Source: a virus (Duplodnaviria > Caudoviricetes). Taken from it: DNA of 64,000 nucleotides. The notes under the pieces are model-generated. The model did no database searches and was not told the origin of the DNA. It worked only from the letters and a program-made list of their open reading frames with translations. The stretch spans positions 21,270 through 85,269 of IMG/VR virus record IMGVR_UViG_3300025936_000002; one strand, written 5' to 3'. Both the position numbers and the translations under genes were made by a program. Numbering within the stretch: the first letter of the stretch is position 1; every line of letters begins with the position of its first letter. This document shows positions 1 to 64,000 of the stretch, in pieces.

Positions 1-25
1 TCGACCGACTCAGCAAGCAATGCGG

Positions 26-379
26 CTAAACGCACAGTGGATTCATCCCCGCCATGATAGCAACCCACTCTTCGGCGGTTGGCGGACGGAAGACTCCGAC
101 GGGCTCGGTGTAGTGCTCGATTCCGTTTGCGGTGTCGTACGTACGATAGGCATATTCGCCCTCCCAGATGGAGATGCCTTCGGGGGCATCGCCCAATCCA
201 AGATCGTCGAGCTGGTTACCGCTTGCAGAGATCTCGAATTCGATCATCGAGTCGTCTGAGCACCAGACGACGCAACCGCCGTGATCGCCCCTGGCGACGA
301 CCGCTCGTGAGGGCTTCTGGTACGGTTCTACTTCAGGCGCGTCGATGTCAACCTCAGTCGATAGGGCGACGTTCATCAT
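26..379 (-). CDS. hypothetical protein
   Basis: 117-aa ORF; ATGA overlap with upstream gene. Confidence 0.6.
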   Translation of the reverse strand: MMNVALSTEVDIDAPEVEPYQKPSRAVVARGDHGGCVVWCSDDSMIEFEISASGNQLDDLGLGDAPEGISIWEGEYAYRTYDTANGIEHYTEPVGVFRPPTAEEWVAIMAGMNPLCV

Positions 380-837
380 GATAGGCCATCCGGGTTGGTG
401 AGTGCGTTGCGTAGGGAGCTGATTGCAAGGTTGATCAGCGACGCCGCGAGATGACGATCGTACACGCGACGCATGGAGCCGCTGATACCTTTACCTGAGG
501 CTTGGAGTGCGGCTTCTCCTGCGTGGCGCAAGGCGACGAGCGCTTGGTGGCAAAGGCAGTATTCGAGGAGCATCGCAGCTGCGCGGAGGATTTGCGTCGC
601 GTGCGCTTGAAGCAATGGGGCATCGTAGCTCCGTAGGCGATCGACGTCCGGCGCGGTATGGATGATCGCCTCAACGTGTTGCCGGGCAGCCTGCGCGAGA
701 GACGTCGACGAATAGGCCGATTTCGAGCTTGGCTTGCGCTGTACGCGCTTTTTGAGGCGTTGACGGTCTGCGGGCGCAGATCCGAGGGATGGCCGCGTGG
801 AGCGGCCCACACGGCGTTGGGCGATTCGTCTGGACAT
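376..837 (-). CDS. hypothetical protein (basic N-terminus)
   Basis: 153-aa ORF coupled to 26..379. Confidence 0.5.
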   Translation of the reverse strand: MSRRIAQRRVGRSTRPSLGSAPADRQRLKKRVQRKPSSKSAYSSTSLAQAARQHVEAIIHTAPDVDRLRSYDAPLLQAHATQILRAAAMLLEYCLCHQALVALRHAGEAALQASGKGISGSMRRVYDRHLAASLINLAISSLRNALTNPDGLS

Positions 838-941
838 GGCTGGAAGGCTCCTCAGGCCTGTGTCTAGCTAACTACTTGTAATCATTACGTTTTACATAGG
901 TATGGCATATTCCCAATATGCCGTACCACAGGAGATTGAGG

Positions 942-1199
942 TCATGGCTTCCTTGGGTAGTCAGGATCGTCGGTGAAGATGAACACGTGACAGCCGCTGC
1001 GATCGACATGGCGACGGTTCACGCCACTCCGACCGACAACCTCGACGATGGCCGACGCAAACACCCGGAGCCTGCGCTCGGAGGTGATCCGGATCGGGCG
1101 CAAGTCCATCATCGGTGCGGCCCGCAGACTAGCGCCGAGTCCGAGGAGCTTGCGCCAGGCCGTCCGTTCGTGATCGTTCATACGCAACGTCTTGCTCAT
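942..1199 (-). CDS. hypothetical protein
   Basis: Internal ATG at 1199 (MSKTLRMND) overlaps the TGA of 1196..1906. Confidence 0.5.
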   Translation of the reverse strand: MSKTLRMNDHERTAWRKLLGLGASLRAAPMMDLRPIRITSERRLRVFASAIVEVVGRSGVNRRHVDRSGCHVFIFTDDPDYPRKP

Positions 1200-1906
1200 T
1201 GTTTGGTCGCTTTGACAGCCAAGGCCGCGACGACCGGACCGTGCTGACAGATCATGATGTGTCGACGGATCTCCTCGAGCGACATCATCGGGATGGCTTC
1301 CCAGGCCTCTTGGGTGTCTCCGGCCGCTTCGAGACACCACATGCATTTCGCCCCGACAGGTTTTTGCGTGAGAGCCCAGTCGAAGCGCTCGGTGAGGATA
1401 CCGAAGGCGCGTGCGAGGAGTGCGCAGTTCTCAGCTGCGATAGTCAATGCAGAGCGAGCTTCGTGATGCGTTTTTGCCGCCCACGTTCGTTTCAGGCCGA
1501 CGCAGGGCGTACAAATATCCTCAGCGAGGTCTAGCGCGCGATCGAGGAGCGCATTCTCCTCTTCCTCAGTTTTGGGGGCTGGAACCTCCACCGTAATATC
1601 GTCCATTTTATCTTCCCCTCGATTCCCAGATATGCACATCGCAGTACGTTCGACGCGAAGCTCAGTTGTGCCCTCAGTGGTGCCCCGTTTGGGTCGAATC
1701 GCGCCTGAAGTTATGCGATAGCCGCGCTGCTTGAGCGCCCATTCGACCCGGCAATACTGTATTTCATCAGCAGACATCAATTCTGACATACGTGGGTCTG
1801 GTGCCGCAGCGCTAGGTAGCTCTGCGATCTCATCAGCGCTCCAAGTACGCGTGCCCTCTGTGATGCGGATGCGCGTGATAGTACGGATGCGCGTGATGGG
1901 CCCCAT
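1196..1906 (-). CDS. hypothetical protein
   Basis: 236-aa ORF directly downstream of the ParB-like gene. Confidence 0.55.
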   Translation of the reverse strand: MGPITRIRTITRIRITEGTRTWSADEIAELPSAAAPDPRMSELMSADEIQYCRVEWALKQRGYRITSGAIRPKRGTTEGTTELRVERTAMCISGNRGEDKMDDITVEVPAPKTEEEENALLDRALDLAEDICTPCVGLKRTWAAKTHHEARSALTIAAENCALLARAFGILTERFDWALTQKPVGAKCMWCLEAAGDTQEAWEAIPMMSLEEIRRHIMICQHGPVVAALAVKATKQ

Positions 1907-1912
1907 GATGAT

Positions 1913-2923
1913 CTACTGGCCGTTGAACTTCTTGAGGATGCTCTCTAGGCGCTGATCACCGGGCTTGCCGGTGGTGACGAGCTTGAGGGCGGCCATGACG
2001 CCCTCGAGATACGCCGTCGTCTTGTCAGAGCGGGCCTTGGGGAGCTCCTGCTCTACGATGTAGGCCTCGAAGCGGATCTGATCCTTGCGTAGCATGGCCT
2101 CGACGCCCCGGGCTGTCTTCTTGCCCTTGCCCCGCTTCATGAGCTTGATGACCTTTTTATCGGTGGGAGGCCCATCCCAGGACAGACAGGTCGCCAGAAA
2201 CTCATTCTGCTTCTCTGGATCTTCCTCGCGGCAGAGCATTGCCGCCGCCGAGAGGTTGATTCGACCTGCCGCCACCATCTCCTTGGTTTTGTCGGTGGCG
2301 ACCGTTACGTAGCGTGTGAGGTCGCGGACACGTTGCTCGGTCAGGCCGACCTGTTGCCCAACCAACGCGTAGTCGTTCTGCGTCGCATCGAGCAACTGGG
2401 TCATGAGCGTCAACGCCGTCTCCATATCATCGGGGTGGACCTGATGATTTTCAGCGAGGAGACGTTGCAGCGCGACCGCCGTACTGTACTCAGCCGCCTT
2501 GCCCAAGCAAGGCAACTGGATCAGCGGGAACCCCCGCGCGAAGCATGCCGCGTTCGCCTCGCGATCGCTCTGATCGGCCACGCCGCAATGACGCTTGCGG
2601 GCGGCATTGGCCCGCCGGGCCCCACGTGTCCGCATTTGGCCGGTCTCGACCGTCGGCACGCCGTTGCGACGGACGATCGTGATCGCCTTGATCACGCCTT
2701 GTGCGTCGATGCTCTCGACGAAACCATCCTTGAAGATCTGCTCCAGCCGCTTTGGCCGGAACAGTGGATCGGCGGTGGTGGGCGCCGACGTGTCGAGCGG
2801 ACCCCGCTCGTCGGGATGCTTGACGTGATCCTTTCCACCCACGAGAGAGACCTCGTCGGGGAAGAAGATCGGGATAGAGCTGTGACGCGTGTCGAATGCC
2901 TTTTTGCTGGTTGCTTCGCTCAT
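1913..2923 (-). CDS. ParB/Spo0J-like protein
   Basis: FVESIDAQGVIKAITIVRRNG..GQMRTRGAR resembles the ParB N-domain, followed by an HTH-like segment (VGQQVGLTEQRVRDL); start at MSEAT. Confidence 0.7.
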   Translation of the reverse strand: MSEATSKKAFDTRHSSIPIFFPDEVSLVGGKDHVKHPDERGPLDTSAPTTADPLFRPKRLEQIFKDGFVESIDAQGVIKAITIVRRNGVPTVETGQMRTRGARRANAARKRHCGVADQSDREANAACFARGFPLIQLPCLGKAAEYSTAVALQRLLAENHQVHPDDMETALTLMTQLLDATQNDYALVGQQVGLTEQRVRDLTRYVTVATDKTKEMVAAGRINLSAAAMLCREEDPEKQNEFLATCLSWDGPPTDKKVIKLMKRGKGKKTARGVEAMLRKDQIRFEAYIVEQELPKARSDKTTAYLEGVMAALKLVTTGKPGDQRLESILKKFNGQ

Positions 2924-3053
2924 GGTTTCCCTTTGGGGTATCTTGGATCTATGCACCCGCGGCATGACACGCGGCGCGCAAATTATAGGCCAGTTGGTAC
3001 TTTATCGTTGTAGATCAAACCGATCGGCTCAATGGGGCTGGGCGAACTCGGAG

Positions 3054-3281
3054 TCAGGCGGGGAACGGACGGTCGCCCCGAATCAGCGGATGCGCCCAGC
3101 GGATCGCTTCCCGGGCCGAGTTGTCGCCGTGGCGACTGGTGCGGACCACGCGTGGTTTGCGAGCAGCCAACCGACCACATTCGCGAAGTACCCACTGCCC
3201 CGAGACCAGCTCGAGGACGAAGCGCCAATCGCCCGTCGCGTACATACCGCGGCGCACGCGTTTGAGGGTGCAGCGGATCAT
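3054..3281 (-). CDS. hypothetical protein
   Basis: 75 aa; ATGA overlap with 3278..3583. Confidence 0.5.
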   Translation of the reverse strand: MIRCTLKRVRRGMYATGDWRFVLELVSGQWVLRECGRLAARKPRVVRTSRHGDNSAREAIRWAHPLIRGDRPFPA

Positions 3282-3583
3282 GCGTCGTCCAATCTATCGA
3301 CGTTGACAACGCGCGTCATCGTTGGTGCGTCCTCGAGCGCTTGGCGCAGCCCGACCGCTTCGGCGCACGCTCGGCGTGCCTGTGCCACCGTCTCCGGGCC
3401 GTGCTTGTCGGGGTTCCTGGCGATGTTGCACTGCACCGCCAATTCGTAGTCTTTTTCAGCCCAAGCTGCATCGTGGAGAGCCGCAAGGTCATCGTCGCTG
3501 AGGCTTCCAGCTGTGACCATCTGCCTCGTGGCATCTGGATCGTCAATAACAATAATGATTTCGTCATCCATCGTTTTCGTCAT
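3278..3583 (-). CDS. hypothetical protein
   Basis: 101-aa acidic/helical ORF. Confidence 0.55.
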   Translation of the reverse strand: MTKTMDDEIIIVIDDPDATRQMVTAGSLSDDDLAALHDAAWAEKDYELAVQCNIARNPDKHGPETVAQARRACAEAVGLRQALEDAPTMTRVVNVDRLDDA

Positions 3584-3597
3584 CCAACGTTAGAAAA

Positions 3598-3822
3598 TTA
3601 GGGTGCTTCGGGACCAAGGCGGTTGCGGCGCTCCAACCGCGCTGCCTCGACGACTTTTCGCATGTAATCGGCACTGGCGAACAGCCCGCCGCCGACGTTG
3701 CGCGGCTCGATGCCATCGTCCTCGAAAGGGGCCTGGAGGATCGGCTCGGTGGGCCGCTCGATCGGCAAGGTCTCGATCAGTTCCTCGTTGTAGATCAAGA
3801 TTGTATCGTCGTCGTCGGGCAC
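3598..3822 (-). CDS. hypothetical protein
   Basis: 74-aa acidic ORF in a co-oriented run. Confidence 0.5.
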   Translation of the reverse strand: MPDDDDTILIYNEELIETLPIERPTEPILQAPFEDDGIEPRNVGGGLFASADYMRKVVEAARLERRNRLGPEAP

Positions 3823-3887
3823 CGTTCGCCTACCTTTTATGGGTTAGATACCCTACAACGTATTGCAGTGAATACGCTCTAGGGAGT

Positions 3888-4226
3888 CTAGCTCCGCTCC
3901 GCCCGCCCCTCGAACGTCATCGTAGGCTTGGCGAGCTCCGCCCGAACGGCTTCGAGCACTGCGCGACCCTCACCAGAGCGCAGGGGCAGCGCGTTGCGGA
4001 ACTCCTCGACGACGCTGACCGTATCGAGGCAGCAAGCCCCGACAGTGATCTCCCGAACGATCTGCTTCCCGATGCCGCCCCGATCGGGGCGCCAGGAGCC
4101 CCCACGTGTCGGGGGCGGATAGGCCCGCGGGCGCTGCGGATGCTCTACGACCTTATCCTTGATGGGAACCCGGAACGACTTCTCTCCGGGATCACTGACC
4201 TTCTTGCATTTCTCACAGATGAACAT
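3888..4226 (-). CDS. Zn-ribbon-like protein
   Basis: MFICEKCKK ... GACC. Confidence 0.6.
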   Translation of the reverse strand: MFICEKCKKVSDPGEKSFRVPIKDKVVEHPQRPRAYPPPTRGGSWRPDRGGIGKQIVREITVGACCLDTVSVVEEFRNALPLRSGEGRAVLEAVRAELAKPTMTFEGRAERS

Positions 4227-4408
4227 GTGTCTTCCTTCGGCTAAACGTTGGAGGGTACGAGCGGGACAGAGCGGGGATTGCCGCGTCCACGATGGCGTCT
4301 ATCCAGGCGGGCGTCCTCATGCCGGCACCGAGAGCGAGGCGACCCACGCCATCGCAGCAAGGTGGCGCACGTACGCCGCCACTATTGTCATTTCGGGGTG
4401 TCATCCCA

Positions 4409-4819
4409 TCACTCCTCCGATCTGTTCGGCCCGGGCGAAGGGTTGCGCCACCTCTCGACCGCCCGCTCCTCCCATCCAGGCTCAGGCTCGACCTCGGGCA
4501 GGTCGCGGATGCGGGCAGCGACGGCCCGGTCTGCCTCGTCGAGGTCGTCCTCAGTGGCCATCGCCTCGCCCATCGCGAGCCGCTCGAGGCACGTCTCGAT
4601 CTGCGCGCGCCACGACGGGTCCAGGATCGTCACCTGGAGCCCGGCGCGGATCTCCTCGGCGGTGCGGCCGGTGCCCGGGTCGATCACCACGGCCACGATG
4701 GAGACCTCGCGGAGCGTGCGCAACCAGAGGCGCGAGGGGACGGCCTCGAGCTGGACGTCATCATCGAGGGCGCCCTCGGAGGGTCGCGTGAGCGCGTAGG
4801 CCTGCGGGACGCGGGTCAC
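4409..4819 (-). CDS. hypothetical protein, N-terminus MTRVPQAYALTRP
   Basis: GTG at 4819 overlaps the stop of 4816..5148. Confidence 0.6.
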   Translation of the reverse strand: MTRVPQAYALTRPSEGALDDDVQLEAVPSRLWLRTLREVSIVAVVIDPGTGRTAEEIRAGLQVTILDPSWRAQIETCLERLAMGEAMATEDDLDEADRAVAARIRDLPEVEPEPGWEERAVERWRNPSPGPNRSEE

Positions 4820-5148
4820 GAGACGCGCCGCTCCTGCGTCATATCGAGACCCACTCCGGCGCGGGCGCCTGCCCGCTCGTACGAGCGACGGATCTCTACC
4901 TCGTTCCTTGCCGACTCCCATGCGGCGGCGACATCGGCGACGACGCCGCGGAGCGTCCGATGAATGGGACGCGTCAGGGCGATCGGGCCGATCACGAGGA
5001 GGCCGGGGTGGCGTGGATTGTTCCTGCCGTGGCCATGGTAGGCGTACCACCGCAGGTCGGATGCCCACTGGCGGCACAGGCTGACGGTGGAGTGCTCGAG
5101 GCGGTCGGCGACGAAGAGAGCGGCAGAGCGAATGATGTCCATGGTCAT
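4816..5148 (-). CDS. hypothetical protein
   Basis: 110 aa, translationally coupled on both sides. Confidence 0.55.
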   Translation of the reverse strand: MTMDIIRSAALFVADRLEHSTVSLCRQWASDLRWYAYHGHGRNNPRHPGLLVIGPIALTRPIHRTLRGVVADVAAAWESARNEVEIRRSYERAGARAGVGLDMTQERRVS

Positions 5149-5315
5149 GGTCGGTGTCCTTGCTGGGCCGCGCGTGCGGCCCTGTATCTAGAGATCCCTT
5201 TCTGGGGCGGATCGATCGTCGAATCGATTACGACGCGGCTCGCTGCGAGAACGTCGTCGTCGAGATCGACCTCGGCTGGGCGCGTGAGCGCGTAGGCCTG
5301 TCGATGGCGGGTCAC
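5145..5315 (-). CDS. 56-aa protein MTRHRQAYALTRP..., paralogous N-terminus to 4409..4819 (not in ORF track)
   Basis: Own translation; GTGA overlap upstream and ATGA overlap downstream. Confidence 0.6.
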   Translation of the reverse strand: MTRHRQAYALTRPAEVDLDDDVLAASRVVIDSTIDPPQKGISRYRAARAAQQGHRP

Positions 5316-5959
5316 GAGCGGGCGCTGACCTGGCGAGCAAGCTCGGCCTGCTGCCTCATGATGGTGGCATCCTGCGCCTCGCGGACCCGCGTGAGGCTGG
5401 TGATCGTTTGACGGGCCTCGGCGAGCCGCTCATGGAGTGCCGACACGGCCGATCGGCCCATCGCGATCAGCCGCTCGGCCATGGGGGTCAGCAGGGCGCT
5501 CGCCGGCGCGAGGCCGGTGGCGCCGATGATGCGCCCGGAGGCGTCGCGCACCTGGCCCATCGGGATCAGGAGGTCGACGATTGGGCGGCCCGCGGCGAGC
5601 GCGCCGATCGCGGTCACGATCGACACGATGCAGAACGTGGTGCAGCCGAACGCCTGCTCGTCGGCGGGGATGTCGGGGAGGTTCTCCACGCCGGAGTAGC
5701 CGGCGAAGTCGACGACGCCGCTGTGGACCATGCTCCAGTGGTTCTCGTAGGCGTCCTGGGTGTCTCCGCTGACGGAGAGCTCCATGCACCCGGCGCCGGC
5801 CATCGGCGTCTCGACGGCGCGCGGCAGATCCGCCGGCGCGCATGCCGGATAGGTCACCGGCGGCAACGGCTCGCGATCGGCGGGCGCGCCGGTGTCGGAC
5901 GGGCGCGTGCGGTAGATGGTGACGGGATGCGGGGTAAGATTGACGATCTTGATAGACAT
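5312..5959 (-). CDS. uncharacterised phage-type protein (NLTPH ... RDxxGRIIG) with coiled-coil tail
   Basis: MSIKIVNLTPHPVTIY, LPDIP, IVSIVTA, VRDASGRIIGATGL resemble a common uncharacterised phage family. Confidence 0.65.
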   Translation of the reverse strand: MSIKIVNLTPHPVTIYRTRPSDTGAPADREPLPPVTYPACAPADLPRAVETPMAGAGCMELSVSGDTQDAYENHWSMVHSGVVDFAGYSGVENLPDIPADEQAFGCTTFCIVSIVTAIGALAAGRPIVDLLIPMGQVRDASGRIIGATGLAPASALLTPMAERLIAMGRSAVSALHERLAEARQTITSLTRVREAQDATIMRQQAELARQVSARS

Positions 5960-6070
5960 GAGAGATCTTTCTTTCTGCCGCACTCGGCGGCCTGCTCGTA
6001 AGACGTTCGTGGGGTCGCCGATCGAACACCGATCGGCTCAAAGGGACCGGGGCGAGCCCGGAGTGGTCAG

Positions 6071-6241
6071 CTATTCGTCGCGCGTGGTGATCTGGATCCC
6101 GTCGACGCCATCGAGACGGTCGATCATGGCCGACTGGTCACGCAGGATCTCGCGGGCCCTGCGCGCATGCTTGGTATCCTGCGCCAGGACGACGCGCACA
6201 CCACCGTCGACCTGCGGGATGCGAGCGACGACGCGGCTCAC
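6071..6241 (-). CDS. small hypothetical protein
   Basis: GTG at 6241 overlaps the stop of 6238..6990. Confidence 0.45.
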   Translation of the reverse strand: MSRVVARIPQVDGGVRVVLAQDTKHARRAREILRDQSAMIDRLDGVDGIQITTRDE

Positions 6242-6990
6242 GACCGCACCGCCCTGATCCGCGCCGCGTAGTCCGCTGCGTCCGGCTCGTCGAGCCGCGC
6301 TGCCAGCGTCTCGAGCCTGGTCGCGATCCGCTCCGCGAGCTCGGGCGACACCGCCGCCTGTGCCTCGTCCCAATCCGACGGGACGAGCGCGAGCAGCACC
6401 GGGCCGAGCGCGCGAGGGACCGAGTCGTCGACGACCGCGCGGACGGCAGACGCCGTCGCGATCCAGCCACCGGCGACGTGCGCGGACATGCCGAGGTGCC
6501 GGGCCTGGTGCAGGGTGACGAGGCAGAGCGTGTAGGGGCTCACGCGCGACCTCCGCCCATCGACCGCTCCTGCTCGCGGCGCATCCTGGCGGCCACGTCC
6601 TCCGCCGTCTCCGGCTCGGGCAGGCGCGGCAGATCCGTGCGGCTCTGGTACCGGCCGCCGACGGATGACGCGCAACTGACGTTTGGTCTCGCGCGGCGTC
6701 ACCTCGTGATATCCCATGCGTATTCGATAAGCCGCCGCGCGCTCCATCGTTACGCCCAGGTAGAAGTCCGACGAGCGCTGATCGATGTGCGTACCCTCGA
6801 CGGTGCCAACCGCATGCGAGTCGACGCGGATCCCGCCGTCGACGGCGGTCAGAGTCTCGGTGATCATAGTGCGGACGGCGCCGAAGTTGCCGTCTTGGGT
6901 GGGGCGGATGTTCTCGGTGCGGCAGAAAGTGCGGGTCGTGCCGTTCGAGAGGACCGCTTTGATGGCGGGACTGCTCTTAATTTCGGTCAC
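6238..6990 (-). CDS. hypothetical protein (possibly two fused ORFs)
   Basis: 250-aa ORF with a low-complexity middle. Confidence 0.5.
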   Translation of the reverse strand: MTEIKSSPAIKAVLSNGTTRTFCRTENIRPTQDGNFGAVRTMITETLTAVDGGIRVDSHAVGTVEGTHIDQRSSDFYLGVTMERAAAYRIRMGYHEVTPRETKRQLRVIRRRPVPEPHGSAAPARAGDGGGRGRQDAPRAGAVDGRRSRVSPYTLCLVTLHQARHLGMSAHVAGGWIATASAVRAVVDDSVPRALGPVLLALVPSDWDEAQAAVSPELAERIATRLETLAARLDEPDAADYAARIRAVRS

Positions 6991-7168
6991 GGTGAGAGAA
7001 TATCCAAAAGGGGCGCCAATTCCAACACCAGAGCTAACTACGCGAAAGCACTAGAAATGCCACAGCACCTACATCAGGCACCTGTAACCGAAACGCCACA
7101 GGTACCGTCCGCTACCCGTGTAAAACAAGCCACGCCTAGAAGGCAAGATCTTTCGCTGGGTTAGGACC

Positions 7169-7184
7169 TAACTACGCGTAATTT
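7169..7184 (+). promoter_or_regulatory. 16-bp element TAACTACGCGTAATTT
   Basis: Exact copy on the minus strand at 24209..24224; both lie in divergent intergenic regions. Confidence 0.6.
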
Positions 7185-7270
7185 ACCGTAAATTTGACCG
7201 ATCTAGCTCCGTATGACAGGGTGGGTTGACCTCAACCGGCCCCACCCATCCCCAGCAAGGACCCTATCAA

Positions 7271-7585
7271 ATGGCCCCGAAAATTGACGCTATGACTTGC
7301 TTTCGCTTGTCGCCTGAGGTTCGAGCGGCGGTAGATGTCTACTGCCATGAAAACCATCTGAGCATCACGGAGCTCTACCGAGGGCTTACCGAAACGATCT
7401 TGAACGGGGAGATGACGGGGCTCAATGAAGGCTTCCGCCAAGGTCGACAACTTGGCTTGCAGCTAGCCAAGGCCGCCCTCCAAAGGGCACACGACAGTCT
7501 CCCCCAAAACATGGAGGACGCCTTGATCGAGTACGGATCCATCAACGCGGCCGGTCCCATGAACAGCGTCACCCGAACAGGCTAG
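7271..7585 (+). CDS. ribbon-helix-helix (CopG/Arc-like) regulator
   Basis: MTCFRLSPEVRAAVDVYCHENHLSITELYRGL: beta-strand, helix, S-x-x-E helix pattern. Confidence 0.65.
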   Translation: MAPKIDAMTCFRLSPEVRAAVDVYCHENHLSITELYRGLTETILNGEMTGLNEGFRQGRQLGLQLAKAALQRAHDSLPQNMEDALIEYGSINAAGPMNSVTRTG

Positions 7586-7596
7586 GCTTGATCAAC

Positions 7597-7809
7597 ATGA
7601 AAGCGATCGTCTCCTGCCCTAACGATGGGCTTCCGCACGTTGTTTACTGGACCGGCCAAGTTCTGCTCCACGTTGGGGCAATCACCTACTGCAACGAGGA
7701 GATCAAGGTCAAAACCGGCGTTTTGCAGGTCCCCGACGATGTCGAAACCTGCAAGCGCTGCAACGACGCTATCGCAAATCACCGCTATCCCAAGCCACGC
7801 AAGACATGA
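7597..7809 (+). CDS. small Cys/His protein
   Basis: 70 aa with a CKRC motif. Confidence 0.5.
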   Translation: MKAIVSCPNDGLPHVVYWTGQVLLHVGAITYCNEEIKVKTGVLQVPDDVETCKRCNDAIANHRYPKPRKT

Positions 7810-8009
7810 CCGGGGCGCTCGATCCGAGGACCGACGACGGGGCTGAGTGCGATCACGGCGTCGTCTTCGATGCGGCAGCCGCCAAAGGTAAATCGGCGGG
7901 AGAAGTCAGACGACGATGGCCGCGGCTATTCGGCGTTTGTCCCAAAGGCTGCGGCTTCACAGGTATTGCCTACGCAAGCACGTTGCACTACGTATCTGGG
8001 AGCTGGTAG
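7806..8009 (+). CDS. small Cys-rich protein
   Basis: 67 aa; ATGA overlap; CPKGC. Confidence 0.5.
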   Translation: MTGALDPRTDDGAECDHGVVFDAAAAKGKSAGEVRRRWPRLFGVCPKGCGFTGIAYASTLHYVSGSW

Positions 8010-8015
8010 CCAAAA

Positions 8016-8621
8016 ATGAATATCGCTTTCCTCGATTTCGATGGCGTATTGAACAACATCAAGATGAAACGGCAATCGAGCCGTGGTTGTTCTAGGCGGA
8101 TTCAAGGTAGGCCGCCCAACTACGACGAGATCGAGCCCTGTGGTTGTGAGCAGATCGTTCAGCATTTCGATCGGGCCAATGTCGAACAGCTCAACGAGCT
8201 AGTTGAGAAAACCCAAGCCAAGATCGTGCTCAGCACCAGTTGGCGTAAGATCTACGATGTGCCCTCGCTGGGGCATGTCCTCGAAGAGGTTGGCTTCAAG
8301 GGTGAGGTCGTCGACGAGACCCCCGATCTACCGAACGATGAGCAATGGAAGGATTCGACGCGAGGTCGCTTCTGGATCGACCGCATCCAGCGGGGACACG
8401 AGATCGGCGAATGGCTCCTCCGGCATCCCGAGGTAACCAACTGCGTCATCCTAGATGACGCTATTGACATGTGGCAATTGACGTTTTGCCACGTCCAGAC
8501 CAACGATATGGTCGGCTTGACAGCGGCCGACGTTGGTTGCGCGGTCGACCTCTTAGCTAGCTCAGCGAGGCCGCTAGCGGCCTTCAGAGCGCGTTTTGGG
8601 ATTCACCGGATTCATCGATGA
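8016..8621 (+). CDS. HAD-superfamily phosphatase (Swiss-Army-Knife RNA-repair type)
   Basis: FLDFDGVLN, IVLSTSWR, RGHEIGEWL, VILDD. Confidence 0.85.
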   Translation: MNIAFLDFDGVLNNIKMKRQSSRGCSRRIQGRPPNYDEIEPCGCEQIVQHFDRANVEQLNELVEKTQAKIVLSTSWRKIYDVPSLGHVLEEVGFKGEVVDETPDLPNDEQWKDSTRGRFWIDRIQRGHEIGEWLLRHPEVTNCVILDDAIDMWQLTFCHVQTNDMVGLTAADVGCAVDLLASSARPLAAFRARFGIHRIHR

Positions 8622-8827
8622 GTTCCATTGAGATTGAATGGCTACTCGAGGATGCATTCAAGCATCCATGTAAACATATCCGCCGAAGCGCTGCTCGGCG
8701 ACTCGGTGAGATCTGGGCTCAACCAGCGCTTGAGGAGATCGAGCGCGCGCTAAATCGGAGAACTAGGCCCCGATCGAGCCCAGGATCTCGACGTCCAGGT
8801 AAACCTGGACCCCGCCAGAAGCGATAA
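8618..8827 (+). CDS. hypothetical protein
   Basis: 69 aa; ATGA overlap; convergent overlap with 8763..9209. Confidence 0.4.
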   Translation: MSSIEIEWLLEDAFKHPCKHIRRSAARRLGEIWAQPALEEIERALNRRTRPRSSPGSRRPGKPGPRQKR

Positions 8828-9209
8828 CGTTCGAGATCAGGAGCGAAGGGGTAGTAGGATCAACGGTCCCTTGGATGGCATCGACCGTGAAGGACGAAGC
8901 ATGACGCCGCTCGAGGCGGCAGATCGCCGTGGGCTTGTTGGGGTTGCCGACCAAGGTTGCGTTGTCTTCGCTCTGTAGGAGCGCGCGGGCCTCAGCCTGG
9001 GACGAGATGCCTCCCACCGAGATCAAACCGTAGCCTTGCGTCTTGACGCGAGCGATTTGCTTGAGCGGACCCGCGAGCGAGTCGGTCAAGAGATCGGGGG
9101 ATGGGCCGCCTACGCACTGGATCTCGACCGATTCGGACCCGACAGTCGAGTTGATCAGGTAGCGGAGCCGATTGTGGCCCGCGAATACAAGGGTTGCTGT
9201 GATGGCCAT
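8763..9209 (-). CDS. beta-rich putative virion protein, paralog 1 of 3
   Basis: MAITATLVFAGHNRLRYL...GYG...QAEARALL...YLDVE. Confidence 0.8.
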   Translation of the reverse strand: MAITATLVFAGHNRLRYLINSTVGSESVEIQCVGGPSPDLLTDSLAGPLKQIARVKTQGYGLISVGGISSQAEARALLQSEDNATLVGNPNKPTAICRLERRHASSFTVDAIQGTVDPTTPSLLISNVIASGGVQVYLDVEILGSIGA

Positions 9210-9211
9210 GG

Positions 9212-9655
9212 CTACGCTCCAACTGCTCCGCCCTCGAGCTCGACGTCGAGGTATGCGACACCTGCGGCGGCGGGGGCCGTGATGGCGATAGTGGGATGAC
9301 CCGAGCCATCGACATTGGCATCGACGATCCAGATCGGCGCCGTAGTTCCCGTGCGAGGCGTGAACTCGCAACGACCAGTCATCAGGAGCTGACCCGGGTT
9401 GGCCCCAGATCGATCGCTGAGCCACAGCGCGCGCGCCTGCGCCTGGGTCAAGGCGCCCGCAGGAAATGCGCCGTAGCCATCCGTGAACGTCTTGGTTAGC
9501 TGGCGGATCTTGCCGGGCGCCGAGTACGTAAGGAGGTCGTTGGTCGGCTGACCTGTCGTGGTCAGCGTGATCGTACTGCCCGCGTTCCCATCCTGCGTCA
9601 GGATCCAACGTTGGCGGTTGGGGCGAAATTCACACACTACTGCTGTAACGGCCAT
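9212..9655 (-). CDS. beta-rich putative virion protein, paralog 2 of 3
   Basis: MAVTAVV..PNRQRWIL...GYGAFPAGALTQAQARALWLSD...VDANVDGSGHPTI..YLDVE. Confidence 0.8.
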   Translation of the reverse strand: MAVTAVVCEFRPNRQRWILTQDGNAGSTITLTTTGQPTNDLLTYSAPGKIRQLTKTFTDGYGAFPAGALTQAQARALWLSDRSGANPGQLLMTGRCEFTPRTGTTAPIWIVDANVDGSGHPTIAITAPAAAGVAYLDVELEGGAVGA

Positions 9656-9657
9656 GG

Positions 9658-10146
9658 CTAGTCTCCGATCGTATCGCCGACGTAGATGTCGAGCTCGCAA
9701 GTCGCCGAGGTATCGCCGTCGGAGACGGCGACCGAAGCGACGTTGATCGTTGGGTGCCCCGGGCCGTCAACGTTGGCATCGACGAACCAGGCATCACTAA
9801 TCCCCGTGCGGGGCGTGAGCCGGCAGAGCGCCGTAGGAACGATATCGAGTCCCGCCAACGCAGCATCCTCGGTAGACGGGTTCTGCGAGCCGATCCGGTC
9901 GGAGAGCCATAGCGCGCGGGATTTGGCCTGCGTCAGGGCCCCGGGCGCGTACTTCCCGTAACCCTGCGTAAAGGCCTTGGCGAGGAGCATCACCGGCCCT
10001 TGATTGGTGCCGAGGTCAGTCAGGATATCTGGCGTTGCCGCACCAGTCGTCGTGATGACACCCGTGTCGGCCCCCGTCGATAGGGTCGACAGGAGATACC
10101 GCAGACGATTATGCCCGGAGTGGACGAGCGTTGCCGTGATGGCCAT
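9658..10146 (-). CDS. beta-rich putative virion protein, paralog 3 of 3
   Basis: MAITATLVHSGHNRLRYL...GYGKYAPGALTQAKSRALWLSD...VDANVDGPGHPTI; alternative ATG at 10158. Confidence 0.8.
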   Translation of the reverse strand: MAITATLVHSGHNRLRYLLSTLSTGADTGVITTTGAATPDILTDLGTNQGPVMLLAKAFTQGYGKYAPGALTQAKSRALWLSDRIGSQNPSTEDAALAGLDIVPTALCRLTPRTGISDAWFVDANVDGPGHPTINVASVAVSDGDTSATCELDIYVGDTIGD

Positions 10147-10376
10147 GACGATGACCATACACGGCGATTCTACAATGATCAAACTAACTTGAGCGGAGTT
10201 CTCGGCCTGATCAGATCGCAGCGCACAATGTCCCGAAAACTTGGGGTCGGCCATCTTGTTCATCTGATCAGACGTGAACCCCAAGATCGCCTCGGAGTCG
10301 ATCTGCCAGTTGCCTGGATCCAAGGTGGCGCCCTCACGGCGGTTGTAGCCGTACCATCCTACATGGCAAGCTCTCT

Positions 10377-10664
10377 TCATTGATGCCGACGATGCCCACC
10401 ATCGGTAGCATTGCAGAGACTACAGAGTATCCGTAACTTGATCCCAGCTTTGTACTCACGCCAGTAGCGCGCAACCCGAGCGCTCGACGATAGTTTTCTC
10501 AAATTCCAGCTGCGACCGTTGACGTGATCGATCTCTAGTTCGGTGGTATCCTCGACGAGCCGCAGACACTCAAGATTTTGACACCGCAGATCTGGCGCCA
10601 GAAAGTAGCACCAAGTCGGTGCGGCGCTTGGCAGCATAGTAGGCGTTCTCTCTAGTCCGCGCAT
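10377..10664 (-). CDS. HNH endonuclease-like protein
   Basis: CQNLEC...LEIDHVNG...LRILCSLCN. Confidence 0.75.
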   Translation of the reverse strand: MRGLERTPTMLPSAAPTWCYFLAPDLRCQNLECLRLVEDTTELEIDHVNGRSWNLRKLSSSARVARYWREYKAGIKLRILCSLCNATDGGHRRHQ

Positions 10665-10750
10665 TCGCCGTCATCTTGGCTCGGCGACGACGAGATCGAA
10701 GCGTCGATGGGTTAACCTTTGCGGGGTTCACGAAAAGTAGGCTACCGGGT

Positions 10751-11680
10751 TTATCCTCGTAGCTTGTTCAGCAAAGCAGTTGCAGTTGCCGTGAACGAGC
10801 GGTTGCGTTGATGGTTCCAATCTCGCGCCTTGGTCCCCATGACATCGAGCGTATCGTCGCTCAACGAAGATAGCTCTTGCAGCGCAGCAACGATCGCCTG
10901 CGGCTCCACAGCCCATCGACGACCAAATACCGTTTCAGCGGTCAGCCTCGGTTGGAGCAGGCGGCCGAAGGTGGGCAGTACGTGCTCGTTCATCGGACTA
11001 GCATCGGTTGTAATGACGATACAGCCGCAGGCAGTAGCTTCAGTAATGTAGTGGCCCCAACCTTCAACCTCACTCGGGCAGAGATGGAAACGATGATGGC
11101 CGATCACCGCATCAAGCCCGAGGCGGGCCATCCAGTCAAAACGAGCCACACGGGGCGGTAGGGGCCAGATCGGCAGCTTCGATACGATTGCAAGTATAGG
11201 TAAACGAACGCCAGCAGCATGGGCATCCCAATAGGCGCGCAACACCGCTTGCGTACCTTTGGCGTTTGACCGTCCGGCGATATGCAATGCCGCATGCTGT
11301 TTGTAGACGTCATATCTAAAAGGATTCCGTGATAAGAACCCGGTGAAATGGGCGTTATCGCAGCCGTGATCCATGAACCATTCATGCGCACCGGCGCTCT
11401 TGGTCCAGATCTGCGTCAGGTCGTGCAGGTAGATCATCCAATCTGAAGAGAACCACTCCAGATTGAAGATGCCGATGTTATGACGCGCACGGCGCAACCA
11501 CTTCGGGTTGAATTTCTCGACGAAAAAGTTGACGTCTGCGGGCTCCATAGGCTCGACGTTAGAACGCCAATCAACCTCGGTTACTTCATGCCATAGATCG
11601 CGAAGGAAGTCGCCGAGCAGCTCGCGATCGGTTGCCAAGCCGACATCGTTGTCGAGATCCGTGATCAAATTGCAGCGCAT
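10751..11680 (-). CDS. glycosyltransferase, GT-B fold (GT4-like)
   Basis: HLCPSEVEGWGHYITEATACGCIVITTDASPMNE (E-x7-E sugar-nucleotide motif). Confidence 0.85.
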   Translation of the reverse strand: MRCNLITDLDNDVGLATDRELLGDFLRDLWHEVTEVDWRSNVEPMEPADVNFFVEKFNPKWLRRARHNIGIFNLEWFSSDWMIYLHDLTQIWTKSAGAHEWFMDHGCDNAHFTGFLSRNPFRYDVYKQHAALHIAGRSNAKGTQAVLRAYWDAHAAGVRLPILAIVSKLPIWPLPPRVARFDWMARLGLDAVIGHHRFHLCPSEVEGWGHYITEATACGCIVITTDASPMNEHVLPTFGRLLQPRLTAETVFGRRWAVEPQAIVAALQELSSLSDDTLDVMGTKARDWNHQRNRSFTATATALLNKLRG

Positions 11681-11712
11681 CGTAGATCGGATCAACCTAC
11701 CAAGGCCGCCTG

Positions 11713-13377
11713 TCAAAGCTGAGCGCTGATCACAATGCCAGCACCACCATCGCCGCCGGCGGCTCCGTTGCTGCCCGTGCCGTTACCTAACCCACCTGAT
11801 CCACCTAAACCACCAGCGGCTGTAGTTGTAGGTGCTGAGCCGCTCGCTCGTAGGGCAATAACGATTCCGCCGCCGCCGCCGCCGCCACCCCCACCACCGC
11901 CACCGTTTACAGCCGCCGCCGCGCCACCGTTACCGCCTTTGCCCCCTTTGGCTTGCAGCACTCCGGTACCTACAAACGCTCTAGCACAAACCACCAACAT
12001 CCCGCCGCTACCGCCACCACCGCCGCCACCGCCGTCCGTCGTAGCCAAGGCGCCGCCCGCCCCACCACCACCGCCGCTTCCAGCTGTCCATGGAGTACCG
12101 ACGTCCGATCGACCACGGATCGCCGAAATCAGGTTATGGATGTCGCCATTCGCGGCGTCTAGTAGCGTCACGGTTCCACCGTTACCACCTGCACCGTTTG
12201 ACGACAGGATGGCGTTGCTGCCACCACTGCCGCCGCCCCCACCTTGGCCTGCAGCCCCAGCACCACCAACGTTTGGTGGTGCTGTAGCAGCGGCTTGAGC
12301 TCCACCGGTTGTCGTGCCCGCAACAAAGCCGCGGGGTGCATCTGTGCTGACATCACCATCGGCAGGTAGCGCGACGTCCCCGTTGCCGCCCGCTGCTGAG
12401 CCGGCGAGAACCTCCGCAGAGATTGCAAGGCCGCCTGTACCGGCGCCGGATGCGCCGACCTTGCCGTCATTACCGTTGAACGAGACGACGCCATTGCACG
12501 TAAGCGTCCCGTAGACGAGGAGCCGCCACCCTTGCATCTTGAGCGTCACGCCTACATTGATCGTGCCATCATTCAAAAACAGATCGCGCGTCGCGGTGTA
12601 GGTGTTTGACGAAGGGACCATACCTAGGATCGTGGCTGCACCGTCGAACGTTTGGTTCCCGTCGCTGCCGTCGCCGAGCAATCCAAGCGCCCCCGAGATG
12701 GTAATCTGTGCAACGCCGCCGCCGGCGTCGGTCGCAGTTACTCCAGGGCCAACAAAGTTGTGTGTTGTATGGGGGGCTCCAGCAAGAGCTACACCTTCAT
12801 CTTGGACTATGACGCCTGGAATCGTCACCGTTGCGACACCGCCACCTGCATTGGTGGCTGCAACGCCCCCGCCGACAAAGTTCAGGCTGGTATGAGGTGC
12901 GCCGGGAACAGCCACACCTTCATCCAAAAAGGTAACTCCGGGGATCGCAATGCTTGCAACACCACCACCTGCATTAGCGGCTGTAACACCAGCCCCTGTG
13001 AAGTTGTGTACCGTGTGCGGTGCGCCCGCGAGCGCGATCCCCTCATCTTGGACTACTACACCTGGGATTGTAATGTTGGCGGCGCCCGCCCCGCCATCAG
13101 TCGCCGCAACTCCACCACCGATGAAGTTGTGAATGGTGTGCGGAGCCCCCGCCAGGGCCGCCCCCTCATCTTCAACGACGATCCCAGGGATCGTAATCGT
13201 CGCCACTCCACCGCCCGCGTCGCTAGCAACAACACCTCCGCCAACAAAGTTGAGTGTCGTCGATGGAGCGTCGCTGATCGGGGTACCTTCATCCTCGACA
13301 TTGACGTCAGGTTCGCCACCGCCGCCTGGAGTTGCGCCGCCAGCACCACCAAATCCACAACAATCGCTGCCATTCAT
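11713..13377 (-). CDS. glycine-rich fibre/spike-like protein with five 41-aa repeats
   Basis: Repeats VxxxDEGxxxxxAPxTxxNFxGxGVxAxxxGxGxAxxxIxG, then a poly-Gly C-terminal domain. Confidence 0.8.
   Translation of the reverse strand: MNGSDCCGFGGAGGATPGGGGEPDVNVEDEGTPISDAPSTTLNFVGGGVVASDAGGGVATITIPGIVVEDEGAALAGAPHTIHNFIGGGVAATDGGAGAANITIPGVVVQDEGIALAGAPHTVHNFTGAGVTAANAGGGVASIAIPGVTFLDEGVAVPGAPHTSLNFVGGGVAATNAGGGVATVTIPGVIVQDEGVALAGAPHTTHNFVGPGVTATDAGGGVAQITISGALGLLGDGSDGNQTFDGAATILGMVPSSNTYTATRDLFLNDGTINVGVTLKMQGWRLLVYGTLTCNGVVSFNGNDGKVGASGAGTGGLAISAEVLAGSAAGGNGDVALPADGDVSTDAPRGFVAGTTTGGAQAAATAPPNVGGAGAAGQGGGGGSGGSNAILSSNGAGGNGGTVTLLDAANGDIHNLISAIRGRSDVGTPWTAGSGGGGGAGGALATTDGGGGGGGGSGGMLVVCARAFVGTGVLQAKGGKGGNGGAAAAVNGGGGGGGGGGGGGIVIALRASGSAPTTTAAGGLGGSGGLGNGTGSNGAAGGDGGAGIVISAQL
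12691..13305 (-). repeat. five tandem 123-bp (41-aa) coding repeats
   Basis: aa 25-229 of the fibre ORF align as 5 equal-length units. Confidence 0.9.
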
Positions 13378-13913
13378 CCGTTGTAATCCTTGTGACGAAT
13401 AGGCCGGGCAGTCACCGAAATCTGGAGGCCTTCAGGCAGAGTAATATCTGCCAAGACGCCACCGATCGAGAGCCGATCATAGCAGGCAATGTTGCTGAAC
13501 ACCTGTGAGAAGCCAACGCGATCGCTCGCGGGCCCCGCCTGCTGAACTATCGGGATCTGCGGCGCGTTGTTCCCTAGGTTGATACCGATGATCCCCAACA
13601 AGGCGCGGTTGCGCTCAGCTGCGATCGTCGGAGTCTCGACGAGATCAATTTCACCGTAGAGGCCTACAAGATCGGTGGTTCCATTACCGATCGTCCCTAC
13701 CCCTGCGTCGGCACGAAATTCGATCACGATGCAGACGTAGGGCGCCTCGCGGCCCTCACCGGCGATCCAAAGTGGTCGAATGCTCGTATAGGCTTGTTCA
13801 CCGCCAAGCTTCAGGCTGGTGAGGCCAGACGCAATCGTGATGAGTTGTGAACGCTCGATCGATCCGACGTTCGGGATGTTGCGGTTGAGGGGGAAACGGA
13901 CGGTGCTTGACAT
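13374..13913 (-). CDS. beta-rich hypothetical (putative structural) protein
   Basis: 179 aa in an operon with the fibre gene. Confidence 0.7.
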   Translation of the reverse strand: MSSTVRFPLNRNIPNVGSIERSQLITIASGLTSLKLGGEQAYTSIRPLWIAGEGREAPYVCIVIEFRADAGVGTIGNGTTDLVGLYGEIDLVETPTIAAERNRALLGIIGINLGNNAPQIPIVQQAGPASDRVGFSQVFSNIACYDRLSIGGVLADITLPEGLQISVTARPIRHKDYNG

Positions 13914-14417
13914 CTAGCGCCCCTTTTTGGTCTTCGGCGTGGCCCTCAGCCGATTTGAGATCCAAATCAAGCCGAGCGCGGTCAAGGCACCGAGCGCCAA
14001 CTGTTGCCAGAAGGGAAGCAGCCTGAAGCGCATAAATAGGCTTGTCTGCGCGCCGTAGGGGCTGTGCACAACTGAAATTGGGGGCACCCCGCCACCACCT
14101 CCGGGCACTGGGGCTGCAACGTGAGGGAGGCCGACCTCCTCAGCCACGCCAACTAGAAACTCGGCGAGACCCTTAGCAGACGTCACCGAGCTGTCTTGCT
14201 GGCTCCATTGAGCCATGACTCCTGTAGCCGTACTGGAGGTCTCAGCACTAGGGCAAATGGATTGATAGCATTTACCTGTGGCCACCCACGCCAAGGAGGC
14301 GTAGGCCCCTTGCTTGGTATTGGCGCCCCAGAGGCCGTCTACGGCAACCCGCGGAAAGCCTCCGACCGCTGCGAAGCGGTTGATCACGTTTTGTAGGGCG
14401 GTTACGGCGGGATCCAT
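13914..14417 (-). CDS. tail-anchored protein with a peptidoglycan-binding-like N-terminal motif
   Basis: ALQNVIN...VAVDGLWGANT; C-terminal TM plus basic tail; start at MDPAV follows an extended -10 box. Confidence 0.65.
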   Translation of the reverse strand: MDPAVTALQNVINRFAAVGGFPRVAVDGLWGANTKQGAYASLAWVATGKCYQSICPSAETSSTATGVMAQWSQQDSSVTSAKGLAEFLVGVAEEVGLPHVAAPVPGGGGGVPPISVVHSPYGAQTSLFMRFRLLPFWQQLALGALTALGLIWISNRLRATPKTKKGR

Positions 14418-14427
14418 CGCACCTAAG

Positions 14428-14436
14428 ACCCTACCA
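14428..14436 (-). promoter_or_regulatory. extended -10 TGGTAGGGT
   Basis: 10 nt before ATG 14417. Confidence 0.5.
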
Positions 14437-14444
14437 AAATCCTC

Positions 14445-14453
14445 TGGTAGACT
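14445..14453 (+). promoter_or_regulatory. extended -10 TGGTAGACT
   Basis: 8 nt before ATG 14462; back-to-back with the minus-strand box. Confidence 0.6.
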
Positions 14454-14461
14454 CGAGAAAA

Positions 14462-15337
14462 ATGGCGCCCGATTGTTATCCGTGGTGGCACGCAAAGTTT
14501 GAGCCGTTCCGGGCTCAACCGATCTACGTTAGCTCAGGCTGCGCGATCAATGCGATCGGCAACGTCGCGTGCGAGCCGGAGAGGATGCGCGCCGACGCCG
14601 AGGCGTTCCTCCGCGCCCATGGATTTCTCAGCTCGCTATCGCTCGAGGCTTACACCCTCGCGCGGTACATGCAAGGTGAGGTCGGTGGGGGGCATCCGCC
14701 GGGAACGCTGGAGGAAGCCGTTGCCGTCGGTGAAGCGGCAGTAAATCGAGCCAAGCTCGAAGGCAAACGCGATGCAAACGCGATTCTACTGTATCGCCAG
14801 AATCCCTCTCACCCTAACTACGGTTGGTATGGGCCGATCCACGGCGGGACGGGAACCACGACGGCGCCGTATGGTCGATGGGCCACGACCGGGGTTGACC
14901 CGACGGTCTTATCTTGCCTCTTGGCCGACTTGATCGTATCCGGCCAAAGCGGCAACTTTTCCAAGGGCGCCGACGATCAAGCCGGCATCCAGTACACGGC
15001 CAATTTTCCGTCGCTGCCAGCCTATGTAACGTATCTTGCCAACAACCACGGGTTTTGGGTTGGCCCCTTGGTTGGCGTGGACCACTGGCGAACCTTCTTG
15101 GTTCGCAACCAACGAGGCGAGACAGCGAGCACTCCATGGGGCGCCGAGCGGGTCAAGTTCACCCTCGACTACCTGAACATGGACATGGCTGCCTCCGGCG
15201 GCCGGAAGATGCCCCAGCCTTGGTCAAAGGATCTTCCGATGTGCCCTCGAAGCGGCGCGTTGTGGATCGCCGGGCTACTTGGCCTCACGATCGGTGCCTT
15301 GGCCTTTAGCCACGGCTGGATCAAGACGCCGATTTAG
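14462..15337 (+). CDS. tail-anchored putative cell-wall hydrolase (SleB/Hydrolase_2-like)
   Basis: LARYMQGEVG...EEAVAVGEAAVNRA resembles the SleB N-terminal catalytic-Glu motif; C-terminal TM. Confidence 0.55.
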   Translation: MAPDCYPWWHAKFEPFRAQPIYVSSGCAINAIGNVACEPERMRADAEAFLRAHGFLSSLSLEAYTLARYMQGEVGGGHPPGTLEEAVAVGEAAVNRAKLEGKRDANAILLYRQNPSHPNYGWYGPIHGGTGTTTAPYGRWATTGVDPTVLSCLLADLIVSGQSGNFSKGADDQAGIQYTANFPSLPAYVTYLANNHGFWVGPLVGVDHWRTFLVRNQRGETASTPWGAERVKFTLDYLNMDMAASGGRKMPQPWSKDLPMCPRSGALWIAGLLGLTIGALAFSHGWIKTPI

Positions 15338-15581
15338 ATCGTGGTCGAAGGCGAAGCAGTAAATCCGCCTCCTTTAGGGGGCACCATTTAGGTACTGGTG
15401 CATTTGACGCCCCTAATAGGTAAGGCGTTCGCATTATTCGATAGCCGTCCTCGCTAGCATCGTCATGCGTACATGCCCATTGCATGGTCTCTTCGTCTGA
15501 GGTAGCAAACGGACAAAACACGCAATCGCGGATTATCTTGAGCTTAGTTAACCGTCGCTTTTTCAACGCGTCATCTCCCAC
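15321..15581 (-). CDS. small Cys-rich protein
   Basis: CVFCPF...C...PKWCPL. Confidence 0.55.
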   Translation of the reverse strand: MGDDALKKRRLTKLKIIRDCVFCPFATSDEETMQWACTHDDASEDGYRIMRTPYLLGASNAPVPKWCPLKEADLLLRLRPRSKSAS

Positions 15582-15906
15582 GACGCAATGATCGTCGGGA
15601 AGATCGGTCGCAGTAGCTCTAACATCGCTTCGGCATAGACGCGTATTTCATATTGCGCATGACGACCCATCGCCGCCTAGCATACGTTGACGGTCTGCCA
15701 CCTTGGCTGCTAAACCTAGAAACCAACATGTCCCGCAACCCGACCAAGCCATCCTGCTGCACGCGGCCGATCGTTCGGCCGGCTCCGACCATGCCCAAGC
15801 GGCCCTCCTCGCCGCGGCCTATCGCGCGGCCTCGATAGTTTCCGCGGCATGCTGAAACCATTACGTTGGTGGTCTGCCACGAACCTGTGATAGCCTCGAA
15901 AGCGCC

Positions 15907-16155
15907 ATGGCAAAGAAGAGACGCGTCAAGTGGAAATCGGAGCGTATCTCCGACAAGCGTGGTTTTCGTGAGAGGGCGGTGGTAGGTCGCTGCCGATTGA
16001 GCGTGGTTGCTTACCCGAACGAGGCTGCGCCGTTTTATTGGCGTATCAGCCGAGGACGAAAGACTACCGCAATCGCTAGCGGCTCTACGAGAACCATGAA
16101 CGCAGCCAAGATCACCAGCGTTCAACGCGCGCGAGTATTATGCGGTCGTCGCTAG
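15907..16155 (+). CDS. small basic protein
   Basis: K/R-rich, 82 aa; TGATAGCCT (15888..15896) 10 nt upstream. Confidence 0.65.
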   Translation: MAKKRRVKWKSERISDKRGFRERAVVGRCRLSVVAYPNEAAPFYWRISRGRKTTAIASGSTRTMNAAKITSVQRARVLCGRR

Positions 16156-16177
16156 AAAATGGTAGATTGATCTGACC

Positions 16178-16414
16178 ATGGCGAAGAAAGCAGCCGGCTG
16201 CGCACGCAAGACGATCCGATTCAAGACCAAGCGGGGCAAGGTCATCCAGTTCTCAGGCCACAGCGGTAAGGCCTGCGGTCCTCGGCCCAAACCCAAGACG
16301 GGACACCTCAAGGTGTACCAAAACGCCTTGGCTTCAGCCTCACGAAGCTGCAAGCGCAAGAACCTGAAGCGAGGCGCGTTCCTCAACTGCGTCGCCAGCG
16401 CGATGCCTCGTTAG
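16178..16414 (+). CDS. small basic Cys-containing protein (putative DNA-condensing core protein)
   Basis: K/R-rich, 78 aa, 4 Cys; TGGTAGATT (16160..16168) 9 nt upstream. Confidence 0.7.
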   Translation: MAKKAAGCARKTIRFKTKRGKVIQFSGHSGKACGPRPKPKTGHLKVYQNALASASRSCKRKNLKRGAFLNCVASAMPR

Positions 16415-16445
16415 TCGCGTCATGCTGTAGCGGTACAATCACCAA

Positions 16446-16673
16446 ATGATGTGGTTGTGGATCGTTGCAGCTATATGCCTCTACGCATTCATCGGCGGGG
16501 CAACCTTTGGGGTAGCAAAGCGTCTCGATCTGGGGCCCGACTACTGCACGGCCGGCGTAGTTATGTGGCCGCTCGCGTGGATAGCTTTATTGCTTTCGCT
16601 GCTCTTCTACCTCGGCATGCGCTTGGAGTATGTGTTGCCCGCAATGATCGCGAGACGGAAGCAGCGCCCATGA
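16446..16673 (+). CDS. small two-TM membrane protein
   Basis: Two hydrophobic stretches; TACAAT 6 nt upstream. Confidence 0.65.
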   Translation: MMWLWIVAAICLYAFIGGATFGVAKRLDLGPDYCTAGVVMWPLAWIALLLSLLFYLGMRLEYVLPAMIARRKQRP

Positions 16674-16819
16674 CCGCCAAAAAGCGCCGAGCGATCAAGC
16701 TCAAGGCGGAGCAAGTCCAGAGGATCGAGGCCTACTGCAAGGCTCGTGGCATCTCCACGCGTAGATTCCTTGAAGATCGGATCGACGAAGCCATTTCGGA
16801 TCTAGAGACCACTAACTAG
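16670..16819 (+). CDS. ribbon-helix-helix-like protein
   Basis: RAIKLKAEQVQRIEAYCKARGISTRRFLEDRI. Confidence 0.55.
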   Translation: MTAKKRRAIKLKAEQVQRIEAYCKARGISTRRFLEDRIDEAISDLETTN

Positions 16820-17090
16820 GCAGACCGAGGCGCCGTTGCGCGCGCTCGATCACCAGTACGATCGAATCGTCGCTAACCTCGATCCCTTTGGGCGGGAGCG
16901 ACGAGTCGTCCAACGCTGCGGAGACCGCTCCGGCGGCAGCTTGGACCTTCAGGTGAGCATCTACGGCCTTCACGGCTGCAGCTTGGAGGGCCTGCTCTCC
17001 AGTCGAGCTGCCCTGCGCCAACCGCCGGCGTGGTGTTGCCATGATCATCTCCCCTTCACCGAGGCGATCGAGGCCCCGTGAACCGATCAT
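16812..17090 (-). CDS. hypothetical protein
   Basis: 92-aa ORF after the membrane/coiled-coil gene. Confidence 0.5.
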   Translation of the reverse strand: MIGSRGLDRLGEGEMIMATPRRRLAQGSSTGEQALQAAAVKAVDAHLKVQAAAGAVSAALDDSSLPPKGIEVSDDSIVLVIERAQRRLGLPS

Positions 17091-17472
17091 GCAGCTTGCC
17101 TAGCACCTCCGTCAACACCTCTGCCGACTTGCTTGTCTGCTCGCTGATCGTGCCAACGACGGCAGTGAACTCCTTGCGCATGGCGTCCTCGTGGACGCGG
17201 TTGTCGCTGTAGATGTGCCGCAGTGCCTCAGCGTGCTCCTTCGCCTGTGCGGCGATTTTAGCTTCGCACTCGGCACGAATCGCCACCTCGCGTGCGTTGC
17301 GCTTCTCGAGTTCCACAGCGTTGGCCTTGTCGGCATCCGCTTTGGCCCCCTCCGCTTTGCTGATGCGCGTATCAGCCCACTTGAACAAGAACGCCACGAC
17401 TGCAGCCAACACGCCCACCGCCGCCATGCCCTGCCATGGCTCGACGTTCGCAGCGACGGTAACGAGGCTCAC
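17056..17472 (-). CDS. N-terminal TM plus coiled-coil protein (holin/lysis-accessory-like)
   Basis: One TM followed by a heptad-rich region; TGATATGAT (17479..17487) 6 nt before GTG 17472. Confidence 0.6.
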   Translation of the reverse strand: MSLVTVAANVEPWQGMAAVGVLAAVVAFLFKWADTRISKAEGAKADADKANAVELEKRNAREVAIRAECEAKIAAQAKEHAEALRHIYSDNRVHEDAMRKEFTAVVGTISEQTSKSAEVLTEVLGKLHDRFTGPRSPR

Positions 17473-17546
17473 CACGCCATCATATCAAGTCGGGGTTGAG
17501 ATGCGCTAATCGTGCATGCACACGTTTAGGCAAAGCTATAAAAATG

Positions 17547-17562
17547 TTGACATTTTAGTCAA
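17547..17562. promoter_or_regulatory. AT-rich inverted -35-like pair TTGAC-N6-GTCAA
   Basis: ttgacattttagtcaa in an AT-rich intergenic gap. Confidence 0.4.
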
Positions 17563-17768
17563 TTTACAATATCGCGCTCTCGACGAACAGGGCCAAAGCC
17601 ATCGGCGGCAGTATCGATGAGGATCCGAACCACCTTACGTTGCCTTAGTCGTTCTGCAATTTCTCGTGTGTACTTACCGAAGCCGGCGCCGGCACCAATG
17701 GTGCAATCAGCCTCCATGGCCCTCGCGGCATCTAGTTCATCGCGGCGCTTCATCGCTTTAGGCCTCAA
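17559..17768 (-). CDS. hypothetical protein
   Basis: 69-aa ORF downstream of the thioredoxin. Confidence 0.4.
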   Translation of the reverse strand: MRPKAMKRRDELDAARAMEADCTIGAGAGFGKYTREIAERLRQRKVVRILIDTAADGFGPVRRERDIVN

Positions 17769-18123
17769 CGGCTGCGCGGAGAATATCGTAGAGCTGCTGA
17801 TCGCCTACAGCACCCTCATACTTGACCGGATGTTCGTAGCGCCTAAACAAGACGGTGGTGGGCAGCCCAACTACTGCCAGCTCATCTGCCACCTTGTTGA
17901 TCTGCGGATCTGCGCTCTGAGCATCCAAGAGCAGGATCGGAATTTCGTCCTCGGCGAAGGACTGTCCCTTATCACCGAAGACGAGGCGATGGCCGTAGCC
18001 TTGCCACCGCTTCACTTGATTCTCGAGCCGCGGTTTGAACTCTTCGCAGGCAGGACATCCCCGCATCGCAAAGACTACGATCACGGCTGGGCAATGCTCG
18101 AAGCTCATGGCATTTCTTCCCAA
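17758..18123 (-). CDS. thioredoxin-fold protein
   Basis: VIVVFAMRGCPACEEFKPRL ... VVGLPTTVLF. Confidence 0.85.
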   Translation of the reverse strand: MGRNAMSFEHCPAVIVVFAMRGCPACEEFKPRLENQVKRWQGYGHRLVFGDKGQSFAEDEIPILLLDAQSADPQINKVADELAVVGLPTTVLFRRYEHPVKYEGAVGDQQLYDILRAAVEA

Positions 18124-18392
18124 AGATGCTTCAGGCTGCCTAGAAGTTCATACAACTCTTTGGCACACGTGAGAGTCAATGCACGCCAATTGACATCAGC
18201 CCACGTTCTGCCGTTGGGTGACCACGCGCTACCGTCGATATCTACAACACGATCAACGATTTGCGTATTGATCGGCGTACCCTCGAGGGATACACAAATA
18301 CGAGGAGAATCGTTTGGGTCATCTCCTACACTGACACCAACGCAGTCAGGGTTGGTGACATCGGCAATGCTGAATTCGTAGTAGTTGGCCAT
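18105..18392 (-). CDS. hypothetical protein
   Basis: 95-aa ORF. Confidence 0.55.
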   Translation of the reverse strand: MANYYEFSIADVTNPDCVGVSVGDDPNDSPRICVSLEGTPINTQIVDRVVDIDGSAWSPNGRTWADVNWRALTLTCAKELYELLGSLKHLWEEMP

Positions 18393-18427
18393 AGATTGCC
18401 CTATCAGCTAACCACGGTGGGCTGCCA

Positions 18428-18886
18428 TCATCTGATCTTAGGGCGTCGTCTACCACGAATGCGATCAATTACTTCTTGCGGACGGCCGTCACGTGTGGCG
18501 TCACGAGCTACTTGCTCTGGGCCGGAGATGACGCATCCACGTTTCATCTGCATCTCCCAGATCAACCGCTCCTTTCGATCTGCCTCACGTCGATTTCCAG
18601 CTACAATTTCCGTAGTAGGCATCGGATCCTCGCCGTACGTACGTCGATAGGCCTCAACGCTTCGTGGATCTAAGTCGCGTTCTGTTTTAGCGTTGCGCAA
18701 AACAGCAATGAATGAAGAGAGAAGCCACCTTGGTTTGGTTTCTCCTTGCTGCTTTTTAGGGATCTCATACAGCCTACCGACTCGTGCAGCAGCTCGATCC
18801 AGCTGTTTAGGAGTCATGTCACGTAGACGATCTGTCCGTACGCGACAGATATTTATTTCTGGCTTGTTTTTTCGTCCTCGTGCCAT
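18428..18886 (-). CDS. basic hypothetical protein
   Basis: 152 aa, R/K-rich; SD-like GGTGG. Confidence 0.6.
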   Translation of the reverse strand: MARGRKNKPEINICRVRTDRLRDMTPKQLDRAAARVGRLYEIPKKQQGETKPRWLLSSFIAVLRNAKTERDLDPRSVEAYRRTYGEDPMPTTEIVAGNRREADRKERLIWEMQMKRGCVISGPEQVARDATRDGRPQEVIDRIRGRRRPKIR

Positions 18887-18895
18887 CTTTCCACC

Positions 18896-19780
18896 TCAGA
18901 ATTGCGGCAGATCGAGGATAGGGCGGCCTTGGGCGCGGCGTTGGATGGCCTTCAGGACCACGAGCGCTCCGACGCCAGCAACCACCGTGAAACCGGTCCA
19001 CTGCAGCCATCCCCACGGCTTGTTTTGGCCAGGCAGCGCAAACTTGGGCTTGTCGACGATCTTGTTGCAGGTGGCAACGCACGCATCGGTTTGGCCACCT
19101 TGACCAGTGCAGGTTTTGAGGCATTCGAGACGAGCGGCGGTGTAATTGGCGAACGCGTTGGCTTGCTCCGCGACTTGCTTGGAGTTGGATTCTTGGACCG
19201 CGCTCGTCTCGAGGTAGTGCATGATTGCGACGATCGCTACGGATACAGCAATAGCGATACCGGCAATTGCGATCAGGACTATCGGCAGAACACCCAAGCC
19301 GTTCGTGGCGGTTTGGCTTCGCGCCGCTTGAACCTGCAGGAGCGTCGAAAAGCTCGGCGCCCGTTCAGGATTCAACGCAAATTGATCTTGGGTGACGATC
19401 TGGATCTCGTTGGTCGACAGCCGCTGCGCCTTCTTGGTTGGCGTCATAGCCGCCCTGAGCGCCCCCGAGAGTGAGTTTCCACCCCCCTCGCAATTCATTT
19501 GCCAGGCAGTTTCGCCGGAGACGCCCTTCCAAGCGAACAGGGTCGGCGCTGTAGGTAGCTCGGGCACACCCTGCTCGCCGTTGGCCCGCAGCGTCGCCAG
19601 CATACCCGCCTGCGTGTTGTAAGTGGCCAAGGCCCACAGGTTGTAGGCCTTTACCTCGTCGCAGGTAGCCTCGCCGACTTGGAGCAGGCCAGCGATGTTG
19701 CCTGCCGCCCTCCGCATCGCCTGGTAGAGGCGCTCGATGTTGTCGGCGATCGTCTTGAGCCTGGTGGCGTCGTCGGCCAT
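18896..19780 (-). CDS. two-TM membrane protein with a Cys cluster (putative virion membrane protein)
   Basis: TNGLG directly before TM1; CLKTC..CVATC; C-terminal TM plus RR. Confidence 0.75.
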   Translation of the reverse strand: MADDATRLKTIADNIERLYQAMRRAAGNIAGLLQVGEATCDEVKAYNLWALATYNTQAGMLATLRANGEQGVPELPTAPTLFAWKGVSGETAWQMNCEGGGNSLSGALRAAMTPTKKAQRLSTNEIQIVTQDQFALNPERAPSFSTLLQVQAARSQTATNGLGVLPIVLIAIAGIAIAVSVAIVAIMHYLETSAVQESNSKQVAEQANAFANYTAARLECLKTCTGQGGQTDACVATCNKIVDKPKFALPGQNKPWGWLQWTGFTVVAGVGALVVLKAIQRRAQGRPILDLPQF

Positions 19781-19787
19781 GCCAAGG

Positions 19788-19796
19788 AGCTTACCA
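19788..19796 (-). promoter_or_regulatory. extended -10 TGGTAAGCT
   Basis: 7 nt before ATG 19780. Confidence 0.65.
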
Positions 19797-19810
19797 CAGG
19801 TGCTAGGCGT

Positions 19811-20086
19811 CTAGTCATCCTCCAGTAAGCACAGCGCGGTTTGAAGCATCTGCCTCAGCTTGGCCTTGACGAGCGGCACGGTCGATTCATGGACGCCGAT
19901 CGAAATACGACCCCGCCAAAGATGCTCCCAATGCTCAACCTCAATATTGATTGAGCCATGGTCCTCAGAATGATCGGCTTTGAACATCATCGGTTGGAGC
20001 GGCATCGCAGACCAAGCTACAGCTTTGATCTGACAAGTGCTGCCACGCCAATCACGCCTATCCCCAAGAGGCTCCAAGTCCACCAC
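19811..20086 (-). CDS. hypothetical protein
   Basis: 91-aa ORF; true start probably later than in the track. Confidence 0.4.
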   Translation of the reverse strand: MVDLEPLGDRRDWRGSTCQIKAVAWSAMPLQPMMFKADHSEDHGSINIEVEHWEHLWRGRISIGVHESTVPLVKAKLRQMLQTALCLLEDD

Positions 20087-20325
20087 GGCCAGCCACCAAA
20101 ACCAAAACCACCTAGGCCGGATTCCACCCGTCGAAGGCGTGTATAGTAGTCGGGCACCTCGTAGAGATGATCGAGAGCGATCTCATACGCGATTTGCGGA
20201 TCGCGCGTGTGTTCCATCTCGACGCGGATTCCCTCTTGGATCTGCCATGGATCGACATCGATCGGCCCCATGCCAGAGGATTTACCTCCAGGGATGCGTT
20301 CAGGTCGCGGCGGCCAAACCAACAT
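20017..20325 (-). CDS. DUF5661-like domain with a C-terminal TM anchor
   Basis: GIRVEMEHTRDPQIAYEIALDHLYEVPDYYTRL, then SGLGGFG and a TM. Confidence 0.8.
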   Translation of the reverse strand: MLVWPPRPERIPGGKSSGMGPIDVDPWQIQEGIRVEMEHTRDPQIAYEIALDHLYEVPDYYTRLRRVESGLGGFGFGGWPWWTWSLLGIGVIGVAALVRSKL

Positions 20326-20327
20326 GT

Positions 20328-20693
20328 CTAGAGCTGGGTTGCCATCCCAACTTCGGCCGGAACGTTTTGGAAGACTTGGTAACTGATCTCGACACCTGAG
20401 CCATCGGCACCCCCAGAGGGGGTGGAGACGAAAAGGCTTTGGCCCTTGGCCAAGACGAAGACGTCGACTTGACCGGCGGGAAGCTTCCAGGTGTCGATCT
20501 GAGTCGGGAAGGTCTGCAGCGTCGAAGCGTCGAACGCGATCAAGACATATTGCCCATAGGCGTTGTTACGCACCCGGACAACGCAATCGTATCCGACGCG
20601 ATCGACGATCACCGCAGGTGTAATTGGCGTCGGCGTCGCCGGTGGGCCGGATATGATCGGAACCTTGAGCGTATTTACGCGGCTAGCAAACAT
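20328..20693 (-). CDS. beta-rich putative minor capsid protein
   Basis: 121 aa with alternating hydrophobic strands, in a structural operon. Confidence 0.6.
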   Translation of the reverse strand: MFASRVNTLKVPIISGPPATPTPITPAVIVDRVGYDCVVRVRNNAYGQYVLIAFDASTLQTFPTQIDTWKLPAGQVDVFVLAKGQSLFVSTPSGGADGSGVEISYQVFQNVPAEVGMATQL

Positions 20694-20712
20694 GACAGAT
20701 CAATTCGCTAGG

Positions 20713-21210
20713 CTAGCGGTTGTTCGTCGCAGGAGCGATGACAATCAGGAAGCCTTCGAAGGTAATGGCCACCAAGATCGATGCCATATTCGTAACAGCA
20801 GGGAACGTGTCCGCTTGGACCGTGACTTGGAACCCCGTCGAGCACTGCAGATACTCCGGATCGGCCCACTCCCAGGTCCGCTCCGACGAGCCTTTGGTGA
20901 GCGTCCCGATGCGGGTCGGGACACGCGTCATGGCCTGCTCGCGGTTGAACACCTTGATCGAGACCTTGATCAAGCCAGCAAGTAGCTCCTGGTCGGGCTG
21001 CGTGGGGAGCATCACGCCTTGAGAGTCAAGCGCGTAGAGCCGCGGGATCATTCGATGGACCTCGAACGGCTTATCCGTCTGACAACTAAAGGTCGCCTGC
21101 GGGAAATCGGTCGCAACCTGTGCTGTAATGAGCAAAAGCTCGCCGAACAGCGAGTAGGGATCCCGATCGGTGATGACGCGGTCAGCGTAGGTATTTGGCA
21201 GACGACCCAT
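20713..21210 (-). CDS. putative single-jelly-roll capsid protein (small)
   Basis: 165 aa, all-beta pattern, no TM, SD GGAG. Confidence 0.5.
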   Translation of the reverse strand: MGRLPNTYADRVITDRDPYSLFGELLLITAQVATDFPQATFSCQTDKPFEVHRMIPRLYALDSQGVMLPTQPDQELLAGLIKVSIKVFNREQAMTRVPTRIGTLTKGSSERTWEWADPEYLQCSTGFQVTVQADTFPAVTNMASILVAITFEGFLIVIAPATNNR

Positions 21211-21341
21211 GACGTTTGGACTCCTGCCGCATTGATGCTAGCGGCCTATCTAACGTCCACGAATCGTTACATAAAGTCAAAAAAGACGCAGATTTACGGC
21301 GGGGAGATCATCCAAACCAATAAGCCAATCGAGACAAGGTG

Positions 21342-21683
21342 ATGGCCAAGCCGAAGGAGGTGGTTTTCTTCGAGCGGCCCACCGTGACCGGTCGGCTTTA
21401 CAGCGCCAAAGGGCCCTCAGGCTGGCTCGAGACGTTCCCCCGTAAGCAGCTCGATCTGCAGCTGCAAGCCTTCCTCGGCTTGGCTCCGATCGATCAAGTC
21501 GTCGCCACCTTCATCACGCTGCGCGAGGTCGACGATGACGAACCCACTACGTGGCAAACCGTCATCGGCTACCTGGGCCGAATGGTCGGCTTGTCGCCCT
21601 TAGAAGTCCCGCCAGAAATCGGGCTCGCCTTTTGGGGGCGAGTCGAATTGGAGTTAGCTACCAGACAAACACAAACAAATTGA
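21342..21683 (+). CDS. hypothetical protein
   Basis: 113-aa ORF. Confidence 0.6.
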   Translation: MAKPKEVVFFERPTVTGRLYSAKGPSGWLETFPRKQLDLQLQAFLGLAPIDQVVATFITLREVDDDEPTTWQTVIGYLGRMVGLSPLEVPPEIGLAFWGRVELELATRQTQTN

Positions 21684-21689
21684 AAAGCC

Positions 21690-22025
21690 ATGACGTTAGA
21701 CGATCTTCCAAAGTTGTTCGCCACCGCACGAATCGAAGCCTCGACGTCTGCGAGGTATGTTACTGGAGCGGCGCCCCATGGTGTATGCCGCTATTGTGGC
21801 GAAGCTCTACAGTTGTTCCAGTCACACGGGCTAGATGGACATGCCCGTTGCTGCGTAACCATTCAATTTCAACGGGCGGTATACATGCTTTATTGGAATA
21901 CGCCTAGACTCAATAAAACTAGTATCGCCAAGGCTTGTGGAGTTAGCATTACTGCAGTTAGCAAATGGATTGACCGTGTAGTCCACGAACGCAAAGCGCC
22001 ACCATCCGAAGATGGTGGCGCCTAG
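21690..22025 (+). CDS. Zn-binding plus C-terminal HTH protein
   Basis: CRYC..HARCC; KTSIAKACGVSITAVSKWI. Confidence 0.65.
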   Translation: MTLDDLPKLFATARIEASTSARYVTGAAPHGVCRYCGEALQLFQSHGLDGHARCCVTIQFQRAVYMLYWNTPRLNKTSIAKACGVSITAVSKWIDRVVHERKAPPSEDGGA

Positions 22026-22051
22026 TTCTGGTTTTTTGAAACCGAGAACTA

Positions 22052-22759
22052 CTAGGTCACGTTGCGCTTGATCAGGCCGTAGAGATAGCTCTTGATGTCG
22101 GCAAACGTCAAGTTATCGCCGCCATCCGAGGCGGGCTGGACGATGACCGGCGGCGCCTCGGGGTTGAACTCGAGCCGATACGCGATGTTCTCGCGCATCC
22201 AGATCGGCAGAACGAGCGCGTTGCGATCGCGGGGCGACGGAACGCCGTTCTGCGCGAGCTCGAAGTTGGCGTTGGTGCTGAACACGTTGAAGCCATGCCC
22301 CTGCGGGTAGTCCTGGATCACACCGGACGTGTACACCTTGTCGTTGTACTTGAACTCCAGGTAGGTCACGCGATCGACGTTGAACAGCGTCCGCAGCGTG
22401 GCCGGATCCGACAGTGCACCGTTGGTGTCCGGGAACTGCGGCTGCGTCGCGTTCTCGGCCGGGCGCTCGACGCGGACCATCTTGATCCCGATGCCGTAGA
22501 TGAACATCTCCCACGACATCGGCAGACCGGTATCACCGGCGCGAGCGAGGTTGCTATCCACGCGGGTGCTAGTACGTGTGCCGCCGTTGATCGGCTGCGC
22601 GCGACCGTTCACGAACGCCTGCAGACCGAAGGTCTGCCCGTTGGTGAACTGCACGGTGCTATACAGCTTGTCATCGATCCAGTCTTCGATCTGGATCGTC
22701 TGCCCGCTGGGCAGGGTGAACGTGGTGGTTCCTGGTGCTACTCCGACAGTGCCGGCCAT
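22052..22759 (-). CDS. putative major capsid protein (jelly-roll-like)
   Basis: 235 aa, beta-rich, no TM; strongly C/G-ending codons; SD GGAGAA; last gene of a structural operon. Confidence 0.55.
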   Translation of the reverse strand: MAGTVGVAPGTTTFTLPSGQTIQIEDWIDDKLYSTVQFTNGQTFGLQAFVNGRAQPINGGTRTSTRVDSNLARAGDTGLPMSWEMFIYGIGIKMVRVERPAENATQPQFPDTNGALSDPATLRTLFNVDRVTYLEFKYNDKVYTSGVIQDYPQGHGFNVFSTNANFELAQNGVPSPRDRNALVLPIWMRENIAYRLEFNPEAPPVIVQPASDGGDNLTFADIKSYLYGLIKRNVT

Positions 22760-22827
22760 GGTGGCTTCTCCTTGCGATGTGATGAGTCATGAACGGCGCC
22801 GAACGAGCGCCAAGGAAGACGAGGTGA

Positions 22828-23448
22828 CTAGCGACCGGCCCCGAGGAGCGTGGCGCCGTAGGCGGCGGCGAGGTTGTGCGTCGGGGGACCGCCGGCGCCG
22901 AGGAGCTGGATCGATGCTGCCGACGGAGTGCCGAGCAGCGAGATGGGCGGAGCGCCGCCGCCGGGGCCCGCGAGGTGCGAACCCGCAACGCCCGGGATTG
23001 CACCCTGAGCATGCGAGACCGGCGAGAGCTCGGGGAGCCCGAGACCGTTGAGCGCCCGCGTGGCCGGATAGCCCAGCCCGTTGAGCGCCCGCGCCTGCGG
23101 GAACCCGAGACCCTTGACCTCAGGCGGCACGACCTTGGCCGGCACCGTCGCTTCGCCCATCATCCACTTGCCGATCAGAGGCAGCCCCGCGACGAGGAGC
23201 GCCGTCACCGTGCTGGCAACGGCTGCGCCGCGGGTCGACTTCATCGAAGCCAGCACCGCAGATGTCGCGAGGCCGAGACCAAGGCCGATCGCTTCGGCAT
23301 GCTGAGAGCCGCCGATGTGGCGTGCCGCAAGCGTACCGACGCCCGCTACGCCACCACCGATCAGAGCACCATACGTCGGGTTGAGACGCCCGCCCTTGAA
23401 CATCCCGAGCCCCAGCAGATCGACGCCCGAGGAAATCAGCTTTGCCAT
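22828..23448 (-). CDS. membrane protein with repeated xxGLG motifs (putative scaffold/membrane-capsid linker)
   Basis: Three hydrophobic segments; LLGLG, VKGLG, LNGLG x2. Confidence 0.75.
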   Translation of the reverse strand: MAKLISSGVDLLGLGMFKGGRLNPTYGALIGGGVAGVGTLAARHIGGSQHAEAIGLGLGLATSAVLASMKSTRGAAVASTVTALLVAGLPLIGKWMMGEATVPAKVVPPEVKGLGFPQARALNGLGYPATRALNGLGLPELSPVSHAQGAIPGVAGSHLAGPGGGAPPISLLGTPSAASIQLLGAGGPPTHNLAAAYGATLLGAGR

Positions 23449-23485
23449 TTGAAAATTCTCCTGATCTTGATCTTGGGAAACGGGA

Positions 23486-23653
23486 TCAGCAGCCGCCCTT
23501 GACGAAGGTCCAACCGCTGCGGTGTTTCTTCGAGCGACCGACGAAGCAGAGCTTCACGCCGCGTCCACGCTTGGTGCGAACGCACTTGCACTGCTTATGC
23601 TTGGACGCGCCGAGACCCCCACCCGGGCCGTCTAGACTCATGATCTTCGCCAT
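23486..23653 (-). CDS. small basic Cys-containing protein
   Basis: MAKIMSLDGPGGGLGASKHKQCKCVRTKRG... Confidence 0.7.
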   Translation of the reverse strand: MAKIMSLDGPGGGLGASKHKQCKCVRTKRGRGVKLCFVGRSKKHRSGWTFVKGGC

Positions 23654-23669
23654 GTTGATTGACCCCTGA

Positions 23670-24173
23670 TCAGCGGTACCATTGGCGTAGAGGACGATCG
23701 ATGAGGGCTTGTGCCTGCGCGGCCGGGAATGCCACGCCGTAGCGATCCTTTTGGATCGCCATGAGTCCCGCCATCTGCGCGGCCAGCTGCGGCGCGATTT
23801 GCTGCGCCATACCCGGAGCCGGGCCGGGCATACCCAACCCATTCATGGGTTGAGGTGGCATCCGCGGCACACCACTTGCCGTAGGTGGCATCGGATGTGG
23901 AGCAGGCATCCCAGCAGACATCAGCTTCTTGGCTCGACGCTCGGCGATCCAAGCTCGGAGCCGAGCGAGGAACCGCTCCACGGGGGCCGGCATCGCGCCG
24001 AGACCCTGCAGCATCATGCCGCGCTCGGCACCCTGCGTGAACGCCATCGCCACCGCCTCGACGTCCGCCGGCGGCTGATAGCCCACCATCGGAGCCAGGA
24101 CGCTGGTGCGATACACCCGATCGGGACGCATGAAATGCATCCCGTCGCCGTGCCTGTTGGTAAAATCAGCCAT
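23670..24173 (-). CDS. Pro/Met-rich putative virion protein
   Basis: 167 aa; LQGLG and MNGLG motifs; first gene of the capsid operon. Confidence 0.75.
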   Translation of the reverse strand: MADFTNRHGDGMHFMRPDRVYRTSVLAPMVGYQPPADVEAVAMAFTQGAERGMMLQGLGAMPAPVERFLARLRAWIAERRAKKLMSAGMPAPHPMPPTASGVPRMPPQPMNGLGMPGPAPGMAQQIAPQLAAQMAGLMAIQKDRYGVAFPAAQAQALIDRPLRQWYR

Positions 24174-24208
24174 GTATGCAACATCGAACGTTGACGGATT
24201 TTTGTCAA

Positions 24209-24224
24209 AAATTACGCGTAGTTA
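24209..24224 (-). promoter_or_regulatory. 16-bp element identical to 7169..7184
   Basis: Reverse complement TAACTACGCGTAATTT, next to TTGAC-N8-GTCAA (24191..24208). Confidence 0.6.
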
Positions 24225-24326
24225 TACAGACTCAAGGCGAGGCTAGATCAAAGCATGCTATACAAGTGCTCAAACCAAAACGGATCGGGGGCGATTCGTA
24301 GTGGCTAATGCAGATCCAACGCAGCC

Positions 24327-24899
24327 ATGCTCATCGCCCACCATTCAACCGCCGCGGCCATCACGCCGCATGCCGCTGATCGCTCTTGGGTGGTGTTCTT
24401 TCAGACTGCCTTGCCCGCCAACGTGGTCTCACCGATTCGGATCGTCGGAGTCAAAGGCGCCGATATCAATAAAGAACTTCGTCGGACTACCGAACTCAAC
24501 GCCTACGATATCCAGATCGTAGGCTTGATCCAGACGCAGCCCGGCCTAGACGCCGACGAGCACGCCAAAGCAATCGCCGAGCAATACGCGGGGGCACACC
24601 TGCATCACGGTTGGTACCTGCCAACGGGTGATCTGATCGCCTTCATCCAACATCACGCCAAACGAGAGCTACAGGCGCTGCTCAACCAAGTCCATCCAGG
24701 AGCAATCCACGAGCACGTTGTCGACCTCCACGAGATGGCCAAGGTGCTTGGCTGCGCCGAGGTCACGATCCGCCGGATGATCGCCCGTAACGAGATTCCG
24801 TTCATGCGCGCCGGCCGCGAATACCGCTTTCAACCCGTCGAGGTGATCGCCGCCCTTCAACGCCAAGGCGTCCTCAAGGTTGGCAGATCGGCAGGTTAA
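24327..24899 (+). CDS. protein with a C-terminal excisionase-like HTH (HTH_17)
   Basis: DLHEMAKVLGCAEVTIRRMIARNEIPFMRAGREYRF. Confidence 0.8.
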   Translation: MLIAHHSTAAAITPHAADRSWVVFFQTALPANVVSPIRIVGVKGADINKELRRTTELNAYDIQIVGLIQTQPGLDADEHAKAIAEQYAGAHLHHGWYLPTGDLIAFIQHHAKRELQALLNQVHPGAIHEHVVDLHEMAKVLGCAEVTIRRMIARNEIPFMRAGREYRFQPVEVIAALQRQGVLKVGRSAG

Positions 24900-24909
24900 G
24901 GTTCGACGT

Positions 24910-25425
24910 ATGACCCATCTAATCGACGGCGAGTTTCAGAGTGATAAGTATCCCACCTGCCCACGCGGCAAGGTGCCCTTGAGCTGCAAGGATCCGATGG
25001 CACAGGATCTACTTTGGGAGTACGCGAAGCGTCGGGCGGTTGTAGATGCAGAGTTTTCTAACGACCTCGAGACTGCGCTGATCACAGCTGGGTTCAAAGT
25101 TGTAGTTTGCGAGTGGTGCGGCTCTCGGCATCGTACAATCTTCGACGACAACACGATCCAAGGCATCGACTGTGCCGCAAGCGTCGACTTCGACGGCGAG
25201 CAGTGGTTGGTACATGGCCATTATGGAAGTGCCGTCGATACGCTCGTCTTCCGGTTTGTTGCCAACGCGCCCTCAACTCCAACCAAAACCGTATGTGACG
25301 CCTGCATCAAGGCGCGGTTCGACGGCGGAGATCTCGTAGAGATTGATGATCCAACCGAAGCGGACGATCCGGTCGAAGCCGCGCTTGGATTTGAGCTGGC
25401 AACCGAGCCCTTCGATAAAAGCTAA
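24910..25425 (+). CDS. hypothetical Zn-binding protein
   Basis: CEWC..C ... CDAC. Confidence 0.65.
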   Translation: MTHLIDGEFQSDKYPTCPRGKVPLSCKDPMAQDLLWEYAKRRAVVDAEFSNDLETALITAGFKVVVCEWCGSRHRTIFDDNTIQGIDCAASVDFDGEQWLVHGHYGSAVDTLVFRFVANAPSTPTKTVCDACIKARFDGGDLVEIDDPTEADDPVEAALGFELATEPFDKS

Positions 25426-25456
25426 ATGTCAGATCGACGAGCTAAGCTCTGCTTCG

Positions 25457-25984
25457 ATGAAGATCGAAGTTGAAATCGCAGATATCAGCCGTCAAGAAAT
25501 CGTCGAGGCAGTCGCCCGCCGCGTGTTAGGCCAAGACCGACGAGACGACGAAGGGCCGCAGCAATCGTCAATCGAGATACTGTTTCGTCGATTACTAGAG
25601 TCTCAAATCAAGGGGCTCGCCGAGAGCCTCGTGAGAGAGAAATTCGACGAGGTGATCGCCAGTCGAATCGATTATGCAGTCGATACTGTCCTCTCCGAGG
25701 GTTGGGCGTGTACCGACGGGTACGGCAACGTCCTCCTCCTCGGACAGAAAGTCGACCTCAAGGGTAGGATCGCACAGCAGCTAGAGAAAATGTCCGGTGA
25801 AGGCTATAGCAAGCCACGCCTGAAGCACATCGATCGACTCGTAATCGAGACCCTTGAAAAGACACTCCAAATGGAGTTCAAGCCGGCGATCGACGCTGCG
25901 CGCAAAGCACTCCGCGACCAACTCGATACAGCCGTCATGACCAAGTTCGCCGAGGCCGTCAAGAGCGCGCTCGGAATTCGATAA
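25457..25984 (+). CDS. helical hypothetical protein
   Basis: 175-aa ORF; TAAGCT 8 nt upstream. Confidence 0.65.
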   Translation: MKIEVEIADISRQEIVEAVARRVLGQDRRDDEGPQQSSIEILFRRLLESQIKGLAESLVREKFDEVIASRIDYAVDTVLSEGWACTDGYGNVLLLGQKVDLKGRIAQQLEKMSGEGYSKPRLKHIDRLVIETLEKTLQMEFKPAIDAARKALRDQLDTAVMTKFAEAVKSALGIR

Positions 25985-25997
25985 AGGACACCAACCA

Positions 25998-26228
25998 ATG
26001 CCCACGTTACCGCGAGATTTGACCGACGAGGAACGCCGCAAAGCCATCCAAAGGACCCAAGTCATCGTCGGGGAGCATCTTCGAGCGTTCTCAAAAATAC
26101 TTGCCGTTGAACTTGGTCTACGAACGACTGGACCGATAGGTACAGATCCAGTGGTGAGGTTTGCGGCCGAAATGTACGCAGACGTTTGGCTTGATGAAGC
26201 CACCAAGATCGCCGGTGGCTGGGAGTGA
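25998..26228 (+). CDS. hypothetical protein
   Basis: 76 aa; SD AAGGA. Confidence 0.55.
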   Translation: MPTLPRDLTDEERRKAIQRTQVIVGEHLRAFSKILAVELGLRTTGPIGTDPVVRFAAEMYADVWLDEATKIAGGWE

Positions 26229-26521
26229 TCAAATGCCCCAAGTGCCTCGCCGATGCTGAGGCTATGGAGACCCGCGACGTCGGCAAGGGGCCCCTGACCT
26301 ATGTCCGTCGTCGTCGTCGTTGTACGCAATGCGGAAAGCGCATCACGACCTACGAAGTGATCGTTGATGAAGGCATCACGGGCGATGTCATGGTCGTCGG
26401 GCGCAAAGAGATGATGGACGTTCTGAGGGTAGCGGTAGCGGCGTTCTCGTCGCGCATAGACGATGACGGTGTATCAGCCAAGCTCCTTGAGCAACTCCTT
26501 GGGGCGGACGTTGATCCATGA
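26225..26521 (+). CDS. NrdR-like Zn-ribbon protein
   Basis: CPKC..ETR..VRRRRRCTQCGKRITTYE. Confidence 0.75.
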   Translation: MIKCPKCLADAEAMETRDVGKGPLTYVRRRRRCTQCGKRITTYEVIVDEGITGDVMVVGRKEMMDVLRVAVAAFSSRIDDDGVSAKLLEQLLGADVDP

Positions 26522-26760
26522 TTAACGGAGATCTACATCAATCGATCTTGGCTATCCTACAGGCTGACAAAGCAACATGGCTCAGACAGCTGTGCGAAGC
26601 GCTTGGGATCAAGCGGCAACGACAGGGCTACTCCAGGGCGAGCTATCGCCGACGAGGGGAGGTTGAAGAAAGCCTGCAGGAGCTCGTGAAACGAGGTCTC
26701 GTGATCGGTGGTAGACGGAGTGGATGGCGACTCGCCGCACCAAACCCTAAAGACCCGTGA
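26518..26760 (+). CDS. winged-helix-like DNA-binding protein
   Basis: LRQLCEALG...VEESLQELVKRGLV. Confidence 0.55.
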   Translation: MINGDLHQSILAILQADKATWLRQLCEALGIKRQRQGYSRASYRRRGEVEESLQELVKRGLVIGGRRSGWRLAAPNPKDP

Positions 26761-26766
26761 TAGGCT
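26753..26766 (+). promoter_or_regulatory. ACCCGTGATAGGCT extended -10
   Basis: Identical 14-mer at 30391..30404; 6 nt before ATG 26773. Confidence 0.7.
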
Positions 26767-26772
26767 CTCGGC

Positions 26773-27126
26773 ATGGCCCAGCTTGCCGCCCGCAGCTACT
26801 ACGACGAGACCGGAACCTACGAGGGCGGATCTGGCCGAACGGTCGATACAAGCCCAATGCCGCCGACACCACTACCGCGGCCCGTCACGAGCCCCAACCC
26901 AGTGCCGTCAGACGGCCTACCGCCACCCATCAATCCAAGCGACGCACCGATCGTGACGCCATCTATCCCGCCTGCACCCTACCCGACGAACACAGGCATC
27001 GTCCCGCCGCATCTACAGATGACTTGGATCCAAGCCCATCCGATGGTGATCCCGGTTGGGATCGGCTTGGCTGGGCTCCTCTTGGGCCTCACCATCGGCA
27101 TCGCCGTTGGCAGCCGCAAGCGCTAG
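26773..27126 (+). CDS. Pro-rich tail-anchored membrane protein
   Basis: Pro/Thr stalk, C-terminal TM, SRKR. Confidence 0.75.
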   Translation: MAQLAARSYYDETGTYEGGSGRTVDTSPMPPTPLPRPVTSPNPVPSDGLPPPINPSDAPIVTPSIPPAPYPTNTGIVPPHLQMTWIQAHPMVIPVGIGLAGLLLGLTIGIAVGSRKR

Positions 27127-27515
27127 CGAAGTAGCGCGCCGGCGCCGCCGAGGACGGCCAATCCGAGCAGCGCGACACCACCGATGACCAGCCACTTGCG
27201 GTTGGTCCAGGCCCACGAGTCGAAGCCGAAGCCGAGCCCGTGAGGCGGATCTATCCACCGCGCCTTGGTGATGCCTAGACCAGTGAGGCTCGTGCAGGGT
27301 AGACCGGGGCAACACGGCGCTTGGCCGTTGGTGCACGCCAACGGATCACCTTGGATGCGTTGTGGAACGTAGCTGAGCGGCTGGATCGTCCGCTGCCCGT
27401 TGGTCCAGTCGCCTGGAATCTTGCAATGCGGATTGAGCTTGATGTTGATTGCAGGATCCTCAGAAAATTGCCAATCAGGGATCAACCCGAGTCCATGTGG
27501 TTGCGCAAACATCAT
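27123..27515 (-). CDS. Cys-rich tail-anchored protein with three GLG motifs
   Basis: PHGLG, LTGLG, PHGLG; CTNGQAPCCPGLPC; C-terminal TM. Confidence 0.7.
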   Translation of the reverse strand: MMFAQPHGLGLIPDWQFSEDPAINIKLNPHCKIPGDWTNGQRTIQPLSYVPQRIQGDPLACTNGQAPCCPGLPCTSLTGLGITKARWIDPPHGLGFGFDSWAWTNRKWLVIGGVALLGLAVLGGAGALLR

Positions 27516-27522
27516 AGTTGTT

Positions 27523-27834
27523 TTATCTCCTCGTTCGACGCAGCGGTCTAATCTGCCAGCCAGACAAACGACGATTAGCCGCCGCGAAGTCGGCAATGTC
27601 GGAGCGCGCAAACGAAATTGCAGCATGCGCCGCATCGCGCATAGCGCGCGGATCGTCAACAGCAAGACGACGGCCATGGACGCTACGAGATCCTGCCGCC
27701 GGCGGCTTCACCGAAACCGTTTCACAGCGTTCGCCTTTGACGGTTGGGCACATCTTGACTCGATATTGATCTGTTCGATCGTTGAAGCTAACTTCGAGCT
27801 TCAAGCTACCACTCTTGAATCGCTGCTTTGCCAT
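27523..27834 (-). CDS. basic hypothetical protein
   Basis: ATG overlaps the TAA of the upstream gene (TAATG). Confidence 0.65.
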   Translation of the reverse strand: MAKQRFKSGSLKLEVSFNDRTDQYRVKMCPTVKGERCETVSVKPPAAGSRSVHGRRLAVDDPRAMRDAAHAAISFARSDIADFAAANRRLSGWQIRPLRRTRR

Positions 27835-28253
27835 TACGCAACCCTCCGCTTGCCGAAGCCTTGGGCGACGCCGATGACCGGCGTGATCACCGGGAAGGTC
27901 AAACCCATTAAGGCCCACCAGAGGGCCCAACCGATGGACTGATTGCGCCTGTAGCCGTGGTAGGCGCTCGCCGCCATGCTCGCAGTCGACAGGATCCCCC
28001 AAACCAGCCCCCAATTCACCTTGGAGCTCGCATCGAGCCACGTGAGCGCCCCCGCGACAGCCTTGCTATCCACCCCACGAGCGATCAGCGCTCGGGCTGC
28101 ATCGGTACGGGGCCCGCCGGAGGCGTAGAGCTTTAGGAACTCAGCCACCTGCGTAGACGACGGATTCGGCGACTTGAGGAGGAATCCATCGATCTCGTTG
28201 TCGAGGCCGAGCAGCTGGATCGGCGGACCTAGCAGTTGGACGGGGGCTGGCAT
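27834..28253 (-). CDS. membrane protein (two C-terminal TM segments)
   Basis: WGLVWGILSTASMAASAYHGYRR..WALWWALMG; TGGTAGGCT at 28265..28273. Confidence 0.75.
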   Translation of the reverse strand: MPAPVQLLGPPIQLLGLDNEIDGFLLKSPNPSSTQVAEFLKLYASGGPRTDAARALIARGVDSKAVAGALTWLDASSKVNWGLVWGILSTASMAASAYHGYRRNQSIGWALWWALMGLTFPVITPVIGVAQGFGKRRVA

Positions 28254-28327
28254 GGTTGCTTCCGAGCCTACCACCGTTTGGCCTCAGGTCGGTAACCGTC
28301 ATGCTACCTCGGTAGCCTCGACGTCCG

Positions 28328-28570
28328 ATGAATGGATGCTGCATGGCGAACTCTGACAGCACAACGCACGACTTGACTTGCTACTGGTACTGGCCGTGCG
28401 GTTGTCGCAAAGAGCGCGATTCAAACGAACACGCCGTAGCCCATACGCATACGTACCGAGAACCGCCGCAGAATGATCGGCCGATCGATCCATCTCAAGA
28501 TAATCGGCCGATCGATCTGCCCCCAGTCTACAGGCTGCTTAACTTCAAACCATATCGGAGACACAGATGA
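28328..28570 (+). CDS. hypothetical protein with a 9-aa internal duplication
   Basis: QNDRPIDPS/QDNRPIDLP. Confidence 0.4.
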   Translation: MNGCCMANSDSTTHDLTCYWYWPCGCRKERDSNEHAVAHTHTYREPPQNDRPIDPSQDNRPIDLPPVYRLLNFKPYRRHR

Positions 28571-28734
28571 CCCTCGAAGAAGCCAAGCCAAGTTACAGCG
28601 GCGACTCATGGTTACTCAGACGCCACCGCTCGATCCGGCTCTCGTCGATACGATCGCTGCCCTTTTAGTCGACGTCGACGACGAGGCCTACACCAAAGGC
28701 CATACAGACGGCGTCGCCGATTGCTCGTGACCGA

Positions 28735-29454
28735 CTACGCGTCGAAGTCGATGAACTTGGCGTAAGTCGGCTCGCGGCCGAAGTGATCGTTGCCGGGGAG
28801 AGTCGTGTCCAGGGCGACGAATTTGTCTCCGCCACCCTTCGGTAGAAGGGCCCCAGGGAAGATATGCTCCCAGTCCTCGGCGCCCTTGGTCTGGACTACA
28901 CGAAGCCGCGGTGTAATGCCGTTTTCCGCGAGCATCGTTGCCGCCAAAATGTTGTGATCGTCGCAATCGCCGCCACCGAACTCCAACGTTCGATGGGCAG
29001 CTTGGAAGAGGTCAACCCCCTCTACTTTCCCATCGTGCCAACGGATTGGTGCAATATCGCCTGTATAGCGAACGCGAGCCTTGATGAAGTCGTAGATTGC
29101 TTTGGCTTCACACATCCCGTCTCGCTCTGGGCAATGGGCGGTTGCCTGCAACGAGATCTTTCGCATCCGTCCATCTTTGATGGATTCACGGACGCGCTCT
29201 TGGATCGAAGCTACGCGGACCTCGATCGGCATGTTGTCCATCTCACGAAGTGTTGTAGTATACCCACCGGCTGTACGCTGATCGACGATCGGCGCCTCTT
29301 GAGCCTTACCTAGGAACCGCCGACCTTTTCGCCCCCATCCAAGGCCGGAGATCGGGGTTGGAGCCCCCTGACGGCTGTAGGCAATCCCCCCGAGGATGAG
29401 GAGACCCAGCCCCGTAAGACCTGAGATCCAAGCGAGCGTGGTTGGCTTCTTCAC
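28735..29454 (-). CDS. membrane-anchored transglutaminase-like cysteine enzyme (candidate maturation protease)
   Basis: N-terminal TM; GDCDD, WEHIF, ALDTT give a Cys-His-Asp triad; TGCTAGCAT 10 nt before GTG 29454. Confidence 0.85.
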   Translation of the reverse strand: MKKPTTLAWISGLTGLGLLILGGIAYSRQGAPTPISGLGWGRKGRRFLGKAQEAPIVDQRTAGGYTTTLREMDNMPIEVRVASIQERVRESIKDGRMRKISLQATAHCPERDGMCEAKAIYDFIKARVRYTGDIAPIRWHDGKVEGVDLFQAAHRTLEFGGGDCDDHNILAATMLAENGITPRLRVVQTKGAEDWEHIFPGALLPKGGGDKFVALDTTLPGNDHFGREPTYAKFIDFDA

Positions 29455-29508
29455 GGTGCCTTGGATGCTAGCACGGCTTTGGCAAACCATCGAGTTAGGC
29501 TGCTTTCA

Positions 29509-29778
29509 ATGGTCCGCATTCCATCTACATGCATCAATAACGTCGTAACTAAGACCGCAGCAGTGCGTGACGGCCTGCGCCGTTTCGGCGATTTTCCTGG
29601 GATGGATGAGCTGTATCGACGTGGCGCATTCCGCCACATCGAAGACGTGGCCTACGCACGTATTGCCTTAGAGAAATTCAAGTCGACTGTCGATAAAATA
29701 GCTCGAGAACTAGATGAGTCATACGTAACTGATATTCCATTCGGCCATCGCTGCGATCGCATCTATCCGCCCACCTGA
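29509..29778 (+). CDS. hypothetical protein
   Basis: 89 aa; TAGGCT 7 nt upstream. Confidence 0.55.
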   Translation: MVRIPSTCINNVVTKTAAVRDGLRRFGDFPGMDELYRRGAFRHIEDVAYARIALEKFKSTVDKIARELDESYVTDIPFGHRCDRIYPPT

Positions 29779-29793
29779 ACATCGGAACCAGAA

Positions 29794-30126
29794 ATGCCCT
29801 TCCTCCAACCGCCACACATCCCAGCCTACGTGATTGATCTAGTTGTGGTGCGCATCTACGTAGGCACAAGGGATGCTGTTGAGGTCTTACCGAAGGAAGG
29901 ATTGGAGGCTGCGCAACGACTCCAAGCTGAGGCTTGGTGCCGAGCAATCGTAAATCTACTTGCTGCAGAACTCTCGTTGCGGATTGCGTCTGCGACTAGC
30001 GTCGTTCGCGTTTTGTCTGGAAGCGGCGAAGGGTCGGAGCTACGGTTGTTGCCGGCGGCTCAGACTGGTTTAGTCGCCTTGATGGACGAGGAGCCTTGGC
30101 GCCGTCTACCAAGACGCGACGGATGA
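29794..30126 (+). CDS. hypothetical protein
   Basis: 110-aa ORF. Confidence 0.55.
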   Translation: MPFLQPPHIPAYVIDLVVVRIYVGTRDAVEVLPKEGLEAAQRLQAEAWCRAIVNLLAAELSLRIASATSVVRVLSGSGEGSELRLLPAAQTGLVALMDEEPWRRLPRRDG

Positions 30127-30151
30127 CATCCGATCGAGCTAGGCTTTGGCT

Positions 30152-30379
30152 ATGTCCTTAGGCCTATCGTTTCCGCCGTTGTATCTCTGCCCTGACTGCG
30201 AAGGTAACGGAGTGATCATGTACGCAGGCAAGGTCGTCCTCAAGGTCTGCTCGGTCTGCGAGGATCGACGCCGTACCGCCCGAACCGGCTTTGATCGAGC
30301 AACGACTGGCGCCGATCGACACCGATCACTCAAGGCTCTAATCGTAGAAAGGTGGCTTCGTGGCCTCGGCAAGACCTAA
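30152..30379 (+). CDS. small Zn-finger protein
   Basis: CPDCEGNG..CSVC; TAGGCT 6 nt upstream. Confidence 0.55.
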   Translation: MSLGLSFPPLYLCPDCEGNGVIMYAGKVVLKVCSVCEDRRRTARTGFDRATTGADRHRSLKALIVERWLRGLGKT

Positions 30380-30412
30380 ACCGAGGGCCTACCCGTGATA
30401 GGCTAGCCACCT

Positions 30413-31909
30413 ATGCACGTGTTTCGAGCGCGAGGTCTGCACGGTCAGGGGCTATGCGGCCTCGGCGACTATCCAGCTAGCAACGGATTCTGTTGGGTCC
30501 CCGCTAGCGGGGACATCCCGGGCCACTGGGAGCGGCCATGGGCTGGTAGCAACCCAACGACGCCGTGCAAGTATCCGCCACCTGATAGCGGTGGAGCGAT
30601 CGTACGTGATCATACGAGCGGCGGGGGCGGAGGTGGCGTAACGGTGACCGAGAGCCCCAGCATCTTGGACGTCGCCAAAGGCACCATTGTCAACTTGGCG
30701 ATGGTGAACCGCCTCTTCAACGCGACGCTCAAGCAATACACAGAGCGTGAGGCGCTAGCGGTCAAGGCGCTCATGGTTACGGGGGAGGGGTTGCCCGCAT
30801 GCCCACCCGAGAGCCAACAAACCATCGACGGCAAACCAACTTGTTACGGGTTCACGCCGCGTACAGCAGCTGCAGCACTGCCTGGAGGGTTTGAAGTCCT
30901 CGGCGTCCCGTTCAACGTGTCTGAAATCGGCATTACCAAGAAGCCGCAATTCGAGCGCGTATTCACGCCAAACAATGAACAGCGGATCATGATCGAATCG
31001 ATGATCATTCGTCGATCTGATGATCTACTACTTGCTGCCCTCGGAGATGCGTTGGATCGTGCAGTCGCTGCGAGCAGTGGGGGCGTCATGACCCCCAATG
31101 ATCGAGATCGAGCGATTGCCAAGCTGTCGGCGGCGCAGGCATTCGCGTTGCTGCCCGATTGGCAAACGGTGATCCCAGGAATGGCACTGCGTTCGGATCC
31201 GCCGCGAAGCTATGAGCTAGATGTCGAAGGTGGATTCAGTAAATGGCACGATCGGGGCGGATTTCTGATCTCACGCGCTATCGCTACCGGTCAATACTTC
31301 ATCAACGTCCCTCAACCGGATCAAGCGCGCCAGGCGGGAACCATCTCGCCACGGGTGTGCACGTCAATTCTGTGCGCCTGCAGTCCAACCGGTACACCAT
31401 CGTGCATTGCCGATTGGATCCCATCATCAGATGGGGGGCGCGTTCGACTTTGGGTCCATGTTGCAATCGATCCTAACGGATCGATGAAGATGACTCTGAA
31501 GCATGATGATCCTAGTTGGCTAGAGAAGGCTGGTGGAAAAATCCATGCCTTCGTGGATGTCTTGAACAAAGCAATATGCACAGCGGCCCCAGCCATCAAA
31601 ACGCAAACAACTTCGGTCATCGCCGACAAGTACGTCGACGCCAACGGCAAGGCGTGTACTAAAGGCGCGACGGGCTGCAACCTTGTTCAGGCCTCAGCCG
31701 CGGCAACGGGGGGCGTTGGCCTCCTGAATTTTGCGGTAGGAACGTACTGCAGCGTCATTGCGAGCAACCAACAAAACCCTAAGGAGCCGGTGCCCCCAAC
31801 CCCGACTCCGGCCCCCATCACCACAACTCCACCGTGGTTGCATTATCTGCCCTGGGTGATTGGCGGCCTGGCACTCGGTGCCGGAGCGGTAGTTATCACG
31901 CGTCGCTAG
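30413..31909 (+). CDS. large Cys-rich tail-anchored protein (putative spike/envelope protein)
   Basis: 498 aa, many Cys, LCGLG near the N-terminus, Pro/Thr stalk, C-terminal TM plus RR; TGATAGGCT 8 nt upstream. Confidence 0.85.
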   Translation: MHVFRARGLHGQGLCGLGDYPASNGFCWVPASGDIPGHWERPWAGSNPTTPCKYPPPDSGGAIVRDHTSGGGGGGVTVTESPSILDVAKGTIVNLAMVNRLFNATLKQYTEREALAVKALMVTGEGLPACPPESQQTIDGKPTCYGFTPRTAAAALPGGFEVLGVPFNVSEIGITKKPQFERVFTPNNEQRIMIESMIIRRSDDLLLAALGDALDRAVAASSGGVMTPNDRDRAIAKLSAAQAFALLPDWQTVIPGMALRSDPPRSYELDVEGGFSKWHDRGGFLISRAIATGQYFINVPQPDQARQAGTISPRVCTSILCACSPTGTPSCIADWIPSSDGGRVRLWVHVAIDPNGSMKMTLKHDDPSWLEKAGGKIHAFVDVLNKAICTAAPAIKTQTTSVIADKYVDANGKACTKGATGCNLVQASAAATGGVGLLNFAVGTYCSVIASNQQNPKEPVPPTPTPAPITTTPPWLHYLPWVIGGLALGAGAVVITRR

Positions 31910-32160
31910 TTGAGGATCGAAGCTCGATCGGGGAGGGGATACATCGCCCGCAGGTACACGGGCCGAGCGCCACCCCCACAACGGGCAACAACATCTCGTG
32001 GCGCTTATGGATGATCTGATCTGTATCCATTTGTTGCAGAATTTCGAGCGATCGCTGAAGTAGGTGGTTGACGGTCATTGCCCTGCGATCGTAGCAGGCT
32101 GCCCTGTCGCGCGAAAATCGCGGCTGAGGGGAACCCGTGGTAGCGTCAGGACCAAGTCCT

Positions 32161-32622
32161 ATGATCCATCGCGGCGGAACCCTCCTAGGAACCAACGAGA
32201 TTGAGAACCTCCAGCGAGCCTTGAGCAATCTCGCCGTGGCCACACAGCGCCCGGCGATCAACGCCAAGGTTACCGGCGTCATGGATGATCAGACCATGAC
32301 GGCCTTGAGCGCTGGGCTTGGCCTGCTTACCGAGCAGTTACCGAAGTGGCTCTACCTTGGCCTGCAGGGTGTTCTGATCCTAGGTGTTACGAGCTCGCAG
32401 GCGAAAAAGTACGCCGGCGAGTACGCAGCGCAGCTCACGCTCGCGGCGAACACCGCCGCGGTCAAGTTCAAAACGACACCTCCAGTAATCGCGCCTGCAT
32501 CTCAACCTCAAATCGTCGGATTCTTTGCGCCGGGTTGGTACAAGACGCCGATCGGATTGGGCTTGATTGCTCTGGCGTTATTCGTCGGATACAAGATCTT
32601 CATCGCCCCCAAGGCAGCCTAA
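32161..32622 (+). CDS. tail-anchored protein with a peptidoglycan-binding-like motif
   Basis: LQRALSNL...AKVTGVMDDQT; C-terminal TM; resembles 13914..14417. Confidence 0.7.
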   Translation: MIHRGGTLLGTNEIENLQRALSNLAVATQRPAINAKVTGVMDDQTMTALSAGLGLLTEQLPKWLYLGLQGVLILGVTSSQAKKYAGEYAAQLTLAANTAAVKFKTTPPVIAPASQPQIVGFFAPGWYKTPIGLGLIALALFVGYKIFIAPKAA

Positions 32623-32631
32623 GGAACAAAC

Positions 32632-32925
32632 ATGAAGCGCATCACGTTGGGCGCCCTCGGCGCGTATCCTCAAACGGACGGAAAATGTTGGATGCCGCCG
32701 GGGTCAATCTCCGCACCAAGTGGCGGTTGGGTTGCAATCAATGATCCACTTACACTATGTACCTACAAGGGTCCTGCTGCAGGCGTAGTATCAACGCCGG
32801 GAGCTACGACGCCGACCCTACCGAGCGTGATGCCATCTTGGTGGGATCGCATCCCGACTTGGCTCAAGCTCGTGGGCGGCGTGGCGGTGGCCTATCTTGG
32901 CTACACGTATTTCATCAAGAAGTAG
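32632..32925 (+). CDS. small tail-anchored membrane protein
   Basis: LGAYPQTDGKCWMP...C; WWDRIPTWLK plus TM plus KK. Confidence 0.75.
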   Translation: MKRITLGALGAYPQTDGKCWMPPGSISAPSGGWVAINDPLTLCTYKGPAAGVVSTPGATTPTLPSVMPSWWDRIPTWLKLVGGVAVAYLGYTYFIKK

Positions 32926-33300
32926 ATGAGTCTAGTCGACGATATCGTAGCGCTCGGGACGCAGGCGCCGGCCGTCGTCGGGGGCCTAGTACGCGTCGTC
33001 AAGGCCGTCGGTCCAGTCCTGCCGACGATCCAGTTGGTATTCGATGATCCGGCCTTCCCACGGGTCATCGCCCAGATCAAAGAACTTCACGAGATCGAGG
33101 CGGCCAAGGCGGGCCCATCGACCCCTGAGGCTCCAACACCCCCCGCAGCCAAGGCGGGGATCGGCCTCAATAAGGCCGTGCCGTTCCTGGATGCCGTTAT
33201 CTACGCACAGCGTAACCCGTGGGCGCCTTGGGTGGCTGGCGGCTTGGTTCTGCTCCTGATCGGCGGGGTTGGCTACAAGCTTGGCAGACGGCGGCGGTAG
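32926..33300 (+). CDS. tail-anchored membrane protein
   Basis: C-terminal TM plus GRRRR; ATG directly after the TAG of the previous gene. Confidence 0.75.
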   Translation: MSLVDDIVALGTQAPAVVGGLVRVVKAVGPVLPTIQLVFDDPAFPRVIAQIKELHEIEAAKAGPSTPEAPTPPAAKAGIGLNKAVPFLDAVIYAQRNPWAPWVAGGLVLLLIGGVGYKLGRRRR

Positions 33301-33311
33301 AGTGGCCCTCA

Positions 33312-33692
33312 ATGGGCTACTCAACTAAATACTCGATCGATCTTCTTGCCGCGCCGGGCTCGATCGATCTTCTTGCCGCGCCGGATCAAACCAAGGAGGC
33401 TTTCCGACGAGCCTTCGATACGCATAAATCCGAACGCGGTATGCGCTTCGCAAATCTTGGATCCGGCGATGGATTCAAGTGGTATGAACATGAGCTACAC
33501 ATCGTCGACGCCATGCGCGAATCCGGCGTGACTGCTGTTGATCTCCACGGCGAAGGTGAGGTGCAAGGTGATGTCTGGGACAAGCAGTTCAGGCTCAAGG
33601 GCGACAAGATCATCGTCCTCAAGTACGCATACAACCTGACGCGGGATGATCAACCAACGAGCGAAACCACCTACGCCGCGGGGTCGCAATGA
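33312..33692 (+). CDS. phage-type hypothetical protein
   Basis: MGYST...KWYEHE...LHGEGE..DVW. Confidence 0.65.
   Translation: MGYSTKYSIDLLAAPGSIDLLAAPDQTKEAFRRAFDTHKSERGMRFANLGSGDGFKWYEHELHIVDAMRESGVTAVDLHGEGEVQGDVWDKQFRLKGDKIIVLKYAYNLTRDDQPTSETTYAAGSQ
33332..33384 (+). repeat. in-frame tandem duplication (26 bp identical, period 27)
   Basis: ctcgatcgatcttcttgccgcgccgg x2 (SIDLLAAPG/SIDLLAAPD). Confidence 0.95.
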
Positions 33693-33880
33693 TCGATAAA
33701 GACCTTGTGCTGGCAATCGCCCGTAAAGCGTTTGATGCAGGTGGCGATCCAACAGAGCCAAAATTTGATCTTTGGTGGGCCAAACAGATCGAAATTGCTG
33801 GGCTCTGGATGGACTTCTGCCCGAAGGTTGAGCCAAGCGCTGAGGCTGGTGGTGGGCTGACTAACGTCGCCACCGACTAA
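33689..33880 (+). CDS. hypothetical protein
   Basis: 63 aa; ATGA overlap. Confidence 0.5.
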   Translation: MIDKDLVLAIARKAFDAGGDPTEPKFDLWWAKQIEIAGLWMDFCPKVEPSAEAGGGLTNVATD

Positions 33881-33883
33881 TCG

Positions 33884-34207
33884 ATGGATCTCGCCGCGAT
33901 GTTCGTGTCTCAGCGAAAGCTGAGAGCGCCCGCGCAGCTACACCGGCTTGTTGAGAGCATACAGCGCTATGATCCCATTCCGCCTGTGCTCCTCAGCGAG
34001 GACGACGATGGCTCGGTGCAGATCGAGGACGGCCACCACCGCGTCACGGCGTACTGGCTTGCGGGACGTCACACACTCTGGCCGGATGAGTACACCCTCA
34101 CGGCGCGGAGGGGAGTCCCGGCCGCGGTTCGGCCACATCTGCGATCTGATCGCACGCGTCCGCGCACTCGGTGCCGCCTTGCCGTAAGGCCCTCGGCTTT
34201 GTGGTAG
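33884..34207 (+). CDS. ParB/Srx-like N-terminal domain protein (possible frameshift near 34110)
   Basis: LVESIQRYDPIPPVLL...IEDGHHRVTAY. Confidence 0.7.
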   Translation: MDLAAMFVSQRKLRAPAQLHRLVESIQRYDPIPPVLLSEDDDGSVQIEDGHHRVTAYWLAGRHTLWPDEYTLTARRGVPAAVRPHLRSDRTRPRTRCRLAVRPSALW

Positions 34208-34210
34208 CCT
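34202..34210 (+). promoter_or_regulatory. extended -10 TGGTAGCCT
   Basis: 7 nt before ATG 34218. Confidence 0.65.
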
Positions 34211-34217
34211 CAAGGGC

Positions 34218-34460
34218 ATGACCGTCGGTGTTGCGCCTGGAACCACGACCATCCACCTTGGCTTGGGCGAACCCAACAAGCAGTTGGTGCTGCACAACCC
34301 ATGGGTGTCTGGTGACGTCGCCTTGGGGGCGATTCAGACCAAGGCCAAGATCCGATGGGACATCATCGGGGTCATCGGCGGAGGATCCCTGATCATAGCC
34401 CTTGCAGCCGGCCTTATCGCCAGCGCATTCGAGGCGGGCTCTGACAGACGGACGACGTAA
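34218..34460 (+). CDS. small membrane protein sharing the capsid-protein N-terminal motif TVGVAPGTTT
   Basis: 10/10 aa identity to aa 4-13 of 22052..22759; one TM near the C-terminus. Confidence 0.75.
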   Translation: MTVGVAPGTTTIHLGLGEPNKQLVLHNPWVSGDVALGAIQTKAKIRWDIIGVIGGGSLIIALAAGLIASAFEAGSDRRTT

Positions 34461-34470
34461 ACTTGGAGCC

Positions 34471-34839
34471 ATGAATGAGCACAGAGTCAAGGTCGATGGT
34501 GGAAAGTACGAATTCGTAGAAGGCTATGTGATATCCGTGCTCAGGCACGGCAAGCCTTACGTCGATGACCTCGCAGCACCCAACGCGATAGCAGCGATGA
34601 TGGCTGAATTGGACGCCGCGCGGCTAGTCCTCGAACGGGTTAGCGACTTTGTGGTAGTCGAGACGCTCAATGGACGAGGAGGGGGCTTGGCACCGCTGCG
34701 CCAAGTCCTCGCTCGGCATGAGGCGCTTGTCGGCCAACCTATGAAGCCGAGCCCTTGGGCTCGGCCGGAGTGCCTATGCGCAGGTGGCGATAGCGGCTGC
34801 CACGAGCCGGATTGTGATCGTCAAGGGGGCAAGAAATGA
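34471..34839 (+). CDS. hypothetical protein
   Basis: 122 aa; SD GGAG. Confidence 0.6.
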   Translation: MNEHRVKVDGGKYEFVEGYVISVLRHGKPYVDDLAAPNAIAAMMAELDAARLVLERVSDFVVVETLNGRGGGLAPLRQVLARHEALVGQPMKPSPWARPECLCAGGDSGCHEPDCDRQGGKK

Positions 34840-35540
34840 GTGATCAGAGGGCAGCGCCTGATTGCGCTGTGCCGACTCAGCTCGACAAGCCAGGGGCGGC
34901 AGACGTGCCGTTCCCGGTCACCGTGCTGGCGACGTCGGACCTGTCTGCACCCGAGACCGAGCACCCCTGCTGTCGTGGCGTCGGCGGGCACGAGACATGG
35001 TGCGACATGCCGACGTCGCTCAAGGTCGCCACCCCCTCGCTCGACCCACCCAAGATCACGCCCGAGCTTGCCGCCCAGCTGGCCGACGAGGGCGCGCGGG
35101 CCAGCAACGAGTACCTGCGCCGGACGCGTCTGATGCTCGGGCCGCCGCAAAGCTTGGCTGAACTGCAGGCTAGGATCGCCCTCGAGCGAAAGGTTGAGAT
35201 CGCCGCCCACGATGCTGAAGTGGCGCAGCTCCGGGATGCGTTGGACAAGGTCCATGCGTTGCTCCGCGAAGCTGACAGCCGCGCCGTCGAGTGGGCACGC
35301 TTGATCAGCTTGCTAGGTCAGCAGGCCAAAGAACTGGTCATGTATCTTGGCGGCGCTACGTGCGGTAGCGCGACTGGCGACCTCCAGGAATCGGTGCACC
35401 TCGTAGGTGACCTAAAGCGCGCGCTGGCGAAGATGGATCGAAGCCGCGATTACTGGGCTGGCAAGGTGGTAGCGCTGCAGGCGCGTCTGCCGCACAAGGC
35501 GAAGAAACCAGCGCGCAAGGCAAGGCGTGCAAGGAGCTAA
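34836..35540 (+). CDS. coiled-coil hypothetical protein
   Basis: 234 aa; heptad-rich C-terminal half, basic tail. Confidence 0.65.
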   Translation: MSDQRAAPDCAVPTQLDKPGAADVPFPVTVLATSDLSAPETEHPCCRGVGGHETWCDMPTSLKVATPSLDPPKITPELAAQLADEGARASNEYLRRTRLMLGPPQSLAELQARIALERKVEIAAHDAEVAQLRDALDKVHALLREADSRAVEWARLISLLGQQAKELVMYLGGATCGSATGDLQESVHLVGDLKRALAKMDRSRDYWAGKVVALQARLPHKAKKPARKARRARS

Positions 35541-35683
35541 AAGATGCCATGGTGTACCACCTGCAATTTGGCCAAATCGGCTGCACCTGGTTTCAACTTG
35601 GTTGCCGTTGCGCACGTCGATCTATCGGGGCGAAAGCCGAGCGGCGGGCTGTGGTCGGGGTCGAGATACTACGCTCACAAACG

Positions 35684-35942
35684 ATGCACCTGATGAGGAC
35701 CACCGTTCGGAACGGGCGCATCGTCGTTGGCGAACCCACCCACCAGGTTGCCCGAGGGGTACGAGTTCGAACTCTGCGTCCTGAACGACGACGGCATGAG
35801 CGAGGAGGAGCACCAGCGCCTGCATGCATCGATCGCACGCGGCATCCGTGATGGGCGCGCCGGGCGTGAGGTGGACCTCGACAGCTTCGTGGAGCAACTC
35901 GACGTAGAACCCGTGAAGGTTGTCATGACCGAGGAGGCCTAG
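35684..35942 (+). pseudogene. frameshifted antitoxin-like gene
   Basis: VRNGRIVVGEP / TRLPEGYEFEL..MSEEEHQRLHASIARG..RAGREVD, split by a 4-nt duplication (cccacccacc). Confidence 0.65.
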
Positions 35943-36222
35943 CGCCAGGCGCGCGCCGAACGCAAGCGGTGGCGCAAACCGGACGCCAAAGCAGCTCTTC
36001 ACGCAAGAGCTGCGGTCAGCGCGGCACATCTCGCGCGCGGACCGCAGCACGAGATCACGGTCCCTTCGACGGTCAGCCCGTGCGGCGGCCATTTGCTCGA
36101 GAAGACGCGCTGCCACCTCTACTGCCGTCATGTCGAAGTAAGAGAAATTCGTTCGGATCTTCGCTGTCTCGGGCGCGATGAGACGGGGCCCCTGGTCGAT
36201 CGAGCCGCTGAGCCGCGTGTAA
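35913..36222 (+). pseudogene. degraded RelE/ParE-family toxin
   Basis: VKVVMTEEA*RQARAERKRWR / QLFTQELRSAR / FDGQPVRR / LLEKTRCHLY / VRIFAV; in-frame TAG plus several frameshifts. Confidence 0.65.
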
Positions 36223-36540
36223 GCTGATGACACCTTGGGTAGCTAAGTAGCTGAAAGGAGGGCCAAATTGAATTTGAAAGTTTGGTCCCTAGGACGCCTG
36301 AGAACGCTAACTATCTCGTGCACTTGCAACGATCACATCCCGGTTGCGCGGGTGGTTCGTTCTGGTTGGTCCTCGCTGACCCTGGCACTCTTGGTTGTCG
36401 TGGCAGCTACGTGGCAGGGGGAGGGGAAGCACCGACCACGTTTGTATTTACGGTTACATCTGTAAGGCTGCGCCGATGGATGTAACCCGGTCGCGCTGAG
36501 TGTTCCAGCGCGCCCTTACCGCGCTGATCTACGAGGCCCG

Positions 36541-36582
36541 AAAAACAAAGGGTCGCTTCATCGGAAGCGACCCTGTTTGTTT
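36541..36582. terminator. bidirectional intrinsic terminator
   Basis: 11-bp stem agggtcgcttc/gaagcgaccct, 4-nt loop, A-rich left flank and T-rich right flank, between convergent genes. Confidence 0.8.
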
Positions 36583-36662
36583 GATTAATTTGCGCTTCTA
36601 AGGGGAGCGCTACCCATTCATATCAGTATCGTGGTCTCGTGTGATGACGTTGTCAACACGCC

Positions 36663-37232
36663 TCACGTCATTCCCGCCCAACCAGCGATAACTCCAAACT
36701 TTTCTCGGGGTACAGCCTCGATCGAGGAACGGCCGTCGTTACCGCGACGCACAAGCCGAACCGACTGAGGGCTGACAGTTTGGACTCTGTCCAAGAACTT
36801 CGCCGAGTGGGTACAAACCACGACCTGCGCCCCCGGGTGATCGCCGTGCGGCTTCGACAGGTCGTGGACCGCCGCAACGAGGTTGCTGATGCTTGACGGG
36901 TGGACGCCGTTTTCGGGCTCTTCGACGCACAACAAACTGTGCGCCGTGGACCCGTAAACGAGCGACATATACGCGAGCAACAAGATCGTCCCATCGCTTT
37001 CAAGGTCTGCAGGAATAGGACTACCCGACGAGGACATAACTAGATTGATGCGCTTGCGAAGGTGCTCTCCCTCGGGACCCTCCATGCGCTCAAGCGGTAG
37101 AAGGATATCCGTCACATGCGGGCATGCAGCCCGGAAGCGATCGAGGAGGTAATCCCTGCGTCGATCGCAGGCGCTCCGACGGCGCCCTCTACTATGTAAA
37201 CAGAACGAAGAAGGCCGCAGCCATACGCGCAA
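36663..37232 (-). pseudogene. C-terminal half of an ABC/AAA_21-type ATPase, Walker A missing
   Basis: LESDGT (signature-like), LLCVEEPENGVHP (Walker B/D-loop), VVVCTHS (H-loop). Confidence 0.7.
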
Positions 37233-37554
37233 GACGCTTGGTTTGGGCTACGTTTACTCGCCGCACCAATTCCTCCGACATCTGTAGTCCGCAGCGTCCG
37301 TCTGGTAATAGATCGAATCGACCAATATAGCATCCATCTTGAGGCGGTAGGGCATTGAATCCTTGCATGAAGGCTTGCAAGACACCCTGCAGGCTTGGTT
37401 GATCGATCCACGTCGATGGATCTTCGGCTACCCATGTTGCGCCATCGCGTCTCTCTAGGTTGAAGTTGGAGGCTGCTTTGATGATGCGGTAGTCGCCGTG
37501 GATTTCACCGGGATGCCGCTGAATTTTGAGGGTTACGATTTGTTGCTTGGCCAT
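37192..37554 (-). CDS. hypothetical protein
   Basis: 120 aa, ends in TAG TAG. Confidence 0.55.
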   Translation of the reverse strand: MAKQQIVTLKIQRHPGEIHGDYRIIKAASNFNLERRDGATWVAEDPSTWIDQPSLQGVLQAFMQGFNALPPQDGCYIGRFDLLPDGRCGLQMSEELVRRVNVAQTKRLARMAAAFFVLFT

Positions 37555-37586
37555 TTCGAGCCCGAGTTTAACGCCTAGGCCTGTCG

Positions 37587-37595
37587 TGGTACGCT
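37587..37595 (+). promoter_or_regulatory. extended -10 TGGTACGCT
   Basis: 7 nt before ATG 37603. Confidence 0.65.
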
Positions 37596-37602
37596 CTTAG
37601 AC

Positions 37603-38145
37603 ATGGCGCTCGGCGTTGTTTTGACTCCCTACGGACACATCCCAGGATCGTTCCCGACAGCCGTAGACTTCGATCACAGAAGGGCCGAGACGTTCAGGTC
37701 TCCCTTCGATCCTAGGTGGTACGAGCGAGGCGAAGCCGGTATGTACTACGATACGCAGCTCGGAGCGACACCCACTGACTTCGAGCTCTCGCGGAAGATC
37801 GGCTTCATGCCGATCAAGACGGGATGGGTCGTCACGAAGCAGGGCTACCTACCCGGTCGGTGGTATCCCCCCGATGGGGGTTGGCCGGGCCAGCCGGCCC
37901 TCACTCGCTCCAAGGTGGTCCCCTTCGACCGCTACTCGCTGCGGGGGCTCGGCGAGCCCGAGCCTCAACCGATCCCACTACCGCCGCCTGCAACCGCGGA
38001 TGACGTCTTGGCCGTGATGGCAGCCCATAACGATCGCGTCTTCGCCTTGGCTTTGGTCTCCACCACAGCCGTGACCATCTCTGCCCTGATCACGCTTCTA
38101 CGGACGCTCAAGCTCCTACGAGAGGGTCGCTCACGTGGCGAATAA
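37603..38145 (+). CDS. tail-anchored protein with an LRGLG motif
   Basis: 180 aa; LRGLG, Pro linker, TM, basic tail. Confidence 0.75.
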   Translation: MALGVVLTPYGHIPGSFPTAVDFDHRRAETFRSPFDPRWYERGEAGMYYDTQLGATPTDFELSRKIGFMPIKTGWVVTKQGYLPGRWYPPDGGWPGQPALTRSKVVPFDRYSLRGLGEPEPQPIPLPPPATADDVLAVMAAHNDRVFALALVSTTAVTISALITLLRTLKLLREGRSRGE

Positions 38146-38400
38146 CTCAATTCCAGGACGCGAAATCAGTCGGCAAATCAAGGCCGAATACACGCTAATC
38201 GAGCACGCACCTGCCGGCCATCAAACCGAGGGCTGCAAATTCCTCGAGACCAGTTGCGTCGACAGTTGCCCCAGGATGTACCGCATCGACAACGCACATC
38301 CTAGCTTCGCAGAAGTCCAAGCTGGATTGGACTGCGGCGATCGATCGGTCATCTTTTGTTACCATCACGTTGACGCTCAAGCTCCTACGTGAGGGGTCGC
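38103..38400 (+). repeat. direct repeat pair (18 bp perfect, about 28 bp imperfect) 269 bp apart
   Basis: gacgctcaagctcctacg at 38103 and 38372. Confidence 0.9.
38135..38392 (+). CDS. hypothetical protein between the direct repeats
   Basis: 85-aa Cys/His-containing ORF. Confidence 0.5.
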   Translation: MANNSIPGREISRQIKAEYTLIEHAPAGHQTEGCKFLETSCVDSCPRMYRIDNAHPSFAEVQAGLDCGDRSVIFCYHHVDAQAPT

Positions 38401-39128
38401 GCTACAGAGTACCTGCATATCGGTCGAGACATATGGCCCGTAACAACGCGGGTATCGCAGGCGATCTTCCGTCCCTGCGCTTTCATCTGGCGGCAGAATT
38501 CAACATCTTCACTGCGGCCTTGCTGATTCGGTCCGGCCTCGACAAAACGAAACGAAGCCTCCCCGACGGCATGAAGGTTGATTGCCATAATCGCCGTTGC
38601 TGCGGCATCGATCGGGACAAGACCTCTAGGCTCGGGCTCTAGATCGATCTGTTCGATCGGCAGTAGCCAATTATCTGCTACACGCAGACGGTAAACCATT
38701 GGTAATGTCGCGTTGAGACGCCCAACGACAGGAGCTGCGACGACGTCGAAGCCTGCAGCATCGGCATCGTCGATCATGCTGAGAAGCGCCCAACCACCAG
38801 ATTGACCACTCAGGTCGCGTTGGACGAAGACGTCTGCGTCGAGCATCAGGAGCCAATCGGCATCAGCAGTCATGGCTGTAGCCAAGGCCATGTTCCTGGC
38901 GCGGTCGACAGGGTTGATATCCCACGTGTTGACTTGAATCAACCTGAAGCGCTCCTTGCGATCTTGTAGAGAGCCGCCGAGCGTGAGCCACATCAAGGCT
39001 TGGTTGGAGGTGACTTGACCGCCATAGGCGATCAAGGCGATAGCGAGATCGATACGCTGCGATTCCATTATCGTGTCTCCATAAGCATTTTGACCCATCC
39101 CAACGAAGGTCTGTAGTGCGCCGTGCAT
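38385..39128 (-). CDS. glycosyltransferase, GT-A fold (GT2-like)
   Basis: ADWLLMLDADVFV (DxD); RSEDVEFC...VVTGH. Confidence 0.85.
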   Translation of the reverse strand: MHGALQTFVGMGQNAYGDTIMESQRIDLAIALIAYGGQVTSNQALMWLTLGGSLQDRKERFRLIQVNTWDINPVDRARNMALATAMTADADWLLMLDADVFVQRDLSGQSGGWALLSMIDDADAAGFDVVAAPVVGRLNATLPMVYRLRVADNWLLPIEQIDLEPEPRGLVPIDAAATAIMAINLHAVGEASFRFVEAGPNQQGRSEDVEFCRQMKAQGRKIACDTRVVTGHMSRPICRYSVARPLT

Positions 39129-39295
39129 GAAGTGATCGCCCGCCGAAGATCGATAGCCAGTGTTTCAGCTTTTTCGCGACCTCGACGAAGATTTTCTCTG
39201 CGACGAGAATCTACTAGGGCCTCTGTAATAGCATAGTTAGCTCTACCTTGTAGTTCCCATGTAGGTTCGGTTACGTCCATATCGACGGCATCCAA
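39068..39295 (-). CDS. hypothetical protein
   Basis: 75-aa ORF; start uncertain. Confidence 0.35.
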   Translation of the reverse strand: MDAVDMDVTEPTWELQGRANYAITEALVDSRRRENLRRGREKAETLAIDLRRAITSCTAHYRPSLGWVKMLMETR

Positions 39296-39454
39296 CGTGC
39301 GTAGAGTGCCTTGAAAGCACTTTGTTTGCGCCGTAATCGCAAGCCGCCAAATGCGATCTCTATCGTCGCAATCAGTAGCTCGAATAGCCGCCGCAGTAGC
39401 ATAGATCCCGATGAGACCCGAACACGATCGATAGATTGATGTACTCGCGATCTG

Positions 39455-40016
39455 TCACAGCGCGGTTCCAACGAATGCATCTTTGACGATGCCAAACAAT
39501 TCTGCAGAGGACAACTGAAACCGATCGAAGCCATAATGAAAGTCTACTCCGCGTCGACAAACGCTGTTTGCATGAATCGCCGATTCCTGAATCTTACGTA
39601 TCACTGTGATGACTATACCGCTACAAGGTGTGTGATGATATTCGAGCGCCGGCATCGTGTACTCGTCGCCGGCTGAGTAGCGCTCCACGCCTCGCATGTA
39701 GACGTTGACGTCTGCGACCGGATAGCTCTCTCGGCCACCCTTGTCGCTGCGTGGTCCGTTGTGGCTGATCAGCACGTGGGATCCGGTGCCTGGCTTCACG
39801 ACCTCTAGATCGCATCGCTGGTTGACCTGGATGCCCTTTAGAACGCGCGAGGTGAACGAGAACCTGTGATTTGTGGATCGCCGAGTGCTCGTAGCAGTTT
39901 CGACGCGGCAAGTCAGGGTGCCACACGTGCAAGCGCTGATTGCCGTCGAGCTTGACTTGGATTAACCCAAGCCCATGGAGCGAGATCGTTTCAGCAGTAG
40001 GGGTGAAATCTTTCAT
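39455..40016 (-). pseudogene. cupin-like metalloprotein split by one extra base at 39870..39872
   Basis: Removing one A joins MKDFTP..HSAIH to NHRFSFTSRVLKG..EYHH in one frame. Confidence 0.7.
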
Positions 40017-40052
40017 TGCTGCACGATACCTCCCCTTGGTATAGCTGTGGCT

Positions 40053-40358
40053 ATGGCCACGGCTGCGCTCCCCACTTATAAAACGGCTGCCCACGTCCTC
40101 GAACGAGACAAGGGATCCGGTGTGCGGCTCCTGGGATGGACTGTGGCCCGAACGCTACTGATCGCTCCGCCGTTCATGGTCGTAGGCGTTCCTGCGAAGC
40201 AGGCCTTCATTGGGGCCGGAATCGCGAGTGGCTTGATCAGCTTGTTCACGCTGCTTCGCATCTTCGATGCGCGGCAGACTGGCTTAGCTGGACTCAGGCG
40301 ACCGCAGGCGGATCGCCACGGTCGCCGTCGTCTGCCCCCGCGTCCCGTCCGAAGGTAA
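40053..40358 (+). CDS. small membrane protein with a basic tail
   Basis: Two hydrophobic segments; LAGL then RRPQ..RRR. Confidence 0.65.
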   Translation: MATAALPTYKTAAHVLERDKGSGVRLLGWTVARTLLIAPPFMVVGVPAKQAFIGAGIASGLISLFTLLRIFDARQTGLAGLRRPQADRHGRRRLPPRPVRR

Positions 40359-40617
40359 ACCAGGCGAACGTCAAGAATAGGGCCGCCGGCCAAACGGCGC
40401 CCGCCGCGGCTCCAACAAGCATTCCAAGCGCCACCGAGAAGGCTAACGGCGCATGTTCTCGCCGCGCTGCGGTTGCTACGACAGCCCCCGCGACAAGGCT
40501 AGTTAGGCCTCCGATGATCGTATAGTTGTATGCCCCTACATCAGGACGTACGCCGAAGATCGAGCCGTAGACGGAGGCAGCTAGAATGCAGACGATGGCT
40601 ATAACCTTGAACCACAT
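40294..40617 (-). CDS. small three-TM membrane protein
   Basis: Three hydrophobic segments; TGCTAGCTT 7 nt upstream. Confidence 0.65.
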   Translation of the reverse strand: MWFKVIAIVCILAASVYGSIFGVRPDVGAYNYTIIGGLTSLVAGAVVATAARREHAPLAFSVALGMLVGAAAGAVWPAALFLTFAWFTFGRDAGADDGDRGDPPAVA

Positions 40618-40643
40618 GCAGCCAAAGCTAGCATCCTAGGCTG

Positions 40644-42650
40644 TCAAGCTCGCGCACGACCATTCTTGGCCGGCTTGGTTGACGGTTTGGCGCTCGGAGG
40701 TGGGGGCGTCTCCTCTTCTTCATCGCCGTTGTCATCGTCGTCATCCTCGTTCTCTTCCTGCGGCCCTCGCTTCAAGATCTCGACGACGCCATCTCGGTAC
40801 TTCTGTGGCGCATCGGGAACCAAGACGGAGACGAACTCGGCAAGGAGACCCTGACCAAGCAGCTCGATCATGGCCGGAATCGGGATCTGTCGTTGCTGCG
40901 CCATCGTCGCGGCGATGACGATTACCTCAGCTGCACGATCGGGATGGATCCCAGGGACGTCTGTCGTCTTCTCGACGATCTTGCCGCTGGAGAGCATCTC
41001 CTCGGCTGCGTGGACAAACTCGGCAACCCCCTTGCGGAGATCGAGGACATCATCCAACGCAGGCCCAAACCACTCTTCGTCAGTGCGACCCCACAGCCGC
41101 GTCGGCTTGGTCGGTGGTTGGGGTGTTGCCTTGGTTGGCTCGGTAGGCTCCATAACGGGCGGCCCCGCCAAGGCCGGCGGCTGCGGGAACGCTGCGGGGT
41201 TGGCCGCACGCGCCTGGACTTCCATCACGTGAGCCTGGGCTTGGGCGATCGTGGCCTGCGCCTGCGCTTGCGCCACGGCCTCCTTCTGCTTCGCACCCAC
41301 GAAGCGCTCGAGGAACTCCTTGACGTTGTCCATGCCCTTGGTCACGGCATCGATCACACCACCGCCTTGCGGTTGCGTGTTGAGGGCAGTCTCCAGCACG
41401 CGTTGCTGCATATCGAGGACCGTGCTCGTCATGCGCGTCGTCCGCTCGACGGCCTGCTCGACGCCTTGCTGGCTTTCGCGGGCGAGGGCAACCATCTCCC
41501 TCGGATTCATCATGAAGGCCTGGACGCGGGCCATGGCCGCGCTGTTTTCGCGAGCCATCTCCTTCAGAACCTCAGCGTGTTGCCGTTGATTCTCCGTCAT
41601 CAACGTGATGAACGGGTCGGCCTTGCTCGATGCATTTTGCATCTGCGTCATCATGTTCGTGATCATCGTCTGGAACTCACGTTGCATCGTCTCGATCTGG
41701 CGCTGAGTTGCCTCGTAGGCCCGCTTTGCCTCCTCGGCTTGGACGCGCATCTGCTCGCGGATCAAGGTCTCACGGCGTTCGGCCTCCTGCTCACGACGTT
41801 GGTTGTCTGTGTTGGTCTCGAGTCGACGATTGTGCTCCTTCAGCTCGTTGAACTGGGCTTGCATCGCGAGTAGCTCGGGCGATGGCCCCTTGGGTGTTGC
41901 AGCCTCTTTGAGGCTTGTCGCCAGGCTCGTCATCATCGCTTCAAGCCGCTGGAAACGATCGTTGTTTGCTAGCCGCTCGCGTTCGAGCTCGGCCTTGTGT
42001 CGAGTCTCCAACGTCTCTCGCTCACGTCGCTCGTTCTCGTCGCGGAGCTTCTTGAGCTCCAACTCACGTTCACGGCGATCTGCCTCAGCCTGCCAAAGCG
42101 TATATTGCTGCGATCCAACCTGTGGCGGTGGTGGCATTGGGTAGCCGCCGGGGGCAGTTGGCGCGAATGGCGGCTGCGGAAACATGGGCGGCATGCGAGA
42201 TCCCTGCGGTTGGGGGTTGGGGGCAGAAAAGATGGTTGTGGTCTCGGGATTCACCGCGTCTTGAAGCGGTGGAGGAATCGTCTCTGGATACGTGTTCGTC
42301 GGGTAGAATGGCCGCCAAGTCATCTTCTGCGGCTGCTCGGACGAATCGACGACGCTGATCTCATAAAGGCCGCCGCCTGACCACTGTGTGACGAGGTAGC
42401 CCTCCAAGCGTCGAATCTCTTCCTTCGTGAAGCCCTCACCATTCTCGTGATTCGAGTCGGAGGGCCAAACTGGAATCGGCGATCGTTGATTGTTCTTGAG
42501 CCGATCGATCCGAACAGTTAGCGGCTCGTTCATCGCCGCCAACTTCGCATCGTCGAACGTACCGTGGTTCTGCCGTGGTGCTGCAGCCATTGTTGGACGA
42601 TGGTGGTCACGCCTCCAAGACGTGTCAAATTTGACGGTTGTAATCGTCAT
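40644..42650 (-). CDS. large coiled-coil protein (putative scaffold/tape-measure-like)
   Basis: 668 aa: globular N-domain, Pro linker, long E/R/Q/M coiled coil, acidic then basic tail. Confidence 0.85.
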   Translation of the reverse strand: MTITTVKFDTSWRRDHHRPTMAAAPRQNHGTFDDAKLAAMNEPLTVRIDRLKNNQRSPIPVWPSDSNHENGEGFTKEEIRRLEGYLVTQWSGGGLYEISVVDSSEQPQKMTWRPFYPTNTYPETIPPPLQDAVNPETTTIFSAPNPQPQGSRMPPMFPQPPFAPTAPGGYPMPPPPQVGSQQYTLWQAEADRRERELELKKLRDENERRERETLETRHKAELERERLANNDRFQRLEAMMTSLATSLKEAATPKGPSPELLAMQAQFNELKEHNRRLETNTDNQRREQEAERRETLIREQMRVQAEEAKRAYEATQRQIETMQREFQTMITNMMTQMQNASSKADPFITLMTENQRQHAEVLKEMARENSAAMARVQAFMMNPREMVALARESQQGVEQAVERTTRMTSTVLDMQQRVLETALNTQPQGGGVIDAVTKGMDNVKEFLERFVGAKQKEAVAQAQAQATIAQAQAHVMEVQARAANPAAFPQPPALAGPPVMEPTEPTKATPQPPTKPTRLWGRTDEEWFGPALDDVLDLRKGVAEFVHAAEEMLSSGKIVEKTTDVPGIHPDRAAEVIVIAATMAQQRQIPIPAMIELLGQGLLAEFVSVLVPDAPQKYRDGVVEILKRGPQEENEDDDDDNGDEEEETPPPPSAKPSTKPAKNGRARA
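42624..42635. promoter_or_regulatory. 12-bp palindrome GTCAAATTTGAC
   Basis: Perfect palindrome near the divergence of 40644..42650 and 42672..43169. Confidence 0.35.
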
Positions 42651-42671
42651 GGGCTACTAAACAATGCTAGG

Positions 42672-43169
42672 ATGCCTCTACCAAGAGTTAAAAGCAGTCT
42701 TTTTGAGTCGTTACACGGCGTTCAGCAATCACGATTGCCTGATCGAACATTCGAGCGTGGCACCGGATGCTGGAATTGCATCCATGCCCAGAGCGCCGCG
42801 GACTTCTGGAACCAGCGACGGCAAGCCGTCTTGACCAAGGCAATGCAGATCTCGATCGAGTCGCCGAAGGGGGGTAACGATCCCGCCGCCAAACAACTGT
42901 GCTCGCGGGTCGATCAAATCGATCAAGCGGTTCAGCAACGAAAGCTGATTCGTTGTACGAAAGGCATCGTTGCGAACGGCAATCCAGTTGGCGACTTGGT
43001 TGCCGATGCCTTCATGTGCGAGCGCTGGACTGGGCGGGATGGCTCATCGCTAGCCAAGATCGAAGGCAAGGTAGATCTTCTGCCCGATGAGCTCCGTGAG
43101 CGGATCGACGGCCCAGACCCGATCGATCCAAACAAGATCAAGATCATCAAGTCGGAGGATCTATCATGA
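42672..43169 (+). CDS. hypothetical Cys-containing protein
   Basis: CWNCIH ... C ... MCERW. Confidence 0.7.
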   Translation: MPLPRVKSSLFESLHGVQQSRLPDRTFERGTGCWNCIHAQSAADFWNQRRQAVLTKAMQISIESPKGGNDPAAKQLCSRVDQIDQAVQQRKLIRCTKGIVANGNPVGDLVADAFMCERWTGRDGSSLAKIEGKVDLLPDELRERIDGPDPIDPNKIKIIKSEDLS

Positions 43170-43501
43170 TGGGGTTGATCGTCTATGGTTTGCTTTCGGC
43201 CGCAATGTTCTACCTGGGATCACGGGCTCTTGTTACTCAGAGCCTCTGGATCAAGTATCCGCCTTGGCTGGCGAAGTTCATGGACTGCTCTGCATGCACC
43301 GGCTTTTGGTGGGGCCTTGTTTGGGCTCTGACTGCCGGTCGATTGTTCATGATCGACGTTGGCCCCTTCGGGTTCGATCATCCAGCAACGCCCATCTTGG
43401 TTGGACTCTGCATGCTCGTCTTGACCCCGATGATCGCAGGCTTGATGCAGGCTGGGCTTGATCGCTTAGGCTCCGCCGTCGCTGTCCAAGATGATTTGTG
43501 A
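43166..43501 (+). CDS. membrane protein with a CxxC motif (DUF1360-like)
   Basis: Three TMs; MDCSACTGFW. Confidence 0.7.
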   Translation: MMGLIVYGLLSAAMFYLGSRALVTQSLWIKYPPWLAKFMDCSACTGFWWGLVWALTAGRLFMIDVGPFGFDHPATPILVGLCMLVLTPMIAGLMQAGLDRLGSAVAVQDDL

Positions 43502-43511
43502 CAGCGCGACT

Positions 43512-43520
43512 TGATAGGCT
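43512..43520 (+). promoter_or_regulatory. extended -10 TGATAGGCT
   Basis: 6 nt before GTG 43527. Confidence 0.65.
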
Positions 43521-43526
43521 GAATTC

Positions 43527-43967
43527 GTGCCACGAACCAAGCCAATAAAGAAGCAGACGACCAAGCAAGCCACTCCTCCAGCAACACTGGGAACATCGAT
43601 CGGCGATGCGCCGATGACGATCACCTTTGCCCAGATGCAAGAGATGCAGGCGGCGATCAAGGCGGCTAACGCCCACGCAGCTCAGCTGGAGGCTGAGCTT
43701 CACGTTGCGAGGGGTGCCGATCCGTCTGGTCGAGTCGAAAGCTTGAGGCGTTTGATCCGGGACGGCCTCATGCCGATCATGCGCTTTGCTATCGCGAATC
43801 TCCCTCCGGACGTCGTACGAAATTGGCCGCATTCCGCGTTGGAGGCCACAATAACTTTGATGTCAAATCTTCCGGACTTCTCAGAGGACGATCGCGTGTT
43901 GATCTGCGAATTAAGGGCCTTTATGGAGGAAGTCGCGGACGCCGATAGATACCGTCGTGGCCTCTAG
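43527..43967 (+). CDS. hypothetical coiled-coil protein
   Basis: 146-aa ORF. Confidence 0.65.
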   Translation: MPRTKPIKKQTTKQATPPATLGTSIGDAPMTITFAQMQEMQAAIKAANAHAAQLEAELHVARGADPSGRVESLRRLIRDGLMPIMRFAIANLPPDVVRNWPHSALEATITLMSNLPDFSEDDRVLICELRAFMEEVADADRYRRGL

Positions 43968-44206
43968 CGATTTGCAGTGTTCAGCGGTCTATAGTATCTA
44001 GATGACCAAGGGTCGAGTACGCTTAACCCTTCGGCGCCCCAGCGATGCCCCCGTCGTTGGGGCGCCCCACCGCTTGTCGTTGGGATCTGCCTACCGCCAT
44101 GGTGCGGCGCGAGATGCGCCGACGGGCTCGAGGGCCCCATGAAACAGCGGCAGGCAGGTCTCCTTTAATAGTCGATCTGTCATGGCGGCTTGATAGAGTT
44201 GCCCGG

Positions 44207-44482
44207 ATGAAGACATACAAGCTGACAAAGCACATTCAAGCTGTTCATTGGGATGGTCAGACCTTGGATACTATCTTGCCGCTGTTTCAAGGCCGCGAGC
44301 TCGTAGTCCATTGGACTCGAGCCGTTGAGGATCGGACAGTTACATTCCTTGTTGATGGCTACCACAAGCATTTGACGGCTGGAGATTGGCTCATCATGGG
44401 TGACAAGCTAGATGTAGCGAAGCATGTCGTTGACGAAGGTTGCGCCACAGCTACGTCCCTTGGTACATTAGTCGAATTGTGA
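44207..44482 (+). CDS. hypothetical protein
   Basis: AVHWDG...LTAGDWLI; TGATAGAGT 7 nt upstream. Confidence 0.6.
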   Translation: MKTYKLTKHIQAVHWDGQTLDTILPLFQGRELVVHWTRAVEDRTVTFLVDGYHKHLTAGDWLIMGDKLDVAKHVVDEGCATATSLGTLVEL

Positions 44483-44772
44483 GCGACGTAAACGATCTCC
44501 GCGCGGCTCTAGGTTTCCCTCCAGTCGCGCTTCCTGGCGTTCGCGCTCAGCCGCCGAACACGCCAGCCGGAACCCCAGGCAACGCCCCAATGTTGCCGAT
44601 ATCGACGCAGGCGCAACGAGCGCTCGGCTGCGTTGGTTGTAGCGGAGCCGTCGGGCTCGGCGTGGGCGATCTGACCTCGTGGTACGGCCGGATCCCGATG
44701 TGGCTCAAGATCAGCGTCGGGGTGCTGGGTTTGGTCGGGATCGGTTACGGCGTCTATCGCTTCGTTCGTTGA
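44479..44772 (+). CDS. small tail-anchored membrane protein
   Basis: CVGC, AVGLG, WYGRIPMWLK plus TM. Confidence 0.7.
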   Translation: MSDVNDLRAALGFPPVALPGVRAQPPNTPAGTPGNAPMLPISTQAQRALGCVGCSGAVGLGVGDLTSWYGRIPMWLKISVGVLGLVGIGYGVYRFVR

Positions 44773-44962
44773 ATGTACGATCCCGCAGCACGCGCGCCTC
44801 CTCGACAAGGTGCTGATCGCGGTAGGTCTCACTAGCGTAGCGATAGACGCACGGTCGTTCGGTGCCGTCAGGCCATACCGAGATGCGATGTACCTCGATC
44901 GGGAAGGCGGTAGGTTTGTTAGTCGCCTTTGGTTCTGCATCTACTGGATCTTCGTTCATCAC
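44711..44962 (-). CDS. hypothetical protein
   Basis: 83 aa; ATGA overlap with 44959..45726. Confidence 0.45.
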   Translation of the reverse strand: MMNEDPVDAEPKATNKPTAFPIEVHRISVWPDGTERPCVYRYASETYRDQHLVEEARVLRDRTFNERSDRRRNRSRPNPAPRR

Positions 44963-45726
44963 TGCGGGTTCCTCTCCAAAGCCTCGTCGTGTTGTTTGAC
45001 CTTGGCCCGGGCAGAGTCGAAATCAGCGTCATCATCGAAACCGGCCATCTTGAGGTGCCTGCCAGCTGTGCCGCCCTGATCTGGATCGTATAAATGCAGG
45101 GTGCCAGTCAGGCGTGCCGTTTCCAAGACGATATCGCGCAGATGCTCGTCGTCGCCTTGCTCACCAAACCGTCGAGCCTCGTCGATGGCGATTTCCATCT
45201 CGCCATACGGCAGCTTGTTCCGCTTGTAGTGCTGCCAGCGATGATGCGCGGCGAGCTCGGCCGTCTTGAACGTACCTAGGTACTCGCCGCGTCGGCCCGT
45301 CGCACGAAATCCGGCGCCGTTTGCATAGATACCGACGAATCCAGATTTCGTCTTGTCGCTGCGATGCAGCTTGGTGATATCGACGCCGGTCAGCTCTGGC
45401 GGAAGCTCATCCAAGGCGCTTCTTAGCAGCCGTTGCCAATCGGTAGAAAGCCAAGCTGCCGATCCTTCGCTTAGATTCGCCTCGAGCTGCTCAAGAAAGA
45501 TCCGGGTTGCATCCTCCCCGGTGATCTTGAGCCGAGCGGCGTAGCGCGTGATCAAACGCCACGTGTACGGTTGTAGCGTAACGCGTAGCGTTGTTGATCC
45601 ATCGGTCTCGGTTTCAACTCGTGATCGTCTACCCATTAGGTTGGATCCGCCTTGGTATGACCGGTTAGCAAAATCGGCTACCTTCAATTTGCATCTAGCA
45701 ATACAGGGATCGCCTTGATCAGTCAA
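44959..45726 (-). CDS. DNA-binding protein with an AP2-like domain
   Basis: KSGFVGIY..FRA..YLGTFKTAELAA; RHH-like N-terminal part. Confidence 0.7.
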   Translation of the reverse strand: MTDQGDPCIARCKLKVADFANRSYQGGSNLMGRRSRVETETDGSTTLRVTLQPYTWRLITRYAARLKITGEDATRIFLEQLEANLSEGSAAWLSTDWQRLLRSALDELPPELTGVDITKLHRSDKTKSGFVGIYANGAGFRATGRRGEYLGTFKTAELAAHHRWQHYKRNKLPYGEMEIAIDEARRFGEQGDDEHLRDIVLETARLTGTLHLYDPDQGGTAGRHLKMAGFDDDADFDSARAKVKQHDEALERNPQ

Positions 45727-45729
45727 GCC

Positions 45730-46065
45730 TCAACCAAAATAGGGCACCGAAGGCTGATCGCTAGAAACGTTTTGTGGGGGTCCAAAATTAACTAAGAGGT
45801 CTGACCAAATCCGGCCCCTACATTGCCCGACCACCATGAAGAGGCCTCAACCATCAGTACGAACATTCTTCGTAGCCGTCGAAACAAAATACATCCGGTA
45901 ACTTAGTTGAATACTAGGTATATGATACGACCCCCTTTAAGTTTCCCCTATTATTTTTGATCGGAGTCGTTGTAAAAGGGGGTTATAAGGGGGAGTTACA
46001 AAGACTTCAGTATAAAAGTTTAGGCCGATCTGAGCGAGCTGATCGTCCCAGTCAATTGTACGCCA
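45730..46065. other. AT-rich non-coding region (candidate origin/control region)
   Basis: 33-40% GC in sampled lines 45901-46020; cccccttt/aaaggggg inverted pair. Confidence 0.4.
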
Positions 46066-46067
46066 CA

Positions 46068-46592
46068 CTACCGAATCGATAGTACAGCCGACAGCGCGCC
46101 GAAGGCTCCGCTACAGCCGAACGTGTGCGCCTTCACAGAAGCCGCATAAACCACATTGGTGCATACGAACGCCTCATCCGGGTCCGCTGGATAGTCGTCA
46201 TCGAGCACGACGATCGATACCGCGATCCCTGAAGCAACTAGCTGAATTTCAATCGTTTCTGTGAAGGCAGCCGTGAATCGATTCGGAACAAACGCCGTTA
46301 GCGGCGCCAGGTTCGAGCGCGCAAGGTAGAGGTCTGGGGCTCCGCCGAAGGCGTCCCAGTCGTCGCCGTTCGGTTGCGCGTTCGGGACGGTCACCCGCAA
46401 GCCCGTCAGAACGAACACCCGTGGGAAGGCCGGCTCACAGCGATTCTCGATGCACAGGCTCTCCCCTGCGCACGTATCGTTGCTCGACGAGCACGATGGG
46501 AGACCCGCGTCGATCCCCGCGTCTAGGCCATCCTGACGAGCCTCGGCGCAAGCCGTAGTTAAGGCAACCAACACCAAAAATTTCGTAAGCAT
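46068..46592 (-). CDS. lipoprotein of myxobacterial style
   Basis: Signal peptide with lipobox LTTA-C; DAGIDAG linker; Cys-rich module; WDAFGGAPDLY; SD AAGGAGG. Confidence 0.75.
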   Translation of the reverse strand: MLTKFLVLVALTTACAEARQDGLDAGIDAGLPSCSSSNDTCAGESLCIENRCEPAFPRVFVLTGLRVTVPNAQPNGDDWDAFGGAPDLYLARSNLAPLTAFVPNRFTAAFTETIEIQLVASGIAVSIVVLDDDYPADPDEAFVCTNVVYAASVKAHTFGCSGAFGALSAVLSIR

Positions 46593-46671
46593 CTGAATCC
46601 TCCTTGGCGCCTAGATTGGCTCGAGAAGTGGATCCAGATCAACGTGCGGATATGCTCTTACCGTAATTTGC

Positions 46672-47316
46672 CTAGAGTAGAGCGTTGATCATTCGATCCT
46701 GCGCGGTCGCCTTGTCTTCAACGTCGTGACCTTGATCGTTGCGCGTCTGGGAGATGTCAGACCGGCGACCCTTCTGCGGTTGCGCGAGCACTTCGTGACC
46801 GTGCTTGATGCGGTAACGGATGGTTTCGAGGTGGCATCCGGTCATATCCGCGATCTCCGCCATGGTCATAAGCACGCCGTGAACGTCGACTGCTGTCATC
46901 TGGTGGCGTTGACGCTTCAGCTTTAGCCCCGATGCTCGGGCTCGATTCCGGAGACCCCGCAGTTTGGGCACCGAGATCCCAAGCCGCTCCGCGGCGTCTT
47001 CGACGGTGCGCGAGCTGTTCCACGCATCCGCGACGCTTGCGAGGCTGATCGAGGTGCGCTGCGTTGATATGTACCGCGCTTTGCACGCGGCCCCACAGGT
47101 CGCACGCTTCTTCCAGTTGGTCATACCCTCGTTGGACCGGCGATCAAACAGCTGCTGGCAGATCGGGCATCGCTTCGGCGGCGGCTCTGTACGCTTCGCC
47201 GCTCGCCGTACAGCGCGGTAACAGTCGCCGCCGCAGGTCATGCGAGTACGGAACTGCCATGACGTTTCGGTGTCGCGTCTTTGGATGGCGGCGTCGCAGG
47301 CGAGGCAGCGTCTCAC
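46672..47316 (-). CDS. Zn-finger plus HTH DNA-binding protein
   Basis: CLAC..CGGDC; CPIC..CGAAC; TVEDAAERLGIS; MAEIADMTGC. Confidence 0.75.
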   Translation of the reverse strand: MRRCLACDAAIQRRDTETSWQFRTRMTCGGDCYRAVRRAAKRTEPPPKRCPICQQLFDRRSNEGMTNWKKRATCGAACKARYISTQRTSISLASVADAWNSSRTVEDAAERLGISVPKLRGLRNRARASGLKLKRQRHQMTAVDVHGVLMTMAEIADMTGCHLETIRYRIKHGHEVLAQPQKGRRSDISQTRNDQGHDVEDKATAQDRMINALL

Positions 47317-48821
47317 GCGCGGATCCCCTCCATCACCTTCTCAACCCACTCGGCCGGCGCGCCCTTCTTTGCCGCCACCGCTTCTACGCGGCCACGGAGC
47401 GCCAGGTACTCCGCGCGCGTTGCCTCCTCAAGTGTCGCCTCAACCTCCTCGCGATCCTTCCGCGCGCGCTCGATCGGGTACTCGAAGCCGCATTCCGGGC
47501 ACACCGTCGCGGCCAGCGGAATCTTCTCGAAGCAGCCCTCGCACTGCTTCCATAGTCGGTCGGCGCCGCGCTTCCTTCCATCCAGGCTCCACTCTACGTC
47601 ATCGCCTGGCCACACGCCGAAGCGTGGCGCGTTGTTGCCGTGGTCTAGCACGATCGGGCGTGGGCCGTTACGCCATCGCATGCCACGACCGACGACCTGC
47701 AAGTATCTCGTCAGGCTGCGAAACGGGCGGGCCAGAATGACGGCGCCAAGCGACGGGAGATCCCAACCTTCGCCGAGCACGTCGTAGTTGCAGACGACTT
47801 CGATCGTACCGCACGTGAGCCCGGCCAAGATGGTCTCGCGCTCGTCAGGTGCGGTGTTGCCGTCGAGGTGCGCCGCCATGAAACCCCGACGGTTAAACAC
47901 CTTGGCGAGCTTTCGCGAATGCTCGACGCTACCAGCGAAAACGACTTTGCTGCACCCGGGCGCGAGTCGCATCGACTCGGAGACCACGTTGCCGAGGAGC
48001 AGGCTGCTATCGACGATGCGCGCCAAGTCGCTCGGGCTGTATTCACCTCCGCTGACGCGCGCGCCTCGCAGCCGCTCGGTCAACTCTGCTACCACGTCCG
48101 CTCGTGCGCCGAACCACCGGGGGATCGACAGGTGTCGCGCTGTCTGCAGTTCGCTCGGCTGCGCGATGATATACATCTCCTCGAAGAAGTCCCCCAACGG
48201 CCTTCCGTCCGCGCGTACGGCGGTGGCGGTCAAGCCGAGTACGCTGGCCTTGGGATACGCCCGTGCGATGGCCTGGTAGCTGTCGGCAAGCACCCGATGC
48301 GCCTCATCGAAAATAATCAGATCTACGTCGGTCGGTCCTCCTCTTCTGGCGAGGGTCTGGACACTGGCGACTTGAACTCGGGCGTTCGGGTTCACGCGGC
48401 TTACGCGTCCAGTTCGGCGACTCAGCGCCTCGTCCTGCGCCATGACGACGCCTGCTTCGATTCCGTGCTCGGCGAGCGTCTTCCACGCCTGATCCGCCAG
48501 CTCGTAGCGGTGAACCACGAATAATATACGCCAGTTGGACTCGGCTTCCGCGAGCATGGCCGCGATCACCGTCTTGCCGCACCCAGTCGGCCCAACCGCA
48601 AGCACCCGCCCGTATCCCTGAAGCCGCGGCTGCAGCTCGCGTATAGCCTTGATCTCGTACTCGCGAGGCTTGAAGCGCGTCCGCTGGAGCGACGCCGGTT
48701 TCGGTGGTACCCCTTCGGACTCGGGTGCCTCGTCCTCGATTTCGGCGTCGATAGTACGCCTAGCTTCCCGCGTCCGCGCGCAGATCGCCTTCCATTTTGG
48801 CTCGTTGACGCGCTTTGCCAT
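47313..48821 (-). CDS. superfamily 2 helicase (DEAH, RadD/YejH-like) with a C-terminal Zn ribbon
   Basis: GPTGCGKT, FDEAH, GLTAT, EGWDLP, QVVGRGMR, CEGC..CPECG. Confidence 0.95.
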   Translation of the reverse strand: MAKRVNEPKWKAICARTREARRTIDAEIEDEAPESEGVPPKPASLQRTRFKPREYEIKAIRELQPRLQGYGRVLAVGPTGCGKTVIAAMLAEAESNWRILFVVHRYELADQAWKTLAEHGIEAGVVMAQDEALSRRTGRVSRVNPNARVQVASVQTLARRGGPTDVDLIIFDEAHRVLADSYQAIARAYPKASVLGLTATAVRADGRPLGDFFEEMYIIAQPSELQTARHLSIPRWFGARADVVAELTERLRGARVSGGEYSPSDLARIVDSSLLLGNVVSESMRLAPGCSKVVFAGSVEHSRKLAKVFNRRGFMAAHLDGNTAPDERETILAGLTCGTIEVVCNYDVLGEGWDLPSLGAVILARPFRSLTRYLQVVGRGMRWRNGPRPIVLDHGNNAPRFGVWPGDDVEWSLDGRKRGADRLWKQCEGCFEKIPLAATVCPECGFEYPIERARKDREEVEATLEEATRAEYLALRGRVEAVAAKKGAPAEWVEKVMEGIRA

Positions 48822-48830
48822 CTAGAGATC

Positions 48831-49328
48831 TCACCGCCGAAGCCCGGTACGCGGCTTCGGCTCGTTGATCAAGCCACCCAAGAACGAGATTGCTTCTTCG
48901 ATTTGAAGGCGCGCGGCAGCCTTTAGGCTAGTGGCGTCGATCGTGTCTGGTGGTACCCAGGGCCACGCCCATATGCCAATCCCAGGCCCATAGAACGTAA
49001 CGAGGATCGCCTCATCGGCAAGCCTGAAGTCGATCGACACCTCCCGACTCTCGATCCTACCTTGAGCCAGCCATCTCAGCCTAAGAGAAATTTTCGACCC
49101 CACCACATTCCACAAAACGTCGTGATCGCGATGAGCAAAGGCGTCGGCCGCTGAGGCGAGCCACATGTGAAGCGCGGCAAACGCGATGTGCTTCGCGACT
49201 TGCCCGAGTCGTAGCTCGCCGTCGGATCCTGCTGAGGCGAACGTCATCCCAGACGAAATGACCTGCAGGATTTCGGTGGCGTCGTTCTTGAGCGTCATGG
49301 GATCCATCCTACTTGGTCGATCTGCCAC
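48831..49328 (-). CDS. hypothetical protein
   Basis: 165-aa ORF. Confidence 0.55.
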   Translation of the reverse strand: MADRPSRMDPMTLKNDATEILQVISSGMTFASAGSDGELRLGQVAKHIAFAALHMWLASAADAFAHRDHDVLWNVVGSKISLRLRWLAQGRIESREVSIDFRLADEAILVTFYGPGIGIWAWPWVPPDTIDATSLKAAARLQIEEAISFLGGLINEPKPRTGLRR

Positions 49329-49535
49329 TTCCGGGGGAACGGGGACTCACGTCGCCACGGAGCTGTCGCGGTCGAGTCGACTGCTGATCTTTGATGGCGG
49401 GTTAGCCGCTCGCCCTCGACGGTCTCGACGACACATATCCAGATCGGAGAGACAGATGCATTTCGTCAAGGAGACGTCACGCCTTGCGCTTGGATCAGCA
49501 GCCGACTCCACCGTCACAGCCGTAGCCGATCGAGT

Positions 49536-49985
49536 TCATGTTGGGTCCTCTAGCTCTACGAGACCGTACCTCAACGCAAAGCGCGTTAGATCTGCGTTGT
49601 TACGCAGACCTAGCCGCTTTAAGATGTGGGCGCGATGGGTGTCTATGGTCTTGACGCTAATCCCCAACTGCTCGGCAATTTCACTGTTTTTCTTGCCCAT
49701 CACGAGCTCGGACATCACCTGCCGCTCGCGAGTAGTCAACGTCATTACAGGATGCGTGGGATCGTCGGGGCCGGGTTCCGCCAACGTCGGATCGTCGAGT
49801 TTGATGTGGTCAATGCTGAGCCGAGCTACGGCCTCGCGGATGAGCCGCGAGCGGTTCGACCGAAACCAACCACGTCGCTTCAGCTCCTCGACCTTTTGAT
49901 CTAAATCTTCGAGATCCTTTACATAGATCGAGACACAGATAACCTTGTAGTTTTTGGTTTCCGGATCAGCAGCATCGTTTGACAT
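49536..49985 (-). CDS. RHH plus LuxR-HTH fusion regulator
   Basis: ICVSIY..DL..LDQKV..LKRRG..NRSRLIR; LTTRERQV..GKKNSEIAEQLGISVKTIDTHR; TGGTAAGTT 7 nt upstream. Confidence 0.85.
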   Translation of the reverse strand: MSNDAADPETKNYKVICVSIYVKDLEDLDQKVEELKRRGWFRSNRSRLIREAVARLSIDHIKLDDPTLAEPGPDDPTHPVMTLTTRERQVMSELVMGKKNSEIAEQLGISVKTIDTHRAHILKRLGLRNNADLTRFALRYGLVELEDPT

Positions 49986-50019
49986 GCTGCATAACTTACC
50001 ACATATCGCTTAGTAAATT

Positions 50020-50829
50020 CTAGTGCCTCGCGATCGTTCCGCCGCCAATCAAACCAAGTCCGACAGCCCCTAGCATCCAGCCGTTGCGCCACCAACGCTT
50101 AGGGGGCGGCGGGGGCGTCGATGCTAATGCAATCTGCCCATTTGGCAACTTTTCGCCAGTCGGAAACGATGGCCACATGGCCTTGGTTGATGCCTCCATT
50201 GCAAGTACCGATACTACGCGTTTCAAGGCTTCGGCGTTCAAGGCTAACAACCCTCGTCGAGTTGTGGCATCCCAATTAGAATTGGCGATCCTGATACTAA
50301 TTTTGTCAAACGTCTTTTGATCCATCAGCGGTTTGTACCAAGATGCCGGTAGTGCAACATCAATAACGATTCTGAGCATCCCCGCCAACACTTCAGGGGC
50401 TAGCGGAACCTCAATGTTGTAGCCGCCCATGTCAACCACACGTGGTGGGCTAAACAAGGTCGCCAGAAAGTAAGCGCGGCCCCCGGCCTCGGAGCCTAGC
50501 CACTCTGTGATCCCACTCGGCCAAGCCGGCCACCACCATCCGCCGGTAGCGGCCTTGTAGATTCCGTCGATGAGTTCTTGTTGTAGGCTCGCTCGGACGT
50601 AGCGGCTATCGACGAGCGAAGGTGGAGACAACGTCTTCTCGAGAATAGAACTCTGCGCGAAGATCGCACGCGCCTCTTTGTAGTGCGCGGCGTCGAACAC
50701 CAGTTCTCGCATCGCGAGGCCGAACGTCCCGTCGAAATCCAACTTGGTTCGCTGCACCTCCGGGCCAAATTCTCCGCCGGAGAAGAAGTACCGATCGAGG
50801 ATGTCGATGTTCTCGGAGACGGTTGCCAT
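50020..50829 (-). CDS. tail-anchored protein
   Basis: Poly-Pro, KRWWR, then a C-terminal TM; TGGTATGCT 7 nt before ATG 50829. Confidence 0.75.
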   Translation of the reverse strand: MATVSENIDILDRYFFSGGEFGPEVQRTKLDFDGTFGLAMRELVFDAAHYKEARAIFAQSSILEKTLSPPSLVDSRYVRASLQQELIDGIYKAATGGWWWPAWPSGITEWLGSEAGGRAYFLATLFSPPRVVDMGGYNIEVPLAPEVLAGMLRIVIDVALPASWYKPLMDQKTFDKISIRIANSNWDATTRRGLLALNAEALKRVVSVLAMEASTKAMWPSFPTGEKLPNGQIALASTPPPPPKRWWRNGWMLGAVGLGLIGGGTIARH

Positions 50830-51003
50830 GCGGCGGAGCATACCATCCAAACCTCGAAAGGTGCGGTTTAGCGCGTCCCGCTCCGTTGCCCTCTTTAGCG
50901 CTACCGGCTGTTATTTGTCGCCATATCTTGGCTGGCCGTGGATGACGAACACGGCCAAAGCCGACGACGCCGCCGAGGGACCGAAACTATTGTCTCAAAG
51001 GAA

Positions 51004-51804
51004 TCATCTTCTACGTAACCCAGCCAAGAAGGCGTCGACCGTCTTGAGGAGGCGATAATACGTCGTCGTATGGCTAGGAATCAACACCTTGGATGGGTTT
51101 GGGGAATGGTCGATGATCTCCAATATCAACGGTCCGGGGTATTCGACACCCATAGAAGGCGTCAATTCGATCGCGAATCCACGATCGCTGAGCTGCGCAG
51201 CTAAGGTAGCCAAGCTGTCACCTGCATCTTTTCGCCAAGCATTTTGGTCGACGATCTCCGCGTCCTTAACTACATATATATTGACGCCTGCTTTAGCTGC
51301 CACGGCCGGAAGTGCAGTCTCCACCCCAAAAATAGTTGCACCGTAGGCTCCGCCTAAAGCCGGCGGCGACCGTGTCGATCCAGTTATAAGGTAGAAGGCA
51401 TCTTCATCGGTTTCTAGCTCTATACCCATAGCAGTGAAGATCGATTGCCTGGTATCACCGCTAGAGATCAACGTAATGCGCCGCTCGACGGCATAGCCGA
51501 ATTCGAGCCAAGCTCCGCGAGCCGCCTTGTCTGCCGGCGGCACCAGGAGCCACAGCACATCTGCCGATGCCACCTCGGCGAGATCGGTCGTCGACCAATC
51601 AGCTCGTTGGACCTTGGTTGCATCTTGTGGATTGCCGGACCCGACCTTTTCGACCACCTCGATCCAAGTCGAGACCACCTCGACGCCGGCGGAGACCAAC
51701 GCATCCCTCCAGCGCTTGGCGCGCTCGATGTCTTGCGTCGATCCTGCAAGATAGACCTTGAGAGCGCTAGATCGAGGAGAGGATACGCCAATCGGAGAAG
51801 CCAT
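51004..51804 (-). CDS. nucleoside 2-deoxyribosyltransferase-like protein with a C-terminal extension
   Basis: KVYLAGS...DLAEVASADVLWLL...GAWLEFGYA. Confidence 0.8.
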   Translation of the reverse strand: MASPIGVSSPRSSALKVYLAGSTQDIERAKRWRDALVSAGVEVVSTWIEVVEKVGSGNPQDATKVQRADWSTTDLAEVASADVLWLLVPPADKAARGAWLEFGYAVERRITLISSGDTRQSIFTAMGIELETDEDAFYLITGSTRSPPALGGAYGATIFGVETALPAVAAKAGVNIYVVKDAEIVDQNAWRKDAGDSLATLAAQLSDRGFAIELTPSMGVEYPGPLILEIIDHSPNPSKVLIPSHTTTYYRLLKTVDAFLAGLRRR

Positions 51805-53116
51805 CGTTCACGAGCGTAACAGCTCCGCCTGCCAAGACCGGTACAGCCGCTGCAGCTCCGTTGATCGTGTCGCCTACGTTGGGAGCTACAGTCAATCCTA
51901 CCGAGCCTGAGACCTCGACGATGGAGATCAAGCTCCCCGGGTTGAAGTTCTCGGAGGTGTTAGCGGTGCTGAGGGGCGGCAAGGTTACCGCGAACGCCCC
52001 ACCAGAGGCGTCACATCGAGCCAGGGCACCGTATTCCAAGACGGTTCCAGAAGTGATCGGAGCGCCACCAAACGGGAACGGACGCAGCACCGAGCTATCC
52101 GTCCAACCTGAAGCGCTGACTGCCAGTGTCCCCAGGAAGTTTGGGTACACCGATGCCAAGGTGGCCCCAGATGCTTGGCGCCCAAGTTGGATGAACGATC
52201 CGGCAACGCCACTCCAAGCGCCGCCACCGATTTTAGATCCGGCACCGATCCCAGTAGCGAAGATGGTTCCGGCCGCTGGAAGATCTACCACAGCCCCAAT
52301 AGTGCCGATGATGTCAGCTAGAAGCACGCCCATCGCGCCAATGGCACCCGGCACGATGCGCCACATCGGCGCCAAACCGTTGTTCTCGAGGATTGCCCCG
52401 ATCGACACGCGGATGATCTCACCGTTCGTCGGCGCTGTGCCGAGGGTAGAATCCATCGGCGTGGTGTTATTGAGGTTGACGAGATGGAGCGCCTGGATGT
52501 TGCGGAGGTTCGCGAACGTCGCGCCATCCGAGACATCTAGCCGATTCACGAAAGCACTGATCTGCGGCACCTGGTAGTTGCCGATCAGGAACACATTGGC
52601 GAAGTCGTATGGCCCGCCAGGCGGCACAACCGCAGGGAGCGGAAACACCAACGAGTTATCGACGGCAACCGTGAAGCAGCCGCCGGGTCCGCTGACCGCT
52701 TTGAGCGCATTGAGCTGCGCCATCAAATCCGGCCACGAATCGAACGTGACAGGTCCGGCCATGCCTGATCCAGGCATATAAACCAAGCACGTCGAACCAA
52801 GGTTGCTGCTACCGCCGGGGCCCGAGGTCCCAGGCTCCAGGAGAAACGGAACCAAGCCCGCTAGCTGCCCTGGCAGCGGCAACGCCGACTCGATGGTGTG
52901 CCAATGCTCGACGTAGACATCAACGTCTTGGGGGCCACCGCTCAGCCTCGTCACCGTTACGTTGAGCGTGTCTGCCGCCGTCGAGATGCCGCCTTCACGT
53001 GGAATCACGATCTGTGGAAGCACCGGGACTTGGTTGACGTTGAGGAGATGCGGTAGCACCGTCGGTATACCAACCGCGAGGTTGGTGAATCGCAGGATGT
53101 TCTTGAGGATGTTCAT
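51767..53116 (-). CDS. fibre/spike-like beta-rich protein
   Basis: 449 aa, G/A/S/T-rich beta pattern; C-terminal CDASGGAFAVTLPP..DTING..DWRI module; TGATAAGGT upstream. Confidence 0.7.
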   Translation of the reverse strand: MNILKNILRFTNLAVGIPTVLPHLLNVNQVPVLPQIVIPREGGISTAADTLNVTVTRLSGGPQDVDVYVEHWHTIESALPLPGQLAGLVPFLLEPGTSGPGGSSNLGSTCLVYMPGSGMAGPVTFDSWPDLMAQLNALKAVSGPGGCFTVAVDNSLVFPLPAVVPPGGPYDFANVFLIGNYQVPQISAFVNRLDVSDGATFANLRNIQALHLVNLNNTTPMDSTLGTAPTNGEIIRVSIGAILENNGLAPMWRIVPGAIGAMGVLLADIIGTIGAVVDLPAAGTIFATGIGAGSKIGGGAWSGVAGSFIQLGRQASGATLASVYPNFLGTLAVSASGWTDSSVLRPFPFGGAPITSGTVLEYGALARCDASGGAFAVTLPPLSTANTSENFNPGSLISIVEVSGSVGLTVAPNVGDTINGAAAAVPVLAGGAVTLVNDGFSDWRILSSI

Positions 53117-53135
53117 GGTCCTACCTAGGACCTTA

Positions 53136-53546
53136 TCATGTTGGTGGCTCTCCCCCGAATTTGCCGTTTGGGAACGTAGTATCGAGCCACTGTGCGACGA
53201 GATCGAAGATGGAGGTGCAGGAGTGGAACTGGCGATCCCCTGTGAACCCGGCCGGCCCGAAGGAGTTGTGCCTGAGCTTGGCCGTGAACGTCGCGAGCGG
53301 CACCCCGTATTGCAAGCCGATCGAAATCATCGTAGCTACCGTATCGAGCGAGCCCGCGAGGAGCCCCGACAACTGATCGTTCTTGCGATTAGAGTAGATG
53401 AAGATTTCGGCTAGGCGATTGTCGTCGTACAGCCCGGCGATTACATAGAACCCAAATCGCTGGGGCATTTTTTCTTCATCGATATACGGAACTGAGAAGC
53501 TCCGCGTGATCGATGGCCGCTCGACAGGCAATCGCTCTCGGTTCAT
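53136..53546 (-). CDS. stand-alone TSCPD domain (class II ribonucleotide reductase C-terminal/NrdJb-like)
   Basis: RERLP.ERPSIT...LAEIFI...ISIGLQYGVPL...SCTSIFD. Confidence 0.8.
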   Translation of the reverse strand: MNRERLPVERPSITRSFSVPYIDEEKMPQRFGFYVIAGLYDDNRLAEIFIYSNRKNDQLSGLLAGSLDTVATMISIGLQYGVPLATFTAKLRHNSFGPAGFTGDRQFHSCTSIFDLVAQWLDTTFPNGKFGGEPPT

Positions 53547-53688
53547 TTTTGTTTTCTCAAAAGGTCTAACAGGCGTAGATACACCTGTATAGCCTTATCG
53601 AGCGATTCTATTGCTTGTTAATGCGCTGCCTTGCTGTGCTCAGCTTGGCGTAGAGCCGCCTCTACGTAGGCATAGTCGTTAGGTTTGG

Positions 53689-53973
53689 TCATGGTTGTTG
53701 GCGCCGTGGGTGGAGCTTGATAAGATCGTAGCCCTCTTGAGTCGTCTTGCCTTGCAGCTTGGCAAAATCTTCGTCGGAGATGTCGTTGGCTACGATCGGC
53801 CGCTCATCGCGCCACTGAGGCTTTAGGGGGCTCGCCTTGAGCTCAAGGGCTTTGGAGTGGGTAGCACTCAGCTCGCCGCTCTTGATGAGATCTAGAATCG
53901 CTTCTATTGCAGCGGATTCTGTCTCAGCAAAGCAGGGGATGTCCCACGTGATAATCACGTTGAAGATCTTCAT
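53689..53973 (-). CDS. hypothetical protein
   Basis: About 94-aa ORF. Confidence 0.55.
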   Translation of the reverse strand: MKIFNVIITWDIPCFAETESAAIEAILDLIKSGELSATHSKALELKASPLKPQWRDERPIVANDISDEDFAKLQGKTTQEGYDLIKLHPRRQQP

Positions 53974-54221
53974 GTTAGACCTTCTAGACCCCACATAAAG
54001 AGGTAGTTGCGGATGTCTGCGTCCGTGAAGGAGCCGCTTGGGTTAGCAAAGCCGTTGCAGTAGTGAGAAACAGGCCACTTGGCTCCAGGGCGAGCAAGTG
54101 GTGGCAGTGGGAGGCTACGACGGCAAAACATGCAGGTCACCACTCTCACCGCAATTTGCCTGGTTTTTGTTTCGGAGCACGAACCTGGGCCATCCGGGCA
54201 CCATCCCACGCGGCTAGCCAA
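53970..54221 (-). CDS. small Cys-containing protein
   Basis: CMFCRR...HYC. Confidence 0.4.
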   Translation of the reverse strand: MASRVGWCPDGPGSCSETKTRQIAVRVVTCMFCRRSLPLPPLARPGAKWPVSHYCNGFANPSGSFTDADIRNYLFMWGLEGLT

Positions 54222-54299
54222 CGCTTGGCTACGATACTGGTGCAGGAGTAACGCCTTTTCCCGTTGCGGTACTCTGGCACGATCGTATCAGCAATTAGA

Positions 54300-54776
54300 C
54301 TACAGCGTGCGGCAACCGTCTTTGACACTCTGGTCATTAATACTCTGGTCATCGATTTCTCCGCGTATGACAGATCGTTGATGCATCAATAGGCGCCCCA
54401 GCCAATTTTGGCCTACGCCGTTACAAACACCCCAGAATTGATCACCCCATGTATTGCCCTCAATGAGCCCTATATCCTTTGTGGCAAGTAATTGATTGGC
54501 CAATGGAGTGCCGACGGCGAATTTTTGTCGAATGAGGTCGAACATTACGTCGACTTTGACGGCCTCCCAATCTGCTCGAAGGGGGCATTGTTGCCCTAGA
54601 CGTCTAGCAGCACTCGGTTGACCTATCGTAACCATCCGCTGTCTGTATTCAGGATCTGAACATTTTGCCGCCTGGTAGGCGTGTTCAACGGTAGGGTACG
54701 TCATACCATCTAGTATCACCAGACTTGGATGGTAATTAGACAGCCAACGATATTTGCCACGGAAATCGTTGATCAT
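54300..54776 (-). CDS. NADAR (YbiA-like) protein
   Basis: FRGKYRWLSNY, YPTVEHAYQAAK, IEGNTWGDQFWG, GQNWLGRLLM. Confidence 0.92.
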   Translation of the reverse strand: MINDFRGKYRWLSNYHPSLVILDGMTYPTVEHAYQAAKCSDPEYRQRMVTIGQPSAARRLGQQCPLRADWEAVKVDVMFDLIRQKFAVGTPLANQLLATKDIGLIEGNTWGDQFWGVCNGVGQNWLGRLLMHQRSVIRGEIDDQSINDQSVKDGCRTL

Positions 54777-54991
54777 CGTCCTTCAGCTTCGAGGCGGCGC
54801 GCGGCCTCTAGATAGTTGTTTGCAGCCTTGTCCCGTAGACGCCGCGCGTCCAGGAACACCTTGGAGTCGAAGCCGACTCCAAGGCTCTCGGCGGCATCAG
54901 CAAGCGGCGTCGATGAGCGACCGACGAGATCAGCCGCCCCCTTGAGGATGTCTAGGATCACGTCTGCGTTGTTTCGCCTCTGTTTGCTCAC
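54773..54991 (-). CDS. hypothetical protein
   Basis: 72 aa; ATGA overlap. Confidence 0.55.
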   Translation of the reverse strand: MSKQRRNNADVILDILKGAADLVGRSSTPLADAAESLGVGFDSKVFLDARRLRDKAANNYLEAARRLEAEGR

Positions 54992-55124
54992 GGCCTGAAT
55001 GCCTTTCTAGCGCGGCAAAGGATGCTGCGCGCGATGTTCCTCGCTTCTAGCCATGCGATATATCCAACCACGATGCCAGTAACGAGGATGGTTCCTGGGA
55101 TGCTAGCGATGTCCTTACGTAGAT

Positions 55125-55319
55125 TCATTTGCCCTGAGTACGTAGACGATCGGCGATACGCATGATCTTATCGTAGACAATGTCGCGCTCTGACCGCGAG
55201 AGTCCAGCGGATTCGAGTGCCGCCTGTAGGTATTTGCCAGCGAGGCGCGCGGCGATAAGCGCCAATCCACTGCGGCGCTTGCGCGATACGGTTCCGTAGC
55301 ACGGGCAGACCTTGGTCAT
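55125..55319 (-). CDS. hypothetical protein
   Basis: MTKVCPCYG...; ATGA overlap. Confidence 0.5.
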   Translation of the reverse strand: MTKVCPCYGTVSRKRRSGLALIAARLAGKYLQAALESAGLSRSERDIVYDKIMRIADRLRTQGK

Positions 55320-55561
55320 GGCTTGAACCTCAGTGCACGGATCTTCGCGATCTGCTTCTCGAGTGACCTCAGCTTGGCGGTCCGCATCTCCTCGGCGCGC
55401 GTAATCGCATCGCCCTCGGTGCGGTGCCAATCCCCGGGCGGATACTGCGTGTGGTACTTACCTGTCGAGTACGCGTAGCGCTCCTTGATCGTGCAGTCAA
55501 CGCGCTGGATGCCCTGGGTCAGGGCGTACTTCGTCACCCACAGCGAGACCGGCTTGCTCAT
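55316..55561 (-). CDS. phage-type hypothetical protein
   Basis: WVTKYALTQGI...DWHRT..A...AEEMR..KL.SL.KQI.K. Confidence 0.65.
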   Translation of the reverse strand: MSKPVSLWVTKYALTQGIQRVDCTIKERYAYSTGKYHTQYPPGDWHRTEGDAITRAEEMRTAKLRSLEKQIAKIRALRFKP

Positions 55562-55576
55562 GCAGCCAACCTTAGA

Positions 55577-57169
55577 TCAGTGGGCTGTCAGGTCGCCCCC
55601 GCCGACTACTTCGAGGCTCGGATCGGAGCGGCGCCAGATGCGGAACGCCATGTGGCCGCCTAGGGTATGCCGCTCGATGCGAAAGGCTGCGTCGATGTGA
55701 GCCGTCCTGAGCTTGATCCCGAGCGTCCGTGGTGTCTCTTTCCAAGGTCGACCGCCGACCTCGGCTAGATGCTCTAGCTCGTTGGTAAGGTCGAAGACGC
55801 TGATCAACCGTCCTCGGTTCGATTGGACCTTGACTCGGCTGTTGTAGACGACCTTCAGCCACTCGCTCAACAGGTCGATCAACGGCTCGTCTTCGGTCAG
55901 GAACGCCACGCGGGCGGCTTGAAGGGCGGCCATGAGTGCTTCGACATCTTGATCGGTCCACCCCAGCACCCGTCCAACCACACGCCCGAACGACACAAAC
56001 GCGGCCATCCGGTAGGCGTGAGTCGTTAGGTCTAGATCGTCTTTTCGCAGCTCTTCGACGATACGTTCGACGTACCAAAGGTATTCGCCCAGTAGTTTGG
56101 ACCGCAGAGCCAAAATTTCAGCCTTGAGGACCGCCTCATCCTTGAAGGTCTTCCTTCGGTCGAAGCGTAGGATGATGGAGCGATCGATCACGTCATCACG
56201 GCGAAAGCTCGCCGGGTTGCGTGTGGTGAATGAGATGAACGATCGCGGTTTGGTGATGACGTTCTCATCATCGCTGTAGAGCTTTCGCTTCTCCCACTGC
56301 GCTCCGGTGGCGTAGGCGCAGAGCGCATCGGGCAACCACTCCACGTAACTATCTTGGTTGTCGAACAAGGCGATCGGATTACGTAGGAGGATCACACCGA
56401 AGTCGTCCTCCTTGTTCTTTCGCAGGCTGATCGGCTTGTCGCATCCGAATAAAATCAAGTGCAGCAAGACGATGACCGAAGTCTTGCCTGATCCAGCTTC
56501 GCCTTCGAGGAGGAGCATCGGCTTGGCCGGCAAGAGATCTGGGAACGCCACGGCGAACATCCAGATCGTCAAGGCCATCTGCTGTTGGGCGGGGGTGATA
56601 GTAGTCTTGTCGCCCTCGACGAAGCTGGGATTGGTCAAGATCGGCAAGAGCAGCCCATGGGGGCCGATCTCGGGTTCAATCGGGATGCCGCCGTCATCGT
56701 CGGCAAAGAACAGATCATCCGTGCCTTGAGGCTCACGCGTGATCTGCGCCTTCGATTCGATCTTGAAGATGAATCCGTCGTAGGCACTCAGGTAGGCCGT
56801 CTTGGTGGCTTGGTTGTAGGCCGCGAAGCGTCGTAGCTCGACCTGCTCGCCGCGGCTGAAAGCGTAGGCCCTGAGTGCATCGTAGATGAACCCGGACGCC
56901 TTTTCCCGCTCGCCCAAGCCGTAGGTGGTGTGGAAGTAGGAATGCCAGCGGTCCCCGCCGCGTCTAGGCAACTGGACGATCTGATGCGTGTCACCCAAGA
57001 CGGCGTAGAGCTGGTTATCCGGGATCGACCGTAGGAACAGCGTTCCGAGCTCCAGCTCGTTGGCCAAGATGTAGTTCCACAGCGCGATCCACCGATCGCG
57101 TTCTTTCATCTTGGTGTTGCGGATGATGCGCGCGGCGCATGCACGGCGTAAGGCAGCACTTGCGCTCAT
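55577..57169 (-). CDS. primase-associated SF3-like helicase/ATPase (no primase domain seen)
   Basis: LLLEGEAGSGKT, IALFDN, RKLYSD, FTTRN. Confidence 0.8.
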   Translation of the reverse strand: MSASAALRRACAARIIRNTKMKERDRWIALWNYILANELELGTLFLRSIPDNQLYAVLGDTHQIVQLPRRGGDRWHSYFHTTYGLGEREKASGFIYDALRAYAFSRGEQVELRRFAAYNQATKTAYLSAYDGFIFKIESKAQITREPQGTDDLFFADDDGGIPIEPEIGPHGLLLPILTNPSFVEGDKTTITPAQQQMALTIWMFAVAFPDLLPAKPMLLLEGEAGSGKTSVIVLLHLILFGCDKPISLRKNKEDDFGVILLRNPIALFDNQDSYVEWLPDALCAYATGAQWEKRKLYSDDENVITKPRSFISFTTRNPASFRRDDVIDRSIILRFDRRKTFKDEAVLKAEILALRSKLLGEYLWYVERIVEELRKDDLDLTTHAYRMAAFVSFGRVVGRVLGWTDQDVEALMAALQAARVAFLTEDEPLIDLLSEWLKVVYNSRVKVQSNRGRLISVFDLTNELEHLAEVGGRPWKETPRTLGIKLRTAHIDAAFRIERHTLGGHMAFRIWRRSDPSLEVVGGGDLTAH

Positions 57170-57220
57170 TTGCGGATGGAGGAGCGTATCCCGCTGCGGT
57201 GACAGCCCGCACCTTTATGG

Positions 57221-57451
57221 TTGGCGTCGATGTCCATCAACGTAGAGAAGTTGCGCGCGACGTTCGAAATGTACAAAGGCGATGTAGTCAGGGGCGGAGA
57301 TATAGGCGACATGATCCTTGTCCTCGGACAGCTCCTCGACGTGTACGAGGCTGCATGCGCCTGGCGCGACGCCGACGTACATCGAACGTACGAGCAGACG
57401 AATAACGAATTGGTTGCTGCCGTCGACGCCGCCCGCAAGGAGTCCCCATGA
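57221..57451 (+). CDS. hypothetical protein
   Basis: 76 aa; first gene of a plus-strand run. Confidence 0.55.
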   Translation: MASMSINVEKLRATFEMYKGDVVRGGDIGDMILVLGQLLDVYEAACAWRDADVHRTYEQTNNELVAAVDAARKESP

Positions 57452-57792
57452 CCGACGACGAGTTCGAGTTCCACGCCTGGCCACCGCGCCGTGTCGGCGG
57501 TCAGCACGCGGGACTGGTCGGCTACGGCGTGCTCGCGATCCACGTACGTACTGGATTGGCCGCGGTTGCCACCGATGGGCCAAGTCAGATGGTCAACCAA
57601 TCGATCGCCGTCGCGCGGCTGCAGGCGACGTTGGAGGTGCTACGAACTACTGGTCATTTTGCAGACGAGCACCGCAACCCAGATCACCGGCGCGAGATGT
57701 TGGAGATCGATGCACGCTCTCGGATGCTTGACGCCATCGATGAGGCGCGCTGCCAAGGGTTGGCGGGCGCGGGAAGCAAGGCGACGCCATGA
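57448..57792 (+). CDS. stand-alone class I release-factor GGQ (peptidyl-tRNA hydrolase) domain protein
   Basis: GGQH-x11-HxxTG-x6-DxxSQxxN in ungapped register with RF1 domain 3. Confidence 0.75.
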   Translation: MTDDEFEFHAWPPRRVGGQHAGLVGYGVLAIHVRTGLAAVATDGPSQMVNQSIAVARLQATLEVLRTTGHFADEHRNPDHRREMLEIDARSRMLDAIDEARCQGLAGAGSKATP

Positions 57793-58010
57793 ACGACGAG
57801 TTCCGCGCCGCCGCCTTCCACCTCACTCGTGCTGCCCATCACGACCAAGCTGACAGCAACCGTCGACAGGCCTACGTACTCGAGCAAGAGGCCATTACGG
57901 GTCGGCGATGGTGTACACGTTGCTTGAGGCTAGGGCATACGCGACTCGGGGAACGCGAGTGCGCGGAGCCGTGGGCGGCGGTGCCGATTGGCGCCGGAAA
58001 CAAGGAGTGA
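57789..58010 (+). CDS. small Zn-knuckle-like protein
   Basis: CTRCLRLGH..C. Confidence 0.5.
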   Translation: MNDEFRAAAFHLTRAAHHDQADSNRRQAYVLEQEAITGRRWCTRCLRLGHTRLGERECAEPWAAVPIGAGNKE

Positions 58011-58020
58011 TGAGCCTCAG

Positions 58021-59640
58021 ATGCAGATCGTTCTCCATCGCAAACGGCCCGGTTGGTTCAAGGTCCCCTTCGACGTGAGCCAACCGCTATGGGGCGTACC
58101 TGGATCCTACTTCGAGGATGGACTCATCATCGCCCACGGCTCTCATCTACCACTCCTTGATGTTGGGATAGCTACCAAGCATCTACCTCCGACTGGGGGT
58201 CTATCGACGGAATGGGCCAAGCGCGATGCGTCGTGTGAGGCTCAAGGCTTCAAGCTGCGTACGACTCAGCAGCAAGCTATTGACTTCGCGCTGCCCCGTC
58301 GAGGAATTCTGCTTTGTGACGAGCAACGGCTTGGCAAGACTGCTAGTGCGGTGATGATGGATCATGAGTGGCGGCTGCGTTGGACCGTTGCACAACAGGT
58401 ATTCTTGGGTGCCTGGCAGAGGCCTCAATTGCCTTACGGGCCTCTTGTCATCGTGGCGCCACTTTCAACTCGTGCTGTATGGCTAAGTTGGATTAAGCGT
58501 ATCTATCAAAATATAGAGATCGGCATCATCCAAGGCAAGACGTTTGACAAGACGATCTTGCAGCAACCGATCGTGTTTGGGCATTACGACATCATCCACA
58601 AGTGGATGTCATTGTTCGAGATCGGGACGTTGATCCTCGACGAGGTGCAGTTTCTCACCAACCCCGATTCGCGGCGAACCAAGGCGGCGAGGCTCCTCGC
58701 TGGGCGCGCCAAACACGTCGTTGCCTGCACTGGTACGCCGATCAACAAATTCCCGCCGGACATGTATGCTGTGTTGGATATGGTTGCCCCGGGCGCTTGG
58801 GGCTCCTACTACGAGTTTGCGCAACGCTACGGCAACCCTACACCCACGGCTCACGGTACCAGGTACGAAGGTATCTCCAACGAGACGGAACTGCGGGATA
58901 GGTTGAGCGAGGTAATGATCCGCCGCCTCTGGCGCGACGTGCACAAGGATCTGCCGCCCATCACTCGCTCGATCGTCGTTGCTGATTTGACTAAGGTTGA
59001 GCGCAACAAGCTCGACATTTTGGCTGGCAAGATCAAGGCTGAGCGCTCGAACGTCGCAGCAAACCTCGCTAGCTACCGACGGACGGTCTCGAGTATCAAG
59101 CTGTCGACGGTCTTGGCTGAGGTTGAAAAAGTTGTAGAACGCGGTGAGCCGGTCGTGGTTTGGACCTGGCACAAAGACTTCGCCGAAAAGATCCTGAAGA
59201 AGCTAAGCGATAAAGGGATCGTCGGCTGTTTGATCAATGGCGACATCGCGATCCTCGAGCGCGAGAAACGCATGGCTGAATGGCGTGCGAGGTCGAACGC
59301 AGTTCTGATCGCGACGATGGCCGTTGCAGGGGCCGGCATCGATCTCTCTCATGCTCGGATCGCCGTGTTTGCCGAGATCGACTACACGCCCGCTATCCTC
59401 GGCCAAGCCGAGATGCGTACGTTCAGCCCGTTACGGGCGATGGACGTCTTGTTCGTGGTCGCCAACCACTTGGTTGACCAACGTATCGTCCGCTCGTTGG
59501 TCGGCAAGCTCTCAGCCTCCGATCCGTTGGGTGTCGCTGCTGCCATCGACGCCATCGATGCTCTGCGTGACGCCGTCTTGGGCCCCGATGAAGAGGGCGA
59601 TCTCGATCGCTTGCTCGAGGATCTGCTGGCTTCTTGTTAG
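58021..59640 (+). CDS. SNF2-family helicase
   Basis: LLCDEQRLGKT, VIVAP, ILDEVQ, CTGTP, GAGIDLS, QAEMRT. Confidence 0.92.
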   Translation: MQIVLHRKRPGWFKVPFDVSQPLWGVPGSYFEDGLIIAHGSHLPLLDVGIATKHLPPTGGLSTEWAKRDASCEAQGFKLRTTQQQAIDFALPRRGILLCDEQRLGKTASAVMMDHEWRLRWTVAQQVFLGAWQRPQLPYGPLVIVAPLSTRAVWLSWIKRIYQNIEIGIIQGKTFDKTILQQPIVFGHYDIIHKWMSLFEIGTLILDEVQFLTNPDSRRTKAARLLAGRAKHVVACTGTPINKFPPDMYAVLDMVAPGAWGSYYEFAQRYGNPTPTAHGTRYEGISNETELRDRLSEVMIRRLWRDVHKDLPPITRSIVVADLTKVERNKLDILAGKIKAERSNVAANLASYRRTVSSIKLSTVLAEVEKVVERGEPVVVWTWHKDFAEKILKKLSDKGIVGCLINGDIAILEREKRMAEWRARSNAVLIATMAVAGAGIDLSHARIAVFAEIDYTPAILGQAEMRTFSPLRAMDVLFVVANHLVDQRIVRSLVGKLSASDPLGVAAAIDAIDALRDAVLGPDEEGDLDRLLEDLLASC

Positions 59641-59709
59641 CCTGTCAGATACTGCACGAACAAGAGGCTATTCAAGCACGACACATGGATGGCGTAGGAT
59701 CAGAGAGTA

Positions 59710-60120
59710 ATGATTCTCCAAGCAACGGTTCCTAATACCTACGCCTCGGCTAAGGCGTCGATGGCATGTTGGCGAGGTCGACCAACCAAGCCCTCTGGCG
59801 ATCCATCCAACGATAATTTGGACGTAGGCAACTCGCTCATTTGCGAGTGCGGCAATCGGCGGCTCAAAACCAAGCTATGTTGCGCTACGTGCGAGGCGCT
59901 CGACTCGGGCCAAGACACCGAGGAGCTAGATCGTGCTGTCTTGGCCGTCTTCGATGACGGCGAGGAGCTGTCTAGAAACGCCATCGTCGAGGCCCTGGCC
60001 TACCAGTACGCCGGCCACATGGTCTACCGCTCGCTCCTACGTTCGATCTCCGCGGGCAAGGTGGCTCGCCACTGCCTTCAACGTAACGAGGGCTTTCTAT
60101 ACCGTCGGGTTGAGCCGTGA
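59710..60120 (+). CDS. Zn-ribbon plus winged-helix protein
   Basis: CECG..CATC; LSRNAIVEAL..VYRSLLRSI..GKV. Confidence 0.55.
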   Translation: MILQATVPNTYASAKASMACWRGRPTKPSGDPSNDNLDVGNSLICECGNRRLKTKLCCATCEALDSGQDTEELDRAVLAVFDDGEELSRNAIVEALAYQYAGHMVYRSLLRSISAGKVARHCLQRNEGFLYRRVEP

Positions 60121-60362
60121 ACGGTCATTGCGAGAGATGTGGTAAACCTATAATCATTCCTTACGGAGATAGGATGCCGTGGATATGTGATGCCTGCGGC
60201 ACACGCGGTGATCGAGAAACTGAAGCTGAATGGCGGGCTTCGCGCGCAAAAGATCGCGCCACTCGTCATATGTCAACAGGCGACCAACAGGCGACCACAG
60301 ATAAGTTCGAGGCGAGGCACGTGAAGAGGGCGAAGTGCATGCGTACAAAGGGGCGGAAATGA
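60117..60362 (+). CDS. small Zn-ribbon protein
   Basis: CERCG..CDACG. Confidence 0.55.
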   Translation: MNGHCERCGKPIIIPYGDRMPWICDACGTRGDRETEAEWRASRAKDRATRHMSTGDQQATTDKFEARHVKRAKCMRTKGRK

Positions 60363-61429
60363 ATTTCGATCGTGATCGTTGTCTCCTCTGCGGTGTCGTC
60401 CTAGAGCCAGGACCGCACCCGCAACTCCAAAGGCACCCCAAGAGCGATGATTGCAACGTGATCTACACCGACTCGTGGGGTGTGTCGCTCACCGATGATC
60501 AGGTGGCGGCGATCTCGACTTTGCTCCCCGATGACGACGGAGCTCTAGCCCAGCCGATCAGCGAGATGAGCTTGTTTGACGTCTACCCACCGGTTGAAGC
60601 CGTCTTGGAGCAGCTGTTCAAGGATTTTGGGGTTCCTAGGCTAGGTGGGCAGTCTACAGGCAAAGGCTGGTCTAGCTACGCCACGGCGCAGAGATGTCTC
60701 TACCTCTTCAACAAGCGCTACGTTGAGAAGATTCAACCTGATCTCGTGATGGAGGGCGAAGCCTTGGCCGTAGGTACGGTGATCCACGTCCTCCTTGCTC
60801 TGCATTACGCCGGTATGATGGGCCAAGGAGCTTTGGGCTACATGACCCCTGAGGTTTGCCATCGCTACCTCCTCGATCGGGCCAATCCAACCTTCGTCAA
60901 CGAAGGCTGGCGAGTCTTCCAAGCCTATAAACTGTATTACCTACATGACGGCTTGGAGCCGCTCGCTATCGAGTATGACCTGAAGGATCCGAGGACGAAT
61001 CAGTCTTGCCGCTACGACTTGATCGCCTTCTTCCCCAAGAACCTACCCGGCCGCCCAGGTGGAACCTACTTGATCGAGCACAAGAGCTCAGGGCGATTCG
61101 ACTGGGATACCCTCGATGGCTGGGCCAACGATGGCGAGGTCATCGGCGAGGCCGCCTTGTGGCTGCGTTTGGGGCTAGATAAGCGCTTTGGCAGGCTTCA
61201 AGGCGTCATCGTCAATATTTTGGGCAAACAGAAGGAGCCCAAGTTTCATCGTACGGTGGTTTCCCCTTTGAGCCTCTTGGTTGACTCCCACTTCGACGAT
61301 CTGCGCCGCTGGGACGGCTTGCTATCCCTGTGTAGATCGAGCGGCAACTGGCCCCGCTCACGAGCCAACTGCATCAATCGTTGGGGGCGCTGCGACTGGT
61401 GGGATCATTGCACAACAGGAGCGAAGTAA
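60359..61429 (+). CDS. PD-(D/E)xK nuclease (RecB/Cas4-like)
   Basis: GWSSYATAQRC, GTVIH, RYDLI, LIEHKS, C-terminal C..C..C. Confidence 0.85.
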   Translation: MNFDRDRCLLCGVVLEPGPHPQLQRHPKSDDCNVIYTDSWGVSLTDDQVAAISTLLPDDDGALAQPISEMSLFDVYPPVEAVLEQLFKDFGVPRLGGQSTGKGWSSYATAQRCLYLFNKRYVEKIQPDLVMEGEALAVGTVIHVLLALHYAGMMGQGALGYMTPEVCHRYLLDRANPTFVNEGWRVFQAYKLYYLHDGLEPLAIEYDLKDPRTNQSCRYDLIAFFPKNLPGRPGGTYLIEHKSSGRFDWDTLDGWANDGEVIGEAALWLRLGLDKRFGRLQGVIVNILGKQKEPKFHRTVVSPLSLLVDSHFDDLRRWDGLLSLCRSSGNWPRSRANCINRWGRCDWWDHCTTGAK

Positions 61430-61432
61430 AAA

Positions 61433-61636
61433 ATGGAGAACTTGATCAAAGCGCTACAGATTTTCCTCAAATACGGCAATCCTAACTATCCGACGCATTG
61501 CGCGTACGATGTGCTGTATATCAAGATCGATCCAAGTCTAGTCTCTGCAGAAGACAAAGCGGCATTAGTGCTCCTTGGCTTCAACGAGGATGAAGACTTT
61601 AATTGCTTCAGCTCTTATCGCTACGGGTCGGCATGA
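61433..61636 (+). CDS. phage-type hypothetical protein
   Basis: LIKALQIFLKYGNPNYPTHC. Confidence 0.65.
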   Translation: MENLIKALQIFLKYGNPNYPTHCAYDVLYIKIDPSLVSAEDKAALVLLGFNEDEDFNCFSSYRYGSA

Positions 61637-61644
61637 GGTGGTGA

Positions 61645-61851
61645 ATGTATAACTATCTTGATTTGGTAGCTGAGTTGCTGCTTGCTCGTGCGCACGCGGG
61701 CGGCTCACTTAGCTCTCTTGAGGAAGCCAGCTACGTAGAGGAGTTGGATCGCCGCTGGTGGGCAATGACAACCATCGAGCAAGATATAGCTGAGCGCATC
61801 CTCAAAGCGACGTTGAATCCACGATCGGAGCGAAATGATGTTGGTGGATAG
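61645..61851 (+). CDS. hypothetical protein
   Basis: 68 aa; SD GAGGTG. Confidence 0.55.
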   Translation: MYNYLDLVAELLLARAHAGGSLSSLEEASYVEELDRRWWAMTTIEQDIAERILKATLNPRSERNDVGG

Positions 61852-62122
61852 CATTCACGTAACACCGAAAGGTGTTGCGTTGATCATACCGAAGCCAATA
61901 ACGGCTGAGGTCGGAGATGTCTTGGAAGCCATCAACGTTGATGGATCACAGGCGACCTTACAGGTCTTGGCAGTAGAGCCGCATGTGTTTCGAGACTGCC
62001 TCAGTGCCATCAAACGGCCAGAAGCAGGGGGCCTCTTGGTAAGGGTCGATAGAGGCCAAATAACTATCGGCGCTACCTTGCGGCCAGGGGCGACTTCAAA
62101 GCCGATGAAGCCGAGGAGCTAA
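61835..62122 (+). CDS. hypothetical protein
   Basis: 95-aa ORF. Confidence 0.5.
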   Translation: MMLVDSIHVTPKGVALIIPKPITAEVGDVLEAINVDGSQATLQVLAVEPHVFRDCLSAIKRPEAGGLLVRVDRGQITIGATLRPGATSKPMKPRS

Positions 62123-62125
62123 ACG

Positions 62126-62416
62126 ATGAGGAAAAAGGACGAACTCTCACGAGAACATACTTGTATGCAGCATGCACATCCCGAAGAAATGGTGTTCGTG
62201 TTGTTGAGTCGAGATGCTGCGGCTCCGGTAGCCATACGCGCATGGGTCGACGAGCGGTTACGGCTTGGCAAGAACGTTGCGACCGATGCTCAAATCGTCG
62301 AGGCGTTGGAATGCGCTGCGGTCATGGAGGTGGAGGGCCGCCTCTGGATTGGCCCACATCCCGGGGTGACGCTAGCTGAAGCGGAGCGTCGATACAAGGA
62401 GCATTTGGACGAGTGA
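62126..62416 (+). CDS. phage-type hypothetical protein
   Basis: EMVFVLLSRDAAAPVAIRAW. Confidence 0.65.
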   Translation: MRKKDELSREHTCMQHAHPEEMVFVLLSRDAAAPVAIRAWVDERLRLGKNVATDAQIVEALECAAVMEVEGRLWIGPHPGVTLAEAERRYKEHLDE

Positions 62417-62471
62417 CCAGCTATGATCGCGTTAACTTGGCTTTGCCCCGCGCGAAGTCTCATACCCGAGT

Positions 62472-63383
62472 TTGGCGGAGTTCAAAACGGCTAAAATAAG
62501 GTACAGGAAGACCAACTTCCGTAAGGAAGCGCTGAATCGTATTGATGTGATCAATGAGATTCTAGCTGAGTACGGTAGCGGCGATAAGCTATCGGCGAGG
62601 CAGGTGTACTACCGCCTCGTTGCGGGGCTACACATCGAGAATACTGTACGTAGCTACAAGAATCTAACGAACCTTTTGACGGACGCGCGATATGCGGGTC
62701 TCATCGATTGGGACGTCATTGAAGATCGTGGACGAGAGCCGACGATTTGGGCGGAGTACGATTCCATTCGAGAAACGGTCGATCGGGCCATGTTTGGCTT
62801 TCGGCTTCCGCGCTGGCGAAACCAGCCAAAGTACGTCGAGCTTTGGGTCGAGAAGCAGGCGCTAGCTGGAGTTCTAGAGCCGATCGCAGCCGAATCGCAC
62901 GTGACGCTACTCGTCAATAAAGGCTACTCGTCGGCGTCAGCGATGAAAGAAGCCGCCGATCGCTTGATTTGGCGTGCCAGCTACGGCGCCGACGAATTGG
63001 ACGAGGAGCGTGAGGTCATCGTCTTGTACCTAGGCGATCACGATCCAAGTGGCGAGGATATGGTACGTGATATCCGCGTGCGGCTTGAAGAATTCGGCGT
63101 CGAGCGGCTTGAGGTGCGCAAGGTTGCGTTGACCTTGGAGCAGGTGGAGCAGTTCAACCTCCCACCGAACCCGGCGAAGACTATCGATTCACGCTCGCCA
63201 GGATACATCGCCGAACACGGCGATAGCTCCTGGGAGCTCGACGCCATTCCACCCCGTGATTTCACGCGGATCGTCAGGAATGCCTTGAAGGCCGTGACGA
63301 ATCAAAAGTTGATGAATCAAGTCATAGCCGAGGAGGAACGCCAAAAGCTAATCCTCGGCGCAGTGCTCAAGAAGATCAAATGA
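62472..63383 (+). CDS. TOPRIM protein of topoisomerase VI-A/Spo11-like type
   Basis: ARQVYYRL; VELWVEKQAL; KGYSS; LYLGDHDPSG; WELDA. Confidence 0.85.
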   Translation: MAEFKTAKIRYRKTNFRKEALNRIDVINEILAEYGSGDKLSARQVYYRLVAGLHIENTVRSYKNLTNLLTDARYAGLIDWDVIEDRGREPTIWAEYDSIRETVDRAMFGFRLPRWRNQPKYVELWVEKQALAGVLEPIAAESHVTLLVNKGYSSASAMKEAADRLIWRASYGADELDEEREVIVLYLGDHDPSGEDMVRDIRVRLEEFGVERLEVRKVALTLEQVEQFNLPPNPAKTIDSRSPGYIAEHGDSSWELDAIPPRDFTRIVRNALKAVTNQKLMNQVIAEEERQKLILGAVLKKIK

Positions 63384-63685
63384 TCGCTTGCCCAAAATGT
63401 GGTCTGCCTGGGATGGCCTGCTCCGAGACGCGGCTGACCAAGAGCGGCGCACGGAGGCGGCGAAAATGCGTTTGCGGTCATCGTGTGACGACGCTCGAGG
63501 CAATCGTTCACGGCCCGACGAAGACGCCGATCGATGATGTCGTGTTGGTTAGACGCAGCGCCTTGAACGCACTGGTCAAGGCCATGACAACGCTGCTCTC
63601 CGATCGCTCAGACGTTGCCGATTTGATCGTCGAGGCAGGTGAGGACACCGGTTCAATCGATCAAGCCTTGACGGTTGACGGCTGA
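63380..63685 (+). CDS. NrdR-like Zn-ribbon protein (second copy)
   Basis: CPKC..ETR..RRRRKCVCGHRVTTLE. Confidence 0.75.
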   Translation: MIACPKCGLPGMACSETRLTKSGARRRRKCVCGHRVTTLEAIVHGPTKTPIDDVVLVRRSALNALVKAMTTLLSDRSDVADLIVEAGEDTGSIDQALTVDG

Positions 63686-63687
63686 AA

Positions 63688-63731
63688 ACTAATACTGGGT
63701 AGGGTTAGCCTATAATCTACCCAGTATTAGT
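63688..63731. repeat. perfect 15-bp inverted repeat with a 14-nt spacer
   Basis: actaatactgggtag / ctacccagtattagt; spacer ends in TATAAT. Confidence 0.9.
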
Positions 63732-63778
63732 GTTTATTTGAAGCACGGCACTCCACGGCGCTAAATCTATCGCCGTCC

Positions 63779-64000
63779 ATGGCGAGGCCCGATCCTGAGT
63801 ACGACTTCGTTCCGTGTCGGGACGATAAGTGCGGGGTGCTCGGGGTCCATCCTGAGCATCCAACCGAGCCAGAAGCCCGCAGGAAGGTACTTACAGACTG
63901 CCCCGCATGTAGCTCGCCACTGATTCGTCTGCCCGGGCGACGCATCAAAGGCGAACCGTTGGAGGCTCGTGGGCGATGCAGTCGCTGCCCGTGGCGTGGC
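63779..64000 (+). CDS. Cys-rich protein, runs off the window end
   Basis: MARPDPEYDFVPC..C..CPAC..CSRC; no stop before 64000. Confidence 0.45.
   Translation, partial: MARPDPEYDFVPCRDDKCGVLGVHPEHPTEPEARRKVLTDCPACSSPLIRLPGRRIKGEPLEARGRCSRCPWRG

Follow-up and report, generated by a model that had tools for sequence, protein, structure and literature searches.

Tail-anchored proteins, probably of an internal virion membrane, in a lineage of large tailless bacterial viruses

All membrane-containing phages known to us have small genomes (10-45 kb), and most of their membrane proteins are anchored by the N-terminus. PRD1 encodes, as does the virus analysed here, many small membrane proteins beside its capsid genes, and its protein P7 (lytic transglycosylase P7/P14) cleaves peptidoglycan, as the product of our gene 14462 (genes are named by their first position in the window, Table 1) is predicted to do; both lack a signal peptide and have a transmembrane (TM) segment near the C-terminus (residues 221-236 of 265 in P7). 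However, the two transglycosylase families are unrelated (hhalign probability 0.3), the other PRD1 membrane proteins are N-anchored (8 N-terminal versus 3 tiny peptides), and PRD1 differs further in its double-jelly-roll capsid protein, its P9 packaging ATPase and its genome size (15 kb versus 85 kb here). The P23-77/SH1/HHIV-2/HCIV-1 group is resembled in that a jelly-roll capsid candidate (235 amino acids) is encoded beside a possible second one (165 amino acids), and SPV1 (Portogloboviridae) in a circular map without a recognisable packaging ATPase, but neither the P23-77/SH1 group nor SPV1 showed sequence or profile similarity to this virus, whose genome is 3-5 times the size of theirs. 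In addition, the membrane proteins of P23-77 are mostly N-anchored, and the search of this virus did not reveal the packaging ATPase by which the P23-77/SH1 group is defined. Since PRD1 and P23-77 mainly use N-terminal anchors, the known models do not predict a pattern of C-terminal anchors.

Virion membrane proteins with a C-terminal helix and no signal peptide, as proposed here, are found in poxviruses, where vaccinia H3 is a tail-anchored virion protein added post-translationally, and topology predictors mislead for proteins of this type (PMC6336343). The poxvirus cytoplasmic disulfide pathway has a counterpart here in an encoded thioredoxin-fold protein, but poxviruses are eukaryotic viruses with ER-derived membranes, and no homology was detected. 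E. coli DjlC, Flk and TssL and the Streptomyces coelicolor candidates also have a single, moderately hydrophobic C-terminal TM segment and no signal peptide, and such bacterial inner-membrane proteins have a cytoplasmic N-domain (PMC6794478, PMC3426401, PMC3087755). Compared with these cellular proteins, the viral tails are unusually basic and accompanied by a Trp belt. The sequence-only reading that we followed up had called tail-anchored proteins uncommon in bacteria, which agrees with a curated list of 20 for the entire S. coelicolor genome (PMC3087755) and with ~1-3% in our host sample.

The window, a stretch of 64,000 nucleotides, belongs to a viral record that is a complete 85-kb genome of an uncultured bacterial virus with a circular map. 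Its lineage consists of uncultured bacterial viruses of 85-138 kb without any tailed-phage structural genes. In this genome, terminase, portal, HK97 capsid and tail families were absent from the listed Pfam (25 of 31) and PHROG (25 of 36) families of the 139 proteins, and the ten largest proteins likewise lacked HK97-fold capsid, large terminase, portal or tail families. Classification as a tailed phage (Caudoviricetes) was therefore dropped. An FtsK/HerA-type packaging ATPase was also absent from these listed families of the 139 proteins, a very divergent one being possible, and full Walker A motifs occurred only in Sak4, a helicase and a primase-helicase, with a degenerate match in a 67-amino-acid ORF. 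A tblastn search for cultured relatives among 50,697 phage records, using the capsid candidate, the transglycosylase and a 648-amino-acid protein, gave no match, nor did sequence searches of PDB chains with the 648-amino-acid protein. One member of the lineage is a provirus integrated in a Gemmatimonadota chromosome.

The sequence-only reading had listed 14 genes in this window, and all 14 are real ORFs (Table 1) that end, as it claimed, in a hydrophobic segment. Each has an uncharged C-terminal run of 16-57 residues, with a best 16/17-residue Kyte-Doolittle (KD) mean of 1.36-2.32, and the anchor ends 2-19 residues before the stop. The tails behind it are basic, as described, in 13 of the 14 (net charge +1 to +6; 0 for gene 34218); Lys and Arg make up 24% of their residues, and a Trp belt lies on the N-side of the anchor. 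Apart from these Trp residues, no conserved motif precedes the helix. The anchor is the single TM segment in 13 proteins, gene 18896 having two, and a signal peptide was found in none of the 14: by the hydropathy rule the best N-terminal 15-mer had a KD of ≤1.59, below a value of 1.6, and the N-termini of homologues are hydrophilic. These TM and signal-peptide calls were based on custom hydropathy rules plus one AlphaFold helix. Signal peptides missed upstream also appear unlikely: 13 of the 14 genes have either no in-frame extension or one that is short or hydrophilic, and the sole hydrophobic one (27123) is not common to the orthologues. The earlier description did need correction with respect to a Pro/Thr stalk, which it saw in many members and which was present in only 4 of 17 (median 13% versus 11.6% for the proteome), and the set of 14, although it stands, was incomplete: gene 27834 belongs to it, as do three genes that lie upstream of the window. 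In about 18 proteins of this virus, the last ~20 residues are the sole membrane anchor, and an export signal is lacking.

Table 1. Anchored proteins and associated genes in the window
Feature	Length (aa)	Coordinates	Strand	Details
PG_binding-like N-domain	167	13914..14417	-	anchor 133-155; tail RLRATPKTKKGR (+6)
SleB-like lytic transglycosylase	291	14462..15337	+	C-terminal TM 264-287; no signal peptide
Thioredoxin-fold protein (CPAC)	116	17758..18108	-	no signal peptide; among anchored genes
Two-TM protein	294	18896..19780	-	TMs 167-185, 255-276; 4-Cys loop between; basic tail
DUF5661 protein	84	20017..20271	-	Pfam DUF5661 E 1e-12; WPWWTW belt; TM 64-80; tail RSKL
Putative jelly-roll major capsid protein	235	22052..22759	-	most conserved gene of the lineage
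Pro-rich, C-tail-anchored	117	26773..27126	+	TM 92-108; tail end SRKR
Cys-rich, C-tail-anchored	130	27123..27515	-	TM 109-125; longest ORF to 27677
C-anchored, outside original list	146	27834..28274	-	end GWALWWALMGLTFPVITPVIGVAQGFGKRRVA
Cys-rich	498	30413..31909	+	Pro/Thr stalk; C-terminal TM; tail TRR
PG_binding-like, C-tail-anchored	153	32161..32622	+	TM 129-144
C-tail-anchored	97	32632..32925	+	TM 80-95; tail KK
C-tail-anchored	124	32926..33300	+	TM 100-116; tail YKLGRRRR (+5)
C-tail-anchored with capsid-arm copy	80	34218..34460	+	N-terminus VGVAPGTTT
TM 17 residues from C-terminus	180	37603..38145	+	tail net +3
C-tail-anchored	97	44479..44772	+	TM 78-93; tail RFVR
C-tail-anchored	273	50020..50841	-	PPPPP stalk; WW belt; Gly-rich TM 255-271

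Orthologues retain the anchor despite drift of its sequence. This applies to gene 13914 (orthologues in L003, L005, L009 and L018), gene 30413, gene 32161 (6-7 orthologues, which also carry a GWYKTP motif), gene 32926 (5 orthologues, with the basic tail) and gene 27123, whose 10-11 orthologues, when full-length, use the short start and keep the Trp belt and anchor. Orthologues of gene 18896 were found in 6-7 loci, including the distant L014-L016, gene 27834 has 15 matches in related loci, weak homologues of gene 50020 are encoded by 2 of the 5 related genomes, and gene 26773 has no homologue in the related loci compared, beyond whose flanks gene 44479 lies. The 9 matches of gene 37603, in 8 related loci, are mostly longer than the short gene call, which supports its longer start; the longer start of gene 30413 is supported by the homology of its N-domain to gene 32632 (E 6e-5). 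The ORF of gene 20017 possibly starts at 20325. The products of genes 13914 and 32161, which represent two families, look peptidoglycan-binding-like in sequence: 6 of 12 family members match PG_binding_1 (best E 3e-4) and 2 match PG_binding_3, all sub-threshold, with one displayed score of 12.6 bits lying below the gathering score (cut-off 23 bits).

The product of gene 14462 gave no Pfam match, no PDB sequence match and, as a model, no significant Foldseek match. However, VIA-align comparison of its AlphaFold2 (AF2) model (pLDDT 91, with a helix at residues 266-283 near the C-terminus) matched SleB catalytic domains with Z 8.9 (rmsd 3.1 Å, 114/122 residues) and Z 8.5, versus 3.8 for the next match; as modelled, the protein has a transglycosylase fold. 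Glu73, a candidate counterpart of the catalytic Glu of SleB, is invariant in 43 homologues. The anchor is kept in 108 of 120 homologues, only 1 of which has a hydrophobic N-terminus, and in 106 of 132 members of the wider family, and the N-terminus of the family begins directly at an invariant motif. A 75-amino-acid holin-like gene with two TM segments lies 1.1 kb downstream on the same strand, and an N-anchored coiled-coil protein resembling an i-spanin is encoded nearby. No o-spanin lipoprotein, the lipobox partner, was found, and the idea of a spanin pair was abandoned.

The anchored genes cluster round the gene for the putative capsid protein, which has 390 homologues (67-86% identity among the 120 listed). 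Its AF2 model is a beta-sandwich (pLDDT 65), and its best fold matches by VIA-align were viral single-jelly-roll capsid proteins, at modest Z scores of 5.2-6.8 (below 8), including those of the membrane-containing SPV1, HCIV-1, HHIV-2 and P23-77. Foldseek gave no significant match for this model, and its profile found nothing among PDB chains and was negative against P23-77 VP17. For the 165-amino-acid neighbour there was a weak ESM Atlas lead to PM2 P2 domains (0.77-0.78), the Atlas otherwise returning unnamed viral clusters only. At the sequence level, the N-terminus of the anchored protein 34218 copies the N-terminal arm of the capsid candidate; the same pair is seen in 11 related loci, and in L007 and L011 the TYT/SYT variants of the two proteins match. 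The thioredoxin-fold gene recurs in 11 of the 14 related loci, and a sulfhydryl oxidase was not found in the virus.

The fraction of tail-anchored proteins was compared with host and tailed-phage proteomes using a permissive rule that also takes 4-5 likely soluble proteins (e.g. 20713, 46068 and 51767). Of the virus proteins, 21 of 125 scored, versus 8 of the 249 sampled from a Gemmatimonadota host (Fisher p = 1e-5) and 1 of 122 in the high-GC tailed phages Mx8 (1/77) and phiC31 (0/45), and 200 shuffles gave a mean of 3.65 and a maximum of 10. The tail-anchored share of this viral proteome is 12-17%. In 16 related loci, 124 of 481 proteins near the capsid gene (26%) scored, and the three complete relatives had 17/134, 12/124 and 14/227 (6-13%), mostly clustered near the capsid gene. 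The Gemmatimonadota provirus contains 11 anchored proteins and the adjacent host DNA none, the only two other calls being ~30 kb away and apparently unrelated.

The anchored proteins, genuine C-terminally anchored membrane proteins made without a signal peptide, are a conserved hallmark of the lineage. On balance, most of them are probably parts of a lipid membrane inside the virion. The sequence-only reading had proposed a virion membrane, and its basis, tail anchors without signal peptides, holds lineage-wide; from the genes we infer the membrane itself, the orientation of its proteins, their insertion route and their individual roles. The clustering round the capsid gene, the arm copy, the putative peptidoglycan-cleaving enzyme with its anchor and the jelly-roll fold of the capsid candidate fit a membrane assembled inside the cell. 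The N-terminal domains would lie on the face that is cytoplasmic during assembly and later turned to the capsid, the Gly-rich helix of moderate hydrophobicity would cross the bilayer, and the short Lys/Arg tail would be directed into the genome-filled lumen. In E. coli, the insertion of tail anchors of moderate hydrophobicity is independent of Sec and YidC (PMC6794478). Protein 34218 may tie the membrane to the shell by capsid-arm mimicry, and the SleB-like transglycosylase and the two peptidoglycan-binding-like proteins may, like P7 of PRD1, act on the wall of the host cell during entry. A different function is possible for genes 44479 and 50020 and for the three genes upstream of the window, all of which are located away from the structural block. 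What counts against a virion membrane of this kind is that basic C-tails with a Trp belt on the N-side predict, by the positive-inside rule, an N-out, C-in orientation, and that peptidoglycan-directed domains and paired cysteines normally function outside the cytoplasm. The modest fold match of the capsid candidate, the search for a packaging ATPase that found none in the families listed, and the mainly N-terminal anchors of PRD1 and P23-77 also weigh against it.

Alternatively, the anchored proteins could act unpackaged in the host cytoplasmic membrane, in lysis, wall remodelling, superinfection exclusion or as an assembly site, which would suit the holin-like and i-spanin-like genes near the transglycosylase and the location of several anchored genes near replication genes. 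We consider this possible though unlikely, because ~18 such proteins far exceeds any known lysis or exclusion system, the o-spanin lipoprotein is missing from the genes found, clustering round the capsid gene recurs in every relative, and one anchored protein bears the capsid arm.

A further reading, which we hold to be doubtful, is that the anchored proteins serve to enclose the genome in a virus without a packaging motor, a bacterial counterpart of poxvirus crescent assembly. The proteins would then enter, after translation, a sheet or vesicle of de-energised viral membrane, Lys/Arg tails inward, these tails would bind and condense the 85-kb DNA, and the N-terminal arms and domains would dock the jelly-roll shell outside, while the virus-encoded thioredoxin would oxidise their cysteines in the cytoplasm. 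If true, this would be a systematic exception to the positive-inside rule.

The orientation could also be the reverse: a signal-peptide-independent route would carry the N-domains into the periplasm or to an outer envelope of the virus, for example through a short cleaved N-terminal leader ending in GLG. Some anchored members do have short N-terminal segments ending in GLG, and their Lys/Arg-rich tails, N-side Trp belt, transglycosylase and peptidoglycan-binding-like domains and mostly even-numbered cysteines (which are not enriched in the anchored set, 1.1% versus 1.4%) would all agree with it, as would the view that a basic tail after a C-terminal TM segment suggests an N-out orientation (PMC3087755). 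Nevertheless, such export appears quite unlikely for N-domains of 60-480 residues without a hydrophobic leader and for a transglycosylase family that begins at its invariant motif; the conserved thioredoxin-fold protein, itself without a signal peptide, could permit oxidation in the cytoplasm, and for tail-anchored virion proteins predicted topologies presumably do not hold (PMC6336343).

The C-termini resemble in overall shape (a hydrophobic helix followed by an Arg/Lys tail) the PEP-CTERM, LPXTG and GlyGly-CTERM sorting signals, which are cleaved off, but a signal of this kind with its sortase-like enzyme is very improbable, since such systems need the N-terminal signal peptide that is absent here, NCBIfam C-terminal sorting domains gave no match at E up to 1 with 10 members, and no signature motif other than the Trp residues precedes the helix. 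Equally improbable are chance hydrophobic C-termini, buried strands of soluble proteins or wrong gene calls, for which the permissive rule and the use of hydropathy rules might speak, and against which stand the enrichment over shuffles, the retention of anchors in hundreds of homologues despite drift, and the terminal helix of the AF2 model.

Most likely, the virus particle contains a membrane that is built differently from that of the known membrane-containing phages. A widespread, uncultured, tailless lineage with genomes of 85-138 kb gives 6-17% of its genes to C-tail-anchored proteins. If these proteins are in a virion membrane, they would provide a sequence signature for spotting such viruses in metagenomes, a natural set of substrates for bacterial tail-anchor insertion, including the translocation of basic tails, and a model of how a large tailless virus that has no recognisable packaging ATPase joins its shell to membrane and DNA.

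The 14 genes that the sequence-only reading had described as encoding tail-anchored membrane proteins are all present in the sequence, and each product ends in a hydrophobic segment, with an uncharged run of 16-57 residues, a best 16/17-residue Kyte-Doolittle (KD) mean of 1.36-2.32, and 2-19 residues between the end of the anchor and the C-terminus. The tail is basic in 13 of them (net charge +1 to +6, and 0 in the remaining one), and 13 have a single transmembrane segment (TM), the exception being 18896, in which two TMs are separated by a four-cysteine loop. A hydropathy rule recognized no N-terminal signal peptide, every N-terminal 15-mer having a KD value of at most 1.6, and a check for hidden signal peptides showed that 13 of the 14 genes have no in-frame upstream extension or one that is short or hydrophilic. 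In 27123 alone the extension is hydrophobic; its orthologues are hydrophilic upstream, and where they are full-length their alignment begins at the short start. The longer starts originally chosen for 30413 and 37603 are correct, since in the former the extra N-terminal 50 residues and the beginning of 32632 are homologous (E 6e-5), and the latter has longer orthologues. The proteins of 30413 and 32632 have a common Cys-containing N-terminal domain (39% identity over 51 residues) with the motif GLG-x-YP...G-x-CW-x-P. A Pro/Thr stalk, previously ascribed to many of the proteins, is real in 4 of 17 and is not a feature of many. Trp accounts for 10.4% of residues in the ten positions preceding the helix versus 2.5% overall, and Lys plus Arg for 24% of the tails versus 8% overall. 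The helix cores contain 21% Gly, compared to 10.7% in host TM segments, and are moderately hydrophobic (mean KD 1.7 versus 2.0). The tail-anchor observation is confirmed and extended, and the curated list, with one additional gene inside the window and three upstream of it, comprises approximately 18 anchored proteins.

Features of the viral genome (window coordinates unless marked genome)
Coordinates	Strand	Product	Observation
genome 10639-10926			Anchored, upstream of window (curated list)
genome 11091-11513			Anchored, upstream of window (curated list)
genome 11519-11749			Anchored, upstream of window (curated list)
8763-10380	-	148, 147, 240 aa	Three adjacent paralogues, all matching one Gemmatimonadota provirus gene; possible spike or receptor-binding proteins
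13914			Anchored
14462-15337		291 aa	Anchored
16178-16414	+	78 aa	Very Lys/Arg-rich, found in 7 related loci; may be a genome-condensing core protein
16446-16673	+	75 aa	Holin-like, 2 TMs
17056-17472	-		N-anchored coiled-coil protein, i-spanin-like; a lipoprotein o-spanin partner was looked for and not found
17758-18108	-	116 aa	Thioredoxin fold, CPAC, cis-Pro GLPT, no signal peptide
18896			Anchored
20017			Anchored; contains DUF5661
22052-22759	-	235 aa	Putative jelly-roll major capsid protein; starts MAGTVGVAPGTTT
22828-23448	-	206 aa	Gly/Ala-rich, hydrophobic, adjoins capsid gene; holds 4/14 [LIMV]xGLG motifs of the genome; looks like a polyprotein or cleavage substrate
26773			Anchored
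27123			Anchored
27834-28274			Anchored, absent from first list (curated list)
28735-29490	-		Transglutaminase-like, N-terminal TM, two xGLG motifs, kept in 14/14 IMG/VR loci; candidate maturation protease or wall peptidase
30413-31909 (shared domain 30413-30570)		498 aa	Anchored; shared N-terminal domain
32161			Anchored
32632-32925 (shared domain 32632-32790)		97 aa	Anchored; shared N-terminal domain
32926			Anchored
34218-34460		80 aa	Anchored; starts MTVGVAPGTTT
37603			Anchored
40644-42590	-	648 aa	Strong codon bias, C-terminus poly-acidic, then basic; unmatched in Pfam, in PHROGs, among PDB sequences and in 50,697 phage records
44479			Anchored
50020			Anchored

The fraction of such proteins was compared with host and tailed-phage proteomes using one rule for all sets, namely an uncharged 16-mer with KD ≥1.5 ending at most 20 residues from the C-terminus, and no hydrophobic segment at the N-terminus. 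By this rule, 21 of 125 proteins (17%) of this virus are C-anchored, versus 8/249 in a 280 kb sample of a Gemmatimonadota chromosome (Fisher test, p = 1e-5), and 1/77 and 0/45 in the tailed phages Mx8 (Myxococcus) and phiC31 (pooled, p = 5e-6). C-anchored proteins outnumber N-anchored ones by 21:4 in the virus, an inversion of the ratios in the host (8:42) and Mx8 (1:11). With a stricter single-TM rule the virus reaches 7-9% and the controls 1.2-1.3%. Because the permissive rule also takes in 4-5 likely soluble viral proteins, the curated number of approximately 18 is the figure to use.

The putative capsid protein has 390 homologues in public metagenomes, and the 120 listed are 67-86% identical and carry no Pfam domain or name. 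Searching with a profile built from these homologues yielded 14 IMG/VR loci and four GTDB loci, one of the latter lying within a complete 4.74-Mb Gemmatimonadota MAG chromosome (CP070815.1), where a divergent relative is integrated at about 3.69-3.72 Mb. Of the leads to the host, this integrated copy is the strongest. The same chromosome contains a second, weak capsid-like match at 1,189,055-1,189,330. C-anchored proteins number 124 of 481 (26%) in the related 20-kb loci and 17/134, 12/124 and 14/227 in three complete relatives with terminal repeats, where most of their genes lie no more than 10 kb from the gene of the capsid candidate. Of the 120 kb surrounding the integrated copy, the 38-65 kb provirus segment encodes 11 anchored proteins and the host flanks (0-30 and 70-90 kb) none; the sole other calls are two, seemingly unrelated, at 92-94 kb. 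Ten anchored families of the window have orthologues in related loci, which keep the anchor and basic tail without conservation of the helix sequence.

The predicted model of the 14462 protein (pLDDT 91, terminal helix 266-283) matches, over residues 55-215, the catalytic domain of the lytic transglycosylase SleB with VIA Z-scores of 8.9 and 8.5; the next match, also a transglycosylase (MltG), scores far lower (Z 3.8), and none of the sequence methods tried detected the similarity to SleB. In this family a strict anchor test is passed by 108 of 120 homologues; the N-terminus is hydrophobic in one, and the tail charge averages +2.7. A wider set, of representatives at 50% identity and down to E = 1e-13, keeps the anchor in 106 of 132 full-length members, most of the others having a TM at the same place and a longer tail, and four members have a signal-peptide-like start. 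The 13914 and 32161 families align with each other, and 8 of 12 members give recurrent sub-threshold PG_binding_1/3 matches. The N-terminal peptide VGVAPGTTT is common to the 80-aa anchored protein and the putative capsid protein, and such a pairing of a small C-anchored protein with the capsid-candidate arm occurs at 11 related loci; in L007 (TYT) and L011 (SYT) both partners carry the matching variant. Of 14 related loci, 11 retain the thioredoxin-fold protein, which lies among anchored genes in the structural block and may serve cytoplasmic oxidation of virion proteins.

An exact 127-bp repeat at both ends of the 85,269-bp contig (GC ~59%) indicates a complete genome with a circular map of ~85.1 kb, for which a purpose-written dynamic-programming caller (codon bias and RBS) gave 159 genes; the window corresponds to bases 21270-85269 of this contig. 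Screening 139 predicted proteins, plus the ten largest, against Pfam and PHROG gave family-A DNA polymerase, topoisomerase, helicases, primase, Sak4, methyltransferases, an integrase, ParB, sigma-70 region 4 proteins, a thioredoxin, a GDSL lipase, a glycosyltransferase and a transglutaminase-like protein, and among the families listed (25 of 31 and 25 of 36 for the 139 proteins) there was no terminase, portal, HK97 capsid or tail family. A full Walker A motif is limited to Sak4, one helicase and one primase-helicase, and a 67-aa ORF has a degenerate match. The capsid-candidate model is a beta-sandwich (pLDDT 65), and its best VIA matches are mostly single-jelly-roll capsid proteins, from satellite panicum mosaic virus (Z 6.8), SPV1 (6.2), HCIV-1 (5.8), HHIV-2 (5.4) and P23-77 (VP17, 5.2), although Z <8 may mean a common fold and no more. 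Foldseek gave no significant match for this model, and the neighbouring 165-aa protein, kept in all 14 IMG/VR loci, is linked only weakly, through the Atlas, to PM2 capsid domains; a jelly-roll shell is therefore plausible, not proven. That no packaging ATPase was found speaks against placing the virus in the P23-77/SH1 group; SPV1 is in this respect the closer analogy.

The proposal that the anchored domains decorate a virion membrane assembled inside the cell has partial support and is plausible; it would place the N-domains between the membrane and the shell, with the tails in the lumen. A basic tail together with a Trp belt on the N-side is normally a sign of an N-out, C-in arrangement, so the orientation is the weak point of the proposal, and both features favor a less likely rival, a true N-out topology. 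Basic tails after a C-terminal TM have indeed been read in this way (PMC3087755). The difficulty is softened by the finding that tail anchors of moderate hydrophobicity insert independently of SecYEG and YidC in E. coli, in some cases spontaneously (PMC6794478), by vaccinia H3, which is post-translationally tail-anchored to virion membranes, topology predictors presumably being unreliable for such proteins (PMC6336343), and by the conservation of the signal-peptide-less thioredoxin-fold protein. A function of the anchored proteins in the host membrane, for example in lysis, is a further, less likely rival. The reading of helix and tail as a cleavable sorting signal fails its tests. As to the anchors being an artefact, 200 within-protein shuffles gave a mean of 3.65 C-anchored proteins and a maximum of 10. 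A full-text literature search yielded no paper connecting tail-anchored proteins to membrane-containing phages. PRD1 has the opposite polarity, with 8 N-anchored proteins and as C-anchor calls only three 42-47-aa peptides, its P7/P14 having a C-proximal TM, and P23-77 has 8 N-anchored versus 4 C-terminal calls. An internal virion membrane studded with the anchored proteins is the best fit to the data, and the C-anchored polarity of this virus is one that the known membrane phages PRD1 and P23-77 do not display.

Follow-up and report, generated by a model that had tools for sequence, protein, structure and literature searches.

The virus analysed here and hundreds of its relatives share a Gly-Leu-Gly tag habit, and a tag-bearing, membrane-anchored, cysteine-protease-like enzyme is always present alongside it. 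Judged from sequence features, the tag and the enzyme most likely form an undescribed cutting system of particle maturation. The window, a stretch of 64,000 nucleotides, is part of a complete circular 85-kb genome. Its source is an uncultured virus of bacteria, in line with the initial annotation, which had called the element a virus of prokaryotes, and the virion is probably tailless and membrane-containing. The gene set comprised 61 calls between 13.9 and 45 kb of the window and 87 elsewhere in the genome, i.e. 148 products, many of which have no recognisable family. For comparison we used 44 related metagenomic loci, and 45 non-redundant loci in the analysis of tag placement.

The initial annotation had described the motif as recurrent and nearly absent from enzyme genes. 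Among the 61 genes, Gly-Leu-Gly (GLG) was observed 23 times where within-protein shuffles predict 6.7 (z 6.3), and [LMI]xGLG 11 times against 1.2 (z 9.5). GLG ranks first among all tripeptides for over-representation in this region, and the excess survives shuffling in 10- or 20-residue blocks (23 versus 7.8-9.3), while the control tripeptides GAG, GVG and GIG showed no enrichment in the same proteins. The remaining 87 genes exhibited no excess, with 12 GLG against 10.1 expected and 3 [LMI]xGLG against 1.6. The motif is real and is restricted to the late membrane-protein module, and all the instances originally named were found at their genes; the one at 32632 has the sequence Leu-Gly-Ala-Leu-Gly and so does not count as Gly-Leu-Gly. 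In the 44 related loci, 400 GLG were observed versus 163 expected. About 40% of all GLG occurrences correspond to the number predicted by chance alone. At the family level, GLG is found in half or more of the members in 15 of 45 families, compared to 6.2 expected (p 0.0018); this expectation is conservative, as it lets one chance occurrence be fully inherited, and the excess amounts to only some 2.4-fold.

The core Gly-(Leu/Phe/Met)-Gly is robust, Leu being commoner than Phe or Met at the middle position. A hydrophobic residue is often present two positions upstream, and a small or acidic residue often follows. The adenovirus-like form (Leu/Met/Ile)-x-Gly-Leu-Gly originally proposed holds in its core; its upstream residue is a weak tendency at the family level. 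The five-residue code is weaker than the three-residue core because Leu at the position two residues upstream of the tag drops to 14%, 1.7 times background, when every protein family is given equal weight. With family 1 excluded, clade A, in which the tag is spread across 81 distinct families, showed a 2.4-fold excess of GLG and 1.5-fold of GFG; the corresponding values in clade B, over 23 families, were 2.8 and 3.2. Such a genome-wide shift in Leu/Phe usage between clades is the outcome expected from one shared reader.

The tag was said to sit at N-termini or between a domain and its membrane anchor, and the 45 non-redundant loci agree with this: the excess is 4.7-fold within the first 25 residues, 4.8-fold over the 40 residues preceding a membrane helix and 9-fold over the 30 residues following one, compared to about 1.9-fold at all other positions. 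This placement fits accessible segments, which would be flexible N-terminal tails and juxtamembrane linkers, and several instances lie within membrane helices or where these begin. In 14 unrelated families, leaders of variable length end in the tag, some with two tandem tags, and these leaders look like shared signals. Some are merely 3-6 residues long, so that the purpose of removing them is not obvious, which speaks against processing. Conservation in homologues, proposed initially as a check, holds for about two thirds of the sites; the tag is retained amid variable surroundings in the 23670, 18896 and 37603 families, in the repeats of the 22828 protein and in the linker of the enzyme.

The capsid-protein candidate (22052-22759, minus strand) is a tag-free, all-beta protein of 235 aa with 429 homologues at 68-86% identity. 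Its fold matches are weak, nearly all of them being single-jelly-roll capsid proteins, and GLG occurs in 2% of its 43 orthologues. It adjoins a Gly-rich membrane protein of 206 aa (22828-23448, minus strand), present in 45 of 45 loci, that contains six Gly-Leu-Gly: one is N-terminal, two lie in a helix, and a tandem repeat of 11 residues holds the other three. The N-terminal tag (residues 11-15; 23404-23418, minus strand) is conserved at its Gly (96%) and Leu (93%), but 35 of 45 orthologues have Asn or Asp in place of its last Gly, a pattern as compatible with a turn as with a cut site. The three tandem tags (residues 111-137; 23038-23118, minus strand) have a repeat core Gly-(Leu/Phe/Met)-Gly conserved at 78-96%. 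The tag is here embedded in a longer conserved repeat that may act in binding or as a structural element.

The tag carriers, the 206-aa protein included, would be virion proteins. On the minus strand, the 23486-23653 gene encodes a basic Cys-rich protein whose start is most likely an internal Met, giving 55 aa and a tag at residue 13; in its 36 orthologues Leu-Gly-Ala is conserved at 78, 86 and 47%, after a conserved N-terminal leader. The soluble protein of 167 aa (23670-24173, minus strand) has tags at residues 57 and 112: the first is conserved (Leu 69%, Gly 92%, Leu/Phe 88%, Gly 46%), and the second, Met-Asn-Gly-Leu-Gly, is not conserved, 25 of 26 orthologues having a gap there. Nor is the third site, the second Pro-His-Gly-Leu-Gly, of the tail-anchored 27123 protein (27123-27515, minus strand) conserved. 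The most likely start of this gene is Met55 of a long ORF, which gives 130 aa and places the tags at residues 8, 79 and 93; the first of these, near the N-terminus, is conserved (Gly 66%, Leu 55%, Gly 57%). A tail-anchored protein of 139 aa (27834-28253, minus strand) bears the variant N-terminal tag Leu-Leu-Gly-Leu-Asp, which reads Leu-Leu-Gly-Leu-Gly in orthologues. In the two-helix membrane protein of 294 aa (18896-19780, minus strand), the tag at residue 161, the start of helix 1, is conserved in 13 orthologues (Gly 100%, Leu 100%, Gly 85%). The DUF5661 protein of 84 aa (20017-20271, minus strand) presents its tag before a Trp-rich C-terminal anchor, a module that it shares with the 27123 protein; one orthologue (locus L004) carries the tag-plus-Arg-Ala-Arg-Trp module in two copies.

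On the plus strand, the tag of a Cys-rich tail-anchored protein of 498 aa (30413-31909) lies near the N-terminus, at residue 16 (Gly 56%, Leu 67%, Gly 67% among 9 orthologues), and the leader of several orthologues contains two tandem tags. A 180-aa tail-anchored protein (37603-38145, plus strand) has its tag at residue 115, between domain and anchor (Gly 89%, a hydrophobic residue, Gly 56% in 9 orthologues), with an extra tag elsewhere in some members. Two shorter tail-anchored proteins, of 80 aa (34218-34460, plus strand; only 5 orthologues) and 97 aa (44479-44772, plus strand), bear it at residues 15 and 59, in the latter case ahead of a Trp-rich anchor module common to the 32632 protein. 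The two Gly-Leu-Gly of the tail-anchored 153-aa protein (32161-32622, plus strand), one at the start of the anchor helix, are poorly conserved, GLG being present in 10% of 10 orthologues.

The candidate reader and protease is a protein of 251 aa (28735-29490, minus strand) matched by Pfam PF01841 (E 4e-5), a transglutaminase-fold domain. Its membrane helix lies near the N-terminus (residues 18-41) and is followed by a disordered, tag-bearing linker (residues 43-51); the triad of the fold domain, Cys176/His209/Asp228, is invariant in 29 orthologues. The AF2 model has a pLDDT of 84.8, with values below 50 for the tag linker. Foldseek matches were putative proteases, LapG, CPR-C4 and PeiP/PeiW, and the modelled fold belongs to a class that includes the site-specific proteases LapG and CPR-C4. 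The enzyme's own tag, Ile-Ser-Gly-Leu-Gly (29338-29352, minus strand), lies in the linker after the membrane helix; among 88 homologues GLG is found in 59, versus 4.4 expected, and Leu-Gly in 81. A further Gly-Leu-Gly (29404-29418, minus strand) is located within the predicted helix, its Gly residues conserved at 97% and 86%, and is probably a helix-packing glycine pattern rather than a tag. The enzyme family comprises 446 clusters, compared to 429 for that of the capsid candidate, and it co-occurs with the motif and with the capsid gene family. The genome encodes no protease of the adenain or Ulp1 type, and no other protease family was found among the 148 gene products; the 28735 enzyme is, by annotation, the only candidate protease for the tag. 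It had been named as the protease beforehand, and what stands of this is a conserved Cys-His-Asp protein sharing its fold with site-specific proteases, for which cutting is a putative role. Transglutaminase-fold enzymes also comprise cross-linkers, cell-wall isopeptidases and glycanases, so the enzyme could serve entry or lysis, independently of the tag.

We tentatively favour the tag being a processing code, read and cut by the membrane-anchored 28735 enzyme during particle assembly. The virus family would place Gly-(Leu/Phe/Met)-Gly in leaders and linkers of late, mostly tail-anchored membrane proteins, and this transglutaminase-fold cysteine enzyme would recognise it while the particle is assembled. 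Cutting at the tag, at a putative scissile bond that the initial annotation had placed between Leu and Gly, would trim short leaders and would free domains, including the enzyme's own catalytic domain, from their membrane anchors.

A serious rival is an uncleaved sorting or assembly signal, possible but rather less probable, in which a capsid, scaffold or membrane-insertion component would recruit tail-anchored proteins into the virus membrane or dock them to the capsid shell. The evidence for a shared reader, i.e. one module, location at ends and in linkers and the clade-wide Leu/Phe shift, applies equally to such a signal; the 11-residue repeats beside the capsid gene resemble repeated docking units, and removal of very short leaders seems pointless. 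However, a docking tag is unexpected at both extreme N-termini and either side of membrane helices, as well as in the linker of an enzyme, it would have to be by chance that it is always paired with a protease-fold enzyme, and no candidate reader was identified. It is unlikely, in our estimate, that the tag has no shared reader and is a structural habit, namely a flexible hinge, a turn or a helix start by membrane helices, spread via paralogous anchor modules and retained by descent. The interchange of Gly, Asn and Asp at the last position, the instances in or at the start of helices, the anchor modules common to pairs of genes and the modest family-level excess are as this would predict, but the flat GAG, GVG and GIG controls, the 81 clade A families and the enrichment in N-terminal tails far from any helix are not, and the clade-wide Phe shift is hard to derive from local structure. 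Quite improbable is that the tag is cut by a host or unrecognised viral protease, or that the enzyme is a transpeptidase cross-linking tagged proteins, given that the enzyme is itself tagged and is found together with the capsid gene family, and that no further protease family was found among the 148 products, even though many genes lack a recognisable family and true cross-linkers exist in this fold.

Among known systems, the processing proposed here can be compared with that of LapG, a site-specific protease of the BTLCP family that releases a protein from its anchoring module. The two enzymes share a transglutaminase-like fold with a Cys-His-Asp triad, and the LapG structures 4u65_E and 4fgo are among the best fold matches of the 28735 enzyme, with modest TM-scores (0.31-0.48); PF01841 was the only Pfam match, with no BTLCP match reported. 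LapG itself is a cellular, calcium-dependent enzyme of the periplasm whose cleavage site is di-alanine. A clear homologue of the enzyme (HMM E 1.2e-18; hhalign 98.4%), with the triad aligned, is gp34 of Salisaeta phage SSIP-1, a virion protein annotated as structural. The SSIP-1 late genes contain 13 Gly-(Leu/Phe/Met)-Gly versus 6.3 expected (p 0.004), a modest excess that is not seen in its early genes. Its genome, 43.8 kb, is half the size, its capsid proteins have no detectable similarity to the capsid candidates of our virus, and the secondary text on SSIP-1, as distinct from its original paper, reports no protein processing. A tblastn search of a phage collection with the enzyme gave no match.

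In the LPXTG/sortase, PEP-CTERM/exosortase and GlyGly-CTERM/rhombosortase systems, many unrelated proteins likewise end in a short motif followed by a membrane helix and a basic tail, whereas the tag described here is separated from the helix by 10-40 residues and is just as frequent at N-termini, and Pfam scans gave no sortase-type enzyme. In phage T4, the capsid-targeting sequence, a short N-terminal leader common to unrelated proteins, serves loading and is trimmed off by the prohead protease gp21; T4 uses a different motif and a protease of another family, and has neither a membrane nor juxtamembrane sites. The adenovirus protease (adenain, AVP) cuts at (Met/Ile/Leu)-x-Gly-x|Gly and (Met/Ile/Leu)-x-Gly-Gly|x. 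In the bacterial virus, where we infer cleavage, the middle residue is limited to Leu/Phe/Met, the upstream hydrophobic residue is weak, and the candidate enzyme differs in fold and is anchored in the membrane. Nevertheless, both jelly-roll-type viruses would use one short Gly-based motif that recurs across many late proteins, with tandem sites and trimming of ends, and the site cut in adenovirus pVI, Ile-Val-Gly-Leu|Gly, has the same five-residue pattern (PMC4246237).

The tripeptide Gly-Leu-Gly, here called the tag (core Gly-(Leu/Phe/Met)-Gly), was found 23 times in the 61 gene products encoded at 13.9-45 kb of the window, compared with 6.7 expected (z 6.3), and its five-residue form [LMI]xGLG 11 times compared with 1.2 (z 9.5). 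The remaining 87 products contained 12 tags for 10.1 expected and 3 five-residue forms for 1.6. Shuffling the 13.9-45 kb proteins in 10- or 20-residue blocks gave an expectation of 7.8-9.3 for the 23 tags seen, and in an unbiased ranking Gly-Leu-Gly came first of all tripeptides at 13.9-45 kb. Gly-Ala-Gly, Gly-Val-Gly and Gly-Ile-Gly were at expectation in the same proteins and, therefore, the excess of the tag is not a by-product of Gly richness. The instances listed in the initial annotation are all in the sequence, three small corrections apart, and the recurrence that it had noticed exceeds expectation where these Gly-rich controls are not enriched. Its 'cupin' instance, Leu-His-Gly-Leu-Gly at 39966-39980, lies in an ORF at 39621-40094 (-) whose gene model is tentative, our gene caller having taken the overlapping frame 39455-39799 instead.

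Relatives were fetched by exact-protein look-up (6 loci), from genome bins (3) and from metagenomes (79). Removal of redundancy left 45 loci of 8-21 kb surrounding the capsid candidate, a 235-aa protein, and the proteins of these loci were clustered into families. Across 44 related loci Gly-Leu-Gly was seen 400 times versus 163 expected, and the five-residue form 158 times versus 32-38. The tag is family-specific, being carried by 80% of the members of the 22828 family (a 206-aa Gly-rich repeat protein), 72% of the enzyme family described below, 92% of the 18896 family (294 aa), 78% of both the 30413 (498 aa) and 37603 (180 aa) families, 57% of 27123/27834 (130 and 139 aa) and 50% of 23670 (167 aa), and it is practically missing from the families of the capsid candidate and of the 165-aa, 121-aa, HTH and thioredoxin-like proteins. 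Conservation in homologues is thus borne out, both by the retention of the tag in most members of several families and by its excess in the related loci. Considering that orthologues are not independent, a family-level test was used, counting families with the motif in at least half of their members and assuming that one chance occurrence is fully inherited; 15 families were seen versus 6.2 expected for Gly-Leu-Gly (p 0.0018), and 7 versus 3.0 for the five-residue form (p 0.035). The tag excess is real, yet about 2.4-fold at this conservative level.

For the consensus, each family was weighted once, over the 129 families that have one or more sites not lying in membrane helices. The middle residue of the core is Leu in 67%, Phe in 26% and Met in 7%, Asp is 2.2x enriched directly after the tag, and Leu occupies upstream position -2 in 14% only, 1.7x background. 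A strong upstream Leu preference (31/63, in six close loci) was lost under this weighting. The adenovirus-like five-residue code initially proposed is enriched in the window and the relatives, but it weakens at family level and its upstream Leu is a slight preference; the three-residue core is the robust code and the 'Leu/Met/Ile-x' prefix a tendency only.

Sites kept above their flanks are the three repeat tags of the 22828 family (Gly 78-96%), the residue-57 site of 23670, the 37603 site, the N-terminal site of the 27123 family, the 18896 site (100/100/85%) and a Leu-Gly-Ala in a 55-aa basic protein. Two of the sites first listed, the second tag of 23670 and the third of 27123, are not conserved in orthologues, and at the 22828 N-terminal site Gly-Leu hardly varies, but 35/45 orthologues have Asn or Asp in the last position. 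The 206-aa protein of this family presents, at 23038-23118 (-), a tandem 11-residue repeat, Leu-Asn-Gly-Leu-Gly-hydrophobic-Pro..., which occurs in 2 to 4 copies among relatives and in a Phe version in a divergent clade.

Compared with local composition, the tag is enriched 4.7-fold in the first 25 residues, 4.8-fold over the 40 residues that precede a membrane helix and 9-fold over the 30 that follow one, versus 2.2-fold inside helices and about 1.9-fold elsewhere, in agreement with the placement at N-termini and in domain-anchor linkers first described. N-terminal leaders of variable length (3 to ~25 residues) end in the tag in 14 families, with two tandem tags in some and Cys-rich domains following in many; hydrophobic residues at positions 2 and 3 are more frequent in families with leaders of this kind (10/47 versus 43/650, p 0.0016).

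The 55-aa protein (23486-23653 (-)), which is very basic, Cys-containing and conserved, is encoded between the neighbour of the capsid candidate and the 167-aa protein; it exhibits a conserved N-terminal leader followed by the Leu-Gly-Ala and may be a core protein that condenses the DNA and derives from a short precursor. Many Cys-rich tail-anchored proteins share their module with a thioredoxin-like gene (17758-18108 (-)) that is conserved in 22/45 loci, a hint that the virus directs the formation of disulfides. In two gene pairs, unrelated N-terminal domains are joined to nearly identical juxtamembrane anchor modules rich in Trp, 32632-32925 (+) with 44479-44772 (+), sharing Trp..Arg-Ile-Pro.Trp-Leu-Lys, and 20017-20271 (-) with 27123-27515 (-), sharing the tag and then Phe-Asp-Ser-Trp.Trp, which points to a shuffling of anchor cassettes among genes.

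The candidate enzyme, the 251-aa product of 28735-29490 (-), consists of an N-terminal membrane helix that a linker joins to the catalytic domain. Its PF01841 match scores 24.2 bits (cut-off 23), and Cys176, His209 and Asp228 are the same in all of 29 orthologues. Its AF2 model has a pLDDT of 84.8, the tag-bearing linker being disordered (pLDDT below 50), and Foldseek returned a probability of 1.0 for 3kd4, 3isr, LapG, TglA and CPR-C4. The fold neighbours are two 'putative proteases', LapG, TglA, a transglutaminase, the CPR-C4 protease, PNGase and pseudomurein endoisopeptidases. The predicted fold together with the conserved triad places the enzyme in the transglutaminase-like cysteine protease superfamily (PF01841 clan; LapG, CPR-C4, PeiW/PeiP), the neighbours of which include peptide-bond hydrolases as well as cross-linking, isopeptidase and glycanase activities, and its protease role is putative. 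The initial annotation had taken this product for the maturation protease; a conserved triad protein with a putative protease fold is indeed present, but the adenain/Ulp1 type is not, since models PF00770 and PF02902 gave no match at E <= 10 in the whole 85-kb genome. With at least 446 clusters, the enzyme family is similar in size to that of the capsid candidate. Among the 88 homologues with helix and domain, the linker carries GLG in 59, versus 4.4 expected, and Leu-Gly in 81, versus 30 expected, while varying in length and sequence. From the charge distribution, the positive-inside rule would put the enzyme domain and the N-terminal domains of the tail-anchored proteins on the same, cytoplasmic and capsid-facing, side of the membrane.

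The enzyme family profile aligned with gp34 of the Salisaeta phage SSIP-1 (HMM E 1.2e-18, hhalign 98.4%) with the triad in register; a tblastn search with the enzyme found nothing in 50,697 phage records, the link having come by profile. gp34 is annotated as a structural protein in GenBank, and two further weak links connect the genome with SSIP-1 genes. In SSIP-1, the core motif is modestly over-represented in the late genes (13 versus 6.3 expected, p 0.004) and shows no excess in the early ones.

Because the tag lies in flexible ends and juxtamembrane linkers, the N-termini are leader-like and the enzyme is itself tagged, the tag would be a processing code, with the virus-encoded transglutaminase-fold enzyme as its reader; we favour cleavage by this enzyme tentatively, as something short of an even chance. 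That the tag is instead an uncleaved sorting or assembly signal is less likely, and even then it would be a family-wide signal worth defining. A structural habit spread by paralogy is decidedly unlikely and has to account for the usage of the middle residue. With the 22828 family excluded, the clade near the window (30 loci) shows Gly-Leu-Gly at 2.4x and Gly-Phe-Gly at 1.5x, and a distant clade (12 loci) 2.8x and 3.2x, over 23 families, a difference in Leu/Phe usage with an odds ratio of 1.9 (p 0.008, in a statistic that ignores phylogeny). Such a shift across many unrelated proteins of a genome is a sign of a single recognising protein, and local structure would not be expected to yield it. 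Cutting or cross-linking of the tag by another route is very improbable, Pfam scans of the gene products having returned no protease family besides the Transglut_core (PF01841) of the enzyme.

The window makes up the final 64 kb of one 85,269-bp contig whose ends overlap, recorded in IMG/VR with direct terminal repeats and rated complete, for which our own codon-bias gene caller gave 148 genes. The functions recognised in scans of the products are all phage-typical: for replication, a family A DNA polymerase with a uracil-DNA-glycosylase-like domain, two SF2 helicases and a primase-like protein, and besides these a D12 methylase, an integrase, glycosyltransferases, HTH regulators and a thioredoxin-like protein. 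No terminase, portal or tail family was recovered. About 30 small one-helix membrane proteins are encoded, the helix being mostly C-terminal. Ten proteins, eight of them unassigned or candidate structural gene products of the window, had no match in PHROGs structural families. The polymerase gene (4416-7526 (+) of the genome, outside the window; locus L001) carries the glycosylase-like domain N-terminally; a PolB identity was ruled out by this family A fusion, and its best match in a Gemmatimonadota MAG is a 1503-aa open frame with 40% identity over residues 268-734. A 150-aa product (36663-37115 (-)) matches AAA_21/AAA_15 ATPase models over no more than the C-terminal end of the models, and may reflect a truncated or split ATPase gene or too short a gene call.

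The capsid candidate (22052-22759 (-)) is unusually conserved, having 429 metagenomic homologues of 68-86% identity from soil, freshwater, sediment and bioreactor metagenomes, many on 80-180 kb contigs; an IMG/VR search with it gave no close relatives. Its AlphaFold model is all-beta and of low confidence (pLDDT 59.7), with fold matches that are nearly all single-jelly-roll capsid proteins, but weak (Foldseek E 4e-3, VIA Z 6.6). Its profile found nothing useful among solved-structure sequences, the capsid candidates had no sequence match to the SSIP-1 capsid proteins, and protein-atlas leads to PRD1 P3/P2 scored just 0.76-0.77, which is unreliable. With a 165-aa neighbour (20713-21210 (-), in 37/45 loci) it may form a two-protein jelly-roll capsid, here in a genome that far exceeds those of known sphaerolipoviruses and SSIP-1 in size.

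A relative with a 64% identical capsid candidate, L011 (CP070815.1, 3,705,225-3,725,920), lies in a Gemmatimonadota MAG chromosome and adjoins ordinary metabolic genes (enolase-superfamily, amidohydrolase and M19 dipeptidase), which suggests an integrated provirus and makes Gemmatimonadota a candidate host phylum; other relatives fall in bins of Actinomycetes and Polyangiales. Therefore, the phage-typical genes, the lack of terminase, portal and tail families, the weak jelly-roll matches and the relative within a MAG chromosome identify the element as a virus of bacteria, as the initial annotation held for prokaryotes in general, and one that is probably tailless and membrane-containing.

Doubtful as a whole is the wider picture, in which large (~85-180 kb), tailless, membrane-containing viruses of bacteria would form a broad uncultured family with a distant link to SSIP-1 and would be matured by a membrane-anchored transglutaminase-fold cysteine protease. 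Dozens of membrane proteins, and the protease itself, would be cut at a Gly-(Leu/Phe)-Gly code. Were the tag a cut site, it would define a new viral protease family, give a sequence rule predicting the mature virion proteins of hundreds of uncultured viruses, explain the remodelling of tail-anchored proteins inside the particle and provide a case of convergence with adenovirus.

Among known signals, prepilin-type processing was ruled out by the lack of a hydrophobic stretch after N-terminal tags, a double-glycine bacteriocin leader by the lack of a matching leader pattern and of a C39 peptidase, and a lipobox by the lack of Cys after the tag. Sortase and exosortase signals place the motif directly before a C-terminal helix and basic tail, whereas here it is 10-40 residues upstream or N-terminal; a sortase-type signal was excluded by this distance and by the N-terminal sites, and Pfam scans of the gene products found no sortase-type family. 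Unlike LapG, the enzyme matches no LapG/BTLCP family model (Pfam scan E <= 0.01, PF01841 alone) and its motif would be Gly-Leu-Gly, not di-alanine, so that by family model and target motif it falls outside the LapG subfamily. Dedicated maturation proteases reading a short code occur in tailed phages, adenoviruses, poxviruses and virophages; to our knowledge none is known for membrane-containing tailless viruses of bacteria, and we found no literature on such a tag or maturation protease in membrane-containing bacterial viruses. SSIP-1, whose class feature is two single-jelly-roll major capsid proteins, shares the enzyme through gp34 and offers a cultured relative. The closest precedent for the site is the adenovirus protease, which cuts Ile-Val-Gly-Leu|Gly in pVI (PMC4246237). 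The working would be similar here, but the genome encodes no clan CE protease of adenain, Ulp1 or I7 type and, because this defining fold is absent, the virus is not a member of the adenovirus-type system; if the wider picture holds, viruses of prokaryotes would have a counterpart of adenovirus maturation that arose by convergence and is built on an unrelated enzyme.

What the first reader, a model, noticed from the sequence alone, without database searches (positions are those of the whole stretch)
57448..57792. Minimal viral release-factor (GGQ) domain
GGQHAGLVGYGVLAIHVRTGLAAVATDGPSQMVNQSIA aligns without gaps to RF1 domain 3 (GGQH...H..TG......D..SQ..N...A). It lacks the codon-reading domains and the basic tail of ArfB. 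Inference: a codon-independent peptidyl-tRNA hydrolase that rescues or hijacks ribosomes. This is of interest in a genome that appears to rely on leaderless mRNAs.
Basis: partly seen in the sequence, partly recalled or inferred. Interest (0 to 1): 0.7.

Follow-up and report, generated by a model that had tools for sequence, protein, structure and literature searches.

The report
Viral bare release-factor GGQ domain
An uncultured 85-kb bacterial virus encodes a 114-residue protein that is only the peptide-releasing (Gly-Gly-Gln) domain of a bacterial release factor; it belongs to a large phage family that databases list but nobody seems to have studied, and how such a bare domain reaches the ribosome is unknown.

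Summary
The ORF at 57448-57792 (+) is a real gene. It has the genome's normal coding pattern and a strong Shine-Dalgarno, and 94 cluster representatives match it.

Residues 5-68 are a gap-free homolog of domain 3 of bacterial class-I release factors:
- Pfam RF-1 scores only 20 bits for this protein, but close relatives pass the cut-off.
- The family profile hits RF1 in the PDB at E=2e-20.
- The AlphaFold model (pLDDT 87) superposes on RF2 at Z 8.5.
- GGQ is kept in 95 of 96 sequences examined.

The protein has no codon-reading domains, no ArfB insertion and no basic tail (net charge -2). It fails the curated prfA, prfB, prfH and arfB models.

The kind is already catalogued (PHROG "RF-1 domain" families, UniProt phage entries). 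This scan has noted it in at least 21 other genomes. I found no experimental study.

YaeJ's GGQ domain alone neither binds ribosomes nor hydrolyses (PMC3950681). A partner-dependent or 50S-directed peptidyl-tRNA hydrolase is my best guess, at about 50%.

New here:
- A sub-branch link to an upstream 73-aa helical protein (adjacent in 3 loci, fused in 1-2 representatives), but the link is not obligate.
- The cassette is accessory in this virus lineage.
- The near-invariant Arg of the RSQ motif is Pro in this protein.

The parts
57448..57792 (+). Gene for the 114-aa bare GGQ-domain protein (stop codon included)
   Evidence: ORF list and sequence. Normal coding GC pattern. 94 homologous representatives. 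AlphaFold2 pLDDT 86.7.
57460..57651 (+). GGQ-domain core, residues 5-68: strand 6-11, GGQ loop 12-26, strands 27-32 and 38-41, helix 47-68
   Evidence: Pfam RF-1 positions 11-83. Family profile against RF1, E=2e-20. VIA Z 8.5 to RF2 residues 217-289, PrfH 7.8, mtRF-R 7.5, YaeJ 6.4.
57496..57504 (+). Gly17-Gly18-Gln19 codons (ggc ggt cag), the catalytic motif
   Evidence: Read from the sequence. G17 and Q19 are invariant and G18 is at least 90% conserved in a 93-sequence alignment.
57652..57789 (+). Non-basic C-terminal tail, residues 69-114, with predicted helix 78-102 and the motif EARCQGL shared with the closest relatives
   Evidence: Helix in the model. The tail motif matches P0004, P0005 and P0006. 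Net charge -2.
57437..57442 (+). Shine-Dalgarno AAGGAG, 5 nt upstream of the ATG
   Evidence: Upstream sequence printed.
57230..57451 (+). Upstream 73-aa helical protein ('up76'). Its stop overlaps the GGQ start (ATGA). Candidate, non-obligate partner.
   Evidence: Homologs sit directly upstream of the GGQ gene in L008 and L009. Leave-one-out HMM gives 37.4 bits against a best of 7.5 in 500 shuffles. The motif is fused after the GGQ domain in P0076 (16.7 bits, 0 of 500 shuffles). However, 3 of 3 other contexts with DNA have no GGQ gene.
57789..58010 (+). Downstream 73-aa ORF whose start overlaps the GGQ stop (ATGA). Not conserved beside GGQ genes elsewhere.
   Evidence: ORF list. No cross-locus match.
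57988..59640 (+). SNF2-family helicase, the next gene in the same rightward operon (context)
   Evidence: Pfam SNF2-rel_dom E=1e-23 and Helicase_C. phrog_62 E=2e-58.
55577..57169 (-). Divergently transcribed primase/P-loop-like 530-aa gene (context)
   Evidence: phrog_47 DNA primase E=3e-6. A homolog is present in the related virus L017.

Best explanation
The gene encodes a stand-alone, stripped-down copy of the GGQ (peptidyl-hydrolase) domain of bacterial class-I release factors. It is carried as an accessory early gene at the head of the virus's replication operon. That identity is shown, with a confidence of about 0.97.

The mechanism below is inferred, at about 0.5. The domain docks in the A-site side of the peptidyl-transferase centre and uses its invariant GGQ loop to hydrolyse peptidyl-tRNA without reading a codon. 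This frees ribosomes, or split 50S subunits, that become jammed during infection, for example on truncated mRNAs or after host RNase-type defences.

It has no decoding domains and no ArfB-type basic tail, so it probably cannot bind the ribosome alone. It would need a delivery partner or its own helical tail. Across the family the ~65-residue core carries interchangeable add-ons: helical tails, Cys-rich modules and a ~100-aa N-terminal domain. This fits the picture of a catalytic warhead with variable adaptors. In this sub-branch the translationally coupled upstream 73-aa helical protein is a candidate adaptor, but not an obligate one.
For: Homology and fold.

Selection on the catalytic loop:
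- GGQ is present in 95 of 96 sequences examined.
- G17 and Q19 are invariant in a 93-sequence alignment.
- H32, G36, S46, Q47, N50 and A54 are at least 90% conserved, and these are the same columns that are conserved in RF-1.

The gene is real and expressed-looking: normal coding bias, a strong Shine-Dalgarno, and ATGA coupling on both sides.

Need for a partner: YaeJ deletion 101-140 is inactive and does not bind ribosomes (PMC3950681). Tails in the family are not basic (median net charge 0), and 46 of 96 members have fewer than 15 residues after the helix.

Modularity: 34 of 96 are the bare core, 12 share an N-terminal domain, at least 14 have Cys-rich extensions, and 1-2 have the up76 module fused.

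up76 link: adjacent in the window, L008 and L009, and fused in P0076.

Conceptual precedents: ArfA-RF2, PrfH-RtcB2, and mtRF-R-MTRES1 on split large subunits (structures listed). The counter-defence rationale for phage peptidyl-tRNA hydrolases is set out in PMC7824862.
Against: No biochemical data exist for any member that I could find.

This protein replaces the family's near-invariant Arg of the E-R-S-Q motif with Pro (GPSQ). Its own Pfam score is sub-threshold, so it may be a weakened member.

The up76 partner idea is weak. The up76 family has 45 homologs. In 3 of 3 other contexts with DNA no GGQ gene lies within 3 kb, and 2 further contexts without DNA show no annotated one. L019, L010 and L014 lack up76 beside their GGQ genes.

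The virus has no RtcB, no Pth and no tRNA genes. Its HAD_SAK_2 RNA-repair-type gene is 49 kb away. So there is no local rescue or repair module.

A related virus lacks the cassette, so it is dispensable for the lineage.
Confidence: 0.5

Rival explanations
1. Translation take-over or shut-off factor. The bare domain enters A sites, or the peptidyl-transferase centre, of elongating host ribosomes and causes premature, codon-independent peptide release. Alternatively it simply blocks the site, damping host protein synthesis early in infection.
For: Same structural evidence as the main reading. The gene sits at the head of an early operon. Earlier scan notes describe sister phage families in which the catalytic Gln is replaced (not tested by me). 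That would suggest docking matters more than hydrolysis in some branches.
Against: A bare domain cannot tell host messages from viral ones, so it would harm viral translation too. The isolated YaeJ GGQ domain does not bind ribosomes. The strict GGQ conservation in this branch argues for catalysis and against mere blocking.
Confidence: 0.17
2. Molecular decoy. The domain mimics domain 3 of host RF1/RF2 to soak up a protein that recognises the GGQ loop. Candidates are the PrmC/HemK glutamine methyltransferase, or a host defence or toxin that senses or modifies release factors. The effect would be to retune termination or blunt a defence.
For: The fold match includes RF1 as seen in its complex with PrmC (2b3t, Z 7.3). 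Conservation of the GGQ loop and surrounding columns would also be expected of a mimic. No ribosome-binding appendage is present.
Against: There is no direct evidence and no methyltransferase or related gene nearby. The family-specific His-x-Trp-Pro motif just before GGQ differs from RF1/RF2, which a faithful mimic would not need.
Confidence: 0.13
3. Decaying or functionless passenger. It would be an accessory gene drifting towards loss in this virus, kept only by recent acquisition.
For: The near-invariant Arg45 is Pro, and the closest relative P0005 has also lost Ser-Gln. This protein's own RF-1 score is below Pfam's cut-off. The cassette is absent from the one related virus found.
Against: The frame is intact, with a strong Shine-Dalgarno and translational coupling. 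GGQ and most conserved columns are kept. The model is confident. The C-terminal EARCQGL motif is conserved among relatives that are about 50% identical, which implies purifying selection.
Confidence: 0.1
4. The GGQ frame is not the real gene. The true gene would be the antisense 144-aa ORF at 57166-57600, whose stop overlaps the start of the 530-aa primase-like gene.
For: The antisense ORF is longer, has high GC3 (0.73) and a 4-bp overlap with the next minus-strand gene.
Against: The plus frame has 94 homologous representatives and a release-factor fold. The antisense frame has an atypical GC1/GC2 and no PHROG hit. Its high GC3 is explained by sharing third positions with the true frame.
Confidence: 0.02

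Closest known systems
Domain 3 (GGQ / peptidyl-hydrolase domain, Pfam RF-1 PF00472) of bacterial class-I release factors RF1 and RF2
   Same: Gap-free alignment across strand, GGQ loop, two strands and helix. The family profile hits RF1 at E=2e-20. The model superposes on T. thermophilus RF2 residues 217-289 at Z 8.5, rmsd 3.0 over 71 residues. The same conserved columns are present: GGQH, H..TG, SQ..N...A.
   Different: No domains 1, 2 or 4, so no stop-codon reading, no switch loop and no RF3 contact. It also lacks the last strand of the Pfam model (positions 84-116). It has His-x-Trp-Pro-Pro before GGQ, where RFs have Arg-Ala-Ser-Gly, and GGQHxG where RFs have GGQHVN. Scores of 15-19 bits fall far short of the prfA/prfB cut-offs of 370-423.
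Phage 'RF-1 domain peptide chain release factor' families (phrog_3122, phrog_20323, phrog_35727, phrog_19918), for example Tunturiibacter phage Tunturi_4 gp53, Pseudomonas phage Boevelstad CDS0189 and Mycobacterium phage Phabba RF-1 protein
   Same: Short (64-136 aa) phage proteins made of the GGQ core alone. This protein is 33% identical to Tunturi_4 gp53 (115 aa), which also lies in a replication module. Relatives hit these PHROGs at 1e-8 to 1e-17. The folds match in BFVD.
   Different: This protein itself reaches only E=0.057 on phrog_35727. Its His-Ala-Trp-Pro-Pro sub-branch is almost absent from IMG/VR and from representative bacterial genomes. It carries its own EARCQGL tail.
ArfB / YaeJ (and mitochondrial ICT1): codon-independent rescue factor
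   Same: A GGQ domain without decoding domains. Fold match Z 6.4 to YaeJ 2rtx.
   Different: No inserted helix between strands 2 and 3. No linker, and no basic C-terminal helix with the essential Arg118, Leu119, Lys122, Lys129 and Arg132; the tail's net charge is -2. No NCBIfam ArfB hit.
PrfH (RFH) of the PrfH-RtcB2 rescue-and-repair module
   Same: Best single-sequence PDB hit (9mor_A, E=4e-5) and best curated model (TIGR03072, 27.4 bits). Both are accessory, conflict-associated release-factor paralogs.
   Different: PrfH keeps an N-terminal decoding-like domain of about 100 residues, and it scores above 166 bits on its own model. No RtcB is present anywhere in this virus. Close relatives score equally on RF1, RF2 and PrfH, so the PrfH affinity is slight.
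mtRF-R (C12orf65) with MTRES1 on split mitoribosomal large subunits
   Same: A GGQ domain followed by a helical extension that works only with a small partner protein and acts on large-subunit-bound peptidyl-tRNA. Fold match Z 7.5 (2rsm) and Z 6.6 over 104 residues (7a5h).
   Different: No sequence relation in the tail. The partner here is hypothetical. This is an analogy, not membership.

Membership tests
RF-1 / GGQ-domain superfamily (Pfam PF00472) | Significant match to the RF-1 profile | tested here: met
   This protein's own score is 20.2 bits, under the cut-off of 35. But relatives at E=1e-18 to 1e-11 pass it: P0004 38.0, P0009 44.1, P0003 55.5 bits. The family profile hits RF1 at E=2e-20.
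RF-1 / GGQ-domain superfamily (Pfam PF00472) | Gly-Gly-Gln in the loop between the first two strands | tested here: met
   Residues 17-19 are GGQ. They lie in loop 12-26 of the model and are conserved in 95 of 96 sequences.
RF-1 / GGQ-domain superfamily (Pfam PF00472) | Three-stranded sheet plus long helix fold | tested here: met
   AlphaFold2 pLDDT 86.7. All top Foldseek and VIA matches are GGQ domains, with Z up to 8.5.
RF1 / RF2 (prfA, prfB) | Codon-recognition domains 2 and 4, the N-terminal domain 1, and equivalog score | tested here: not met
   The protein is only 114 aa and the GGQ domain begins at residue 5. It scores 18.7 and 15.4 bits against cut-offs of 400 and 370.
ArfB / YaeJ / ICT1 | Basic C-terminal tail that binds the empty mRNA channel | tested here: not met
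   Net charge of the tail is -2 and there is no Arg/Lys-rich helix. The tail residues required in YaeJ are listed.
ArfB / YaeJ / ICT1 | Inserted helix between strands 2 and 3, and a match to the ArfB model | tested here: not met
   There are only 5 residues between strands 2 and 3. The alignment to RF and PrfH is gap-free. There is no NF006718 hit.
PrfH (RFH) | N-terminal decoding-like domain and a TIGR03072 score over 166.65 | tested here: not met
   27.4 bits, matching only model positions 104-175.
PrfH (RFH) | Operon with an RtcB2 RNA ligase | tested here: not met
   No RtcB match in the complete 85-kb genome.
Phage bare-GGQ families (phrog_35727, 19918, 20323, 3122) | Profile match to one of these PHROGs | tested here: inconclusive
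   This protein scores E=0.057 on phrog_35727. Its relatives P0004, P0007, P0009 and P0015 hit all four at 1e-4 to 1e-9.
Phage bare-GGQ families (phrog_35727, 19918, 20323, 3122) | Short protein made of the GGQ core only, encoded in a phage | tested here: met
   114 aa, encoded in a complete virus record with direct terminal repeats. The contexts of relatives are phage early-gene arrays.
Ribosome-dependent peptidyl-tRNA hydrolase (functional class) | GGQ-dependent hydrolysis on ribosomes | not testable with these tools
   This needs biochemistry. I found no published assay of any bare phage GGQ protein.

The most novel reading that the evidence does not exclude
Bare GGQ domains of phages are a distinct class of trans-acting peptidyl-tRNA hydrolase 'warheads'. 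Interchangeable small adaptors deliver them to stalled ribosomes or split 50S subunits. The adaptors may be fused or separately encoded: helical up76-like proteins, Cys-rich modules, or a ~100-aa N-terminal domain. This would be a viral ribosome-rescue or hijack system with no described counterpart. In this virus the pair is the translationally coupled 73-aa and 114-aa proteins.
Probability: 0.25. Interest if true: 0.75.

Novelty: new member of a known kind. Interest (0 to 1): 0.45.

Why it matters
Every known GGQ-domain factor reaches the ribosome through something extra: decoding domains (RF1, RF2, PrfH), a basic tail (ArfB, ICT1) or a partner (ArfA or BrfA with RF2, MTRES1 with mtRF-R).

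Phages carry many GGQ domains with none of these. If they are active, they show either the minimal requirement for peptide release at the peptidyl-transferase centre or a new way of delivering the domain. They would also point to ribosome jamming as a routine problem, or a weapon, in infection.

This particular gene is one more member and not the first. Its value is as a tractable example with a candidate partner right next to it.

Tried and rejected
- The word-index homolog search found only the protein itself. The exhaustive search was needed.
- The genome-wide RF-1 family scan of the virus's own genome missed the gene, which is a sensitivity limit of that tool.
- Locus scans with broad alignments failed or found nothing: viral contigs and bacterial genomes. 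The metagenome scan gave only two short loci, with no new up76 evidence.
- The up76 partner hypothesis was tested from the other side and weakened.
- up76 has no Pfam, PHROG, PDB or atlas relative.
- The 73-aa downstream ORF is not conserved next to GGQ genes.
- The ~100-aa N-terminal domain shared by 12 relatives has no Pfam match.
- An RNA-repair linkage was rejected for this locus: there is no RtcB, Pth or tRNA gene, and HAD_SAK_2 is distant. There are no Rfam RNAs in the window.
- Host assignment failed. The nearest cultured phages are only 30-45% identical in the helicase and the topoisomerase-like protein, and their hosts are scattered.
- The antisense ORF was rejected.
- The AlphaFold model of the natural fusion P0076 shows a long helix extending from the domain and no docking interface, so it gives no clue to an interaction surface.
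- The literature searches found no study of bare phage GGQ proteins.

Full report
**What is there.** The window is bases 21270-85269 of a complete 85,269-bp uncultured virus record with 127-bp direct terminal repeats. It is the second of three small, translationally coupled ORFs (ATGA overlaps at 57448 and 57789). These open a rightward operon that continues into an SNF2-family helicase and a PD-(D/E)XK-like nuclease. The operon is divergent from a primase-like gene. The gene has AAGGAG 5 nt before its ATG and the genome's usual codon-position GC pattern. A longer antisense ORF (57166-57600) does not have that pattern, and it has no database relatives.

**Is it a release-factor domain?** Yes.
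- On its own the protein scores below Pfam's RF-1 cut-off (20.2 against 35 bits, E=6e-4). Its best PDB sequence hit is PrfH (E=4e-5), aligned without gaps over residues 6-66.
- An exhaustive HMMER search of 1.84 billion representatives gives 94 hits at E<1e-3. Nearly all are 60-220 aa, and all match residues 1-65.
- Several of the closest hits pass the RF-1 cut-off themselves.
- The profile built from them hits RF1, RF2, PrfH, mtRF1, mtRF-R and ArfB in the PDB, with RF1 at E=2e-20.
- The AlphaFold2 model (pLDDT 86.7) has strand 6-11, a long loop carrying GGQ, strands 27-32 and 38-41, and helix 47-68, followed by a second helix 78-102.
- Residues 1-75 superpose on RF2 domain 3 (Z 8.5). RF1, PrfH, mtRF-R and YaeJ lie within about 2 Z units.
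- GGQ occurs in 95 of 96 sequences examined. G17 and Q19 are invariant, and the other conserved columns are those of canonical release factors.

**What it is not.**
- There are no decoding domains.
- There is no ArfB-type inserted helix or basic tail; the tail's net charge is -2.
- No RtcB, Pth or tRNA gene is present anywhere in the virus.
- NCBI's curated models give PrfH 27.4, RF1 18.7 and RF2 15.4 bits and nothing for ArfB. All are far below the cut-offs.
- Five of the 94 hits are bacterial PrfH or fragments of it. The rest are the phage family.

**Is it known?** The kind is catalogued.
- PHROGs has families named 'RF-1 domain peptide chain release factor' (phrog_3122, phrog_20323) and two unnamed ones that the relatives hit.
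- Tunturiibacter phage Tunturi_4 gp53 (115 aa, 33% identical, also in a replication module) carries that name.
- BFVD holds matching models from Pseudomonas, Acinetobacter, Aeromonas, Cellulophaga, Rhodococcus and Mycobacterium phages.
- RF-1 domain genes in mycobacteriophage tRNA arrays were noted in PMC5966550.
- Burroughs and Aravind's survey of release-factor paralogs does not describe a bare phage clade.
- I found no experimental paper.
- Earlier notes of this scan (AI notes, not evidence) report the same bare-GGQ phage family in at least 21 other genomes. My independent results agree with them.

**How might it work?** The only direct experimental guide is YaeJ/ArfB. Its GGQ domain alone (deletion 101-140) has no hydrolase activity and stays in the soluble fraction. 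Binding depends on the basic tail (PMC3950681).

Across the family the ~65-residue core is combined with varied appendages:
- 34 of 96 have none.
- 12 share a ~100-aa N-terminal domain with no Pfam match.
- At least 14 carry Cys-rich extensions.
- 4 share this protein's EARCQGL tail.
- Tails are not basic.

This modularity, together with the strict conservation of the catalytic loop, fits a catalytic module that needs a variable delivery device. The precedents are ArfA or BrfA with RF2, and MTRES1 with mtRF-R on split large subunits. Those are inferences, not findings.

**A candidate partner, tested both ways.**

Evidence for the link:
- The 73-aa ORF just upstream (57230-57451) has homologs directly upstream of the GGQ gene in two metagenomic loci whose GGQ proteins are about 50% identical to this one.
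- Its C-terminal motif (LLxVYEAAxAWRD...AVDAxRK) is fused after the GGQ domain in P0076, and more weakly in P0033.
- In a leave-one-out test, an HMM trained only on the other loci scores the window ORF at 37.4 bits (best of 500 shuffles: 7.5). It scores the P0076 tail at 16.7 bits (0 of 500 shuffles) and P0033 at 5.7 bits (7 of 500).

Evidence against an obligate link:
- The up76 family has 45 homologs.
- In the three other contexts with DNA, no GGQ gene lies within 3 kb. Two further contexts without DNA show no annotated one.
- Three other GGQ loci lack an up76 neighbour.

The link is therefore real in this sub-branch but not obligate. up76 has no known relatives.

**Caveats on this member.**
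- The near-invariant Arg of the E-R-S-Q motif at the start of the helix is Pro here. The closest relative, P0005, has lost Ser-Gln as well.
- The cassette is accessory. In the one related virus found (SNF2 helicase 46% identical), the slot between the primase-like gene and the helicase holds an unrelated 110-aa membrane-protein ORF. That record, about 65% complete, has no family member.
- Genome-wide, only about 29% of longest-ORF starts have a 4-mer Shine-Dalgarno, against 16% at random positions (rough). So the 'leaderless' remark may hold for some genes, but not for this one.

**Verdict.** This is a new member of a catalogued but unstudied phage family. The identity is secure. The function is inferred to be a partner-dependent or 50S-directed peptidyl-tRNA hydrolase (about 0.5). 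The rivals are a translation blocker or shut-off factor, a decoy for GGQ-recognising proteins, and a decaying passenger.

Noticed in passing
window 57230-57451 (+); L008:856-1173; L009:1013-1354 and 1557-1832; L021:3001-3324; L022:3001-3300; L023:3001-3213: A well-conserved family of small phage proteins of unknown function (MTIDxxKLRxLL...AAVNALPxLLAVYEAAxAWRD...AIDAARK). There are 45 homologs, with no Pfam, PHROG or PDB relative. They sit in early-gene arrays, sometimes beside or fused to bare GGQ domains.
   Followed up: yes
window 8016-8621 (+): A 201-aa protein with a strong match to HAD_SAK_2, the HAD phosphatase domain of 'Swiss Army Knife' RNA-repair proteins (99 bits). It is 49 kb from the GGQ gene and there is no RNA ligase in the genome.
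   Followed up: partly
window 54300-54776 (-); also L023:4641-5129: A NADAR domain protein (77 bits) lies 2.5 kb from the up76/GGQ cassette. An unrelated contig with an up76 homolog also has a NADAR gene 1.4 kb away. This is possibly a coincidence of early accessory regions.
   Followed up: no
L017:3651-3983 (related virus IMGVR_UViG_3300002461_000841): In the related virus, the slot between the primase-like gene and the SNF2 helicase holds a 110-aa ORF with a hydrophobic N-terminal segment in place of the three small ORFs. So this position looks like a swap site for accessory genes.
   Followed up: partly
proteins P0011, P0031, P0037, P0067 (N-terminal); P0021, P0029, P0063, P0080, P0081 (C-terminal): Recurrent Cys-rich modules are fused to bare GGQ domains, including a repeated CxCGADGxGPC motif. 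They may be metal-binding anchors.
   Followed up: partly
proteins P0028, P0038, P0040, P0049, P0052, P0059, P0066, P0069, P0077, P0078, P0082, P0086: Twelve GGQ-family representatives share a homologous ~90-105-aa N-terminal domain that has no Pfam match. Several contain the motif ERNER..AAAEVERLKP.
   Followed up: partly
window 57166-57600 (-): A 144-aa antisense ORF overlaps the up76 and GGQ genes and has a 4-bp overlap with the primase-like gene. A naive longest-ORF gene caller picks it over the true genes.
   Followed up: yes
whole window and genome G000: Most large ORFs have no PHROG hit, and no terminase, portal or tail family appeared in the Pfam inventory of 74 window ORFs. Earlier scan notes call this a tailless jelly-roll-capsid virus. 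I did not test that.
   Followed up: no
whole genome G000: Shine-Dalgarno motifs precede only about 29% of longest-ORF starts, against 16% at random positions. The divergent primase-like and up76 genes are only about 60 bp apart, which leaves little room for leaders.
   Followed up: partly
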